Below are positions 1 through 64,000 of a stretch of DNA of 64,000 nucleotides, one piece after another (the first letter of the stretch is position 1; each line of letters opens with the position of its first letter). Under the pieces are notes generated by a model. The model ran no database searches, was not told the origin of the DNA, and saw only the letters and a program-made list of their open reading frames with translations. The position numbers were made by a program, and so were the translations under genes. The stretch is taken from positions 6,542,483-6,606,482 of the forward strand of contig SMSO01000032.1 in assembly GCA_004764695.1 (NCBI GenBank), written 5' to 3'. The DNA is from Schizochytrium sp. TIO01. Taxonomy: Eukaryota; Protista; Bigyra: Labyrinthulomycetes.

Positions 1-300
1 CGTTTGTGTCTGAGTTGTTGAACAAGAGAAGACTAACCTCAAACTTACTTTGACATCACAGAATCAGGAAACATTATTTTCTCAACCACATGAAACAACC
101 TCGAATCCACTTTTTGCTGGAACCACTGTTTACCCCTCACAAGTATTTTTGATCCTGTAAAATTATATGTACCAAAGTTTCATAACTTCTGTTTTATAAT
201 CCAACAAATGCTCTTTAATCATAGAAGGTGGCGACTCTTTATCTAATCTTCATGGATAAATCTTGTTCGATTTCTTTCCTTGGTTGTGTGGGTTTATCGC

Positions 301-2172
301 CTATTTTGAGCTCTCCAAGCGCTTTTTACATTCGCGAAGACCACCAGCACATTTGTAAGAAAGCATGTGGCTAAACGAAAAAGGCCGCTTCCGATTGTTG
401 GCAAGTCGGGCAGACCTCTCAAAGAGCTCCTTTGCTTCTTCAAACTTTTTCTGCCGCATTTTGATAGCAGCCATTTCGTACATGGCCCAGGGCGGGGCGT
501 ACATATCATTGACTGCAAGAGCAGCCATAAGAGCAGCATCTGCATCCTTGGGCTGAGTCAACGCCTCGAGGTCAGCCTCGGCAGTAGCTAAGTCGCCACA
601 AAGTGCGGAAATGTGTGCCGCGACTAGCGTACAAGCCGCAAGCTCCTCCAACGCAACGGGATTAGCATCTTTCGGTACGTTCAAAAGATCACGCGGTGCC
701 TCCAGTCCAGTCTCCTGAGCTATCTTGAGCACCTCGGCTTTACGCGCATTAAGCCATTTCAAATTAGCCTCGCGATCTTTGCCCAACACCGGAGAATAAC
801 ACTTAAGATGGCCAAAGATATACAGAATTTCATAGCCGAGAAGCTGTTTGTGTGTTCGGCGCATAAGAGCCGCTTGTTTCAGCAAAATAGATTGATCCAT
901 CCGCCCAAGATCAGGTTCATCGCCCATTACCTTGATTAGGTGTGCAGCCCTTTCATTGTCCGGCTCTGACTTCATGGCATAACAGGCTGAGAGGAGCGCT
1001 GTGGCGAGAACCTTGGCTCCAAACGTGCTCTCTGGTGCTGCAAGAGGCTCAAGCAGTTCGATAGTGGTATTGAACTCAAAGCCGACCATATGCAACGTGG
1101 CGCGGTCGTACTGCATGCGGTATGCATGAATATCAGACCGTCCTAAGGCATCAACCTCCTTAGTAGCTTTGGGCCCAATGTCATCAAGGATTTGCATTGC
1201 TGTTGTAAGCTCACCACGTCGACGTAAGATATGTGAAGCTACTAGCCTTGCGAGAATTGATTGAGGGTCGCGTGCCAGTTCCTTTGATATAGCGCTGTGA
1301 GCCTGCTCCATATGTTCTTTGATGTCGTCATTATATTCCTGCTGCGAAAGCATCAGGTGGTGAAGAGAAAGAATGATGGTGCCAAGCGTACTTGGCTCGT
1401 ATTCTGAAGACTTACATACAAGTGTAAGTTGGGCTAGACCAGCCTCTTTATCTGATTCGAAGCCAATTAGCGAGAACACCTTTTGCATAAATGGCGGAAG
1501 GTTACTTAACATGAGCAAAAATACGCCTCGAACAAGTTGTGCGAATTGAGCAGGATCTCCGTCTACAGGGTCTTGCGGCGCATTCCGTGCGAGGAGCCAC
1601 GAAGACCGCAAGGCCAACGCGCCCTTGAGCTGAGAATGTTTCATGAAAAGAGCGATAGCTTGAAAGAGATACATGAGCGCCTGCATACCGACAATACGCC
1701 TCCACTCTGCCAAAGCTGTGCGCGCCTCTTCACTAAATGCTTTGTAACTGTTTCCGGTCGTGTTCGAGCTCCATGGGTGTGAGTATGATGAAGTCCTGAG
1801 CATACTGAAGATTGAGGACCTCCCACTAGATGTGAGGCTAGAGAATTTCTTTTGTGCTGCATCAGACGCAGCGCTGCAGAGGTCTTCAGCTTTAGAGACA
1901 CGATCTAAACATGCATCGGCCAAATTGCGGTCTCCTGCAAGCATCAGTCGCATTATATTCGCCATCGCGTATCTTGACGCACATCCGTAATGTGCTTTAT
2001 GTGCCTTTGACTTTTCCCAAAGCTCTTCAGCTTTGCTAAGCTCGCCGGCGGAGAGGTACACGGCGCCTTGGGCCTCAAGATCGGCCCATCTTCCACTGGA
2101 GATCCTTGAAATTGAACCCGAGCTGCTAATCGATTTGCTCGAAGCAGGTCTTGTGGTTTCTGCCTCAAGCAT
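301..2172 (-). CDS. TTC39/Iml2 (DUF3808)-family tetratricopeptide-repeat protein, 623 aa
   Basis: Uninterrupted 623-aa ORF with family-typical segments LKGALALRSSW and GVFLLMLSNLPPFMQKVFSLIGFESDKEAGL, TPR-like helices, and C-terminal PWAMYEMA. Start context gccgtcATG. Confidence 0.8.
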   Translation of the reverse strand: MLEAETTRPASSKSISSSGSISRISSGRWADLEAQGAVYLSAGELSKAEELWEKSKAHKAHYGCASRYAMANIMRLMLAGDRNLADACLDRVSKAEDLCSAASDAAQKKFSSLTSSGRSSIFSMLRTSSYSHPWSSNTTGNSYKAFSEEARTALAEWRRIVGMQALMYLFQAIALFMKHSQLKGALALRSSWLLARNAPQDPVDGDPAQFAQLVRGVFLLMLSNLPPFMQKVFSLIGFESDKEAGLAQLTLVCKSSEYEPSTLGTIILSLHHLMLSQQEYNDDIKEHMEQAHSAISKELARDPQSILARLVASHILRRRGELTTAMQILDDIGPKATKEVDALGRSDIHAYRMQYDRATLHMVGFEFNTTIELLEPLAAPESTFGAKVLATALLSACYAMKSEPDNERAAHLIKVMGDEPDLGRMDQSILLKQAALMRRTHKQLLGYEILYIFGHLKCYSPVLGKDREANLKWLNARKAEVLKIAQETGLEAPRDLLNVPKDANPVALEELAACTLVAAHISALCGDLATAEADLEALTQPKDADAALMAALAVNDMYAPPWAMYEMAAIKMRQKKFEEAKELFERSARLANNRKRPFSFSHMLSYKCAGGLRECKKRLESSK

Positions 2173-2331
2173 GACGGCTGAAAAGATCGATCCTGAGTGT
2201 TAGACTCCCAGACAACCCTTGTCTCTTTCGAGATTGCGTCGACGATGAAGACGCTCTCAGCAGACTTAAGTTCCAGGTTTGGGACCAAATGAAGAGGATC
2301 ACTTTTGCTTTTGCTTCAAGTTTGAAGGTCT

Positions 2332-2350
2332 GTAGTAGTAGTAGTAGTAG
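2332..2350. repeat. (GTA)n microsatellite
   Basis: gtagtagtagtagtagtag, read directly. Confidence 0.85.
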
Positions 2351-3626
2351 AGCTAGATCGTGAGCGTGGGTTTCCTTCTGTGACGATGATGGGCCTATTC
2401 AATTTCTTCATTTGTTCCTTCATGGCAATGATTTAAGTTCATTGAAATCAATAAAAACCTTCCGAAGCGCTACTCTTATTGTTTCCCTTAATAGATGCCT
2501 AAACACTTTAATCAAAATGTGCGATTCATAGTGAATTGAATTCTTGCACTAAGAACTCTGACAAACTTCATTATTCTATTCGATGTGCACTGAAACGGCC
2601 GTTGAGCAAAACTCTTAAACGTGGTGATATATCTCAAGACAGGAAAGGCGAGACCGAAGCCCCATGAGCCTCTGGTGGCTGTATAATACCGCCATGCCTT
2701 CTTCATAAAAGGAAGTCGCTCTTATGAGCAGGCAAGTAAATGAATAATGAATATTAATTAGAGGTAATCTTAGAAGCCAGTGGGCTTATTTTATTGTACG
2801 ACAACTCTTTGTTCTTTTTAAGCCGTCAAAGAACTGGACGCTAGGGAGCAAAGAAGCGCTTCTTCTGATACTTTACATTCTCCCTAGGTAGTTGCAGGCT
2901 TTGCGATGTTAAGGAGGCACAGTGTGTTGCGCTTCACCTTTGCTTCGAGTTCTGATCAAAAGTCAAGCTCAGAAAGAGAAGCAAGCAAGCAGTCAAGGAG
3001 GATTGCGAATTGTTTTAATGGTCGAAAGGCGTCATCGTAAATTAAGTAGTGCAAGATATTATATCAAAAGTATGATGGGAAACACAGCAGAGTTTAGAAG
3101 AATCAAACTAAAGAGTGGCGAGAAAATCAATGGTTGGTTTGCTGAGTGGAGAAAAGAGGCAAGTAAAACTCTTGCAGAGAAGCTTTTTTTACTTAAATTA
3201 TCAATAGTCTACTTTTGAGGAGAATAATGGCATCCTGAGAAACGTAAATACTGCTCATGAGTTTCCAAAATACATGAGCTATAGATGTCGTTAAATAAGA
3301 TGCAGTTTGCTTGAGTTAACTAGACCATTACAACCTAGGATCACAACAAATTTAGGATGCCGCAGTGCATATGTCTGAGCCCATGCAAAGATGTCGCATC
3401 GCGTTTTTGCTACGAGAGGATTAAGCACTGAGATATTAAAAAGAGCAGATAAAGGTGATTTTCAATCGTGGGAGAGGGAATGAATTTACGAAAATGTCAG
3501 AAAGTAGGTAAGAAAAGACCAAATAGTTTTTCAATCTATAAAGTGTCTCGGATTACAACGTAATTCCAAGGCTGAGAGGGTCAGAGTAAGGATGCAATTC
3601 GCGATGATAAAAACATGGAATAGCGC

Positions 3627-4694
3627 TTAGATATCCGGCTGCTCCGGGGTGGTGCAGCCGCTGCGCTGGATGATAACGCGTGCAGCGTAGTGTCCACTGC
3701 GCACGCACTCGGCAAGGGGGAAGCCAGCAGCAAGACGTGCGAGGAATCCTCCCACGAAGGCATCACCGGCACCGTTGGTGTCGACGAGGAGGTCGAAGTT
3801 AAGCTTGGGCACAGGGTAGAGAGTGACCTCACCGTTGAAAGCAACGATGGTCGGCTCGGAACCCTGGGAGAACACCACGGTACGCGGGCGAGCTCCAGAG
3901 ACCTTGGGCATGGCACTGAGGCGAAGAGCCGCCTCAACAAGGTCACAGTCCCAACCCTGCTTCTTGGCAAAAGTCTCAGCCTCGGTCTCGTTGGCGAAGA
4001 CAAAGTCGGTGTACGGGAGAGCCTTGTTCATCTGCTCCGCGAAGAAGTCAATGAGGAAAGGGGCCGAGAGGTTCATGGCAAAAACCTTGCTGTTCTCCGC
4101 GGCGTGCTTGGCCACGTAGTCAATAGTCTGCGGGCCCTCAGGCACGGTCAAGAAAAAGCTGGCGATGTAGTAGATCTGGGCCTTCTCAATCACAGCCTTC
4201 ACGGCCTCGCTGAGGGTGTGCTCGTGCTTGTAGCAGTTAGCGGCGTCGAGGCGGGTGACCATGGTGCGCTCCTTCTCGTGCACCACAACGGCACACACAC
4301 CAGTGGGGGCCTCGGAGGTCTCGTAGTAGTGCTGGGTAACACCAGCATCCTCGCAGGCCTTCTTGAGCTGGGCACCGAAGTCATCCTTACCGACAGCGCC
4401 GAGGAAACCGGTGGCCTTCTCGGACTGGGACATCCACTGTGCAACACGGATAGAGTTCTGAGTGGCACCGCCAGCGACGTACTGAACGTCGAAGTTGTTT
4501 ACGAGCTCCTCGTAGATAGGGAGGTGCTTCTCCTCAGCAAGGATGCCGTCGCTAGGCTTGAGACCGTACTTATCAAGGATCTCCTGAGGGCAGTGAGCCA
4601 TGACGTCAAGCAGGGGGTTGCCGACACCAAGGATGCAGCCCTCAGCGAGCTTCTTGGGGGCACCAGGGCCATCGAAAACCTTAGCCTCGACCAT
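3627..4694 (-). CDS. ADK: Adenosine kinase (PfkB/ribokinase family), 355 aa from MVEAK
   Basis: Motifs GVGNPLLD, GGATQNSIR, FANETEA and PfkB signature DTNGAGDAFVGGFL. The track start at 4706 is a TTG; the first ATG is at 4694 (agcaagATGg). Strong C/G third-position codon bias. Confidence 0.95.
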   Translation of the reverse strand: MVEAKVFDGPGAPKKLAEGCILGVGNPLLDVMAHCPQEILDKYGLKPSDGILAEEKHLPIYEELVNNFDVQYVAGGATQNSIRVAQWMSQSEKATGFLGAVGKDDFGAQLKKACEDAGVTQHYYETSEAPTGVCAVVVHEKERTMVTRLDAANCYKHEHTLSEAVKAVIEKAQIYYIASFFLTVPEGPQTIDYVAKHAAENSKVFAMNLSAPFLIDFFAEQMNKALPYTDFVFANETEAETFAKKQGWDCDLVEAALRLSAMPKVSGARPRTVVFSQGSEPTIVAFNGEVTLYPVPKLNFDLLVDTNGAGDAFVGGFLARLAAGFPLAECVRSGHYAARVIIQRSGCTTPEQPDI

Positions 4695-4710
4695 CTTGCT
4701 AAACAAAGAG

Positions 4711-5242
4711 CTACGGGAAATCTAAATGCGAGTGTGTTGTCTAAAGCATTTTGCCGAAGTTGAAGAAGATTTCATTTCCAAGAGATAATATTGAAGGCGA
4801 ACAATTTGGACAATAGATATCAAAAGCAGCCGCAACAACGCATGAAGCAATGGAGTTGCAGGAGTTACATATCCAATCCAGCAAAAGCACAAGAATCGTT
4901 TTCAAATCACACTAAAGCGTTAGTAACTCAAATTATAAACCTTCAAAGTCAGCGCCTCATATCCTCAAGATCACCCAAAAGATCAGATCTCTCCCTTGCC
5001 ATGACCAGGCATTTCCAAAATGGCCAGTTATGAAAGCAAGAACGGAGGAAACCCCTCCAATCACAGCTGTGTGCATGCAGTCACAGGTGTCTTCGTGAGC
5101 TCTTTTCCCATCCCGCTACCGACAACCACCAGACCCAAGAGGCGATAAGCCTGTTCAGTATTATCTCAGTTGAGATTTGTAGCACACGAGACGCCGAGCT
5201 GAGCAGCCGCGGCCAATCCCGCTCCCAGCGTGCACGACCTAC
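4711..5242 (-). other. Putative 5'-UTR intron of ADK
   Basis: Minus-strand donor AAG|GTAGGT at 5242 and acceptor tttcccgtAG at 4711, 16 nt upstream of the ATG. An alternative acceptor tttAG lies at 4699. Confidence 0.4.
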
Positions 5243-5951
5243 CTTCGCGCAATCCGTTTTTGTGGAGAATCTGTGGCTGATTGTGCTTGCGCAATAGGGG
5301 CTCATAGTTTATTCTATGAAACCATAGAGGACTCCTACGTGCAGAGGTATATTCAGAGATCCTACGCTGTTCAGGAAATATGATTGGGCAAAATAAAACC
5401 AAGAAATGATATGTTTGCGATGGTGGCGTCAATATCGGACGCTGATTTAACCGTTTATTCGTCTGGCCTCTTGGCACTATGGCGCTGTGAACCATGGGGA
5501 GCTCAGCTAAGCACCAGCTACTTTTCTGACATGTGTATGAATGAATGTATGTATGTATATAAGCTAATCAGTTGTAATGAGCTGGTATCTGCAGTAGTAG
5601 CCAGGCTGTCTTAGGCTGAAGGAATGTATGAAAAGGAATCTTCAGCAGCGAGCTTCCTGGAAATTAGCGCACCAGTGCCGTGGTGAGACAATCCTGCAGC
5701 ATTGACTGAAAGTTGTAGAGATGTGTAATGGGTGAATCTTTTGGCTTGAGGGGAGTTTCCAAGTTAAGAACTAAAATCGATATATAAGGGAGTTTCGAAT
5801 AGAGAGAGCAAAATCGTCGTTTTTTAACTTCAAGACATGAGAAAGTGTATGGTTCTATCCTATCGTTCTTTCTTTTGGTTTGTTTTACTTTTAAAAAGTG
5901 GTAAAGTTACCTTTGGGTTTCCAGATAAACAAACAAAATGAAGAAACTTTT

Positions 5952-8900
5952 CTACTGCTTGATTGTATCGTCAGTATACAAATCAAAACTAACGTTTTCA
6001 GAGATACGCAAGTTGTCTGCATACACAGGCTTGCGCAGAAAATGTTCCATGAACGTGAACAGATCATCAAGCGCGAATGAAATGTCCAGAAGGCTATCGT
6101 TCAAAAGAGGGAAATTACACATTAGTGCAAAATCCTTGGAGGCAAGAATATGTGTCAGGAAGACATCATCACTGTAAGCACGGCTCAAGACATCCTGCAA
6201 AACCTCTTCAAGAACATGAGGGGTAGCTGCTACTGGGCGAAGCACGGGCATAGCATCGCGGCTGTGAGATTTAAAGCGGGCAGCAACTACTGCAAATGCG
6301 GAAGTCAGCCATCGATTCATTGCAAACAGATCTCTAGCTGTACCAGGACGCATGGCTACTGTCGAGCTACCGTCTGGGTCTCGTAGGTAGACATAAATTC
6401 CTCCTAAGTGGTGAAGCTTCCATAAGGCATGCCAAATTCTTCTGGTACTATTGACTGCCTTTACATATAGATCATAGGGTGCGTCAAAGTTGATGTGCTG
6501 CATAGACTCAAGCTCTGCCGAACGCAAGCGCAAAGTCATGTCAACAAATAAATTTCGAGCAATGCGATCTTCAAAGGACGTAACATTTGGAATGTCATGG
6601 ACGTGAATTCGTGGATGCTCAAACCTATCTGAAAGCATTTGTTCAAACAAGACTATAAAGTCTTGATAAATCTCGCTAAGTGACTCACGAATAATTGAAC
6701 GACCACTCGTTGGCCACAAGAATAACGCTAAAGGTACAGCAACACCAGCGCCTAAAAATGATGAGCCAACCACATAGCCACCCTGAATCCAAATTTCGGT
6801 TCGATACGGATCCTCAGTTTGGACAAAAATGACTGCTAAACTCACAACGGTACGTAAGCCTGCAAATGCGATATAAAGATATTTTGGTGAAACTGTTTTG
6901 AACCAAAGATAAGCGCTCAAGGCCACGATTTCAGCGGCATAAAGGATCCATTTGTGTGTTGTGGGATTGCAAGATCCGATGCAAGCTAACTGCCATGCAA
7001 TACCGACGACTATGAAACCCATAACTAGCCCAAAAAGACGATGAAAGGTGCGCTCAAGCATCAAACCAGTTTGTGATTTGTATAAGATGACTTGAAATGT
7101 GAAAACTGCATTAACTACCTGCACTGAAGAATACCAAGTTGCTGATGATTCGAGCGTTCCAGGAAGAACCAATAACGTAGTACCTAAAGCAAATTTGATT
7201 GGTGCTTTCCAAGTATAGCCAGCCAGGAAGGAACTCATCCAGTTTTCTGTGCGTGCCATACAACCATTCAAGTGAACATAAAATGATTCACGTTTCACAA
7301 CCTTTCTAGAAGTCACAAATTTCCCCGGAAATGGAAAAGTCATATACCACTCCCTTTTCCAGGATTCACTTCGAATCTGTTGCTCTTTACGAAGATCCTC
7401 GAGAGTACCTTTGTGATGTTTTACGAGCTGGAGCAGTACCAAAATATATGCTGCAAGCTTGGTCCGCTTGACAACGGCCCGGTGATTGGGTCGTGAAGCA
7501 TCATATTTTTTCGTAGCATGGATCGTCAAGTAGCGTTCCATCCAAGACATTGATAGCATATGTAGCTCCTCACTAAGAATCTCAAGTGCAGCTTGCTCTT
7601 GGTCTAGCAATGCTAATGTTGCATTTCTTCCGCTCAGCTCTTGAACTTTTAAAGGTGACTGGCTTGCTAAAATTGCAAAACGGTGAGCTCCAAGCTCCAG
7701 AATTAAATTGATTTGAGTAAGCAAGAGAGGGATACGACGACGTTCCTGAATTTTACGCGCTAAATCTGATTTGTCAGTTTTGAAAGACTCCATAGCCTCA
7801 CGTTCTAAAAACATAATTTTTTCTTGCTCCAGAGCCTCTTCCGCCTCTGCAGTGTTTTCGTGAATCCGTGCGTAGTTGCGTTCTAGCTTCGCCAATAAAT
7901 CGGTGGCCACTGATCGAGCACATCGAGAGGTTGAAAGAATGCGTTCGTGTCTAGAAATGTACGCCATACCTTCACCCTGGCATGTAAACCGTGTCTCGAG
8001 CAGGGCAAACTCTACCCATCTCTGGGTTCTATGCAAAGTTTCGACATCCTCCTCTCGAGCATCGGACAGGTCCTTCAGGAGACGCTCAGGCACGCCAAAA
8101 ACACTCTTTTGAGCTGTTGGATCCAAAGAATTTTCCGCGATATGATCAAAGACGGGTCTAAGGCGCCTTAAAAGCTTTGCATAGGACCGGTACCGTTCTT
8201 TCATGGAGCCCCTTGCTAAAGGTGTGGCGCGCCATGGAAACAACGCAAGCGTGCCAAACAAATGGAGGGTAAAATGACACCCAATTGCAAATGTTGCACC
8301 GTCAACCACATCTATAGCTTTACTAAATTTAACGTCCTCTGCGTTTCCTTGCAGATGATAAACCTTCCACACATTCACCTGAATCAAGTTAAACGTAATG
8401 GTCATTACAAGCATAGGGCGCATGATGGCAGGGTTATTTAGTCCTGCATACATTGTCATTAGGTTCAAGATTCCAAGCAGAGTCATAAAGGCACCTAGTT
8501 GCGATGTTGCAACCCCAATCATAAAGACAGACCAAGTATAAATCAGAGGCCATGAAACCGCGACAGTCAGCACCTGTTGGACTTCCACTCCAACACATGT
8601 CTCATTTAGGGGACGAAGAGCCAACGCAATTACACCGATTGGAATTAAAATTGCCAAACCATCTGCGACATCTCGTACCCGAGCAAAGAAGGGCATTACT
8701 AAAGCAACAGAGGAGATCACAGCATTGCGAATTACAATTTTCATTTCTCGGGAAATTTTGAAGCGAGAGAACCGGGAACTCTTATGCTGCACTTCAGAAC
8801 TGGGAAGCTTAATGGGGAATTTCCGTTTTTCCTCAATTTCACGGAACATGTGACAATATTTGTCACTTATCGAAATATGAATTTCGTCGGTGTTGTGAAC

Positions 8901-9209
8901 TTCATGTTCGCTAGGACTATTATTGTCATCGTTTTTTTCAATACAAAAATGTTCTTCTGGCTCAACTCGTTCATCTTGAGGGGATACAATCTCCTCAGGC
9001 TTAATAAGATCACGAAGGTAGTTTTGCGCGTATTGATTAACCTTACCTAATACTTGGTTGTCACATACCGCCTCCGAGCTGTCCTCAAGTGAGACAAGCT
9101 CATTAAGTTCTTCCTCTACCTGTTTGTCTAGTCGCCGCTGCGCCTGTAGTAAGCGATGCGAAACTTGATTTCTCCGCTTCCAATCCTCGAATTTGCTTGT
9201 TTTAATCAT
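5952..9209 (-). CDS. ALMT/FUSC (ArAE)-superfamily multi-pass membrane channel/exporter, paralog 1, 1085 aa
   Basis: Two hydrophobic blocks of about 6 TM segments, ending LFPW and FLWP, each followed by a helical cytosolic domain. FUSC-like segments WKAPIKFALGTTLLVLPG and TGLMLERTFHRLFG. Aligns by eye along its full length with seven paralogs. Confidence 0.8.
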   Translation of the reverse strand: MIKTSKFEDWKRRNQVSHRLLQAQRRLDKQVEEELNELVSLEDSSEAVCDNQVLGKVNQYAQNYLRDLIKPEEIVSPQDERVEPEEHFCIEKNDDNNSPSEHEVHNTDEIHISISDKYCHMFREIEEKRKFPIKLPSSEVQHKSSRFSRFKISREMKIVIRNAVISSVALVMPFFARVRDVADGLAILIPIGVIALALRPLNETCVGVEVQQVLTVAVSWPLIYTWSVFMIGVATSQLGAFMTLLGILNLMTMYAGLNNPAIMRPMLVMTITFNLIQVNVWKVYHLQGNAEDVKFSKAIDVVDGATFAIGCHFTLHLFGTLALFPWRATPLARGSMKERYRSYAKLLRRLRPVFDHIAENSLDPTAQKSVFGVPERLLKDLSDAREEDVETLHRTQRWVEFALLETRFTCQGEGMAYISRHERILSTSRCARSVATDLLAKLERNYARIHENTAEAEEALEQEKIMFLEREAMESFKTDKSDLARKIQERRRIPLLLTQINLILELGAHRFAILASQSPLKVQELSGRNATLALLDQEQAALEILSEELHMLSMSWMERYLTIHATKKYDASRPNHRAVVKRTKLAAYILVLLQLVKHHKGTLEDLRKEQQIRSESWKREWYMTFPFPGKFVTSRKVVKRESFYVHLNGCMARTENWMSSFLAGYTWKAPIKFALGTTLLVLPGTLESSATWYSSVQVVNAVFTFQVILYKSQTGLMLERTFHRLFGLVMGFIVVGIAWQLACIGSCNPTTHKWILYAAEIVALSAYLWFKTVSPKYLYIAFAGLRTVVSLAVIFVQTEDPYRTEIWIQGGYVVGSSFLGAGVAVPLALFLWPTSGRSIIRESLSEIYQDFIVLFEQMLSDRFEHPRIHVHDIPNVTSFEDRIARNLFVDMTLRLRSAELESMQHINFDAPYDLYVKAVNSTRRIWHALWKLHHLGGIYVYLRDPDGSSTVAMRPGTARDLFAMNRWLTSAFAVVAARFKSHSRDAMPVLRPVAATPHVLEEVLQDVLSRAYSDDVFLTHILASKDFALMCNFPLLNDSLLDISFALDDLFTFMEHFLRKPVYADNLRISENVSFDLYTDDTIKQ

Positions 9210-9621
9210 ACCTGAAAACCTGTAAGTGTTATGATCGATGCAGCTGATGCAAATGTTTTACATACCCAAGCTGACGAGGGTCTGTGTTTTGGTTTTTACC
9301 TCCCAAATATTTCTGCAGTGCTTGTTTTTTTCGCAAAGATAAATAAGATACTACACCAGATACTCGCGCTCCTTTTTATCTATCGTCGTCTATCAACACC
9401 AAGAAATTTTTTGGATTATCCTAGTAGCCAAACGCTGGGTTGCTCTGTGGCTGCAGGGTTAGAGAACTTCAGCACTTTTCCAGTATGTGGTACGCCAAAC
9501 CCAATCTTGCCCACTTTGGCGTGCCTCTGCGTCGCTGAGTACCTAGCTCAGACAAGCAAGGACCCTCAGACCACTCTGAAGGGGGCAACCCAGCGTCAAT
9601 GGGGTCTGCCCTGACAGGTTT
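9210..9621 (-). promoter_or_regulatory. Putative AUG-depleted 5' leader of paralog 1
   Basis: 412 nt with a single sense ATG (9263-9261), which lies inside a GTATGT donor-like site. Confidence 0.5.
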
Positions 9622-10965
9622 CATAGTTGGCTTTCTGTCAGTCACCACGATTACTGATTACCCGGGATGTTGCTACAAGTTGTAATTGTAATGAACAATA
9701 TTGCCAGTACATTATGCTACCAAGAACCTAGATAGTACCTAGGCAATCTTTTGTTTTTTCTGATGATTCCGTAGATGGGTAGGTAGGATTAACCAATCAA
9801 CTCATTTTCGCTGGTTAGTTTGTACCACCTCACCTCAATTCCTTTAATCAGAGAGTTCTTAATCTCGTTGCCAACTCGTTTTACTCAGATGGAGGTTCAT
9901 AGAACCGCATGTTTGTCCAAAGTCCAACCATTTGACTTAGTAATTAAGGGGGCCTTTCGCAAATCCTTTATGCTGTCAATGCAGTGCGTGTGAAGAACAG
10001 GTAGCTTGGCGACTGACTGTCTTGAATCTTATTACCGTTCCTGCCCAAAACTGGTCCACATTGGAAGGCTCGAAAGACCCTCAAGAACGACTGGAAGCGT
10101 GGAAAGGACAGCAACGCAACCGAAACGGAGTCGGCCTTGGAAGGAGAAAGTGCTACCTAGGTAACTAACTATCCTATCTAGATAATAATAGGTAGAGATT
10201 TTCGTGTCAGTCATCTTTTTATGAGAAATGTGCTGCTCTGGAGACCACACATCATATCGTAATTTATCCATCCATTTTCGGCCTGTTCAACGTATGGTAT
10301 ATTTCGAGAACCACCGAGAATGATAAGAAACACATCCGGGAGTCAGTGTCTGTCAAAAACTAGCGAGATTGCACCGGCGAGGGCGGGTAATATTCAGACG
10401 GCCGGGACGCAACTCGTGGTGAAGAAATAGGATTGAGATTGTGTAGTGTCATTTGCGAGCGCTGTGAGCAAAATGGTGGCTACAACTAACTTGGGTGGGG
10501 AAAATAAAAAAAAATAGAACCACCCAGTGTATTGACTATACGAAAAGAATACAGCTTGAGCCAGATTCAAGCGCAAATCAATGTAATGATGATTTGTGAT
10601 GAAACGAAAAGGCTCTACCTAATGGTTTGCTGAGTCTAAGTGGATAGTCCTATACGCCACGAGTTAAAGTAAATCATGGTGCTACTTCGAAATTCTGTCA
10701 ATCTATATGTATTTTAATGACTGAGGGGAGTACAAACCCTCCAAAGTATCAGGGGAGGTCCGGTTGCATTATTCGAACAGCCCTTCTGGTAATCGGAAGC
10801 TTTCGACATAACCCACCTGAAATACCTGCACATTGCGTAACTTTCATGGGTCCACACGCAGCCATGCCTCGCACGTGTGGTTATTGTTAGATAAATTAAA
10901 GTATAAAGCACAAGCCGACGAAATTACCAATGCGAGTAGTGGCCATTTGCATTCTTTTCAACAAA

Positions 10966-11005
10966 GTTGTTGTTGTTGTTGTTGTTGTTGATGATGATGA
11001 TGATG
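10966..11005. repeat. Compound (GTT)n(GAT)n microsatellite
   Basis: Read directly. Confidence 0.9.
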
Positions 11006-11601
11006 CTGACGTCCTAGTACAATGACATAATGTTCAATTCTTATCCGTAATGTCAGTGAGTGTCTTATTACCATTTGCATTGAATTGCAAGTGAACAAAT
11101 TTTAAGTTTCAGATTATGAACTGAAATGATATGTGCTCTTCAATCAACCTGTAGCCAAGTCTAAATTTAAAAATTTAGAAAGTAAGAGTATGCGTGCTTG
11201 AGAAAATGAAATCAACACAAAGAAACAACCAATTATAGGTGAGTGCAAAAACAAAGATTATAGATAAACGGTTCGCAGTAATACTATCCAGAAGCCAAGC
11301 TGATAGAACGGGAGTAATAGAGCCATGTCAATAGCATTAATTGGGATATGCATGACCAAAAATCGCTGAAAGTGGCAATTAACAGAACAGAAGACTATTT
11401 TTGCGTTCTTGGAAAGATCGCGCCCATATTATTCTAATTTTTTAATGTTATTTTGAAAATAGCATAACGTTAGATGAGCATATCATGGTTTAATTTAAGT
11501 GCCCAACTTTGTTGAGTAGCTTTTTAAAGCGATTCTAAGCAGGAAGTTCTCTAATTGTGCACAGGTCCTACGCAATTTGCTCTATTTAAAAGTAAGGATG
11601 C

Positions 11602-14600
11602 TTAGTCTGTTTTGTTGTAAACGTCATATGAGCGGAATTCGGCTGAGCGCAAACGATCAGCATACTTTGGCTTGCGTAGGAAAGCGTCCAGAAACTCATA
11701 CAAGCTATCAAGAGCGTTACCGATATCGTGGAAACATTCCGTCATGAGGGGAAGATTAAGCATCAGAGCAAGGTCTCTTGATGATACGATATGGTCAAGA
11801 AACACCTCATCATTATAAGCACGGCCGATGGAGTCTTGAAGCATTTCGTTTAGCAAAAATGGCGAAGCCACGATTGGCCGTAGAACTGGTAGGGAGTCTC
11901 GCTTTGGATTACGAAGCTGGGCAGAAATCCCTACAAATGTCTGGGTTAGCCATCGATGCGCTGCAAAGAAAACACGGGCAGTCTTCGTATGCATCGTTTT
12001 GGCTGGATGTCCTTCGTAATCAATTGAATAGATCCGCAGCCCACCAAGATGATTTAACTTCCACAGGGCTTGCCAGATATGTTGAGTTGATGTAACTGCT
12101 TTTGCATATAGTTCAAACGGCGCGTCGAAGTTATAGTGTTGCATTGATTCCAAATGGGCTGCCCTCAAGTTTATGCCAGACTCGACATATAGTGCTCGCG
12201 CAACATTATGTTCAAAAGCTGCCACGTCCGGGCGCATAGAATCTAACACATCAGGGTGCTCATAACGATCTGTGAGAACTTGTTCGCAGATGAGCACAAA
12301 GTCATGATAAGATTTAGCTAAGGTTTCACGTAAAAAAATCCTTCCATTGGTAGGCCAAAGGAATAATGAGAGAACCGTTGCTCCTAATGCACCAATTGCA
12401 GAAGATGCAATGACATAGCCAGCGTACCTCCAGATGTCAATATCAGCTGGGTTGTCATCAATAACAAACTCTACCGAGATACTGACCATTGTACGTACAG
12501 TTGCATATCCTATATATCCATGTTTGGGGATCGCAGTCTTCATCCACATGTAAAATGAAAGAGCCGCAATCTCAAAGGCATACAAAATCCACTTCGTGTT
12601 TGGATCTTTGCAACCATTAGCGCACGCAGCTTCCCATCCAGCACTTATAAGTATTGCACCACATGCAACACCAGTTAATCGATGAAACACTCGTTCAATG
12701 ACTAAACCAGCCTGGGTTTTAAAGATTGTAATTTGGAAGGTAAATACCGCGTTTACTAATGCCACAGTGGAATAAACTTCATAGAATGACGACAATAAAC
12801 CAGGAAGTACAAGAAGCGTCGTACCAAGACCTGTTTTGAAAGCTAACTTCCAGGGCAGGTCAGCAAAGAAGTTCATAGCTCCGTGTTCTAACTTGTCCAG
12901 ACGCCCCATAGGTTCATACATATTTTCTTTGCTCGAGGGATAGAGCGTGGGAATAATCGAATCATGAAAAGGAAATGTCATAGCCCACTCGCGGCGTGCA
13001 CCGCCCGGAATATACTCACGTTCCTGTTTAAATGACCCGATCACCTCATGTTGCGCTTTCACCAGCTTGATGAGAATCAACACATAGCTAACCAGCTTTG
13101 TGCGCCGGAAAAACGTTTTATCCAAGACGATATTAGAAAACGCCTTTACAGCGTGCGAGCGCAAATAGCGTTCCATCCAGTTTACAGCAAGTTTATTGAG
13201 CTCACCAGAGAGACTTTCGAGAACAGCCTGTTCTCGGTCCAGGTATCGAAGCATGCGCTCTTTGATATCTACATCAGCAGAAGGTGTAGCCCTCGTTTTA
13301 GCCAATTGAGCCATGCGGTGCGCACCAAGTTCTAAGAGAAGGTTAATCTTTGCGATAAGCTCGGGAATGCGCTTTCTTTCTTCCTCATGGGAAACGTAAA
13401 CATCGTTCGTTGAAGTTCCTGGCTGTGTAAGATCATGCATTCTCTGATTGGCGATTTCCTCACTTTCCACATCTGAATCAATCCAATCTTTGGTACGATT
13501 CTGCTCATATGAATCTGCGGGCGAATTCTCTGAGTTAAAAATACTGTCAGCTGACTCGAGGAAGTCATTTTCATGATTTATAATGTCAGCAGCAGCATGT
13601 CGGGCGTTTCGACTAAGCCCCAAAGTATCGTTGTAACGTCTAAGGTATCGAAGCCCATTGCCGTTAAAAAAGAACCGTGTTTCAAGAATTGCTGATCCAA
13701 CCCATTTCTGAGCTAACGGAATTGACGCAGCCTCTTGCTCATGTGCTTCACGAAGAGCGTGTACGAGAGCAGGTTCTAGTCGCAGTGGTGTTGAGCTTGT
13801 CGATGGTGACAAAGTGTGGTTTGCAATGCGGTCATACACGGGTCGAAGCCTTCGCAATGTTGTTGCATAAGAAATATATCTGGTTCGTAGAGAATCTCGT
13901 GCTGGAGGAATAGACGACCACGGGAATACAAGAAGTGAACATGCGTAGTGGACAAAAAACGACAGTGCAAGACCAAACGTAGCGCCCCCCAGGGCAATGT
14001 TGGACTCCTTGAAAGGATCTTCAAAGTCTTCAAAGTTGTAAATTTTCCACACCTGGACGTGGATCACAGAAAATGTAATTGTCATGTTGATCATGGTCAT
14101 GATGCTTGATGGAAAAAGATTACCTAGAAGGTTTGATCCAACAACTCCAGCAAGTAGCAGCCAGACAAACCCAACTAAATTATGAGCTGCAATCCCAATC
14201 ATGAATAAAGACCACACATAGAAGAATGGCCACAGGATTACAAAAAGAATGACCTGCTGGTGCTCATGACCCAATGTAGTGAGATGAATTGGACGCAATG
14301 CAAGCACAAGTGCAAAGATACCAATGAGGAGTGAGGTATTATAGGTAAGAGAAGTGATCTTCGCAAAAAACGGCAACATAGTAGCTATAGCTGTTGTGAT
14401 TGCATTGCGTACTAAGACCTTACTCGGTCGACTGAGACTGCAAAGATTACACCGAGGTTGGCCTCCCCTAACTTTTGTTCTTGTTGGCCTGGGTTTATCT
14501 GTGTTACTACTATCTTTGCCGCCTTTAGTTTGTCCACCAATATTGTCTGCAGTGGAGATGCGCGATGATTGCCCACGCTCAAGATCGTGCGAATCTGTCT

Positions 14601-14820
14601 TTAGGTCGTGTGCCGGCAGTGGTGCTGCCATGTCTTCGAGGCATCTTTTCACGTATTCATCGACATGCCGGAGCCAATCTTCCTCGCTCTCGTCACGTTT
14701 AAGTTCTAGTAGCTGGCCAGTTTCCTCCTCTCCAGCTTCCTGGATTTTACTTTCGAGTCTTTGTGATTCCTGCTCTTCCGCCCACTCCTGAAATAGTGGA
14801 TTTGGCGCCTTCTCGCCCAT
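11602..14820 (-). CDS. ALMT/FUSC-superfamily membrane protein, paralog 2, 1072 aa
   Basis: Long ORF with shared motifs LRP..G.E, ILETRF, LLLELGAHR, WKLAFKTGLGTTLLVLPG, GLVIERVFHRL, LWP and NFDAP. Confidence 0.8.
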   Translation of the reverse strand: MGEKAPNPLFQEWAEEQESQRLESKIQEAGEEETGQLLELKRDESEEDWLRHVDEYVKRCLEDMAAPLPAHDLKTDSHDLERGQSSRISTADNIGGQTKGGKDSSNTDKPRPTRTKVRGGQPRCNLCSLSRPSKVLVRNAITTAIATMLPFFAKITSLTYNTSLLIGIFALVLALRPIHLTTLGHEHQQVILFVILWPFFYVWSLFMIGIAAHNLVGFVWLLLAGVVGSNLLGNLFPSSIMTMINMTITFSVIHVQVWKIYNFEDFEDPFKESNIALGGATFGLALSFFVHYACSLLVFPWSSIPPARDSLRTRYISYATTLRRLRPVYDRIANHTLSPSTSSTPLRLEPALVHALREAHEQEAASIPLAQKWVGSAILETRFFFNGNGLRYLRRYNDTLGLSRNARHAAADIINHENDFLESADSIFNSENSPADSYEQNRTKDWIDSDVESEEIANQRMHDLTQPGTSTNDVYVSHEEERKRIPELIAKINLLLELGAHRMAQLAKTRATPSADVDIKERMLRYLDREQAVLESLSGELNKLAVNWMERYLRSHAVKAFSNIVLDKTFFRRTKLVSYVLILIKLVKAQHEVIGSFKQEREYIPGGARREWAMTFPFHDSIIPTLYPSSKENMYEPMGRLDKLEHGAMNFFADLPWKLAFKTGLGTTLLVLPGLLSSFYEVYSTVALVNAVFTFQITIFKTQAGLVIERVFHRLTGVACGAILISAGWEAACANGCKDPNTKWILYAFEIAALSFYMWMKTAIPKHGYIGYATVRTMVSISVEFVIDDNPADIDIWRYAGYVIASSAIGALGATVLSLFLWPTNGRIFLRETLAKSYHDFVLICEQVLTDRYEHPDVLDSMRPDVAAFEHNVARALYVESGINLRAAHLESMQHYNFDAPFELYAKAVTSTQHIWQALWKLNHLGGLRIYSIDYEGHPAKTMHTKTARVFFAAHRWLTQTFVGISAQLRNPKRDSLPVLRPIVASPFLLNEMLQDSIGRAYNDEVFLDHIVSSRDLALMLNLPLMTECFHDIGNALDSLYEFLDAFLRKPKYADRLRSAEFRSYDVYNKTD

Positions 14821-15288
14821 TGTTGCAATGTTTCTGCCTAAAGTTTATTGGAATTAAACAAAGTCGAGCCCTTCCCCTGACGCTTGATAAAGTGAACCCG
14901 ATAATCCGTGAATCTGGAGCAGATTTGCTTCTGCTCTTGCTCCCGCTCCCAAAATCTCGAGCAGCACCTCCTGCGATACAATCAGCAACACTGTCAACCA
15001 AATACTTTGGTCGGCAATTGCCCTTTGCGTTGTTGTAGTTCTTCTGTCTCTGTCTTCAAGGCCAGCCCTGCAACTGCTGCTGGTGTCACGGTGGATGCTG
15101 TCAAGCTAAGCTCAGCCCTTTTAGTGAGACTTGGCACTTTTTGCTTAACCCTGCGTCGATTGAGTGCTTCCTTGATCGACGCAGTTGTGGCTTCTTCAAG
15201 AAGCTCTTGTCCAGCGCTCTTCTGCTCCAAAGCGAATTGCTGTTTCCACACAGCGAGTTCCTTCGCTTGAATATGTATTTGCTCGGGG
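14821..15288 (-). promoter_or_regulatory. Putative AUG-free 5' leader of paralog 2
   Basis: No CAT on the + strand over 468 nt (manual scan). Confidence 0.55.
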
Positions 15289-16605
15289 CATTTTCAGCCT
15301 GTGGCACAAGAACAAGGCGGAATCATATTTTGGTGTTGGTTTCTTGCTTTCCATTTTCCCCAAACTATTGTTACCAATGCTCTACTAGCTGTAGCACTTA
15401 TTAGGTACAAATCTACGCAGTTCTTCAATTCTTCTTTTTCTCGCCTCATTCCCTTTCGTCGTTCAATGCTTTGTACACGCTGCTCTTTATTCCTTCTTCT
15501 TCAGCAGCAGCACACGATAAACGCGATAAACGTGGGCGTTGCCGCCATCCTTTTGTCATCGTGTATTCGCCACGCATCTGAGTTGCGAGGGTTGCCGCTC
15601 CTTAAGTGTAACACTCGTTGAAGCTTGACCCGTCATCATGTAGTAGTAGGTAGGTACAACCTTTCCTTAGCAACTGGACAAAGCAATGGCGCCAGAATGA
15701 GAGAGACCAACGCGTAGCAACGTGGGTGACAGAAGGCAGCACGCGTAGTGTAAACAACAGCCTGACATCTTTTTGATTGCAAATTATGGTTGACCTTTGG
15801 TTCGTTGGCTCCTTTAAGGCCGAATGTCTGTCAATAAATAAACCCAGCCGCTGAAGAGGCCTGGCCGATGCTAATTTCCACAGCGTCTGAGCTGAATAAG
15901 TCGATTTGTGCGGTTGATTCATTTCAATCATCTGAGCTTATTGTGTCGTTTGCTGGTGGCTTCAACTCCCTCTCCACCGCCGGGGCCTTCAAATGCGTCG
16001 AATCATGGTTCTCAGCTATAAAGAATAATCGATCGCTGCTGTGAAAGTCGATCGAGTCGGTGGTCTGGCGAACCGGGATCAGTGATATGTACAACCTGTG
16101 GCATACGGATTCAACTCGCAGCCTACAATTAGGAAGGGAAAATTGAAGTTCGACCCTGGCAACCTCGTGCGAAGCCGAGGCTCGGAGACTTATTGTAGTA
16201 AAAGGGAATTGAAGACTTAAACTAGCTCGGCGCAACTGACTGTTAAAAATAGAACTTGAAAGCCTGGGTAGTGAATGTAATAGGAATAGATGGCCAGGCG
16301 GCACAGCTTAGCAGGAAAGGTGGAAAATTCCTTGGCCAAGCAACAGATATAATAAAGCTCGGCACTTCCGAGAGGAAGCAATGGATTAGGTGTCTCTCGA
16401 TACATAATGAGAGGTGAGATTGTTCTAAGTTAATTGTTTTTCACGCTTTTTTACGTTTTTACTGTTATTTAGTTGTATAAAAATTAAGAAAGAGGACTAG
16501 GTAACACATATCTTGGGCTGCTCACAATGAAGGGAGAAGCCTAATTGGTTAAAAAGAAATGAAGTATTGTGTTGCTGCAAAGAACAGTGGAGACATGCTT
16601 CAGGC

Positions 16606-19600
16606 TTATTCAAGCTTCTTGGAATATATGTCAAAACTGAGTCTTTCAGATGTTCGCAAGCGATCCGCATAAAGTGGTTTTCTCAGGAAGCGCTCCATGA
16701 AGGTAAACAGGTCATCAAGCGCATATGATATGTCTACAAGACTATCATTAAGAAGAGGCAGGTTGCACATGAGCGACAAATCTCGGGATGCAAGGATACG
16801 GTCAAGAAACACATCATCATTATATGCTCGACTCAGAAAATCTTGCAAGATTTCCTGAAGGACATGGGGCGTGGCCGCAACAGGACGTAGAACAGGCATT
16901 GCATCACGGCGTTTTGTACCGAACCGAGCCGCGACAACAGCAAAGGCTGATGTCAACCATCGATTAACGGCAAAAATATCGCGCGCAGTGGTTGGTTGCA
17001 TTGTCACAGCTGCGTTGCCGTCTTTGTCCCGTAGATAAACATATATACCACCCAAGTGGTGCAGCTTCCAAAGAGAATGCCAAATGCGGCGCGTGCTGAT
17101 TACAGCTTTGAGATAGAGCTCGTGAGGAGCATCAAAGTTAATATGTTGCCATGTCTCTAGCTGCGCAGACCTCAGCATTGGAGTCATATCACCATAAAGA
17201 TTACGTGCGATACGGTCCTCGAAAGATGTGATCTTTGGTAGCTCTCGACCCATGTCCTCTGGGTGATCATATCGTTCCGTGAGAATCTGCTCAAAAAGAA
17301 CGATAAAATCCTGGTACGCTTCACATAGACTATCCCGAATCATAGAACGGCCGCTTGACGGCCATATGAAAAGCGCCAACACAAGAGCCACAGCTGCGCC
17401 CACCAGCGATGATGCAACAACATATGAACCTTGCGTCCACACCAGCACACGTGTCGGGCTTTCAGTCTCTGCAAAAACAACTGAAAGACTGACAATAGTA
17501 CGGAAGCCTGCAAAGCCAATATAACCGTATTGTGAATGGGCAGTTCTGACATATAAATATAAAGCAATACTCAAGACCTCCGCTGCGTACAGAATCCATT
17601 TGTGGCTATCAGAATCACATCCACGAATGCAGGCAAGCTCCCACGCCACGCCAATAGTAATGAAACCTAAGATTAAACCAAGGAGACGCTGCAACGTGCG
17701 CTCGATCACTAGACCCGTTTGTGTCTTGAAAAGAATTACCTGGAAGGTAAAGACAGCGTTGGTTAGCTGGACAGAGGAATACCACTGGTAAGAGGACTCA
17801 AGTACACCAGGAAGGGCCAGCAATGTTGTGCCGAGTGCAAACTTGAAGGATACCTTCCAGAGGGTGCTTGAAAGGAAGTTAACCAGCATATCTTCGGAAC
17901 GCGGAATACATCCAAGGATGGGCGTGTAAAATGACTCACGGCGCACTACATCTACAGATGATAAGAACCGACGAGGAAAAGGCACTGTAAGAATCCATTC
18001 CCTCAGCCACGACCTTGATTTAGAATGATCTTCTGTGGAAAGTGCAGTCCATGCATTCTTATTCAGCTTGGTGAGTTTGAGCAGTACGAGAATGTAAGCT
18101 GCAAGCTTAGTACGCTTAAAGATCATGCGCTGGTTGGGTCTGTGCGTATCATGGCCTCGACTCGCGTGCATACGGAGATAGCGACCCATCCATGATAATC
18201 CGAGCTCATATAACTCTCCACCTAACTTATCTAGAAAAACTTGCTCCCTGGCTAGCATTGTAAACGCGTTCGCTCGTGTCTCAACTTCAGATTTATCACC
18301 CGGCTCTGAGCTAGAGAGGATGGCGAGGCGGTGAGCTCCAATCTCAAGTAGCAAGTTGATTTGTGTAATGAGTAAAGGGATCCGCCTTCGTTCTCTCACT
18401 TTGCGATCTAACTCTGCCTTTTCGAGTTGAAATTCTTCTGTAGCTTCTCTTTCCAGAAAGAGAGCCTTTTCTTGCTCTAATTCCTCCTCAGCTTCATCGA
18501 GGTTTGAGCGAGCACGGGTGTAGGAGCGTTCGAGTTTAGTAAGGAGATCGGTAGCCGCAGAGCGCGCACAGCGTGTGATGGAAAGTGATTGTTCATATCG
18601 CGATACATAAGCCATACCCCGACCGCCTAATCCAAATCTTGTCTCTAGAAGAGCGTTCCCAAGCCAATTCTGTGCTACCTGAATTGAAGCGACTTCCTGC
18701 GCACGGGCCTCAGCAAGCTTGTCAAGGAGATCTGCTGGGATACTGAAAGGGGTTTCTTGTGCTGTCGGGTCCAACGTATAAACAGCAATACGATCATACA
18801 CTGGACGCAACCTACGAAGGAGCTTCGCATAGGAGCAGTAACGATTGTTCAGAGAGTTCCTTGCTGGCTTTGTGGCCTGCCATGGGAAAATCATCACGGC
18901 ACCCACAAAGTGCAAAAAATAAGGCAGCGAGATGCTAAAGGTTGCACCGTCTAGAATATCAATTGAAGTGCGAAACTTTGTGTCCTCGTCAGTGAGCCCT
19001 TTAAAGTTGTAAGTACGCCATATATTAATCTGTATAAGCGTAAAAGTAATTGATTCGAGAACAACACAAAGAGTAGTAAAGTTATTACTCAAAAGCGCAA
19101 GCATCCCAAACATAGTTGCAAGGCCAAAAAGGAACATGAAAACTCCCAAGTTGCTTGTACCTACAGCAATCATGAAGCAAGACCATGCGTAGAATAGAGG
19201 CCATGTAAAAACAAATGACAGCACCTGCTGCACCTCTACACCAATGCACGTATTGTTTAATGGTCGCAAAGCAAGAATCAGAACAAAAATGGGGGTCAAA
19301 ATAGAGGAGCCCTGTGAAATGTCCCGGACCCTCGACAGAAAAGGCATAAGAAGAGCTATGGTGGTTACAATGGCGTCACGAATTAAGATCATTTGCAGGC
19401 GTGTAAGGCCTGGAAGTTTTCCAGTAAGAGTCAAATGCCTTTTGGAAAGTTCTGCTGTTGATCGATGTCTAGTAAACCCGCGCTTCTTTGTGCTTTTGCT
19501 ATCTTCTGAAGGCGGAGATCCGAGTGAGCGGCCTGAACCAAATTTACCTCCATCTTCGCCACGCTCAAGGTTCAGGTTCAATTCGCCACCGATGGCACTA

Positions 19601-19860
19601 ATAGGCGGAATAGCCACTGGTGATTGCTGTGGGTGCAACCCAGGAGAGGAGTACGGAGTGATGGGACCGTAGGGTTCATGCTTCATCGCCTCTTTCAGGC
19701 AGGTCCTCGCATACTGTGTTACTTGCTGTAGGACATCCTGCTCACCCGATTCAATATTCTCCTCTAGGTTCACGAGCTCTTCCAACTCCACATCGACGGC
19801 ATCGTCAAGTTCTTCTTGCAGTGCAAGGGCATCAAGATCTTGCGACCAATCTTGAAACAT
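16606..19860 (-). CDS. ALMT/FUSC-superfamily membrane protein, paralog 3, 1084 aa
   Basis: Same motif set. Closest to paralog 1 (shared ERRRIPLL, KRTKLAAYILVLL, RDAMPVLRPVAATPHVL). Confidence 0.8.
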   Translation of the reverse strand: MFQDWSQDLDALALQEELDDAVDVELEELVNLEENIESGEQDVLQQVTQYARTCLKEAMKHEPYGPITPYSSPGLHPQQSPVAIPPISAIGGELNLNLERGEDGGKFGSGRSLGSPPSEDSKSTKKRGFTRHRSTAELSKRHLTLTGKLPGLTRLQMILIRDAIVTTIALLMPFLSRVRDISQGSSILTPIFVLILALRPLNNTCIGVEVQQVLSFVFTWPLFYAWSCFMIAVGTSNLGVFMFLFGLATMFGMLALLSNNFTTLCVVLESITFTLIQINIWRTYNFKGLTDEDTKFRTSIDILDGATFSISLPYFLHFVGAVMIFPWQATKPARNSLNNRYCSYAKLLRRLRPVYDRIAVYTLDPTAQETPFSIPADLLDKLAEARAQEVASIQVAQNWLGNALLETRFGLGGRGMAYVSRYEQSLSITRCARSAATDLLTKLERSYTRARSNLDEAEEELEQEKALFLEREATEEFQLEKAELDRKVRERRRIPLLITQINLLLEIGAHRLAILSSSEPGDKSEVETRANAFTMLAREQVFLDKLGGELYELGLSWMGRYLRMHASRGHDTHRPNQRMIFKRTKLAAYILVLLKLTKLNKNAWTALSTEDHSKSRSWLREWILTVPFPRRFLSSVDVVRRESFYTPILGCIPRSEDMLVNFLSSTLWKVSFKFALGTTLLALPGVLESSYQWYSSVQLTNAVFTFQVILFKTQTGLVIERTLQRLLGLILGFITIGVAWELACIRGCDSDSHKWILYAAEVLSIALYLYVRTAHSQYGYIGFAGFRTIVSLSVVFAETESPTRVLVWTQGSYVVASSLVGAAVALVLALFIWPSSGRSMIRDSLCEAYQDFIVLFEQILTERYDHPEDMGRELPKITSFEDRIARNLYGDMTPMLRSAQLETWQHINFDAPHELYLKAVISTRRIWHSLWKLHHLGGIYVYLRDKDGNAAVTMQPTTARDIFAVNRWLTSAFAVVAARFGTKRRDAMPVLRPVAATPHVLQEILQDFLSRAYNDDVFLDRILASRDLSLMCNLPLLNDSLVDISYALDDLFTFMERFLRKPLYADRLRTSERLSFDIYSKKLE

Positions 19861-20509
19861 TGCACTAACTCTAGTGTAGCGACCAAAACTTCGTTCCGAG
19901 CTTTCCTCTGTCGGTTTTCTAAGTTCTGAGCGTAGAACTACTCAAACAGTTCAAACGAAATCGAGCGGGAGTTTACAAGTTTCTTACTACTTGGAGAACT
20001 GTCGCGATATTTTTTACTTTGGCTAATTTGTATGGCTGTTCAAAACAGGCCAACTTGCAGCGTTCAAAATAAGAGTAAGCACTCCCACAGAAACCCTCGC
20101 AGAAATAGAATGTGACGATGAAAAAGACAGCAATATCGCAATCCTGCAAATTAAGAAACAACCTTGTCAGCTGCTCTCGAATTTGTGAAAGGCCAATCAG
20201 TTTTTTGTACGCTTCTAGGTAGCCACTCCGCTGCCTTGTTCCCCTGCGCCACCTTGAAGCCCTCTTCAAAGTTGTCTTATGCTCTTTTCTAGCGCGGACA
20301 GAGTGCGTCTGCCAGTGAAGGAGACGTTGGCCTTTTGACTTTCGATTGTTCGTACTAGCAGCGAAAAGCTCTGCTCGCGGGGAGGGTAAACGAGCTCCCT
20401 CGAACGCGCCGCTTTCCTGCAACACAGAGGAGGGGCTGGCGAAGCTGTCAAGAACCTTGCCGCAGCCGCTCCTTGCTGCAGTCGGGACGCCCCCTCGTCA
20501 ACGCTCACG
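19861..20509 (-). promoter_or_regulatory. Putative AUG-free 5' leader of paralog 3
   Basis: No CAT on the + strand over 649 nt (manual scan). Confidence 0.6.
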
Positions 20510-21535
20510 CATCGACTCGCGGTCAGGTCCAAGTTGGTAATGGTAATGTAATTCTGAAAGGCCGTTCTTCTTCGCTCTTCTTTCTCGCTTCTTCTTTTTT
20601 GTTTTGTTTTGTTTTGTTTTTCTTTCATTTCTCGGTTATTCTTTTTATCCTGGTTTTTTATGGTTTCTTTTGGGGGGAGTTCACCTACGCAGTGGTATTC
20701 TGAAATTCTTTCGCAAATCAGTACGAAACGAAAGTAAATGCGATGGCAAGCAGCACTCGCTTTGAAAGCGCCGATGACGATGTCGATGACGGAAAGGTAT
20801 CAAGAAGATACTTACTACTTCGACACAATGGGATTGAGAAGATTTTAGGTCTTCTACAAGTTATACATACACGAACACGTCCATGAGTTTTAGAAAACTA
20901 GCAGGTGTTATTTTATATTGCACGTAAACCATACTAGGTTCAACAAAATGGGAAGCCATGGACTTATGATCAACCTAGAGGGTTGGTTCTAAGCATGGAT
21001 TGAAATGCACTGACCGCGAAGGTTTACTTTCTGTGACCTCTTGCTTCGCTAGAGTCAAATGGATGAGTCCAATAACACGTTGAGCGATCCCAATGCGGTT
21101 GGAAAGAGCTGACATCTACTGATGAATTACATTTTGGAATGAGTCAATGAACCAACATCGAAAACGAACCCACGGAAAGGAGGTAAGTAATACCTAGGTA
21201 GGCAGTATAATCATGAATGCGTCTTGATCGATGCCCTCGTCGGCGATCGCTACATCGTTATTCGCCGCTTCTCTTTAGCGTTCTCACAGTTTTCTACTTG
21301 CTCGCAAACGTGCGTATCGCATTCTTTCACTCGTTCGCGCAGTTTGCTCGCACACAGCATTTTATTACAATTCCGAGGCAGCACTCGTTTTACGAAAAAG
21401 GTTTCAAGTGCTCATAATTACGCTCGTGTTGCCATTTGTCAGCGCGTTTCTGGCGTTTATTTTACTCAGCTCTTTCTTTCAAGCTCTTCTTTTCTCCTTT
21501 CATTCATTCTTAAATCTATTTTATTTATTTATTCC

Positions 21536-21578
21536 CTTTGCTTTGCTTTGCTTTGCTTTGCTTAATTTTGTTTTCCTC

Positions 21579-21614
<36 letters not shown>

Positions 21615-21622
21615 TTTTTTTT
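21536..21622. repeat. (CTTTG)n and (TTTC)n microsatellites / polypyrimidine tract
   Basis: Read directly. Confidence 0.9.
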
Positions 21623-24318
21623 ACGTTTGTAGTTGTTGCGATTGCAATTCTCCAATCTTGGCACGCCGCGTGCCCAAGCTTTCTTTGTTGGTCCTGCGAA
21701 GAGACCAACAAATGCCCGAAGGCCACACGTGCGGCGAACTTGGTGAAACCCGTGCCTCCGCCGGGACGCCGGGGCAGGTGGCACGACCGACCGGCCTCAA
21801 AGTGAGCGAACTATGAACGAATTGACGGCATTGCTATTTATGATGATGAGTCTCACTAAAAAAAGTGAAGAGAAGAGAGAAACGGGGAAACGAGAAAGAA
21901 ATAATGGGAATATATGAATGGCTGAACAGGGAATGAGCGAGCGAGTCACACAAGATGAAATTCGGAGCTCATCTTGAAACCAACCTCTCACGCGATTGAT
22001 TTTGGCTCTATGGCCCCTCAGGGCGCCAATTGGTTGTTTTCGGCGCTTGATCGATGCTCAGCTACGGTGAACTGTGCCTCTCCTTGAATCGAATAAATAT
22101 GGTTACAGCGTGAGCTGATTCATTATTATTATTATTATTATTTAATATTTTTTCTATAATACCATAGAGTATAAAACGCTTAGTTGAGTTTTGATGGCGA
22201 GGATCGCGAAACCAGCATCAGCGTAAGGCAGCCAATCGGCAATTTTGAAGAAGACAGCAGCCGCTCGCTTATGCCGAAGCTGACGATGACGCGGAAGTTG
22301 CAGGGAACTTTCATAGTTCTGTTTGACGCCGATAATGTAATAGCTTATTACTAGTTATAAATGTCAAAGTTCTGATCTCCCGGACAATAAAATAGCAAAA
22401 GGATGAATGGAAAAATGCGAGTCGCGGATGACATAATTACAGCTCGCGAAACGTAAATTGCAAAGCTTTGCTCTGCCAAGAATAGCCAGGATCATTGTCA
22501 TGAGGTTATTGAGTTTCAAATAATGCGAATGCGTTCACATGGACATGCAACGAATGACGAGAGTACGACAACATGCTACAAGAGCGAGGTTTATATTCAT
22601 GGCAGCTCTAGCTAGATGACTCCGACTTATTCATCCTAATTTCGCGGTATTTGGCACCTGGCGAGTCTTGCGGCACAAATCATCGCTGCGCTGCTGCATT
22701 TCTGGAGTTCATATCCAAGGCACCCTTTTGTCTATCTGGATGTAGGTCGTTTGGTCACGAGGATGCCGTACGAAAGCCTTTAGGAGATGGCGACTAGTTC
22801 TTTCCTTCCATAGACTGCAGCAACTCTTAAATCTGCCTGAGTGAACCTAATCTGTCGTCCTTGGGGCAGTATGTAGGTAGCTCTAGGTTTCTCTTTCGCA
22901 CTTGTAAGCCACACCCCCAACTCAATAAATTACATACACACAATCAATTCATAGTCTAAGTCGCGCGCTTCCAAGCTTCTTTCATGAAAATCCACAAGTA
23001 CAAGCAAATAGAGTGCCTGCTTTCAATGTTTAAACGGATCCCGTCGCGCTTTTTGACAGCCAAGTTTTCCTTTGTAAATAAAAACAAATTTGCTTCTTTA
23101 AGGCGCCTACTTTGGTAGGTAGGTACTACTACTGAGTTCCCCTTTTTCACGGCCTTTACATTTTCTTTCAAGTTCATAGTGAATATTTAATGGGGCCCTG
23201 TAATGCTAAGAAGCATGAAACTATATTACCTATTTTCCTCTAGAGGTACCTCTGGCAAGGAGAAGAGTGAGTTTCATTTTTTGTTATTGCAAAAACTTTC
23301 TGGATAAAGGTGAACATAGTTTGGTGACTTGAAGGTGTTGAGAGCGTAAGGCAAATTCAGAGCACCTTGAGGATGGTTTGTTTCGTCGAGCTGGGTCTAT
23401 GTCTGAATATCTCATTCCTAGTATCATACCTCAAGAGGAATTGTATTGCTATTTGCTGTGGTGGGCGAGCTTTGTCAAGACCCAGACTGAAACATGTATC
23501 ATGACATAGGGATTAGCACTTACTACCAAAGTACACAAAGTCTTACCGATCGCCGACTCTAACTAATGGGATGTTGGAGAGGACTGAGTTGAAAACTTCC
23601 GGCCAAAGCATCGAACCTGGCCGCCGAGAAACTCGTCGGACAACTAACTATCGCTTAGAGATCATAGAAACTGTAGTTAATGAAGAAAGAAAACACAATT
23701 TGGGCTAATTGACGCACTTCTGTGAGGCTCGTATCTATGTTGTCTACACCATCGCGAGCAACGGGACAAGCTTTATTCAGGCAGTGATGATGTTTTCACT
23801 ATGTTTGACAGTGGGTATTGACTCTGACCGACTGACTAGAAAGCCTGACTAACTAGGGTATCCATCAGTACGTAGAGGACAAGTGCGGCCAAACCCACAG
23901 GTTTGCGCTGGTTCCATGCGCCATTCTTTCCTAAGACCTGTTCAATTTGACGACGGATAGACTGACCTAGAGATCTTATGCAAAGATGTATGATCCCCAA
24001 TGACTTCATAAAGACAGATAAGAACCATCTATGAGAAGCATATGTATGGTGGAATCCACATATGACACAGATACCAGTTGCTAAAAGATACATTAACTTG
24101 AATTTATATAATTAGCGAGTTGATTTCTCGTCAAAAATCATCAGGAATGGTGTTGTTACATTGTTTAAAGTGTAAGAGTTGACGAACTCATTTTGCCACT
24201 GCTCCGGTGCTGCAGAATGTGTGTGTTAAATGAAACTAATCAAAAGTCAACAATTGTCTGACATGCAGCTTAATATTCCAATACGGATCCACAAAATTCA
24301 TATTCAGTCGCAAAAGGT

Positions 24319-27300
24319 TTATTCGATCTTATAGAGGTCGAATGACAAACGCTCTGCTTCGCGAAGGCGGTCTGCATAGATCGGCGTGCGCAGGTATGTC
24401 TCCATAAGCTCGTATAGACCATCCAGAGATCGGCTGATCTCATGCAAACAATCTGCCAACAAAGGCAAATTGAGCATGAGTGCCAAATCTCGCGAAGACA
24501 TGACATGATTGAGAAAGAGTTCATCGCGGTACGCACGGCCTACAAAGTTATGAACAACCTCATTCAGAAGTCGTGGTGAAGCAGCAATAGGTCGAAGAAC
24601 TGGGCTAGAACTGCGATCACGTTTGTTCAATTGTGAGGCCACTGCAGCAAACGAAGTTGTGAGCCAGCGGTTAGCTGCAAAGAAAATTTGCGCAGTATCG
24701 GTATTCATGGTCTTGCTTGGGTTTCCCTCTTTATCGCGAAGATAAATCTGAACGCCACCTAGATGATTCAGTTTCCAGAGTGATTGCCAAATCTCCTGCG
24801 AACATTTCACGGCCTTTGAATAAAGAGGAAGAGGCGCATCAAAGTTGACATGCTGCAAGTCTTCAAGCTGGACAGAGCGAAGCATCATACCCGTTTCTAA
24901 ATAGAGAGTACGCGCTATCCGATGTTCAAATGCAGCTAGGTGAGGAGACATTGTATCGATCTTGTACGGATGTTCATACTGATCTGTGAGCACTTGCTCA
25001 ACAAGAACAATGAAATCGTGATATGAGCCAGCAATAGCCTCGCGGATAGAATCGCGACCACTTGTAGGCCAAAAACATATCGAGAGGAAAAGCGCACCAG
25101 TAGCACCAATTGCAGACGATGCGATCACGTAACCACCTTCCTTCCATACATTGATTTGAGAGGGGTCACTTGACTTCACAAAGCCAACAGAGATACTCAC
25201 CAGTGTACGAACCATACTGTATCCAGCATAACCCCAAGGGGGCCACTTTGTCTTGAACCAGAGATAACATAGGAGTGCGACCACCTCAAATGCAAACAAA
25301 ATCCACTTCCTGTTTTCATCTGTGCAGCCATTGATACACGCCAGCTCCCAAGCGACTCCAATAATTATGGCACCTGCAATGACACCACAAAGACGATGAA
25401 TTACGCGTTCAATCACAAGACCAGTCTGAGACTTGAAAAGCACAACCTGGAATGCGAAAATGCCATTGACAAATTGCATGAGTGAGTACCATTTGTAAGA
25501 TTGTTGTAACATTCCAGGTAGAACCATGAACGTAGTACCCAAAGCAAATTTGAAGGAAAGTTTCCATTCATTTGAGGAAAACAAAGTAAGTGTTGCATGT
25601 TCCCATCGAGAAATCCAGCTATCAAAAGGTTTGTAAAGATTCTCTTTGTCCGAGGAGTGTAATGTTGGAATGATCGGATCGGCAAAGGGGAAGGTCATAT
25701 CCCACTCCTTCTGTGCAAGTGTTTTATCAGGGATACTCTCTTTGGCAAACTCCTCGGTAACCTGTTTCTGTTCCTTGACAAGCTTGAGAAGAACCAGCAC
25801 ATAACTAATGAGCTTTGTTCGTTTGAAAAACACGTGATCTGGGATTTCAGTATTGCTGCTATCATATGCCTGAGTTGCGTGCGTCCGCAGATAACGTTGC
25901 ATCCAGGTGATAGCCAAATCCTCCAACTCTTTTGCAATTTTCTCCATGGCGCCTTGCTCACGCTCAAGTTGCTTTAGCGTATGTTCTCGAGCCTCGTCGT
26001 TTGACCTGTCGGAGGGTACCATATAGACAAGCTTGGCCATACGGTGCGCACCCAGTTCGAGCAAAAGGTTAAGCTTTGTAATGAGCACAGGAATATTCTC
26101 CCGCTCCAATGCCTTACGTTCTGCCTCGGCATCATCAATGGTTGCATGCTCAATACTATCTTGTCGACGAAAGATACTCTTGTGAAATTCCAAAGTCTCA
26201 GAAGGGCCATCTTCCTCATTATCAATCTCAAAGTCCTCTCTGTTATTGACCACGTCGGCAGCTGCAGCTCGTGCACTTCGAGAAATGTTCAAAGTGTTTG
26301 TGTAGCGTTCGAGATAGCGGTAGCCGTCGCCTTTCCGGAAAAAACGGGTTTCCAGGAGGGCCGCATTCACCCATTTTTGCGTCACAGGAATGGATGAAAT
26401 TTCCTTCTGACGGGCGTCATCCAAGGCATCAATGAGATCCTTTTCAATGCGAGTGTGGCACGATGATGCTTTCGGGTTGAGCGTATGAATTGCAATTCGG
26501 TCATAGACTGGTCGCAGATGTCGCAAGACGGAAGCATACATTGCATACCGGTTTTGAAGAGACTGCCTTGCATCTTTATTTGCCGACCAAGGGAAAATGA
26601 GTACAGCACTGAGCCAGTGCACAATAAAAGCGGCACCAATACCAAAAGTCGCACCTCCCAGCGCCAGCATCACCTCTGTAAAAGGATACTCATAGTCGTT
26701 CATGTTATAAATCTGAAAAATTGCGACATGAATAATCGAGAACGTGATCGTCGGACCCATGAGAGTCATAAGGACAGAAACGCGTAAGACACCGATGAGA
26801 AATGCTATCAAGACACCGACGAAAAAGAGAACAAGATAGCCAACAATATTGCGAGGAGAAATTGCCACAATCAGAATAGAGTAAACAATGTAAAATGGCC
26901 ACGCGCTGAGAAGGACCATAATTTGTTGCATCTCATATCCTAAGCAAGTCATATGGATAGGGCGGAGGGCCAAAATCAGAGCCAGGATGGGAATCATCAG
27001 AGAGGTATTGTATGAAATAGTCTGAATAATTTCCCAGAAAGGAAGGAATAAGGCGATTGTTGCGACAACTGCATTTCTCACCAAAATTTTCTCCGGAAGG
27101 CCGAATGTGAACTTGCACCATCGAGACCTTTTAGGTTTCTCGTCGACAGGAGTTGCTGTGGGCAGCGGAGGTGGCGCAGCCTCGCCTTTCTCCAGGTCGT
27201 ATGATGTGTGACCAGGAGCAGACATTTCCCTCAAGCACTTGCGTGCATATTGATCAACTTTTTCCAGCCATTCGTCTCCAGACGCATCTCTGCGCAACGT

Positions 27301-27414
27301 GTCGAGCTCCCTGCGCTCGGCAAGACTAGCCTCAGCTAATTGGCTCTCCTGTAGTCTCTCATATTGTTCTTCGGACCATTCTTGAAAGAGCTGTTCGGCT
27401 CTGCCGTCTGTCAT
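24319..27414 (-). CDS. ALMT/FUSC-superfamily membrane protein, paralog 4, 1031 aa
   Basis: Same motif set. Start context caaaccATG. Closest to paralog 5. Confidence 0.8.
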   Translation of the reverse strand: MTDGRAEQLFQEWSEEQYERLQESQLAEASLAERRELDTLRRDASGDEWLEKVDQYARKCLREMSAPGHTSYDLEKGEAAPPPLPTATPVDEKPKRSRWCKFTFGLPEKILVRNAVVATIALFLPFWEIIQTISYNTSLMIPILALILALRPIHMTCLGYEMQQIMVLLSAWPFYIVYSILIVAISPRNIVGYLVLFFVGVLIAFLIGVLRVSVLMTLMGPTITFSIIHVAIFQIYNMNDYEYPFTEVMLALGGATFGIGAAFIVHWLSAVLIFPWSANKDARQSLQNRYAMYASVLRHLRPVYDRIAIHTLNPKASSCHTRIEKDLIDALDDARQKEISSIPVTQKWVNAALLETRFFRKGDGYRYLERYTNTLNISRSARAAAADVVNNREDFEIDNEEDGPSETLEFHKSIFRRQDSIEHATIDDAEAERKALERENIPVLITKLNLLLELGAHRMAKLVYMVPSDRSNDEAREHTLKQLEREQGAMEKIAKELEDLAITWMQRYLRTHATQAYDSSNTEIPDHVFFKRTKLISYVLVLLKLVKEQKQVTEEFAKESIPDKTLAQKEWDMTFPFADPIIPTLHSSDKENLYKPFDSWISRWEHATLTLFSSNEWKLSFKFALGTTFMVLPGMLQQSYKWYSLMQFVNGIFAFQVVLFKSQTGLVIERVIHRLCGVIAGAIIIGVAWELACINGCTDENRKWILFAFEVVALLCYLWFKTKWPPWGYAGYSMVRTLVSISVGFVKSSDPSQINVWKEGGYVIASSAIGATGALFLSICFWPTSGRDSIREAIAGSYHDFIVLVEQVLTDQYEHPYKIDTMSPHLAAFEHRIARTLYLETGMMLRSVQLEDLQHVNFDAPLPLYSKAVKCSQEIWQSLWKLNHLGGVQIYLRDKEGNPSKTMNTDTAQIFFAANRWLTTSFAAVASQLNKRDRSSSPVLRPIAASPRLLNEVVHNFVGRAYRDELFLNHVMSSRDLALMLNLPLLADCLHEISRSLDGLYELMETYLRTPIYADRLREAERLSFDLYKIE

Positions 27415-28974
27415 GGTTTGGTTTGCACAAACACTAGATGGCGGACCCCTCCAAAGTAGGTTTGGTGGTGCCCGAAATGAAGTATTACCTCAAAGACTGC
27501 CTGTATCAAATTTTTGTATACTTCACCCTAATAAATACTGGACTCTGAAGTTGTGGCTGAAAGCGGCGAAAATATCGCTCGGCTTTCCCGCTTTACTCTT
27601 GACAAGGAGTCTGCTGTCTTCTGGAAAGTACTCTTTATCACTACAATGCACAGTACAGAGTAGACCGCGGCTCAATCGACTCTTGAAGCGAGATCGTCGA
27701 TGGCGATTTTGTGGATGTGTGCAAATATTGTATCGAACTTTTCTGAAACTTCACGTGTACTGGCAACAGCGAATTACTTCTCAGTCGCGACCCGCTCTTC
27801 CACGCAGACGCAAGCAAAACCAAGCCTCGTTGTCCTTCTTGTACTACAAGCAGCAGAAGACAAAGGTAGCTGCAGGTGCCGTGACTGCTCTCAAGTTCAG
27901 GTACTGCTCAAACAATCGGACCAAGCTCCTCCCGATTTTTAATTTTCTGTCCCAATCTTCCCGTTGCGGCTCTCGGGGTCTCAGATCACCACCAGCCGTG
28001 AATCGGAGAAGCCTCTAGTATAGTACTGTTTCTCTGTTTTAGAAATACGCAGTAGGTCTCTAATGATGATTGGCCTATTCGTCGTTTCTTCCTCCACGTC
28101 GTCGATCGCGACGGAAGTCGCCAATTCAATCCCAAGCCTTCTACTACTACTTCCCCTCCTTTGCCCTTCTCGCCAGACTTTGACGCTTCTGTAAATTACC
28201 AGCTTCGTTCGGGCCAACCGCTGAGCCAAACTCTCGGGTAAAGCTTCTTTTCGACGTTCTCACCGTTCCGAGCAGTATGCCTCTATAAGGTCAAGCTCTC
28301 GAATAGAAAATTAAGCGATACCAGCAGCAACCGCGGCAGCAACGACAAAGGCACCCGCAAACCTGAGCAGCTCTAGGTCGGCGTCTGATAAGGGGTCGAA
28401 GTTGATAAGATTTGATGCTAGCTAGCTAGCCTGTTAGTGTTTTGGAGATCGTTTCTGAGTGAGGTCTGAGGTCTCCTTATTACAACAGCTCTCAAAGCGT
28501 TTAATTGTAGTAGAAAACTAGACAAATGGGCCACGAACCACGTTGCAGGCGACTACAATTGCACAATGAAGAAAGCAGTTGCTAGCCACCTAGTATCTTC
28601 TTGACGTTGAGCAGTTGCCAGCCTTTATTGATCTCCACGAAGCGAGCACCGCGTATGTGACGTACTTTTAGCGAGTAGGAGTGCGGGCGAGCTGGCGCTG
28701 ATCCACAGGAATAGTCGAGTTGAAGATGCGACGCAGGTATAGGAAGGGCTCTGCAAAGCGGTTTAGATCTGCGGGTCTGTTCTTTCGGTGGGCAAAGCTC
28801 TGTTTGTGCTACCAGCGGTGCAGGCTTTTATTCTGCAGCGGCACGTTTAATCTGGGTTTGTTGCGGGCCCAGGACACAAGAACTCTGGAGCCTCTTAGAG
28901 TCGGAATTCACGAACAGAAACTTTCAAGAAACGTGAAGAAAAAAACAAAGAAAAAAAGAAAAATGCCACTAAAG
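27415..28974 (-). promoter_or_regulatory. Putative AUG-free 5' leader of paralog 4
   Basis: No CAT on the + strand over 1560 nt. The stretch ends at an AT-rich island near 28930-29050. Confidence 0.7.
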
Positions 28975-30837
28975 CATTTTCTTTTAAAACTAAAAACATT
29001 TTCTGGGTCATTTTTTCTTTTAAATAATTAAGTTGATTATATATATACATGTACTAATGAAAGGTTCAGATGCGAGTGAAAGATTGCCACGGATAATTCG
29101 TCGAGCAAGCTGTACGATTAATAACACGTGGTCGCATGTAAGCATGCGCAGCAGTCGTCGCCAAACTTGACTGTTGTGATGCGTCTATATTTACAGCCGC
29201 TGTGCCGATGGACCTCCGAAGTCATATCTACACGCTGCCGTGCCGCCCTTTATCTTTTCGTTTTCCTCTTCCTCAAATGATGTACAAAAAGAGAATCCCA
29301 TATTGTTATCATATATCCATGTTGTTAGAAAAAAAAAAAAAACATTTTTTTATTTTTTTTTTCCAAAAATGTCTAGAACACCTTTTCTCAATAGTAAGTA
29401 GTAAATAGTAAAGGTAATAGAAGCAGGGCGTGACCTTTTAATGAAAATAAAATCTCACGGAAAATCCAACTTCTTTTCTCCTTCTACTTTCTCCATTGCT
29501 TTTTCTTCTCAGCTGAACAAATGAGAAGTTTTTGCCACTCTGTGCTTTCCAACTTACAAGACCCGGTATTGCGGCAGTGTCAGAGGGCGATGATGGAGTG
29601 CTTGACGATGAAGTGGAGCTCAGCATGATCGATCTCGTGGCGTTTCTTTCTCGAGAGAGAACAGGCGAAGACGGTTATTTGATTGCTAAGCAGCAAGGTC
29701 GTCAGAGCTGATTGACGGTAATGAACCGCTCAGAACACTGGGATTTCCACAAGTTGTAACCATTGGTGGTTGCCGCTATTTGAGTTCAACCTACGAACGT
29801 TGTGCCAAAAAATAGAACTCATCGTTGCATATGCACCGAGTGGTACATGATGATAGTCGTAGTCGTCATCACTCAGGATAACCTTGCATAAAATGGTACC
29901 ACCATTGTATATCTTTTACTCTCAAATTGGGGTTTAGCAATAATTGTCGTTCGCTTCAGCGCGATCCTCTTTCATGTTCAAGAAAATCCATCGTCACCCC
30001 CCAAAATATCGCTCCTACTAAAACCTTACAACAAAAACAAATCAAAACAAAATAAAACAAGAAACTTAGAAACCAGAAAACGAAGCTCTTCAAAAGTTGA
30101 CGAGCATGCACGTTTTTATGGTATCCTTTACTCGCAAGGCCATGATCCCAACTTGCTTTCGAGAGTATTCAACAGCTCAATTACGTACAGTTACGATGAG
30201 TCTCTAGAACCGACTCGTGAATACCCCTACTCTTGTGCGGTCTGCACTGAAGAAATTGCTTCACATTCGTTCGATTGATTGATCGGCAATTGACTGGTCA
30301 CCTTTAGAGATTGCTTTCTAATTTCTCCTACTCCCTGCTATCAAGTAGATAGAAGAAGGGTTTGTTTACCCTCTGATTGACGATGCGATGATGATTGTTC
30401 ACTTGAATTGGGAATGTATGCACACATACCATTCATTAAAAGCTCAACAAACCAAAATTACTACTTTAAAGTAAGAATAACAATACTCCTAATAGTGGTA
30501 ACTTCAAAAGAGGGTGAGAATTGATTGCTTTCTTTGTGAAAATTGACTAAATTTGTCAACTTGAGCCCTCAGACAGAGGGGTACAAAGAAAGCAAACCAG
30601 GCCTCCTCATCTGCGATTTGTTTCCTCGCCTTCGTTCGCTCTGGATCCACCCACGCTTCTATTCTGTGTAAACGCTGCGGAGTCTCCGTGGCAAGCAGGC
30701 GGCAAGCGTTTTATGCCATTCGCTTCTTGTGCTCGCCCGACACTGCTACGGAATGGTTTTGATGTATGAGCACGAGCATATTTCATCATTGCGCGGTTAT
30801 GGCGGCGAGTCGGAGAAGCGCTACTTCGACGAGGCAG

Positions 30838-30920
30838 TCATTCATTCACTCATTCACTCATTCACTCATTCACTCATTCACTCATTCACTCATTCACTCA
30901 TTCACTCATTCATGCATTCA
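30838..30920. repeat. (CATTCACT)n microsatellite
   Basis: Read directly. Confidence 0.9.
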
Positions 30921-31058
30921 GTCGGTCAGTCGGTCGGTCGCCCTCTTCATCGTCTTCACCTTCAGGTTCTTCGCCGACGACGTACAAAACGCCACCAGCT
31001 TGCAACAAGTTCTGCTTTAACGCAGCACCTAGAGCACGGCCAGGGACTGCTGCTTCGA

Positions 31059-31305
31059 GTGAATGAATGAATAATCAATTGAATGAATGAATGAGAATGA
31101 ATGAATAATTGAATGAATAATTGAATGAATGAATTAGAATGAATGAATGAATGAATGAATAATTGAATGAATAATTGAATGAATAATTGAATGAATGAAT
31201 TAGAATGAATGAATGAATTAGAATGAATAATTGAATGAATAATTGAATGAATGAATTGAATGAATAATTGAATGAATGAATTAATGAATGAATGAATGAA
31301 TGAAT
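31059..31305. repeat. Degenerate (GAAT)n microsatellite with GAATAATT/GAATTA variants
   Basis: Read directly. Confidence 0.9.
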
Positions 31306-31482
31306 GGCCACTGACCAGACTCCAGTCTCAGTCCTGGCGAGCTGGGCCTGCTGCCCTTCTTCCTGCCCGCCCGAGACACTCTCCGCACGGTGCCTGGCGC
31401 AGCCTTCGCCTCGGACCTGTGAATTAACTAGCTGACGCCTGAAGAGTCTTACGAGCGAGCGAATATATAAGTTTGCATTCCT

Positions 31483-31640
31483 GATGCGATGCAATGCAAT
31501 GCGATGCGATGCGATGCGATGCGATGCGATGCGTTGAGGCCCTCTTTGCTTGCTTGCTTGCTTTGTTTGTGGGGCTCGCCTTTTTCGCAGACCGGGGGTC
31601 GTGCAATCCATCCATTAGGAACCTTGCTTGCTTGCTTGCG
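31483..31640. repeat. (GATGC)n and (TTGC)n microsatellites
   Basis: Read directly. Confidence 0.85.
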
Positions 31641-33216
31641 CTCTCGGCTTTAGGCTTGCAGGAAGCGAAGTCTGGATTGTAAGAACCTGAAGGTACCTGG
31701 ATTCCTACCTAAGTGGATTGATTATCTGTTTGTATGTGCCAGAACTTGAAGAAACGACGAAGACCTCTGGAATCTGCACGCTTCCTTCCTGTATAATAGA
31801 CGACGATGACGACGTGGCATTCTGGCGGTCATTTGGGTAAACTGGATTATGAAGTTGGGGGCCAAGGAAGCTGAGCGAGAGTCTGGACCGGAGGTTTGAA
31901 GCCAGGTTTTCTTTTCGTTGTTTCTTGCGCTATGCATTATAGCGCTCGCTTTTAAAGTTAGACGAAAGCAGTTCAAGCGCAATTCGCAAACTGTGCGAAT
32001 TGCACTTATGACCTTCATTCAATACTGAATAGCGAATATTGTGCCTTTGAAGGAAAGTCCGTGCTCGGGTGAACTCGGGTCCTGGGGCAAGGGGACAAGG
32101 AAACTGACAATGGACGTACAAAGACGATTGTTGGCATCATATGAAAGCTATCTCCAGAGATCGACGCGCAATTAAAGCTGTGTTGCTACTCGAGGAAAAC
32201 TTGTGCACGCTCGTAATGTAGTAGGTATGAGTATAATTCAACATTTTTTTTAAATTTTCAAATAACTTTTTTTTAAAATATTTTTTCTTAACATTAAAGT
32301 CTTTAGTTATTTTTTTAATTGAAATAAATTTATATAAATGTATTTAATTAAAAATTAAAAATAAATCATTAAAAAGTACTCCTCAGGCTACTACTTAGAG
32401 TAAAATGAACAGACGTACGGGTAGGTTTGTCCTCAGAGAGTCAACGGCGTATGTGCCGTGGGTGTCGGAAACTTTGCGTACCCTGATAGAGACGCTGTAC
32501 ATAGCTTGAGTGAATGTAGCACGCACTCTCTTCCAAAGGGAGGAATGACAGAGAAAACTCAATGGATAACCCGATCGATGGTCATGCCGCTCGCTGTTCA
32601 TTTTAAATAAAGCCAAAACAATCTCTCCTCACTTGACTCAGGCCAAGTACCTTCTACCTAGCTAGAATAAGTGTTTCTCCTTACACCTCTCTTTCGCTTT
32701 CTCTTTCCTTCTTTCTTCATTGTTTCCATGTCTCTAGATGTCACCACTGAATTTGTCAACTGATAACACTCACTTCGAGTCCTTTAGCCCTTGGTGTTCT
32801 TTATTCGGCAGAATGGGCGCCAGAGCTCTGAATTTCCGTTCAAGAGCCACAAACATCCGAGCTTCGAAGGAGGCTTTCTTTATTGGCCAAAGCGACGTGT
32901 GTTTTCTTTCACTCGCTCTTCGTTGAAAGAAAGAACTTAAACTTGACTTTGAACCTCAAGTTATTAGTTGCCGTCTCCTCGCCTTAGAATCTGGAGTCGC
33001 ATACGTACGTGGCATACTTACATACATACGCCACAAGACGATTCAAAAGGCTCCAGACTCCTTAATGGGGGGTAAGCTGAGCTCTTGGGTTCGTGTTTAG
33101 GCTTTCGAGTGTTACCGTGTTGTTTTAGAAACCCTTTGGCATTCGCCTGGATTAGTTGGGCTCGCGAGAGCTCCTGGATTCCACCCAAGCTTGGCAAGAC
33201 TTACCGCTGCGCTATA

Positions 33217-33258
33217 AACAAACAAACAAACAGACGAACAAACAAACAAACAAATAAA
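33217..33258. repeat. (AAAC)n microsatellite
   Basis: Read directly. Confidence 0.85.
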
Positions 33259-33793
33259 TACTGCTACACGACACACCGTGGCTTCCTGACGTGTGTGCTC
33301 GCCTGCAAGATCGACACTTTATGATATTGTCTTCGCCTTCTCTGCCTCAATAACACACGGATTGTTTGCAATCTCGACGGATGCGCTGTCTTTCTGTAAA
33401 TCCAAATTAGGGCGGTCAAAGTGCCTTATGCGCAATAAAAGCCACAGCCTCGCCAGCGTTGACACATTAAGGGGGCACATTCGCCCGTGCGTGGAAGTCT
33501 TCTTCGGAATGAATGTGTTGGATGCTTATAGAGATGTAACGAATTGATCGTTGGAATGGACATCGTTAGTTTTTTGCAGCATACCTCAACATGCCCCGTC
33601 ATTTCGTGAGCAAAACGAAGGCTCTTTGATCGATGCGGTTGCTCCCTTATGAAGGTGGGTCGAGTCTGAACTGGGCCTGGGAGGTACATTCCTAAGTAGC
33701 GGCACCAAAGACTGCGCTCTTCAACGCAGCTTCAGCAGCAACTTTATTCAGAGTTCAACTTGGCACCATCTGGCGCTCTGCTATGGCGCAATT

Positions 33794-33823
33794 GATAGCT
33801 AGCTAGCTAGCTAGCTAGCTATC
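33794..33823. repeat. Self-complementary (TAGC)n microsatellite forming a perfect 30-bp palindrome
   Basis: GATAGCTAGCTAGCTAGCTAGCTAGCTATC equals its own reverse complement. Confidence 0.9.
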
Positions 33824-35472
33824 TGATTGTGCAGGAGAAGCAGTGGCATTGATTTGATAGAGCCTTCTACTTCGAGGCTGGTCTGATCTCGTGAAGTCGT
33901 GTCTTAATATGCAAGATCGATAAAGATAACGGCTTCGCAGATGGTCTAAATCAGTTCGTGGAGGGCGTGCCAGTTTCTTCACTTAGCTAGGGATATCCTG
34001 CGGCTTGAGCGCAGACCTTAGTGCACCAATCCACCATAAAATACATGAAACTGTCTGTCTATAAACAAATAGAACGATCTCTTTCTTTGAGTTTCACTCC
34101 TCCGTTGTGCTTTGCGCTTGACTACGTTCTTGCGTTTGATCAACTCGAACTTGAAGACGTTCGTTTCCGAATCCAATGAACTCATTCATCTTAGGAAGAT
34201 GTTGCTCTTATGAATTGTTAATTTTAAAATAAGTATTAATTAAGTGTTAAAGTTTTAAACAAAATAGGACATAATACTACCCTGAGTAAGATGCCTGATT
34301 TTGCTCATTCTATTTTATCATTTTCCCCCACAAATTAAATTAAATTTACTTACAATCAACAAAGGAGGACTGGAAAAATAGAACAGTGGCGCTGTGTTTT
34401 CTACACAGATTCAATTTGCTACAGAGTTCAGACACCGTTTAAGTCCTCCTTCCAACTATTGAGAGTTCGGCTCAAGGTTGAATTGAGTGATGGAAGAATG
34501 CGACATTTGGGGTGTTATAGTAAATGATATGTGGTGAAATAGGAGTGACTCTGGCGCATCGGTCTTTCTCTTTTGCATTCAGCGGTGATGATGACAAATT
34601 GATGATCAACCAACAAAAGCAGAAGTTATCTAGAAACTTCGGATGCAGGAGCAGAAGGTGGCGCTTCTAGAAAAGCATCGTTTGCCTCTAAATGTGACGC
34701 TCGAAGGTGGGATTTCAAGGTACCTTTTGAGAGGTCCGTGTTAGGATAGGTTCCGGTTTTATATTCGTGGGACAGGGGACCCGCTCTACGTTGCTACGTT
34801 GATGTTTTGTTTGGGAAAATCGAAGCTTTGGAGGTTGACAACTGCGGAGGATATGAACTGTTCTGCAAGATAGCGTTATGAATGCGGTTGAAACAAAAGG
34901 TGCCGAGTGAAGATGATGTAGGGTGTGTGAGCAGATATCAGGAAGTCTTGGTTCTGGTTTCGTCATTTGAATTTTAAAATGGAGATATGATAACCATTTT
35001 GATATTCCTTCGAACATTGGGCTTTAAAAAATCTTAATTTGCATTCTTGAAGCGAGAAATTCACAGCAAAATAGGATTGCCAATGTTGTAAAAACTATGT
35101 CATGTGCCAGTGCGCATAGAAGATTTCAAGCATTGTTGTCTAAAGTAAGGTTTAGAATACGGCACCTAAGCAAAGTATCAATACTTCATCCAAGACTGCC
35201 TATAGGGTGAGTCTATGTGCGCATTCCTTATTTTTTAGGCGGAGGTAGTAACTATAGTTTGACCAAATACTTATGATGAGTTGGGTGAATCTTCATACAT
35301 ATAAATTCTAAGTGATTTGCACACTTTCAGGATAAAAGAAAACCAGAAACGAACGAGCGGGCGGTTACTATTGATTTTTTACGAATGCACCACAAAAAAA
35401 AATCCCTAAGAATTTCAACGACGAGAAATAATCGCATGTAGATTTTCAGATTAAGGAAAATAGATAATCAAT

Positions 35473-38400
35473 TTAAACGATTTTGTAAAGGTCATAGGAG
35501 ACGCGTTCAGCTTCGCGCAAGCGCGCTGCATAAATCGGTTCACGTAAGTATGCTTCCATAAGTTCATAAACCCCATCAAGTGATCTACTAATTTCGTGCA
35601 AGCAATCACCCAAAAGCGGAAGATTGAGCATAAGGGCGAGATTTCGAGAAGATACTACACTCTCCAAGAAAAGTTCATCCCGATATGCCCGGCTTACGAA
35701 ATCATGCAGAATTGCACCGAGCAGTCTTGGAGACGCAACAATCGGACGGAGGGCTGGGCTTGACCGTCGTTGCCGATTGTTCAATTGAAAAGCAATTGCA
35801 GAGAAGGATGTAGTTAACCATCTGTTGGCTGCAAAGAAAGCACTTGCAGTAGTCCTATCCATGGTCTTTGCGGGTTGACCATCCTTGTCGCGAGAATATA
35901 TCATAACACCACCAAGATGATTAATCTTCCAAAGGGAAAGCCACACTTGCTGAGAACTCTTTACTGCTTTTGCATATGCAGGGAGAGGCGCGTCAAAGTT
36001 AATTTTTTGCATATCCTCAAGTTGAATCGATCGCAACAGGAGACCAGTCTTAAAGTATAATAACTGGGCAAGTCTATGCTCATATGCAGCCAGCTGAGAG
36101 GTGCCGATGGTGATGTCCTCTGGATGCTCATACTCATTGGTCAAGATCTGCTCCGTAATGAGGGTAAAATCATGGTACGCATCCGAGATAGCTAAGCGAA
36201 TAGATTCCCGTCCATTTTTAGGCCACACAAGAGTCGCCAGAATAAGAGCTCCTCCTGCACCCACAGCGGTTGATGCAAGCACATATCCACCTTCGCGCCA
36301 GATATTGTTTGTTGCGGGATCTGACAAAGTTACAAAGCCAGTAGAGATACTTGCTAGAGTACGCATCATACTGAAGCCAATGTAGCCCCACCCTGGCCAC
36401 TTGGTTTTAAACCACAGGTAGCAAAAGAGCGCAACAACCTCAAAGCCATAAAGGATCCATTTGCGGTTATCATCTGTACAGCCATTGATACATGCTAACT
36501 CCCACGCAATACCAATAACAATACAACCAACGAAGACGCCAACAATACGTTGAATGACACGTTCAATCACAAGGCCTGTTTGAATCTTAAATAAAACCAC
36601 TTGGAAAGCGAAGATACCGTTCAGAAACTGCACGACTGTGTACAATTGATATGACCGCTCCAATAGGCCAGGTAAGATCATTAAGGTTGTGCCTAGCGCA
36701 AATTTGAGAGCGAGTTTCCATTCATCTGATGAAAAGAAATTTATAATTTTGTATTCCCAACGGGCAACCATAGAGCCCCATGGTTTGTAGAAATTCTCCC
36801 GGTCCGTGTTTTCTGAAGACGGAACAATCACATCATGAAAAGGATATGTTAAATGCCATTCCTTACCAGCCAATGAAGAATCTGGTGTAGACTCCTTTTC
36901 GAGCTGCTTCACAACATTTTTTTGCTCTTGAACGAGTTTGAGAAGAATGAGTACATAACTGACTAGTTTTGTACGCTTAAAGAAAACGTGCTTGTCTGGG
37001 GAACCTTCAAAAGATTGGTCATATGCTTTCCCCGCATGCGACCGAAGGTAGCGTTCCATCCACGAAATAGAAAGATCTTCGAGATCTTGAGCAATTTTCT
37101 CCATTGCGTCTTGCTCGCGTGCCAGGAACCCAAAAGTACGTTGGCGCTCCTCATCCATAGATTTATCCGAAGGCTTCATGCCCACCAACTTTGCCATACG
37201 ATGACCACCGAGCTCTAGCAATAAACTCAATTTAGCCATAAGAATAGGAATATTTTCGCGCTCAAGCGTTTTACGCGCAGCATCTTGAGAGTTTATTGTA
37301 GCGTCCTCGATACAATCCTGCTTGATAAAGGTCTCTCGATGGTACTCCAAAACTTCAGATGGTCCCTCCTCATCACCAGATGGTTCAAAGTCAGCACGTG
37401 AGTTAATCACATCACCAGCAGCTGCACGAGCTATACGTGAGAGACTCAAGGAACTTTCGTATCGCATCAAATAGCGGTAACCATCGCCTTTGAAGAGAAA
37501 ACGCGTCTCTAAGAGCGTGGAATTAACCCATTTCTGCATAACAGGAATTGATCCTAGCTCTTTAAGACGCGCTTCATCTAGCTGGTCCAATAATTCCTTT
37601 TCAATCAACGTTTGTTCTAAATTGCCCCTTGGGTCCAGCGTGTGCGTGGCGATACGGTCATAAACAGGGCGTAGATTCCGCAACATACTAGCGTAAAGGG
37701 AGTAATGATTCCGAAGGGCAGATCGCGTTTCGCTTCCGGTTGACCATGGAAAGATCGTCATAGCTCCAAGCCAATGCAGGAAGTAGGCTGCTGCAAGACC
37801 GAAGGTTGCACCACCAAGGGCAATCATGGCTTCTTTAAATGGTTGCTCGTAGTCATGCATATTGTAGATCTGGAAGAGGGACATGTGTATAATTGAGTAG
37901 GTAATAGTGGGACCCAAAAGTGTCATCATACCTGAAGCGTTGAAGGACTGCACAGAAAAGGCAATCATAACGCCAACAGAAAAGAGAATCAGGTACCCCG
38001 TGATATTTCGGGGCGAAATAGCGAGAATTAGGAGAGTATAAGCTACATAAAATGGCCAAGAAGAAATCAACAGTATGAGCTGATGGCATTCATGGCCGAT
38101 GGAGGTCATATGCAAAGGACGCAATGCCAGAATCATTGCCAGAATTGGCAATAAAAGCGATGTTCTGTAGGATATTGTTTGAATAGGTTCGAAGAATGGA
38201 AGCAGGAGTGCGATTGTTGATACAACTGAGGTACGCAGGAGAATTTTTTCTGCGAGGCCAAAAGTAAATCTCCTTTTTTTAATAGGTGGTGGAGGAGGTG
38301 CCGTCTGTTCCTCGCCAGCCTCTCCCTTTTCAAGATCATGCATGGAATGACCAGGAATTTTCATGTCTGCCAGAGATTTCCGGGCATACTGATCAACTTT

Positions 38401-38553
38401 CTCAAGCCAGTTGTCGCCCGCAGAAATATCATGGCGGAAGGTCCGGTATTCGCGACGCTCTTGCTCACCAGCTTCTGCAAGCTCACTCTCGTGGCGGCGT
38501 TCCGCTTCATCTTCAGTCCAATCCTGAAAGAGTGCATCCGCCCGGTCAGCCAT
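35473..38553 (-). CDS. ALMT/FUSC-superfamily membrane protein, paralog 5, 1026 aa
   Basis: Same motif set. Shares WELACINGCTD.NRKWIL, WFKTKWP and EEDGPSE/DEEGPSE with paralog 4. Confidence 0.8.
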   Translation of the reverse strand: MADRADALFQDWTEDEAERRHESELAEAGEQERREYRTFRHDISAGDNWLEKVDQYARKSLADMKIPGHSMHDLEKGEAGEEQTAPPPPPIKKRRFTFGLAEKILLRTSVVSTIALLLPFFEPIQTISYRTSLLLPILAMILALRPLHMTSIGHECHQLILLISSWPFYVAYTLLILAISPRNITGYLILFSVGVMIAFSVQSFNASGMMTLLGPTITYSIIHMSLFQIYNMHDYEQPFKEAMIALGGATFGLAAAYFLHWLGAMTIFPWSTGSETRSALRNHYSLYASMLRNLRPVYDRIATHTLDPRGNLEQTLIEKELLDQLDEARLKELGSIPVMQKWVNSTLLETRFLFKGDGYRYLMRYESSLSLSRIARAAAGDVINSRADFEPSGDEEGPSEVLEYHRETFIKQDCIEDATINSQDAARKTLERENIPILMAKLSLLLELGGHRMAKLVGMKPSDKSMDEERQRTFGFLAREQDAMEKIAQDLEDLSISWMERYLRSHAGKAYDQSFEGSPDKHVFFKRTKLVSYVLILLKLVQEQKNVVKQLEKESTPDSSLAGKEWHLTYPFHDVIVPSSENTDRENFYKPWGSMVARWEYKIINFFSSDEWKLALKFALGTTLMILPGLLERSYQLYTVVQFLNGIFAFQVVLFKIQTGLVIERVIQRIVGVFVGCIVIGIAWELACINGCTDDNRKWILYGFEVVALFCYLWFKTKWPGWGYIGFSMMRTLASISTGFVTLSDPATNNIWREGGYVLASTAVGAGGALILATLVWPKNGRESIRLAISDAYHDFTLITEQILTNEYEHPEDITIGTSQLAAYEHRLAQLLYFKTGLLLRSIQLEDMQKINFDAPLPAYAKAVKSSQQVWLSLWKINHLGGVMIYSRDKDGQPAKTMDRTTASAFFAANRWLTTSFSAIAFQLNNRQRRSSPALRPIVASPRLLGAILHDFVSRAYRDELFLESVVSSRNLALMLNLPLLGDCLHEISRSLDGVYELMEAYLREPIYAARLREAERVSYDLYKIV

Positions 38554-39457
38554 TATGATTGGTCCGTGCTTAGTAGGGTTGTGCTGTTTGAGTGAAATTT
38601 GTCGTATGAACCTGCAACCCTAAACAATCCGAGCCAAAGCAAGATGATTGAGCAGAAATATACTAAAATTGCGTTCCTAGTATGCAACCCCGAACGAATA
38701 GTCCCCAGCCAGTTTGCGAGCCCACCTGAGCAGAGAATGTACGGATGCAGTCAGGATTCCTTCGATCCCGCTGAGCTTGCTCGCAGTAATAGCTCGAGAG
38801 AGCCACTTATTGAGCTGAGCAAATGCGATCCCTCAACGAATTTCAATTAATGGAAGACTGAGTTAAAGCGAAGCTACGGTTCCCTGAGGATCTCGACACG
38901 CTTTCGCCTTCGGATCAAAGATATGAGTAGCGCCAGACGATACCTATTCTTCAGATACTGCTTTGTCCAATGCACTTATGGGCGGAATTTAATCGACTTG
39001 GCAGCCTGATATAATATTGAGAAGGTTATGAAGCGTTGGACAATCACCTCATTCAAACCTGCTCACTACCGAAGGGCTTGTTTCCCCTTCTTTGGAGCCT
39101 TGTCGAACACTTACAAAGAATTCTGCTGAAGGCTGCCAGGCTCAGCCACCCGACCTCGAGGTTTCTGACCGTTTCGCCTTGAGGACTGGCCGCGAGAGAT
39201 GTTACTGCTTTGCTTCGCCTTGCTTTGGTTATGGTGTATGAGGTTTGTTCTGTTTTGTTTCGTTTTTATAGTTGCTTTCTTTTTACTTTAACTCAAAGTT
39301 ATTTGTTGTTTGTAGTGGCTTTTTGTATTTTTTCAGCCGATAGCCTTGCGAGTTTGAGGCGACCACAGAGTAGACTCGGTAAGCCAGAATACGCTCGCCA
39401 ACAGAATTGACTGGCAGAAAAGAGAGAGAAATCTGGAGGTGGAATAGGTTTTGCACG
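38554..39457 (-). promoter_or_regulatory. Putative AUG-depleted 5' leader of paralog 5
   Basis: 904 nt with one sense ATG (39052), which falls inside a GTAAGT..CAG intron candidate (39114-39006). Confidence 0.6.
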
Positions 39458-42166
39458 CATCTTGGTGGCGTCAGTATTCATTTATCTCATTCGAATTGGA
39501 ATGATTGGAACGTATCGGGTGCAGTGTTAATACTTTCGCTACTTTTAAAAGACGAACACAGAAAGTGGCGCAAACAAACATAACCAAACAAATCAACCTC
39601 TGACGCTATTTACGGTCGATTGTATGTTCTGATTCAATGTGTCAGAGGTTGAAAAGTAAAAGTGGATGTGAAATGCGAGCGATTGATTGATTGTGTAATC
39701 AAACTTGATTTGTTAGTAGGCCAGGTATGAAAACAACTCTAATTTATACTATAGTAGTGGTAAGGGTTATATAAAATTACCACATCAGCACCTTTTTTAC
39801 CGTAGCATTCTTCTATATTTATTTAAATAAATTGAATTAAAAAAAAACTTTTTAAAAAACTTTAAAACTTAAAAGCGTGACTAAACCTTAGAGACTCTAA
39901 CTTTACAAAAATAAAAATAAATAAAAATTGACGCTGTCTTTTTGTTGTGCATGGAATTTTTACGATATTTTTACGAGAGACAAACACTGTTGTATATACT
40001 AAAGCGATAGCAGCGCTTCATTCCAACCGTGGCTTATTAGTCTCGTGGTCGCATTTAGCACATCCGCAACACCACCTTGACCGAGGTAGCCATGCTAACT
40101 AGTTTCTTAGCTTCTAGTCGTACTTATTCATTGGTCTGGGTGCTACGAATTTGTGACGCAAGGTACATCGTCGTCATCCAGTTCCTCTCATCACTATAAT
40201 CTTTGAAAACTGCTCGGTGCATCTCCGTGTTGTACCCATCGACACAAGTCGCCAGCAGTGGAGACAATGATGATGAGGTGCGCAGGACAACCACGATCTT
40301 TGGATTGACACATATGTATTTAAGAGCAAGTTATGATTGATTGCTGATCTGCACATGAATTTTTATTTTTGTTTTCACTTTTACTTTACTTGCTAGACTT
40401 TTATTTGTGAATAACCATCTTCACTTCTTTTGTTTAGGTGAACTGAGATAGATCCCTGAAGTATATTAGTGCTTCTTATGGACCCATAATATATCGTGAC
40501 CGGAACAATTTAGCTACTCGATGCGCCCACTTGAGAAAACAGGAGCTTCTACTCTCCTTAACTTTTCAATGCTTTTTATTTATTTAATTAAAAATAAGTA
40601 AAAAAGATCTTCTTCTTTTTTCAACATAAGCCTTACTTAGATTGTCGTTCAAGGAAGCAACTAATCACCAAGACTTTTTAATCAGTAAAAACTGCTAATA
40701 CAGAGATAATAAACTTCTTTTGAGATAATTCCAGAACCCTTGGGGTCACTTTGTGCTCAAGTGCTGGTGATGTATATTTACTATTTGAAGCACGGTAGAA
40801 ACTTTAGACAGTTCTACTCAAGCAATAAATTATAGGTGTTTTTACATTACATATTTTTAATTCTAGATGAGCGTCTCTAGGAATAGGTTTGAACTCATCG
40901 TTGAACTGCTAAGCAATAACATTTAGCTTTGTTACGAACCATCTCGCCCTCAGGTTTAGAATTGAACAGGACAATCTCGCCAAACCTGCGCCTACATTGC
41001 CACCATATCTCAGACATAGCAATTTTGACAAATTTTCTACTCTGACGTCCTTAATTTACTTACAGGACGCTCAAGGTTATTTTTAGTGACCAGCCCTCGT
41101 TTCTGCTTCGATCCCAAAACCGAGCACGAAACCTAGCTTAGGTAACTTCAGGTGCATTTGCATCGCTCAAGGAAGAATGTATTACCCCCAATTCTAAGAA
41201 GCACCTACTAACAAGAGCGTGTTTACACCTTAGTCAGAGGTTGCATACGTGAGTTTGGAGGATTCTATACTCTCAGATTATATGAGTTTAAGATTGCTCC
41301 ATTTCAAAATCAAGTTGCAGAAAAGACAAGACAAGAAGCAGAAAAGACAACACTGTTAGACCTGTGGATTAGCGTAACGCTAAAAAAGCAAAAGCTACGC
41401 AATCGCTTGCCGTAAATGCACGTATCTCATTCGCCTCATACTTAATACCACAATCCATTAGACGTAGTATTACATATAATGTGCTTCGATGATTATACTA
41501 TAAAGGCCAGCTTCCCTCGGGACATGAAGCAAGAACGAGATATGTAATAATTGCTTGCTTTGTTATAAAAAGACATACGTGGGCTTATAAACCCATTTCG
41601 AAATGTTACACGTTAGCGTGTTTGTAAATATATTCGTCATCTATACAAGCGCGTTGAAGGGTTGATGATTTGTATAAACGTCAATGTGATTTTTTCTTCC
41701 ACATTTGGTCCACTCACGTCGGTAAAGGAAGAAAGGATCACATCAAATTCGATTCATTATCAACTATCAAAGAGCCTGTATGTTTCTGCCACTTAATTCA
41801 GAAGTTGCATATGTCTCAAAGCTAGGTTTGGTGATTTCTATACCGAATGGATTTAGCATCGTCCCATTTCCAATTTGAAAGAAAGAAAAAAAAAAAAAAA
41901 ACTAAAAAGAAGGAAAGAAAACAAGAGAGTAGACGTTTGCGTTGCCACTATAAAGCCTTTGAATTAGCGTCATGCCCATACAGCAAGGAGACGGGTGATT
42001 GCTTGCTCTGTGAATGTGCATAGCTTTTTGCTTCCGTGGTACAGTAGTAACAAATGCCACCATTAAGGACATTATAGATTTTCACTTTGTTTTTCATTTT
42101 AAAAAATTAACTCAAGAGCATATGGAAAAAAACAAAAAATGTAGCGTGTGTCAATATCTGCAAGAT

Positions 42167-45100
42167 TTACACAAGCGAGATGTAGGGGTGATGATTGGTA
42201 TAGACATCAAAGGTTTTCTCTTCGGCATCCCGGAGATCTAAAGCATAGGTTGGTTTGTTCAGAAAATGCTCCATGAAGGTAAAAACCTCGTCCAGGGAAT
42301 GTGAAATAATCGTCAAGTTCTGCGCGAGTAAAGGCAAGCTCAGGAGCTTGGACAGATCATTTGATTGAAGTAAATGATCAATAAATTTCTTGTCTTGGTA
42401 GGCTTGGCGCAGAAAACCATGAACCATACTTTTCAACAAAGGTGGAGTTGCTGCCAAGGGCCGCAACACAGGGAGAGAATCACGACGATCCGAAAGCAAA
42501 CGCGCTGACACTGCTGTAAAGGCTGATGTGAGCCATCTATTTACCGCAAAAAAGGCTTGCGCAGTTTCATGTTGCATAGCCTCAACTGTATTACCTTGGG
42601 CATCGCGCATATAAATGCGAATGCCTCCAAGGTGATGCAGCTTCCACAAAGAGTGCCAAATGCGACGGGTGCTCTCGACTGCTTTGACGTACTCTTCATG
42701 AGGGGCATCATAGCGAATTCTTTGCTGAGTTTCAAGGAGGGCTGATCGCAATTTGCCTGCCATATTCACGTATAACGTGGATGCAATTTGGTCTTCAAAT
42801 GCAGCCACTTTTTGCGACGTGCATTCTGACATTTCTGGATGCTTGAGCCGCTCCGTGAGAACCTGCTCGTACAAAAGAATGAAGTCATGATATACTTGAG
42901 CTAGATTTTGACGAATCAGCAATCTCCCACTAACGGGCCAGATACAAAGTGCTAAGAACAAAGCACCAACAGCACCAATTACGCTCGAAAGCATTACATA
43001 GCCCGCAGTTATCCAATAGTAAGAATGCGTTCTTTCCGAGGCATTAAAATAAATAATCACCATACTAGTAATGGTCCGCAACAGAGAGAAGAACGCGTAT
43101 GCATAATTTGGTTTCGTTTGCTTGATAAAAAAATATGCGCCCAAGGCGAGCATTTCAAAAGCAAAAAATATCCACTCATGGTTTTCCGTACCACAGCCAC
43201 CAATGCAAGTGAACTCCCATGCAATGCCGGCAAGAACTAGGCCTGCAGCAATCCCACCTAAACGATGAAAAAATCTCTCGATAATCAGACCTTCCTGAGT
43301 TTTCAATAGAACAACCTCAAATGTAAAGATTGCATTGATGAGCTGTACCGTAGAGTAAGCTTGATAAGAAGAGGGAAGCATAGCCGGGAGTGAGAGCATG
43401 GCTGTTCCAAAGGCAAATTTTAAAGACCCTTTCCATCCAAGGTCCGAAAAATATTTGACCATTGCGGACTCTAATCGACCAACCGTTCCCTCCGGTGGCA
43501 CATAGAGGGCGCGCCGCGCTGCGTACTGTGCCCCTTTTAGGAGCTGATCAACAAATGGAAACGTTGATGTCCATTCTTTTTTCCAATTATTTGGATTGGC
43601 GCGACTCTCGGCCTGAAATGTTAGCAATGTGTCTTCATGTGCCTTGACGAGTTTGACCAGAGCACGCACATATGTGATGAGTTTGATGCGTCGAAAGAAT
43701 GCAGCAACGAGTTCTGAAGATCTACTTTCTGCCAGAGTTGCATGCATGCGGATGTAACGTTTCGTCCAGCTCACTGCAAGTTTATCAAGCTCTTCAGCTA
43801 TGGAGTTAAGGATTTCTTGCTCTTTCAATAACACACTAAAGTCTTCTGTGTAGGTATTGTCTCCGGGGCGAGACCTGGCAAGGTCTGAAAAGCGATGCGC
43901 TCCAAGCTCCAGCAACAAGCTCAACTCCGTTATCAGAACAGGTATGCGATCTAGCTCAAGCTTACGCTGCTCATCATTTTCTTGAGAATGGGCATTCTTA
44001 TCACGAAGAGTTGATCCCTCGTTTTCGAAAAGCTCCTTCTCGTCGCGAAGTTCGTTGGCAAGTTTCTCGAAGTCCTTGTTCGTCATACCAAGGATATCAG
44101 ATGCCGTACTTCGTGCAATGCGGGTTAGATGCAAACTTTTGTCGTATCGATCGAGATAGGCCATACCTTCTCCATTGAACTTGAAACGAGTCTCTACCAG
44201 AGCGGCCTCTAACCAGCTTTGCGTCAGAGTAATAGAGTTAATTTCCTGATCTCGAACCTCGTCAAGTTTTTGAAGCACGTCTGCCTCGATGCAAGAATCA
44301 TCATACTTTGATTCGTGCAAAGGGTCAAGTGTATACACAGCAATTCGATCATACACAGGCCGAAGTTTATGGAGAAGACTGGCATATGCAGAGTATCTCG
44401 CACCAAGCGCATCCTGCAAGCGGCCAGTAGCCATAAAAGGAAAGAAAATAAAGGAAGCAACAAGGTGCATGGCTATCGGCATTGCCATAGAAAAGGTACC
44501 ATTATTAAGAATGGTAATACTTTTTGCAAAAATTTCATCTTCCGAGGTGAGACCTTTGAAATTACCAGCTGAGTACATTGAAACGGCTGTGACGGAAAAG
44601 TTAATGAGCTGGACTACCGTGGTTGGGAGATTTGGAGGGTGTTTCCATACCAATAAAATGAGGCCTCCTACTGCAAGCGCTTGAAGTGTCATGTACCCGC
44701 CTAAATTGTGAATAGTAACAGCCACCATGAACACGGCATAGGCATAAATGCATGGCCAAATAGCAATAAAGATCATTGCACTGTTTACCTCCATACCAAT
44801 GCTTGTGTGTTGAAGTGGTCGCAACGTTAGTACGACAGTATACACTGGAATAAGATTTGTGAGCTGCCCTGCAAGATGACGAATTGTGACTGAGAATGGC
44901 AAAAGAAGGCCAATGATGCACACGAGTACATGTCGGATAAGGTTTTTATCTGCTTGCGAAAGACTGTGAATTTTCTGATACAAGAAACCCCATGGAGTAT
45001 GGGCACTGGATAGTAAAGCTTCTTTCTTTTCGTGTACTGATTTAGCGGTATGGGAGTCCCCGCTCTCGATGTCTGACGCCGGCCCATGACTGGAGCCCTT

Positions 45101-45349
45101 AACAAGTTTTGATTCTATCGGCGAAAGATCATGCTTTGACACAACAGACTCAAAGCCTGACATATTACGCAAGTAATCTCGAGCATATTGCTCCACCCCG
45201 TTTGGTGAGGCACCTATTTGACTTCTAATGCGTTCAGCTTCTTCACGCTCTGCATTGTTGGCATCTTGCAGCTCACTGCGCAAGCGATCTTCCCTCCTTT
45301 CTTGGTCAAAGTCCTCAAACACTGCATCTGCTGCAGCATTGTCCGTCAT
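42167..45349 (-). CDS. ALMT/FUSC-superfamily membrane protein, paralog 6, 1060 aa
   Basis: Same motif set. Shares ALVETRFKFNGEGMAYLDRY and HRLGGIAAGLVLAGIAWEFTCIGGCG with paralog 7. Confidence 0.8.
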   Translation of the reverse strand: MTDNAAADAVFEDFDQERREDRLRSELQDANNAEREEAERIRSQIGASPNGVEQYARDYLRNMSGFESVVSKHDLSPIESKLVKGSSHGPASDIESGDSHTAKSVHEKKEALLSSAHTPWGFLYQKIHSLSQADKNLIRHVLVCIIGLLLPFSVTIRHLAGQLTNLIPVYTVVLTLRPLQHTSIGMEVNSAMIFIAIWPCIYAYAVFMVAVTIHNLGGYMTLQALAVGGLILLVWKHPPNLPTTVVQLINFSVTAVSMYSAGNFKGLTSEDEIFAKSITILNNGTFSMAMPIAMHLVASFIFFPFMATGRLQDALGARYSAYASLLHKLRPVYDRIAVYTLDPLHESKYDDSCIEADVLQKLDEVRDQEINSITLTQSWLEAALVETRFKFNGEGMAYLDRYDKSLHLTRIARSTASDILGMTNKDFEKLANELRDEKELFENEGSTLRDKNAHSQENDEQRKLELDRIPVLITELSLLLELGAHRFSDLARSRPGDNTYTEDFSVLLKEQEILNSIAEELDKLAVSWTKRYIRMHATLAESRSSELVAAFFRRIKLITYVRALVKLVKAHEDTLLTFQAESRANPNNWKKEWTSTFPFVDQLLKGAQYAARRALYVPPEGTVGRLESAMVKYFSDLGWKGSLKFAFGTAMLSLPAMLPSSYQAYSTVQLINAIFTFEVVLLKTQEGLIIERFFHRLGGIAAGLVLAGIAWEFTCIGGCGTENHEWIFFAFEMLALGAYFFIKQTKPNYAYAFFSLLRTITSMVIIYFNASERTHSYYWITAGYVMLSSVIGAVGALFLALCIWPVSGRLLIRQNLAQVYHDFILLYEQVLTERLKHPEMSECTSQKVAAFEDQIASTLYVNMAGKLRSALLETQQRIRYDAPHEEYVKAVESTRRIWHSLWKLHHLGGIRIYMRDAQGNTVEAMQHETAQAFFAVNRWLTSAFTAVSARLLSDRRDSLPVLRPLAATPPLLKSMVHGFLRQAYQDKKFIDHLLQSNDLSKLLSLPLLAQNLTIISHSLDEVFTFMEHFLNKPTYALDLRDAEEKTFDVYTNHHPYISLV

Positions 45350-46402
45350 ATTGGCGGCAGGTTGTAGTTGACGTTGAAGGCAACCTCGAGCCCGGCCCTA
45401 CCCAATCTGTGTCGAGCTAAGACCTACGACGAGTAGAACTATGTCAATAGGTATAGATGTGACCTAGGCACCTTGCCAAAGCCAGCCAGCGGCTACCCGC
45501 TTGGTAGCGTCGTTGCCGCCCTAGCCCTTATAAATGATCTCGTTGTTGTTAATTTGCAGCCCTTTCTCTATTGACAAGAGCTTGTGCCTTCGATGCTTGT
45601 TGTCCACTCTTGATTTGGCCTGCTCCACGTATATTCTGCTCGTTCGAAACGTGTTTGCTTCTTCAACCCCTGGATACTCAATGTCCCTCGATAAATTCCA
45701 AATGCTCAAGAAATAGATGCTTTGGTAGCTTCTTAACATGAAAAGTAGGTCCAGGCACTAACTTTCTCAGACCACTGTATATAAGTACAGAGGCGAACCG
45801 CAGACGGATCCAGTGAGCTCTAATGCCAGTGTCCAAGGCGTCCCTCTATTTCAGAGAGATTCAACTTGCCAGCGTACGCCTTCCAAAGTTGCGGCGAGCT
45901 CAATCTTGCTCTCGCAAGTGTAATTTTCGCGTGCGTCCGTCCGTCTTCGGCACTTGCAAGCTTCCGCCCGAAGACTCGCCAGCTCAAGTAATTGGCCCTT
46001 GCCTTCTAGCCTAGCCTAGCAGCCAAACAATAAGCAAGTCTTTCGCCAGCACTCGCGATGAGCCCGACTTGGCTCCGATTTGCCTCCTCGCTTGACGCTT
46101 CGCCGTTTTCTTCCTCGTAAACTCCAATCTGTGTTTCAATATTGAGAGAACCCTCCACAATTTGCTTATGCTGGGTACTTCTCGAAATGAACCAACCAGG
46201 CAAGCCAAAGCCGGGCTTCTCCAAGCACACCACCACGATGCAGGGTTTCTGCAATGTATCAATCAGGAAAGGGTATTGCCTCTTCCCAGAAGGGAGCCAA
46301 CGTAATCAATATATCCTCAATGCGGATTTGCACGAATAACAAGAAAGACCACTAAAAAACACTCTGCTTTTTTTTTTTTTTTTTTTTTTTTTTCCTCTGT
46401 TT
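45350..46402 (-). promoter_or_regulatory. Putative AUG-depleted 5' leader of paralog 6 containing one uORF
   Basis: 1053 nt with one sense ATG (45739), which opens a 72-codon uORF. Confidence 0.6.
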
Positions 46403-48056
46403 CATCAGCGCTTTGCAGAACGAGCAAGAGCGTTAAAATTAAAATAAGAGAAGACGCACGACCGTTCATGTTCATCATCATTAACATCATTTTATTGTGC
46501 GAAATGACAAACTTCGAACATGATAAAATCTTCATTTCTCTTTCAGTTCTCCTTCTGTCTCTTAATTCAAAAAGAAAGAACTACTTTGGTGGTTCTTCTT
46601 CTGAGGAATTGTTAAGTATAAAAATTGTTGGGTCATTATTACGTCCAAAACAGAGTAGGCTCCCGAGTGCATTCACGTGTGAATGCACGCACGCAGGCAT
46701 TCTGCGGCGCCATAAACCGTGGACCGCACCGCGTGCTAGCTGCCATGCATTCGAGGCAGCTCTTCCGTGCTGCTGCTGTTGCTGCCGCTGCTGCTTTCGG
46801 CGGCGGCGCCTCCTGCCTCAGAGCCTTTGCCGTCGTCAACCTCTGAAGCGCTCGAGACAGACCAAGGTGAGGCATTGAAGCATAGCGCACACAGAAGTAA
46901 CGAAAGCCCTTCGAGCTCCACGACCAAAGCAAGTTCAACTTCAACTTGGCGGCGCAGCTTCCAGATCCTCTGAGGCGAGTGTGAGTCAAATCAAGACGCC
47001 TTTGGCAACCTGCGTCTACATCAATGGGCGAAGGGCCTTGGGTTTGAGCGTTTCAGAGTCGGATATCGTGTCACGAATTGCAATTTTATCATGTCTTGGT
47101 TTACAAATTTTTTTTAAAAATTGTTTTTTACAAAAATAATTTATAAATTGAAAAATAATAATTTTTAATCGAACAATGAAAAATGAAATTGCAATTGCTA
47201 TTGCAATTGTAATTCGTTTGGCTCGCCGAGATTAGATGCGCGAGAAGATTGCAGAAAGCAAGAGCTGCGGCTCTCGAATGGAGATCCCTTGGCATTAACA
47301 AAGTCAAAGGCGGCACGCACGCTTCGCAAGAGATAAATCACATCAGGAAAGCAAGACCTTGGCAGGAGATTGATTTAACTTACCAATGGTTCCAGAGCTA
47401 ACCAGTTTCTGGCGAGGCTGTGCGTCACACGGACTTCTTGGACGAGGAGTTCGCGTGAACCAGTCATCATGTGACCTCTCCAGCTGCCGATGCCTGCGCC
47501 AAAGTTGCCGAATCAACCAAGTGCATTTGCCGTCGCTGCTGCCATGCTTAACGCTTTCCATTCTCGTTGATTCGCACCTATCAGGTCTGAATTCTGCTCG
47601 AATTCGCAGCGACGGGGTTCAATTTTAACATGGGTAGGTCATCAGAAAACCCGGACCCTCCCGATCAGCCACGCAATAACTAGCGCTCCTCGACGAGCGC
47701 AAACTACGCCGACATGTCGAGCTCTGTCCAGACTATCATTCAGTCCTCAGGAGTACTACGCCTGCCAGTTCAGGCTCCAGCGGCCTCGCCTTCGCGGCAC
47801 CAGTTCACGGTGACTACGAACGGGAATCAATTGCAGAGCGTTACGGCAGCAGTAGCAGCAGCAGCGAAACGAGAACAACATTTGCACGACACTCCGCTGA
47901 TTCTGCAGTTTGATTGCGAGGCTCAGAAGCGGAGTCGAGGCATAGAGAGAGAGGCGGAAGGCAGTGGAAGCAATAATGAATGAATAATAGAAGTTTTGGA
48001 AAGTTATAGCAGATGGAGTAAAAGCATAGATAAATAGGCGACGATTGCTGGTGGGA

Positions 48057-51000
48057 TTACATGATTGTAATCACTGGATGCTCGTGCGTGTATACGTTGA
48101 AGCTTGCCTGTTCGGACAGGCGGAGATCCTTAGCGTACGTGGGGGTGAGAAGAAAGTGCTCCAAAAAGGTATAAACTTCATCGAGGGAGTGGGAAATAAG
48201 GACCAAATTTTGCGCCATCAAAGGGAGGTTGAGCAACAACGATAAATCATCTGATTCCAACAGGTTCTTGATAAATATGTCGTCATGATAAGCCTGTCGA
48301 AGGAAAGCATGGACCATGTCGGTCAATAGAGATGGTGTTGCTGCAAGGGGGCGTAGCACTGGGAGTGAATCTCGACGCTCAGATACTAAACGGGCGGAAA
48401 CAGCAGTAAAGGCAGATGTGAGCCAGCGATTTATGGCGAAATACGCACGCGCAGTCTCGGGAAGCATGCCATCTACAGCTTCGCCACAGCGATTTCGAAG
48501 GTATATACGAATGCCACCGAGGTGATGCATCTTCCACAACGAATGCCAAATTCGTCGAGTGCTCTCGACAACTGCCACGTACTCATCATAAGGCGCATCA
48601 TAATGTAAGTTCTGCTTTGTTTCAAGCTTAGCAGAGCGCAATTTCATGGCCATGTTCACGTATAATGTGGTTCCAATTTGATCCTCAAAAGCAGTGATCT
48701 TCGGATCTTCTGATTCAGACATAGAGGGATCTCGAAAACGCGCTGTGAGGACCTGCTCGTATAAAAGAATGTAATCGTGGAAAACTGTTGCAAGAGTCTT
48801 ACGAATAAGCGATCGCCCACTCACAGGCCAGATGCAGAGGGCTAAGAACAAAGCACCAACCGCGCCGATGACTGATGAAAGCATGACATACCCGGCATCA
48901 AGCCAATAGTATAATTGTGTAGGTTCCGCAACACTAAAATAAACTACAACCATGCTCGTAATGGTGCGCAATAAAGAGAAAAACGCATAAGCCTGCATTG
49001 GCATAATTTGCTTGATATAAAAGTACACACCAAGTGCAATAAGTTCAAATGCAAGAAAGATCCACTGTCGATTTGCCTGCCCGCATCCGCCGATACAGGT
49101 AAACTCCCAAGCAATTCCAGCTAAAACTAATCCTGCAGCAATACCACCCAGACGGTGCAGAAAACGTTCTATTACAAGCCCCGCCTCTGTTTTAAGAAGA
49201 ACAACCTGGAATGTGAAAATTGCATTGACAAGCTGTACCGTTGAGTACACCGCGTACGACGTCGAAAGCATGCCTGGCAAAGATAGCATGACCGTACCAA
49301 ATGTATACTTAAGTGACCCTTTCCATCTTGAATCGTTGAAGAAACGGACCATCAAGGCTTCGCATCGACCTAAAAACGTTTCTGGAGCCTCGTAGAGTGC
49401 AGAGCGCGCTGCTGCTTGTTTCCCGTTGATTAGCTTGTCCACAAAGGGAAATGTATATTTCCATTCTTTTTGCCAATCCTTTTTATCGCGAAGGCTTTCT
49501 GTGCGAAATGTAATTAATGTGTCTTCATGTGCTTTAGTGAGCTTGAGCATAGCTTGAATGTATGTAATGATTTTAATTCGCTTGAAAAAGGCTGTTACCA
49601 GCTCTGTGGAGCTTTCATATGCCATTGCTGCATGCATGCGAACATAGCGTCGAGTCCAAGTTACCGCGAGGCTTTCGAGCTCAGATGCAATTTTATTCAT
49701 GATTTTTTGTTCACTTTCGAGATCTTCAAACTCTTTCTCCAAACCTTTACAACCTGGGTCCGATCCAGCTAACTTTGCGAGCCGATGAGCGCCAAGCTCC
49801 ATAAGGAGGCTTAATTCAGTGATTAGCATTGGAATTCGTTTAAGCTCGACCTTATGACGCTCATTCTCTTCATCATTAACACAGATATCTAGAGCTGCAG
49901 TTTGCTTCCTGAAGAGACGCTTGTCAGCGTGCAAGTCACGAGCCAGCTCGTTAAAATCTTTAGAACGAGCACCAAGGATATCAAGCGCTGTGCTGCGTGC
50001 GATGCGTGTCATGTGCAAACTACGTTCGTAGCGGTCTAAGTAAGCCATACCTTCACCATTGAATTTAAACCGTGTCTCAACTAAAGCAGCCTCAAACCAA
50101 GTCTGGGCAAGAGCAATTGAACTGATATCCCGTTGGTGAGCTTCTTCAAGCTCCTGAAGTAGTTCTGCATCCACATTTGAAGAGTCATAGTTGGCTGCGT
50201 TTGCTGGATCAAGCGAATGCATAGCAATGCGATCATAGATTGGTCGCAACTTATGCAATAATGAAGCATGAGCTGAGTATCGGGAACTCAAAGCTGCTTT
50301 CATTCGGGTTACGCCTAAAAATGGAAAAAAGATGAAAGCCGCGGCGAGATGCAAGGCATAAGGGATCCCCATTGCAAAAGTACCATAGTTGAGAATCTTA
50401 ATGCTTGCGTCAAAAATTTCCTCATCAGTACTGGATGAGGACTTAAAGTTTGCGTTGGCGAAAATCGCAACAGCAATGAGAGAGAAGTTAACTAGCTGGA
50501 TAATTGTGGCTGTTAAGTTTGTAGGATGCTTCCAGACCATGAGAATGAGCACCATGATTGCAAGCGATTGCAATGTAGCATAACCGCCAAGGTTATTTAA
50601 GGAGACTGACGCCATGAAAACTGTGTACGCATAAATCAGGGGCCAGATGATCATAAAAATAAACGAGTGATTTACCTCCATGCCAATGCATGTTTGCTGC
50701 AAAGGGCGGAGCGGAAGGACGACAGTGTAAACAGAAATCAAATTGGTAAGGCTTCCACCATAAAGTCGAATAGTAGGAGAATATGGCAGGAGGAGACCCA
50801 CAACACAGACTATCACATGTCTGATGATGTTTTTCTCAATTTGAGTAAGCCCCATAACTTTATTCCACAGCTGTTTGAAAGGTCTTAAACAAACTGGGGT
50901 TTCCTTTGCTTTTTTGTCTTCCGCTTCTCCATTTGCTGCAGGCGTTGCTGCTGGGGACTCTGATTCAAACCCAGATGATGATTCTGGCCGATGAAGTCGA

Positions 51001-51266
51001 CCAGAACGCCCTCCCTTGTCTAATCGATAAAGGCTGCGTTGTGAGATAAGGGACTCAAATCCAGATATATTCCTTAAATAATTTCGAGCATAGTGTTCCA
51101 CGCCTTCCTCAAGATCAGATTTGTCAATCTGCTCTTCGATCCGAGAGGCCGCTTCTCGCTCATCATTAACAGCCTCCCTGAGTTCTGTTCGAAGGCTTTC
51201 TTCACGCTTGTCTTCATCATATTCCTGAAACGGGGCTTCTGCCCCTCCTACATCTTGCTGAGCCAT
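48057..51266 (-). CDS. ALMT/FUSC-superfamily membrane protein, paralog 7, 1069 aa from MAQQD
   Basis: Same motif set. The track start at 51284 is GTG; the first ATG is at 51266 (aacatcATGg). Confidence 0.8.
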   Translation of the reverse strand: MAQQDVGGAEAPFQEYDEDKREESLRTELREAVNDEREAASRIEEQIDKSDLEEGVEHYARNYLRNISGFESLISQRSLYRLDKGGRSGRLHRPESSSGFESESPAATPAANGEAEDKKAKETPVCLRPFKQLWNKVMGLTQIEKNIIRHVIVCVVGLLLPYSPTIRLYGGSLTNLISVYTVVLPLRPLQQTCIGMEVNHSFIFMIIWPLIYAYTVFMASVSLNNLGGYATLQSLAIMVLILMVWKHPTNLTATIIQLVNFSLIAVAIFANANFKSSSSTDEEIFDASIKILNYGTFAMGIPYALHLAAAFIFFPFLGVTRMKAALSSRYSAHASLLHKLRPIYDRIAMHSLDPANAANYDSSNVDAELLQELEEAHQRDISSIALAQTWFEAALVETRFKFNGEGMAYLDRYERSLHMTRIARSTALDILGARSKDFNELARDLHADKRLFRKQTAALDICVNDEENERHKVELKRIPMLITELSLLMELGAHRLAKLAGSDPGCKGLEKEFEDLESEQKIMNKIASELESLAVTWTRRYVRMHAAMAYESSTELVTAFFKRIKIITYIQAMLKLTKAHEDTLITFRTESLRDKKDWQKEWKYTFPFVDKLINGKQAAARSALYEAPETFLGRCEALMVRFFNDSRWKGSLKYTFGTVMLSLPGMLSTSYAVYSTVQLVNAIFTFQVVLLKTEAGLVIERFLHRLGGIAAGLVLAGIAWEFTCIGGCGQANRQWIFLAFELIALGVYFYIKQIMPMQAYAFFSLLRTITSMVVVYFSVAEPTQLYYWLDAGYVMLSSVIGAVGALFLALCIWPVSGRSLIRKTLATVFHDYILLYEQVLTARFRDPSMSESEDPKITAFEDQIGTTLYVNMAMKLRSAKLETKQNLHYDAPYDEYVAVVESTRRIWHSLWKMHHLGGIRIYLRNRCGEAVDGMLPETARAYFAINRWLTSAFTAVSARLVSERRDSLPVLRPLAATPSLLTDMVHAFLRQAYHDDIFIKNLLESDDLSLLLNLPLMAQNLVLISHSLDEVYTFLEHFLLTPTYAKDLRLSEQASFNVYTHEHPVITIM

Positions 51267-51875
51267 GATGTTTGTCAAGCCCACAAGTACAGTCTCTAAT
51301 TCTGTATTTTGCTATAAAATTTGCAGCTTGAAGTGCCTGAGTAAAGGTTAGGCACGAGAGTTAAATTCAAGAAATCACAGAGGAGCACAAAATTTCACCA
51401 GCAACAGTCTCCCTGTCTTGACAATTGATGATTAAATTCTGCAAAGCTCTGTCACTAGGCTGTACAGCTTTGGGTATTCTGCTTTCGCCAATAATAGCTT
51501 AAGAAACACCTGCAACGCGCGATCACAGCCAATACGCAACAGTGAATATGCTATGCTACAAGAACCACCAGCGGTTGCTCTTATACCGCCTTTGCCTCCG
51601 TGAGCCCCCCCCCTTTGCAAAGGGCAGCCCACGCCCTTCTGGCAAGCAGGATACAGCTTTGCTCTTTGAGTTCGCCGTCTTGAAGAGTGGAGCGAGCTGA
51701 TCAGAAGATCTGCAGCGAACTCTACCAAATGTTAGAAGGGTGTACGAAAGAGAAAAAAGTCCTGATCACTTTTCCGACTAACTTACAGCGGAGCAGTGAC
51801 TTGTTTGGGTTCCTTCGCAGTGGAGTCCTGGTGTGCAAGCTCGTCTCCACCAGAGCTAGATTATCCTTCCCGTGC
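51267..51875 (-). promoter_or_regulatory. Putative AUG-free 5' leader of paralog 7
   Basis: No CAT on the + strand over 609 nt. Minus-strand GTAAGT donor-like site at 51786. Confidence 0.55.
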
Positions 51876-52880
51876 CATTGATTGATCCCATCTACTCGCA
51901 ATCCATGCGAATTTTGTTTTCCTCACCTAAGTAACCATAAACAAACTAAGACTCGAGGAATCCTCACTTTTCTTTTCATTTTTGCTCAGTCGTCGCACAG
52001 AGTTTGACGCCGAACTGGAGAGCTTCGCATATCGATTGAAACCTATCGCACGAGGATGTGCAGGCGCGTTCAATCGCTGACTCTCTGCGCCCCTGGGCAC
52101 GAAGTGGGCCCCAGGAGACTCGCGGGAGCCACTTGCGGAAGATCCTGTCACTTGGATTGGCGGTCTGGAAATTGTTGAAGGTACGATCTTTCTCTATTGG
52201 CTTCTGCAGTTTAGGGTCCTTCGCGACCAGAACCCAAAGCATCTGAGAAGCTTGTGTTGCAGGCAATGATCTTACCAAATATTGGTCTTGGTCTGCAGAA
52301 CATCAACTTAGCTCATCAGTTCTTCGCTATAAATTTACGTTCTTGCGCTACGCTGTGAGGATTTTACGTTGGTTACACGTTAGGTCAAGTGATTCAGGCT
52401 TCGAAGGAACAAGCTTCTGCGTGTCAGAAAGTCCGAAATCTGAGGCACAGAGGTCAAGACGAATGGTGGGGAGAGCAGAAGTCTCGAACCATGAGCGACG
52501 CCAGGAAGACGATGGGGTTTGAGTTGAACCCGCTTCATTGAACTGATTGTCTTTCAAGACCGATTTTATAAACGATGAATATATAAAGATCAATTAGATG
52601 AGATGTAATGTCTGGAAAATCCATGGTAAATGTTAAAGAGATCAATGCTTAGGGACTCCATTTCGACAGAAGCGGAGAGAAGCGAAAAGTGAGAAATGTT
52701 GAACAGTTGGGAAAGGTGATATTTTCAAAACTTATCAAACTTGGATGTATCAGAATTTAGAGAGAAAAAAAAAAAAAAACAGAAACAGAGAGAAACAGAG
52801 TGGATCGTGAGAACGTAATAAATGCTGCAGTCCATGACGTACCTGAGTGATCCAATGACTTGACTTAATATGTGGGTTTT

Positions 52881-55800
52881 CTAATTATTGTTGTTGTTGT
52901 TGATGGCGTAAATGTCGAAGGTATGTTGTTCTGCTTCCCGGAGGCGCTCTGCATAGTCAGGCACAGGAAGGTAGTTCTCCATGAGCGTAAATAGGTCGTC
53001 TAGCGCAAAGGAGATTTGCATCATGCTATCTGCAAAGAAAGGCAGATTAGCGAGAAGATTGAGGTCTCGAGATCCCATTATTTGCCCTAACAAAAGTTCA
53101 TCATTATACGCTTGAGTTAGCAAATCTTGGAGCATCTCGTTCAGTAAATGGGGACTTGCTGCAAGTGGACGCAGGACCGGTAACGATTCACGCTGTGACG
53201 AACCAAGCTGAGCGGCTGCGGTAGCAAAAGCCGAAGTCAGCCAGCGATTGACGGCAAAAAAAGAACGAGCAGTGGCAGGTTGCATGGCAACAGTTGGATT
53301 GCCATCCTTATCACGCACGTAAATTCGGATGCCACCAAGGTGATGGAGCTTCCATAAGGAGTGCCAAATCAGACGTGTGCTGTCAACAGCCTTGACGTAC
53401 ATTTCGTGTGGGGCATCATGGTTAACATGCTGCATTGTCTCAAGCTCGGCAGAACGAAGCTTGGGCATCATATTTACATAGAGATCGTGAGCAATAACAT
53501 GCTCAAAAGTTTCCACACGCATCAGCATCTCCTCGCCGCGTTCTGGACGCTCATAGCGTGCAGTGAGAACCTTTTCGTAGAGCACCACAAAGTTGTGATA
53601 AGTATGCGAGAGTGTCTTGCGGATAAAGAAACGCCCGCTCGAGGGCCAAAGAAAGAACGCCAACACCAGGGCTGCTGCGCCACCAATTGCTGAGGAGGCA
53701 ACCACATATCCGGATTGGGACCAAGCATATCCCATATCAGCTTCAACGGTAGCAGTGGAAAGCATGGCGAGACTGACCACGGTACGACAAGCTGAGAATC
53801 CAACATAACCATGAGCAGGCACAACACTACGAAACCAAAGGTAACCTCCAATAGTAGCCATCTCAACAGCAAAAAGAATCCAATAATAATAGTCGGTCAG
53901 GCATGTGCCAATGCATGCAAGTTCCCATCCGACGCCAATGATGATTGCGCCGATTGCGATACCAAAAACACGATGCAAAGTACGTTCAATGACCAGGCCT
54001 GTCTGGGTCTTAAAAAGGATGAACTGAAACGAGACGTTTGCATTCAAAAGCTGAATACCAGTAAAGAGTGCATGTGAGTTTGTCATAAGCCCGGGAAGAA
54101 CAAGGCATGTGGTACCAAGCGCAAATTTGAACGACATTTTCCAGGTGTAGCTGGAAAAGAATTTTGTGCACCAATTCTCAACACGACCCATTACGCTCTT
54201 TACTGGCTGATAGAAAGAGCGCCGGCTGGCATTGTAGTAAGAAGGCAGCTCAGTGTATTGAAATGGAAAAGTGTACTTCCATTCCTGGAACCAAAAGCTT
54301 GGTTGGATTTCATATTCACTGGCAAGGTCATGCCACACCTTTTCGTGTGCCTTAATTAGTTTGAGAAGAATGAGAACGTAGGTAATAAGCTTGGTACGAC
54401 GAAAGAATGTCTCTTTGTTCGGGCGGGAGAGGTTGTGCACGCGAGCAGCATGCGCTTTAAGCACACGCTCCATCCAAGTTACAGAAAGATCCTCAAGCTC
54501 GATCGCGTACTTATTGAGAGCCTCTTGCTCTTGCTCAAGAAGGCCAAGGAGTTGCGTTCGGTCTTTTGACCAGTCAACCTCATCGTGTTTAGGGGGTGGC
54601 AAGCTCACCAAAGTAGCCAGACGTTGTGCTCCAACCTCAAGGAGGATGTTGATCTTGGTAATAAGAAGAGGGATTTGGGTGCGTTCTAAGACCTTGCGAT
54701 TAAGTTCTGCAGTGTCTAGTTCAACATTCTCTTGCTGTTCCTGCTCCAAGAAGCGCTCCTGCTCCCGCCGAAGATCTTTGCCAGCGCGTTCATCTCCACG
54801 GGACGCAAGGTATTGCTTGCGATGCAAGGCCCCGAATGCAGCTGAACGAGCAATACGTGTGACACTCAGGTTGCCATTGTAACGCTGGAGGTAGCGAATA
54901 CCTTCTCCACGAAACATAAAGCGAGTTTCAAGAAGCGCTGCTGCAACCCACTTCTGACCGAGTGCAATCGAAGCAACTTCATGCTCATGTGCGGTCTTTA
55001 ATTCTTGCAGAACTTCGTCAGGGATACCTGAGGGAGTGGTCTGCAGGGTTGGGTCAAAAGTGTACATGGCAATTCGCCCATAGACAGGACGAAGTCGGCG
55101 AAGAAGCACAGCGTGAGCAGAGTAACGGGTGCTCAAGGCTTGGCGAGTCTGACCCACTGCAAACCATGGGAAGATCATTACAGAACCAAGCCAGTGGAGA
55201 ATTACGGATACTCCAAGCACAAAGGTTGCACCCGTAATGGTTTTAATGGATAGCCAAAACTCATCCTCAGCTACACTACCAAGGTTGACATCACGCCATA
55301 CCTGAAGGTGCATGATGGAAAAAATAATGGTTTCAATCAAAATGCCAAGAATGATAGAGGGGTAAGAGAGCCCAATCATAATAGCAACCAGAACAGCAAT
55401 TCCAAAGAGTGCGAGGAAACCAGCAATGTTGTGCAAAGTTACTGCAATCATAAAAACAGAATAAGCATAAAGGAAGGGCCACGTGACGAGGCATGCTATG
55501 AATTGTTCAGTCTCAGCACCAATAAATGTATCATTGAATGGACGTAATCCAAGCACCAGAACGAAAATAGGAATAAGATATTCGAGATCGTTTCGCGAGA
55601 GTTCCCCGATACTAGGCATCCATTGCAGGATACATGCAATAAGTGCCACAACAGCATTCCGAGTGAGGACTTTCCAAAACCGGCTGGTCTTACCTGAGAA
55701 GAATGTGCGCAAGGAGCTCATGCATGAGCCAATTTGCTCTTTTGCTTTAGATGCTGCTGACGGCTTTTTCTCTTCTTCTTTTTCTGGGAGAGGAATGCAA

Positions 55801-56057
55801 GGGTTCCAAGACTCCGAATTCGGGTTTACGCCGTCATTCTGTGGATGGTACTCTTGATCTTCGGCTAGTGAAGTGATTTCTCTAAGACTCTCCTTTGCGT
55901 AAAGTTCTACTCTATTAAACAAATTGCCATGTTCTTCTGAAGATTCAAGATCTGAGACTTGGGAGCGCTCATTATGTGCAATTGTCTCAAGTTCTGAGCG
56001 CAGGCGGTCCTGTTCCGCATCTTCAGACCAGTCACCGAAGAGTTCGTTAGCTGCCAT
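52881..56057 (-). CDS. ALMT/FUSC-superfamily membrane protein, paralog 8, 1058 aa
   Basis: Same motif set. The charged linker REQERFLEQE...ELNRKVLER resembles paralogs 1 and 3. Ends in poly-Asn. Confidence 0.8.
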   Translation of the reverse strand: MAANELFGDWSEDAEQDRLRSELETIAHNERSQVSDLESSEEHGNLFNRVELYAKESLREITSLAEDQEYHPQNDGVNPNSESWNPCIPLPEKEEEKKPSAASKAKEQIGSCMSSLRTFFSGKTSRFWKVLTRNAVVALIACILQWMPSIGELSRNDLEYLIPIFVLVLGLRPFNDTFIGAETEQFIACLVTWPFLYAYSVFMIAVTLHNIAGFLALFGIAVLVAIMIGLSYPSIILGILIETIIFSIMHLQVWRDVNLGSVAEDEFWLSIKTITGATFVLGVSVILHWLGSVMIFPWFAVGQTRQALSTRYSAHAVLLRRLRPVYGRIAMYTFDPTLQTTPSGIPDEVLQELKTAHEHEVASIALGQKWVAAALLETRFMFRGEGIRYLQRYNGNLSVTRIARSAAFGALHRKQYLASRGDERAGKDLRREQERFLEQEQQENVELDTAELNRKVLERTQIPLLITKINILLEVGAQRLATLVSLPPPKHDEVDWSKDRTQLLGLLEQEQEALNKYAIELEDLSVTWMERVLKAHAARVHNLSRPNKETFFRRTKLITYVLILLKLIKAHEKVWHDLASEYEIQPSFWFQEWKYTFPFQYTELPSYYNASRRSFYQPVKSVMGRVENWCTKFFSSYTWKMSFKFALGTTCLVLPGLMTNSHALFTGIQLLNANVSFQFILFKTQTGLVIERTLHRVFGIAIGAIIIGVGWELACIGTCLTDYYYWILFAVEMATIGGYLWFRSVVPAHGYVGFSACRTVVSLAMLSTATVEADMGYAWSQSGYVVASSAIGGAAALVLAFFLWPSSGRFFIRKTLSHTYHNFVVLYEKVLTARYERPERGEEMLMRVETFEHVIAHDLYVNMMPKLRSAELETMQHVNHDAPHEMYVKAVDSTRLIWHSLWKLHHLGGIRIYVRDKDGNPTVAMQPATARSFFAVNRWLTSAFATAAAQLGSSQRESLPVLRPLAASPHLLNEMLQDLLTQAYNDELLLGQIMGSRDLNLLANLPFFADSMMQISFALDDLFTLMENYLPVPDYAERLREAEQHTFDIYAINNNNNN

Positions 56058-57749
56058 TTGCCCCCCAAGGCTCTGTTTTTTTGTTTACTTTTTTTCGCTG
56101 TAACTTCAGTGATTTCAGATTTTGGTTTTGGTCACAATCAGACAACTATGTGTTACTTTGATGTCTCTTCAAATGGGCACAACACACAAATTGTTCGACT
56201 TGACTTGTGTCTTTCCACCCAAGATCACGTAGAAAGAACAGGCGAGGAAAACACAACTGATGAGAAAACAACGAAGTTGATAGAGAAGGGCAAGATCTTG
56301 AGATCCAACAGGAACCCTAGAATTGAAAAGTTGCGAGTGGCAAAGTCCCGAACACGTTCACGCAAACTTCCCCGTCACTCTTGTTGCACCGACCAATTCT
56401 GGGCCGGTTTTACTGACCTCCTAGCCTTCTTGCTATATTGGCAACAACACACCCACCAATAGCCTTTATCAGAGCAATTGAGGTACGTAACGACGATCTT
56501 GCTTTGCAATGTACCCGCTTAGCGGTTCCTGAAGGATATTTTGATTGAGTTTTCGAAGAAAAAAAAAATCGCGAAGACTGGCTGATCCCAATTTGGATCT
56601 GATCAGGTCGAGGTGAGGACGTTCCTATTCGGGTGGTTCTTGCAGGATCCGCACTGCTTTTACAAGCAGATGCCTTGACTTTTCTTCAGGGGTGCGTGCT
56701 AACTGATTCTAGGAGGTTCCCTTTTTATCAGTATAATGTTTGTTGGTCAATGCAGGCAACCAACGTGATTGGTACGTGTACAAGATGAACCTCCAAAAAC
56801 GTGGTTTGCCGTTGTTGTTGTCACTGTCTTTGCGACAAGGGCGCCTCAGTGACGTCTGCCAAGTTCACTGACGATTCTAAGGAGTTTAGTTTCTACAAGG
56901 ATCTTGTGGGAATAAGATCTATAGGCAATGGTTTTTCTGTGGACCCTAATTGTCTCCAGAGGACAAGCAAAAGAAATGTGGCTGTGACGAGGGACTTTAT
57001 CGAGCGAGATTCTCTAAATGACCTTCAAGCGTGTTGAAGACCTCTCCTTGTTTGCCAAGAACGTACCCTGCACAATCTCAATGCTCTTTCAACGCTTATG
57101 AAGGAGCTTCGTTCAAAGTTGTTGAATAACACTTGGGTGGAAGGCACCAAGTCAAGACGGAATGAAGTAATGCGTGGCCCTTTGCGTACCTGGACCCTCG
57201 GACTTGAAGCGAGAGCCTCCAAGCACCGTCTTCTGTTTCCAGGTCAATGCGCGATACTCACGCTTGAGCCCTGTATCGAAAGGGTTGATTCAGGAGCGAG
57301 TGCTCAGAGCAGAGTTGGTTGAAATGCCGCAAATTGACTGAAGACTGACGAAAATGTATCGAAATGTATCGAAACCGGCGACTGATCAACCAAGTGATCA
57401 CGACTCGGGCCGACTCGAGCCGACCGAGTAACCACGTGACTTGCTTGGCGAGTGGACAGATAAGGGACGTAGCCCGCTGCCGGCAGCCTTCACGAAGCCG
57501 ACTGGAGTTGCACGCCTTGCGCAAGGGGAGCAGGCCAGAACCGGAGGTGGCTTGCCAGTTCCTCTGCTTTCTTTCCCTCCTTCGTTCGTTCTTTCTTTTC
57601 TTTAGTTTTTGTTGTTGTTGTGCTGTTGTTGACTCTTTGCCAAAGAGATGTGGCTGAAAGCAACCAGCCTACCCTGCTGGTTCGAAAGGTCTATGCTGAT
57701 GTTCTTTGGGGAGGTCCTGTCACGTATCTACCAGACTAACAGCGTTGGT
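56058..57749 (-). promoter_or_regulatory. Putative AUG-free 5' leader of paralog 8
   Basis: No CAT on the + strand over 1692 nt, while more than 20 ATGs occur on the + strand. Confidence 0.7.
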
Positions 57750-60700
57750 CATGCGCCGTGCAGTCGGCCGTGGCGTCTTCTGCACAACGGGGCTTTTGGT
57801 CTCCAGAAATTCAATTCTGTTTTTTGTTTATCGATATTATTTATCTCTTTTCTTTCTTTTCTTTTTTCCAAAATAATCATTATTGGCCAAAAGTTGATTT
57901 GTAGTACCAACTTTGAATGAGTTTGCGCCAGTCTCTCTCAAAGTTTTTACGCTCTTTTCGCTTTACTTTTCAAAGTTCCTTTTCCTCTTTGTTTTAACTT
58001 TTCCTCATCATATTGAAGAACGAATAACAATCCATGAGAAGAGTGTATCAGGAAGTGAGAAAACCTGCCACCGAGTGACTCTTGCCATTGTTGGTGTTGT
58101 GTTTATTCTTCAACAAGCGCTATTACTCTCATCGTGTTTAAGCTGGAGACGTTGGGGTTTCCACGTTGATTCTATTGCTGTTGATGCACGGGGTTTGATG
58201 GAGTTTGTCTGGATCACTCCTGTGCTATCTCTCTTCTCTAAAGCTATTTTCCAGAGCACTTCTTCTTCTTCTTCTTCTTCACTTTTTATTTTAAAAGCTT
58301 TCGGAAGTGCCTTTTCATCTAGTTTTCATAAGAGAACAACTGAATGAGACCTCCTCCTGCTTTTCCTTTCTTGATGCAGGCCATTATCAGTGAAACACCG
58401 CCAGCCTATCGGCACAAAGCATCATGAAACTTAAGAGAGGCCACCGCGAAGTCGTGTAGATGCTAAGCTCCCGTGGCTAGCCCGACATGCATCCGCTCTT
58501 GAAACTTTACACGCTCATTTCCAGCAGCCGATGATGGTAAAAAGTACGCGAGGGCCCTCATTTCTTCTTTTCTTTTTTTTGTTCTCTCTTTTATTGGTTT
58601 TGAAATAATCTTCAGGTTATTTTTAATTTAAATAAAGAAAAGAAAAAGTAAGATTAGAAAAAGAAAGTTTACTGGTCATTGAATGTTGGCACATATTCTC
58701 CGCACCAGAGACGCCAATAAGACGTCACGCCTTAATCACCTTTTGCGTCTCTCCTCCGCTTCTAACACTGGTCTCAAAAACCTGCGCCGTTTGATAAACA
58801 GTCTCAGAAAGCCCTGTGAAGCAAGGACTTCTTCACCGCAGCTGGTTGGGGGTTTGTTTGCCTCTTTTTATATTCTGACCTGGTTTGGCATTTGTAGAAT
58901 ACATGACAAGAAGACCATTGAGCTCTCGAGTAAACGACATTGAGGCAGGTGAGATAGGTACCCGAGGGATGTCTACACGTGGTGATAATGGCCAGCAGCT
59001 GTAATCTCGCGCAAGAGCCCATCTTGGTCAAATTGATGCCTTCTTAAGTACCTGTGATTTACTTTCTTCAAAAGGGAAACAAATTCAGATGATAATAACT
59101 CTTCTTGAAATACAAGCGGGTCTGAGGCTGTGCACTCAGTGCTTGTTCTCCCTGATGGATGGCACCTAGGTACTAGTACGCATCAGCCACGCAAGAGCAC
59201 AATCGACGGTTAAGTGGTTGTTCTGTCAATCTCAAACTATGCTCAAAAGCTTGAGTGGTCGTTTGTCTTTGGCTAATGGCAGTCAGATTCGTCACCATAT
59301 TTCACAGCTTTTCTGCCAAGAGGAGTTCAGGCTTCCAGAAGTAGACAAAGCATCATCGTCGCCTCAACAATAGCCCTTGCTCTGAATGAAAGTTCAACTT
59401 CCCGAGTTCGTGGAGGTCTAGCTATCTTCCCTTCCTAGTCGCCCTTCTCCGAACGTTGTTCCCCGATTTCTAGTTTGTCAATCAATCTGTGCGAAACGCT
59501 CCTTCCGGAGGAGTAGTTCCTCTGACATCTTTAGGCGCGAGAGCTGAAACCCAGTTGAAACCAACTTATGGAGATTAGACGAAAACCAGCATACAATAGA
59601 CAATAAACAAATCAATTCTTCTCGTGTGTCCGCGCGAAGCGAGAAAGTCCATCCTAGACTTAGGCCGCTGCGCTTCCTCATCTTCTCCACTTTGTTTTTC
59701 TAATACTTCGACTTCATCGACACACAGCACTTTCTCTTTTTCTTTCTTTTTTTGCGGCTGTCTTTTCCAAAAGTAAAAAAGCCCGGCAGTGGAAAAGCAG
59801 AAAGCAAGAACATATCGCGGTTAACCTTCACAGCCTTCTTTCTTTTCTCTTGTGATGGCCATCATGGCCACACAAGTTGCTTGATGCTATTCCAGCAACT
59901 TCACTTTAATGTACTAGGATGTTGCCGCTGTTGTTACTCGTAGAAAGAAGTGCCGGTAACGCCAGTATGATGATGTACTTTGCGAAGAATAAGTGGAGAG
60001 GTGAAGTAAGGACTACCATGGTATCTCATTTCTGCGCTTGCTTTTCATCCCACTTTCAAAAACGTGTTGGGCCTTGCTATTATTTCTGGTAGGATGTTTC
60101 TAGTCCCTGTCGGTGACGTCGCGTATGGGGGAATCGCCCTGATGACGCAGAAAGAGTCCGCTTCGTGACGATTATGAGCTCTTGAAGCCATGGTGTTCTT
60201 TTACGATGGAAGTAAAATATACCAAGCAACGGCGAAAGCTTCTTTCCTCCCAGCAATGTGTTCCCTCCAGTCAGCTGCGAACAGCACGACTGGCCAGCAC
60301 TGTTTCGCGAGCACACCGTCTCGCTTTGGACTCTTTTGTTGGCCGGCTGTCTCTCTCGTGCGCGCGTCTCCTGCTGTCGCTTGCTGCCTATGAAAAGTCA
60401 ATTTTATAATCAATTTTAAAAAAAGTATTTAAAAAGGCATGATCATCATATGAGAAAATACATTAGTGCAAAGTTTTCTCTCACACCTCCTTCTTCCCTC
60501 TTACTTTCATTTTTACTCCTTACTTTACTCACTTACCTTAGAATGTAAAGAGTGGACTTTTTATATTAGACGCAGACAGAAACTTTTTTTGATCTCCTCG
60601 TCATTCTTTACTTGAACTTTCGTGCCATGTGCCTTCATTCTGTCACTGCTTTTAATTAAAAAATTCAAGTCAATCCCCTTTGAGTTATATTTTGTTGTTT

Positions 60701-61473
60701 TAAATAAAACTTTTAGTCAGAAAAGGGGAAGGAGAGAGGGAAAGTTGTCAGATCTCTCGAAAGAAGAACACGTGTTGGATGAAGAGAAGAGGGCACCTTT
60801 TCTTCTCAGAAACGGCGAGAAGAAAAGTCGAAGGAGTGCCTAGCAAGCAAGCAAGCAGCCAGCCATGCAGTCAGCGCCACCGCCGCGTCATCCGCTTTAT
60901 GCTCGCACCGCTGCGAGCTGGCCGGCTCTCATGCAAGTACTACACCCAAATGCTCGAGCACTCTTCGATATGATAGTTCAAGTGATCGTGGCGTGCATTT
61001 GAAGTCTGAAAACTCCGCCCATCTTCAACTTTGAGCTCCAATCTCAGCTGGTGGGCAGGCAGCCGCCGCGCCTCGCCTCGCCGTCATAATCACCCCAGCT
61101 GCTCCTGCTAGTGTCGTGCCTTGCCGCTGAAGCACAGGGCGTCGCCGTGGGCGTGCTGGGACCGGTTGGAGTCCGCGAAGGCGCCTGCAGACTTTAGCTA
61201 GGAAGTCGCCCGAAGTCCACGCGCCGGCGCCACCTTCCTGCCCCTCAGTTTGGGTTTGATGCTGATTGCCGTTCCTTTCTTTCCTTCTGTCTCGAGCCCG
61301 TCCACGCCGCCTGTCTTCTCCGCGCGCAGTCCTCCGCAGCGCGACATCGATGCGCCGGAGGCCGCCCGCTGAGTCCCTGCGCCGCCAAGGGAGACAAGGG
61401 AGAGCAGAGCGCATGTCTCAACTGGATGCGGCATTGGGAATTGCGAGTTTGAATGACCACAAACAGCTTCAAC

Positions 61474-61655
61474 TTCAAATTTGAATTCAAATTTGAATTT
61501 TGAATTCAAATTCAAATTTATTGAGTTCAAATTCAAAAAGCAAATTCAAAATTCGAAGAGACCGTCCCTCAACGTTGATTCAGATCTTGAAATTCAAATT
61601 TCGAAGAAGGTTTCCTTCAATTCGAGGTCCGCCCAATTTCGAAATTCGAATTCCG
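61474..61655. repeat. Cluster of TTCAAA/TTTGAA/TTCGAA hexamers in both orientations
   Basis: ttcaaatttgaattcaaatttgaattttgaattcaaattcaaa..., read directly. Confidence 0.8.
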
Positions 61656-61756
61656 GTTTGGAGATCTCCGCTTCTTCAGAGCGTTCGAATCTCTCCTTCG
61701 CAATTCGAGACCCAAATACAAACCTTGAAGAAGCCCTCCGTTGCTTTCTCGTCGCC

Positions 61757-61820
61757 GCGCTCTGCCTCGGTCTCCGCCAGCGTCGAGCGCTCTGCCTCGG
61801 TCTCCGCCAGCGTCGAGCGC
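61757..61820. repeat. Perfect tandem duplication of a 30-bp GC-rich unit
   Basis: GCGCTCTGCCTCGGTCTCCGCCAGCGTCGA x2 followed by GCGC. Confidence 0.95.
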
Positions 61821-62245
61821 CAACTCGCGCACGCGGCAGAGGCCCTCAAGACGGAGCTCCAGCCAAGCTTTCAATCAGAACTCCAAGCAAAGGAGGAAGC
61901 AAGCAAAGACAGGAACTTTGCTGCGGAACGAAGACTTTTCGCAGACCGCGGGAGGGACTCTGCTTTTGTGTCCCTTTGTGAAGTTGGTTCTCGAGAGAAC
62001 GGTAAGAAAGAAAAGGATAGACCTAGGTGCTGCTAGCCAGGTCTCTACCATCGCTTGGGCCATAGAGAGTACCTTGGAGAAGCCGCAGGAACGAGGTGAT
62101 GGAGGTCGATATTTTAGTCAAGAAGTACAGCGCCGTTGGCGACGAGGTGCTTGGAAAATAAGTGACTTGAGGAGGGCGGGCGCTTGGCAACCTGGGTTTG
62201 GGTTGGCTGGCTTGTGCAGGCAAGAGCGAGCGAGCGTGGCAGCTT

Positions 62246-62271
62246 GCTCTCTCCCTCTCTCTCTCTCTCTC
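62246..62271. repeat. (CT)n microsatellite
   Basis: Read directly. Confidence 0.85.
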
Positions 62272-64000
62272 GCGCACGAAATGGGTAAATCGGTTGACCT
62301 TTGTTGAACTTGGCGACAACCTCTCGAGTAAGAAAGATGAAGGTGCTGGCGAGCATCAGAAGAGCTGGAGAAGGAGACAGGGTTTACGAACAACCGTAAG
62401 TAGTAGAAATACTTCCATAGCAACGCACTCGTGAATAAAATCATGGCGGCGTGACGCATTGCAGGAGTGTTCAATCTGGACTGAGGAGCCTCGGAACTAA
62501 CTGCATGGATTGGAGTGATGAGTTCCGAACCCCATCGTCGTTGCTCTATTCTCTCAACTATGCTCTTTGGAAAGGGAAAGCGCTCGTAGAGGTCTGTTTG
62601 CTCAATCTGCCGGTCTATAAGGGCGTCATTCAGACCATGGAATTCGTTGCCCTTCTGCAAACAGCCTATGGATGGAAATGGATGGCTTTGCTCGTGCTGT
62701 CGATTTGCACGGAAGCACATCACACGAGGACAACCGGGCCGACGACTCAGGCTTGTCTGTCTGCTGGGGCTTGAAATTCTGGAAGGCGGGGGGGACCTGC
62801 CGTGTTCCGACTTTTTGCTGACTGACACCCATAGGTAGGTGGGTATGTATTGCCAACTGCCTGCATGTTGAACGCCAAATTCATTTCTTGATCATGTTTT
62901 CCAATTGTGGGGTAGGTTTCTCGCAATTTGGTTCTATGTATTGATCAATCGAGAGAAGATAGCATGCAGCGTGAGCTTGGGCAAAGCTGATGGGGGAAAC
63001 CCAACCTGGAGGGAAGAAGTACGAATACACCTTCACGGCATTCGTCGCAAAACCCTGCACGCTGTCATGCGAGGAAGGCAGCCAATGCCAGCTCCGGGAA
63101 CTGGTAAAACGAGTTGATTAGGCTTGAAGAAATTGAAATGTTCTCAGATGGGCCTCAGATAGCTACACTGGCCTCGCGGGCGTTCTTCAGCAAGCTTCAC
63201 CTTCTTCACGTTGTTCGAAAGGTCGCCTTTTAGAAACAAGTGTTCACGTTGTCTTCAATCCTGAGACCGCGACTACTTGCTGCCACTTGTTCTAAATTAA
63301 TATATTAAAAGAGAATGCACTAGCCTCAAGACAGTTCGTCGCAGAGAACCTCTTCCCAATTTAATTTGGAAATAGGCATTAGTATTCCGTTGGGGAATAA
63401 CCTGTCACATTTGTTATGTTGCAAATATCTATTTTATTTTTATTTTCCGGCCTGAGCCTGAGAAAAAGAAAATAAAAGAAAAAGGAAAGAGTAAGAAAAA
63501 ACCCAGTGTGTAAGCTTCCAATTCTTCCACTAGGTCGTGAAAGAAAATAACTAGAACGCAGTTGATCAAGCAACTCGTTGATGAGTTACTACGTGTTTCC
63601 ATCCAGCGCCACTCCTGAGTCCAAGGTTTTTGTTCTATTTTACGTTGAAGATTATTGTATTGCACCATGTCAGCATGAATAATAGGATATTTTTAGTACC
63701 TGCTTTTGAAAAATCAACAAAAACAGTATCATACAAATATGCTTCAGTAGTAACAAAGTCCATACAAGTGATTTCATTTTCATTTTCATTTTATAATATA
63801 CACACATAACTATAGAACGATGTAGAAGCAAAGGCTAGTTCACATTATATTTTAAAATATCAGTAGGGTGGAGAGTCAAATGGGAAAAATTTGTGGTCTT
63901 CTCCTTCAAAAGAAGAAGAAAACAAAATGCATCAAACGCAGGTCTTAAGCGACCACAATTTCCGGAGAGGCAGCATAACGATCAAAGCTTGCCTGTTCAG

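Follow-up and report, generated by a model that had tools for sequence, protein, structure and literature searches.

The window analysed here is a stretch of 64,000 nt from the thraustochytrid Schizochytrium sp. TIO01 (GCA_004764695.1, SMSO01000032.1, positions 6,542,483 to 6,606,482). It harbors a tandem array of minus-strand genes for ALMT-like membrane proteins, each of which is preceded by 0.4-1.7 kb of unique DNA in which the strand of the gene is nearly free of ATG. The eight paralogs reported in the first-pass annotation were all recovered, and the total is nine, the ninth being located just past the window end. Protein identity among the nine paralogs ranges from 36 to 65%, and a long ATG-poor leader has been kept in all nine of these old duplicates. 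The features of the array, with positions in the window, are the following:

5952..9209, minus strand: ORF of paralog 1 (1085 aa); the product, an ALMT/FUSC-like membrane protein, is identical to database protein P0004
9210..9621, minus strand: leader 1 (412 nt) with 1 sense ATG, an AUG-UAA minimal uORF
9258..9263, minus strand: AUG-UAA minimal uORF, 54 nt upstream of the paralog 1 start
11602..14820, minus strand: ORF of paralog 2 (1072 aa)
14821..15288, minus strand: leader 2 (468 nt), 0 sense ATG
16606..19860, minus strand: ORF of paralog 3 (1084 aa)
19861..20509, minus strand: leader 3 (649 nt), 0 sense ATG, including 174 codons without a stop, with a codon score unlike that of coding sequence
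24319..27414, minus strand: ORF of paralog 4 (1031 aa)
27415..28974, minus strand: leader 4 (1560 nt), 0 sense and 14 antisense ATG, single-copy in the genome
35473..38553, minus strand: ORF of paralog 5 (1026 aa)
38554..39457, minus strand: leader 5 (904 nt) with 1 sense ATG, a two-codon uORF
39044..39052, minus strand: two-codon uORF AUG-AGG-UGA, 499 nt upstream of the paralog 5 start
42167..45349, minus strand: ORF of paralog 6 (1060 aa), identical to P0005
45350..46402, minus strand: leader 6 (1053 nt), 1 sense ATG
45521..45739, minus strand: 72-codon uORF starting at the sole uAUG of leader 6, in weak context (uucAUGu)
48057..51266, minus strand: ORF of paralog 7 (1069 aa counted from the first ATG)
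51267..51875, minus strand: leader 7 (609 nt), 0 sense ATG
52881..56057, minus strand: ORF of paralog 8 (1058 aa), matching the MMETSP0961 transcriptome protein P0001 at 99.6% (BLASTP) to 100%
56058..57749, minus strand: leader 8 (1692 nt), 0 sense and 23 antisense ATG, single-copy; run contigs connect leader and ORF without a joint
57750..57773, minus strand: 5' edge of leader 8, with the first upstream ATG at 57752-57750 and a contig end of run X6 at ~57770-57773, the putative neighbourhood of the transcription start site (TSS)
63945..64000, minus strand: 3' end of paralog 9, whose ORF extends to 67115 beyond the window; the 943 ATG-free nt upstream of this ORF form a leader outside the window

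The encoded proteins have a layout of two transmembrane blocks with a helical domain after each. The top Foldseek matches of the fold model (pLDDT 69) are ALMT12, ALMT9 and ALMT1, with a probability of 1.00, a target TM of ~0.5 and E = 7e-3 to 9e-2, and the profile search reaches P0033 and P0039, proteins with ALMT, FUSC_2, ArAE_2_N and BRE4 domains. The predicted ALMT-type fold and this profile link to bona fide members suggest a relationship to the ALMT/FUSC/ArAE (BRE4-type) superfamily, whereas the paralogs differ from it in falling below the Pfam cut-offs and in lacking a PDB sequence match. The paralogs tested gave no Pfam family at E <= 0.001, and no paralog of the window reaches a Pfam cut-off; the best match among ten family members (FUSC_2, E = 9e-4) is below the curated cut-off, and the PDB sequence search with the family profile returned no match. 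With 45 representatives in a set of 1.8 billion proteins, the clade is very small, and no relatives were found in a metagenome scan. Because the fold matches ALMT anion channels, “channel” would be a reasonable, if unproven, label.

The lengths and ATG counts originally given for the first eight tracts were reproduced exactly (leaders 1 to 8 above), and all eight are bounded at their 5' end by an ATG. Together the nine leaders comprise 8305 nt with 3 sense ATGs versus 100 CATs (ATG on the antisense strand), and the expectation taken from the remaining DNA of the same intergenic regions is 126.6 at 1 ATG per 66 nt (Poisson P = 4e-50). For the two longest leaders, in which ordinary ATG numbers had been noted on the opposite strand, the antisense counts are 14 (leader 4) and 23 (leader 8). 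Within the eight leaders of the window, 4 sense ATGs (one boundary ATG included) compare with 84 CATs and at least 53 copies of every other trinucleotide, and ATG is the rarest of all 64, more than 13-fold below the next; the expected number is ~122 based on base frequencies and ~80 based on the leaders' own dinucleotides. The base composition of the leaders is balanced (A.26-.31, C.21-.25, G.22-.27, T.20-.27) and fails to account for the depletion, which is specific for both the sense strand and the trinucleotide. Chance or base composition as its cause was ruled out by the trinucleotide and Poisson counts. Directly 5' of each tract the ATG density is back to normal, resulting in a sharp edge, and ATG is the longest-absent trinucleotide upstream of the start in seven of the nine paralogs. 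The remaining long stretches of the window without a minus-strand ATG belong to a (TGAA)n microsatellite and to a repeat-bearing stretch at 61.4-62.1 kb, neither of which is a leader. Low-complexity and tandem repeats, which do explain the gaps at 30950-31478 and ~61.4-62.1 kb, were rejected for the leaders.

The start codons of the paralogs are located at homologous positions, therefore there are no hidden N-terminal extensions, and a purine is present at -3 in eight of nine cases. The first AUG of the mRNA is strictly the start codon in six of the nine paralogs, and the leaders of the other three hold AUG-UAA, AUG-AGG-UGA or a uAUG in weak context. Judged from their sequence, the three survivors appear to be of harmless types, namely M*, MR* and one weak-context uORF. 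A shared AUG-initiated uORF that could serve as a switch of the GCN4/ATF4 type is absent: six leaders have no uAUG, and the uAUGs of the other three are unlike each other in both type and position.

The leaders show no significant BLASTN similarity to each other and are unalignable in spite of the recognizable protein identity, in line with the initial impression that the segments share no obvious sequence. Leaders 4 and 8, the two longest and the two that were tested, are single-copy in the genome, which argues against an origin from a repeat or transposon. The only shared 8-mers clearly above the shuffled controls are A-rich low-complexity words. A boundary motif common to the leaders was not found, their folding is not unusual (mean folding z = -0.18), and neither Rfam elements in the leaders nor tRNAs or known RNA families were detected.

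Read coverage was checked for leader 8 in runs that we guess to be RNA, with contigs that show neither strand nor transcript ends. In run X1, a contig of 5493 nt with a depth of 67 ranges from ~52910 to 58402, thereby extending 650 nt past the AUG-free edge, and the adjoining contigs have a depth of 5-7. The contigs of run X6 cover positions 54000-57770, followed by a gap to 59282, and this coverage ends ~20 nt beyond the edge of the tract. In both of these presumed RNA runs the contigs span leader 8 plus the ORF, and no joints or splicing were seen. Runs X22 and X23 have no coverage at the paralog 8 locus, which is no evidence of absence. Four strain variants are located within leader 8, and none of them makes an ATG.

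A control of 100 kb from the same genome provides a small sample of 22 ORFs, in which the median ATG-free run upstream of the start is 115 nt, compared with 612 nt in the array (Mann-Whitney p = 0.0017) and 69 nt for the antisense control. Long runs are found at control genes for GOGAT (752 nt), a Pho80-type cyclin (590 nt), a sorting nexin (524 nt) and POT1 (324 nt) and at a gene of no known identity (469 nt), and five ATG-free gaps of at least 350 nt in the control DNA run up to the start of a long ORF. The genome moreover contains many ATG-free gaps of 350-600 nt with no long ORF at their end. Because unrelated genes share the feature, AUG-free leaders are a genome-wide habit that is not private to the ALMT-like family, and the array represents the long end of a genome-wide continuum.

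The most convincing explanation, and one that we consider probable, is that the tracts are long, unspliced, cap-scanned and non-coding 5' UTRs that are kept free of uAUGs by selection and belong to a genome-wide class of genes. Transcription of each of the nine genes would start 0.4-1.7 kb upstream of the start codon, and the resulting 5' UTR would be long, unspliced and non-coding. The 40S subunit would be loaded at the cap and then probably scan the whole leader. Because an AUG in any frame would capture scanning small subunits, purifying selection would hold the sense strand ATG-free, with the remaining leader sequence being free to drift past recognition. Only low-cost uAUGs would be tolerated (AUG-stop, AUG-codon-stop, weak context), and the array would be one instance of the thraustochytrid genome-wide class rather than a family-specific device. 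Of this account, the TSS positions, scanning as such and a possible regulatory effect of how long a leader is are inferred. The earlier proposal that the tracts are lengthy scanned 5' UTRs from which selection keeps out uAUGs, each preserved on its own after the duplications, is supported by the ATG and strand specificity, the sharp edges, the unalignable leaders and the harmless uAUGs, and further by probable-RNA contigs that cover leader 8 unspliced.

Stop-free runs of 99-174 codons in several leaders might indicate that the tracts are coding, be it as a non-AUG upstream ORF, an N-terminal extension or a first cistron reached via leaky scanning. This is hardly credible given codon scores of these runs (-0.30 to +0.21) that lie between those of the ORFs in frame (+0.25 to +0.44) and off frame (-0.33 to -0.63), the summary scores being near 0 for the leaders and +0.35 for in-frame ORFs. 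Stop codons are as frequent as usual in every frame, the paralog leaders lack similarity at the DNA level, tblastn upstream of the paralog starts found no match, and the few leader and intergenic ORFs tested have no significant match in Pfam. Hidden coding sequence or an N-terminal extension was rejected on four grounds, namely stops in every frame, the codon scores, start codons at homologous positions and a lack of pseudogene remnants, and the original view that the segments are not coding extensions stands. A different scenario places the main TSSs near the start codons; the lack of ATG would then serve less frequent transcripts, upstream or alternative ones, or have some other strand-specific cause. 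It draws on the many 350-600-nt gaps without a long ORF at their close and on the putative status of the TSS positions in the array. The X1 contig overshoots the tract edge, and contig limits are thus imperfect guides. Nevertheless, selection that keeps as much as 1.6-1.7 kb clear of ATG implies that the tract is present in most productive mRNAs, the tracts always end exactly at the start codon, and X6 coverage is unbroken over the tract and ends at its edge, which makes TSSs near the start codons quite improbable.

The shared translational-control system that had been proposed for the array, i.e. a family-specific device for its post-transcriptional co-regulation, for example by pH, organic acids or nutrients, is in our view unlikely. 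All nine paralogs have long leaders in spite of their protein divergence, and the difference in median length from the control is significant; moreover, paralog 1 keeps AUG-UAA, paralog 5 keeps AUG-AGG-UGA, and paralog 8 is found in some runs and absent from others. However, the leaders were found to share neither sequence nor a boundary motif, their folding is not unusual, and no Rfam element was detected; their length varies four-fold, and unrelated genes exhibit the same feature. The absence of AUGs suits unimpeded scanning, which is the opposite of uORF-based control, and the two minimal uORFs may be no more than the type of uAUG that does least harm. The depletion would point to scanned leaders and not to regulation, and special regulation of the ALMT-like family is not demonstrated by AUG-free leaders.

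Individual traits of the proposed long 5' UTRs have counterparts in known systems. AUG-stop minimal uORFs are known from the Arabidopsis NIP5;1 type, which leader 1 (AUG-UAA at -54) and leader 5 (AUG-AGG-UGA at -499) resemble, but in the array just two of the nine leaders have them, as candidate elements. In plant pararetroviruses such as RTBV, AUG-depleted tracts allow long-range leaky scanning. In both cases ~1 kb of RNA is AUG-free so that subunits could reach a distal start, whereas the viral tract is coding and those described here are non-coding, cellular and located on many genes. Avoidance of upstream AUGs is textbook knowledge and normally concerns tens of nucleotides; the long leaders of other eukaryotes are usually full of uAUGs, and those of Apicomplexa are rich in uAUGs and uORFs. 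According to Zur and Tuller (2013, PMC3708879), uATG avoidance is universal and usually limited to a span of ~16-27 codons upstream. As described there, it affects the sense strand in all frames right upstream of the start, as in the array, and is ascribed to selection against capture of the scanning subunit; the difference is the near-complete purge over 400-1700 nt, ~10-30 times longer, in all nine old tandem paralogs. Long unstructured leaders are described for yeast as costing little translation (PMC12415969), and the 5' UTRs of Apicomplexa (Toxoplasma) are presented as being among the longest documented in eukaryotes (PMC12338608). The thraustochytrid array would have in common with them very long leaders on protist mRNAs, but its leaders are almost AUG-free, suggesting strict linear scanning instead of tolerance or bypass of uAUGs. 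In the literature that we searched, no publication dealing with 5' UTRs or uAUGs of thraustochytrids was found.

AUG-free leaders of 1.6-1.7 kb would mean that 40S subunits scan over kilobase distances in this protist, with selection apparently acting on each single uAUG. We tentatively suggest, as a possibility that is still doubtful, that thraustochytrids have a large class of genes with kilobase, near-AUG-free and unspliced leaders, and that in the array the length of the leader, not its sequence, is the conserved functional trait. If true, first-AUG scanning would be very processive and selection able to purge every uAUG over 1-2 kb, and leader length might set the translation rate or stress sensitivity. 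If TSS mapping confirms them, the leaders would be natural substrates for questions about scanning, such as how processive it is, whether the subunits move by diffusion or are driven by a motor, and what a long leader costs. Because the ATG-free run would mark the 5' UTR, it may also provide a practical rule for gene annotation and the design of expression constructs in this industrially used organism.

The window (G000:C31:6542483–6606482; GC 45%; ATG without overall strand bias, 1152 vs 1108) belongs to a 64-Mb source assembly of 37 contigs. All eight tandem minus-strand long ORFs (1026–1085 aa) that the first-pass annotation had described as channel paralogs are present, but the array comprises nine members, the ninth lying just beyond the window end. 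No degenerate paralog copies were detected between the ORFs by tblastn. Two genes unrelated to the array are located on the same strand near the start of the window. Paralog 9 and these two genes are placed as follows:

Window 63945–64000, extending through L001 (a further piece of the same genome) to window-equivalent 67115 (G000:C31:6606451–6609582): paralog 9, 1056 aa, identical to the database protein P0003; its leader comprises 943 nt without ATG.
Window 301–2172, minus strand: Iml2/TTC39-like TPR protein with a 239-nt ATG-free run upstream.
Window 3627–4694, minus strand: PfkB-family sugar kinase with a 55-nt ATG-free run upstream.

No Pfam family reaches the threshold for the paralog proteins, the PDB holds no sequence match to the family, and out of 1.8 billion proteins the family profile retrieves just 45 representatives. 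Its distant members carry ArAE_2_N, FUSC_2, ALMT and BRE4 domains, and the best PDB structure matches of the AlphaFold model (pLDDT 69, pTM 0.64) are the anion channels ALMT12, ALMT9 and ALMT1 (probability 1.00, target TM ~0.5, E only 7e-3 to 9e-2). The proteins contain two transmembrane blocks, and a helical domain comes after each block. With this architecture, the domain links and the ALMT matches, they form a divergent branch of the ALMT/FUSC/ArAE superfamily that is lineage-restricted and built of two modules, for which “channel” is fairly regarded as a working label and not as a result. Paralog 8 is 67% identical to a Hondaea fermentalgiana protein annotated as hypothetical and matches a protein of the Aurantiochytrium MMETSP0961 transcriptome (100% in one comparison, 99.6% by BLASTP), which is four residues shorter (1054 vs 1058 aa). 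These matches identify the source as a thraustochytrid (labyrinthulomycete stramenopile).

The near ATG-free tracts directly upstream of paralogs 1–8 are 412, 468, 649, 1560, 904, 1053, 609 and 1692 nt long and contain 1, 0, 0, 0, 1, 1, 0 and 0 sense ATGs, which reproduces the previously annotated values exactly. The 5' boundary of each of these tracts is itself an ATG, and normal ATG spacing returns immediately 5' of it. Base composition of the eight leaders is balanced, and their four ATGs (one boundary ATG counted) compare with at least 53 occurrences of every other trinucleotide, 84 of CAT (the antisense ATG), and an expectation of ~122 from base frequencies or ~80 from the leaders' own dinucleotides. 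Across all nine leaders (8305 nt) ATG occurs three times and CAT 100 times, while the remaining intergenic DNA of the same region predicts 126.6 ATGs (Poisson P = 4e-50).

Neither repetitive nor coding DNA accounts for the leaders. A repeat check ruled out low-complexity sequence and tandem repeats, and leaders 4 and 8 are each single-copy in the genome. Stop codons occur at ordinary frequency, and the longest runs without a stop reach per-codon scores of −0.30 to +0.21, which is not ORF-like (ORFs in frame, +0.25 to +0.44; off frame, −0.33 to −0.63). In every paralog the protein alignment starts at the assigned ATG or a few codons away from it (at most 12, in paralog 7), so there is no conserved N-terminal extension. 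The first-pass annotation had noted that the segments do not appear to be coding extensions and share no obvious similarity; the best BLASTN match between leaders is 16–24 nt (E ≥ 0.09). Unusual folding or unfolding was not found (mean z = −0.18, 75 windows), nor did the leaders match any Rfam family or tRNA. A 201-aa ATG-started ORF antisense to leader 4 (window 27413–28018, plus strand), which starts beside the paralog 4 start codon, has no significant hit in Pfam and probably arose by chance.

Two other long minus-strand ATG-free gaps in the window are different in kind from the leaders. One is the (TGAA)n microsatellite at 31060–31306, part of a cluster of (TCACTCAT)10, (TGAA)60 and (GATGC)10 at 30838–31533 in the 8 kb that separate paralogs 4 and 5, which is the cause of a 528-nt ATG-free gap and a spurious 178-aa ORF there. 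The other (61.4–62.1 kb; 61432–62099) is a repeat-bearing stretch of ~650 nt without ATG on either strand; it shows 19- and 30-bp repeats and several overlapping ORFs of 166–236 aa in different frames, and those tested had no Pfam match.

A comparison with 22 non-overlapping ORFs of at least 250 aa from 100 kb of other DNA of the genome, a small sample, places the array at the long end of the leader-length range. In the controls, the median ATG-free run before the first ATG is 115 nt long, whereas the same measure gives 69 nt with CAT and ~50 nt with a typical trinucleotide (Wilcoxon p = 8e-4); the distribution has a heavy tail of 752, 590, 524, 469, 324, 284, 253 and 239 nt. Long runs stand before genes for a Pho80-type cyclin, a PXA-RUN-PX sorting nexin, an unknown protein, POT1 and glutamate synthase, the last being the longest:

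L002 (a further piece of the genome), 4481–9289, plus strand: glutamate synthase (GOGAT, 1602 aa) with a 752-nt ATG-free run at 3729–4480.

The array runs are indeed longer (median 612 vs 115 nt; Mann-Whitney p = 0.0017), and three leaders, each 943 nt or longer, exceed the control maximum of 752 nt, but unrelated genes share the feature, and long ATG-free leaders are not special to the ALMT-like array. Five of the control-DNA gaps of at least 350 nt close exactly on a long-ORF start and the rest do not; gaps of 350–600 nt alone are therefore not diagnostic in this genome. The 12-kb stretch L007–L008 (G000:C35:1012000–1024000) leads to the same conclusion: it contains many ATG-free gaps of 350–600 nt on both strands but no ORF that reaches 250 aa. 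These may represent intron-containing genes or compositionally odd DNA.

Contigs of four sequencing runs were compared with the leader 8 locus (window 54000–59999); they show neither strand nor transcript ends. Uneven depth is compatible with RNA, as are contig totals of 35–37 Mb against a genome of 64 Mb, but the RNA label is itself a guess. In run X1 a single 5493-nt contig of depth 67 (~52910–58402), with neighbours of depth 5–7, covers nearly all of ORF 8 and the whole of leader 8. It breaks at the repeat encoding the C-terminal poly-Asn tail of paralog 8 (52881–52910). Low-depth contigs of X6, a slightly different strain, tile 54000–57770, followed by a gap until 59282; the last one truly ends at ~57770–57773, 20 nt past the first upstream ATG (57752–57750). 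The contigs of both runs have no joints, and leader 8 is therefore unspliced in these assemblies. Of the four X6 variants that fall within leader 8, two are substitutions and two are insertions, and none introduces an ATG. Runs X22 and X23 have no contigs here, which is not to be read as absence. The X1 contig overruns the leader edge by 650 nt (57750–58402), across ~10 sense ATGs. We infer that the low background (depth 5–7 throughout the run) lets the assembler extend to a repeat; the overrun could reflect background read-through, an alternative upstream TSS or an overlapping transcript.

Only three uAUGs are left in the leaders (positions relative to the main start):

Leader 1, −54: AUG-UAA.
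Leader 5, −499: AUG-AGG-UGA.
Leader 6, −390: weak context uucAUGu, opening a 72-codon uORF.

Scanning resumes efficiently after a uORF of one or two codons, and a uAUG with a pyrimidine at −3 is more readily passed over by leaky scanning; the three survivors are of the kinds that would be tolerated under selection. Eight of the nine main start codons carry a purine at −3.

The nine proteins share only 36–65% identity and the leaders are unalignable, and neutral drift would restore an ATG about once per 60 nt; the AUG-free state has therefore been maintained independently in each copy, as first proposed. Quite probably, the tracts are long, unspliced, cap-scanned 5' UTRs: they would be scanned from the cap to the main start codon, and purifying selection would hold them free of AUG. 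The further proposal of an array-specific translational-control system is not supported: BLASTN, folding and Rfam searches found no shared element uniting the nine leaders; the absence of AUG is a requirement for unimpeded scanning and not evidence of a switch.

The published context fits long scanned leaders: uATG avoidance is universal with a usual span of 16–27 codons (PMC3708879), long unstructured leaders carry little cost in yeast (PMC12415969), and those of Apicomplexa rank among the longest known (PMC12338608). Our literature search found no paper on thraustochytrid leaders, and a metagenome scan for cross-species counterparts gave no match. What this locus adds is a feature kept in nine old paralogs, surviving uAUGs that are harmless, and contig coverage of one leader.
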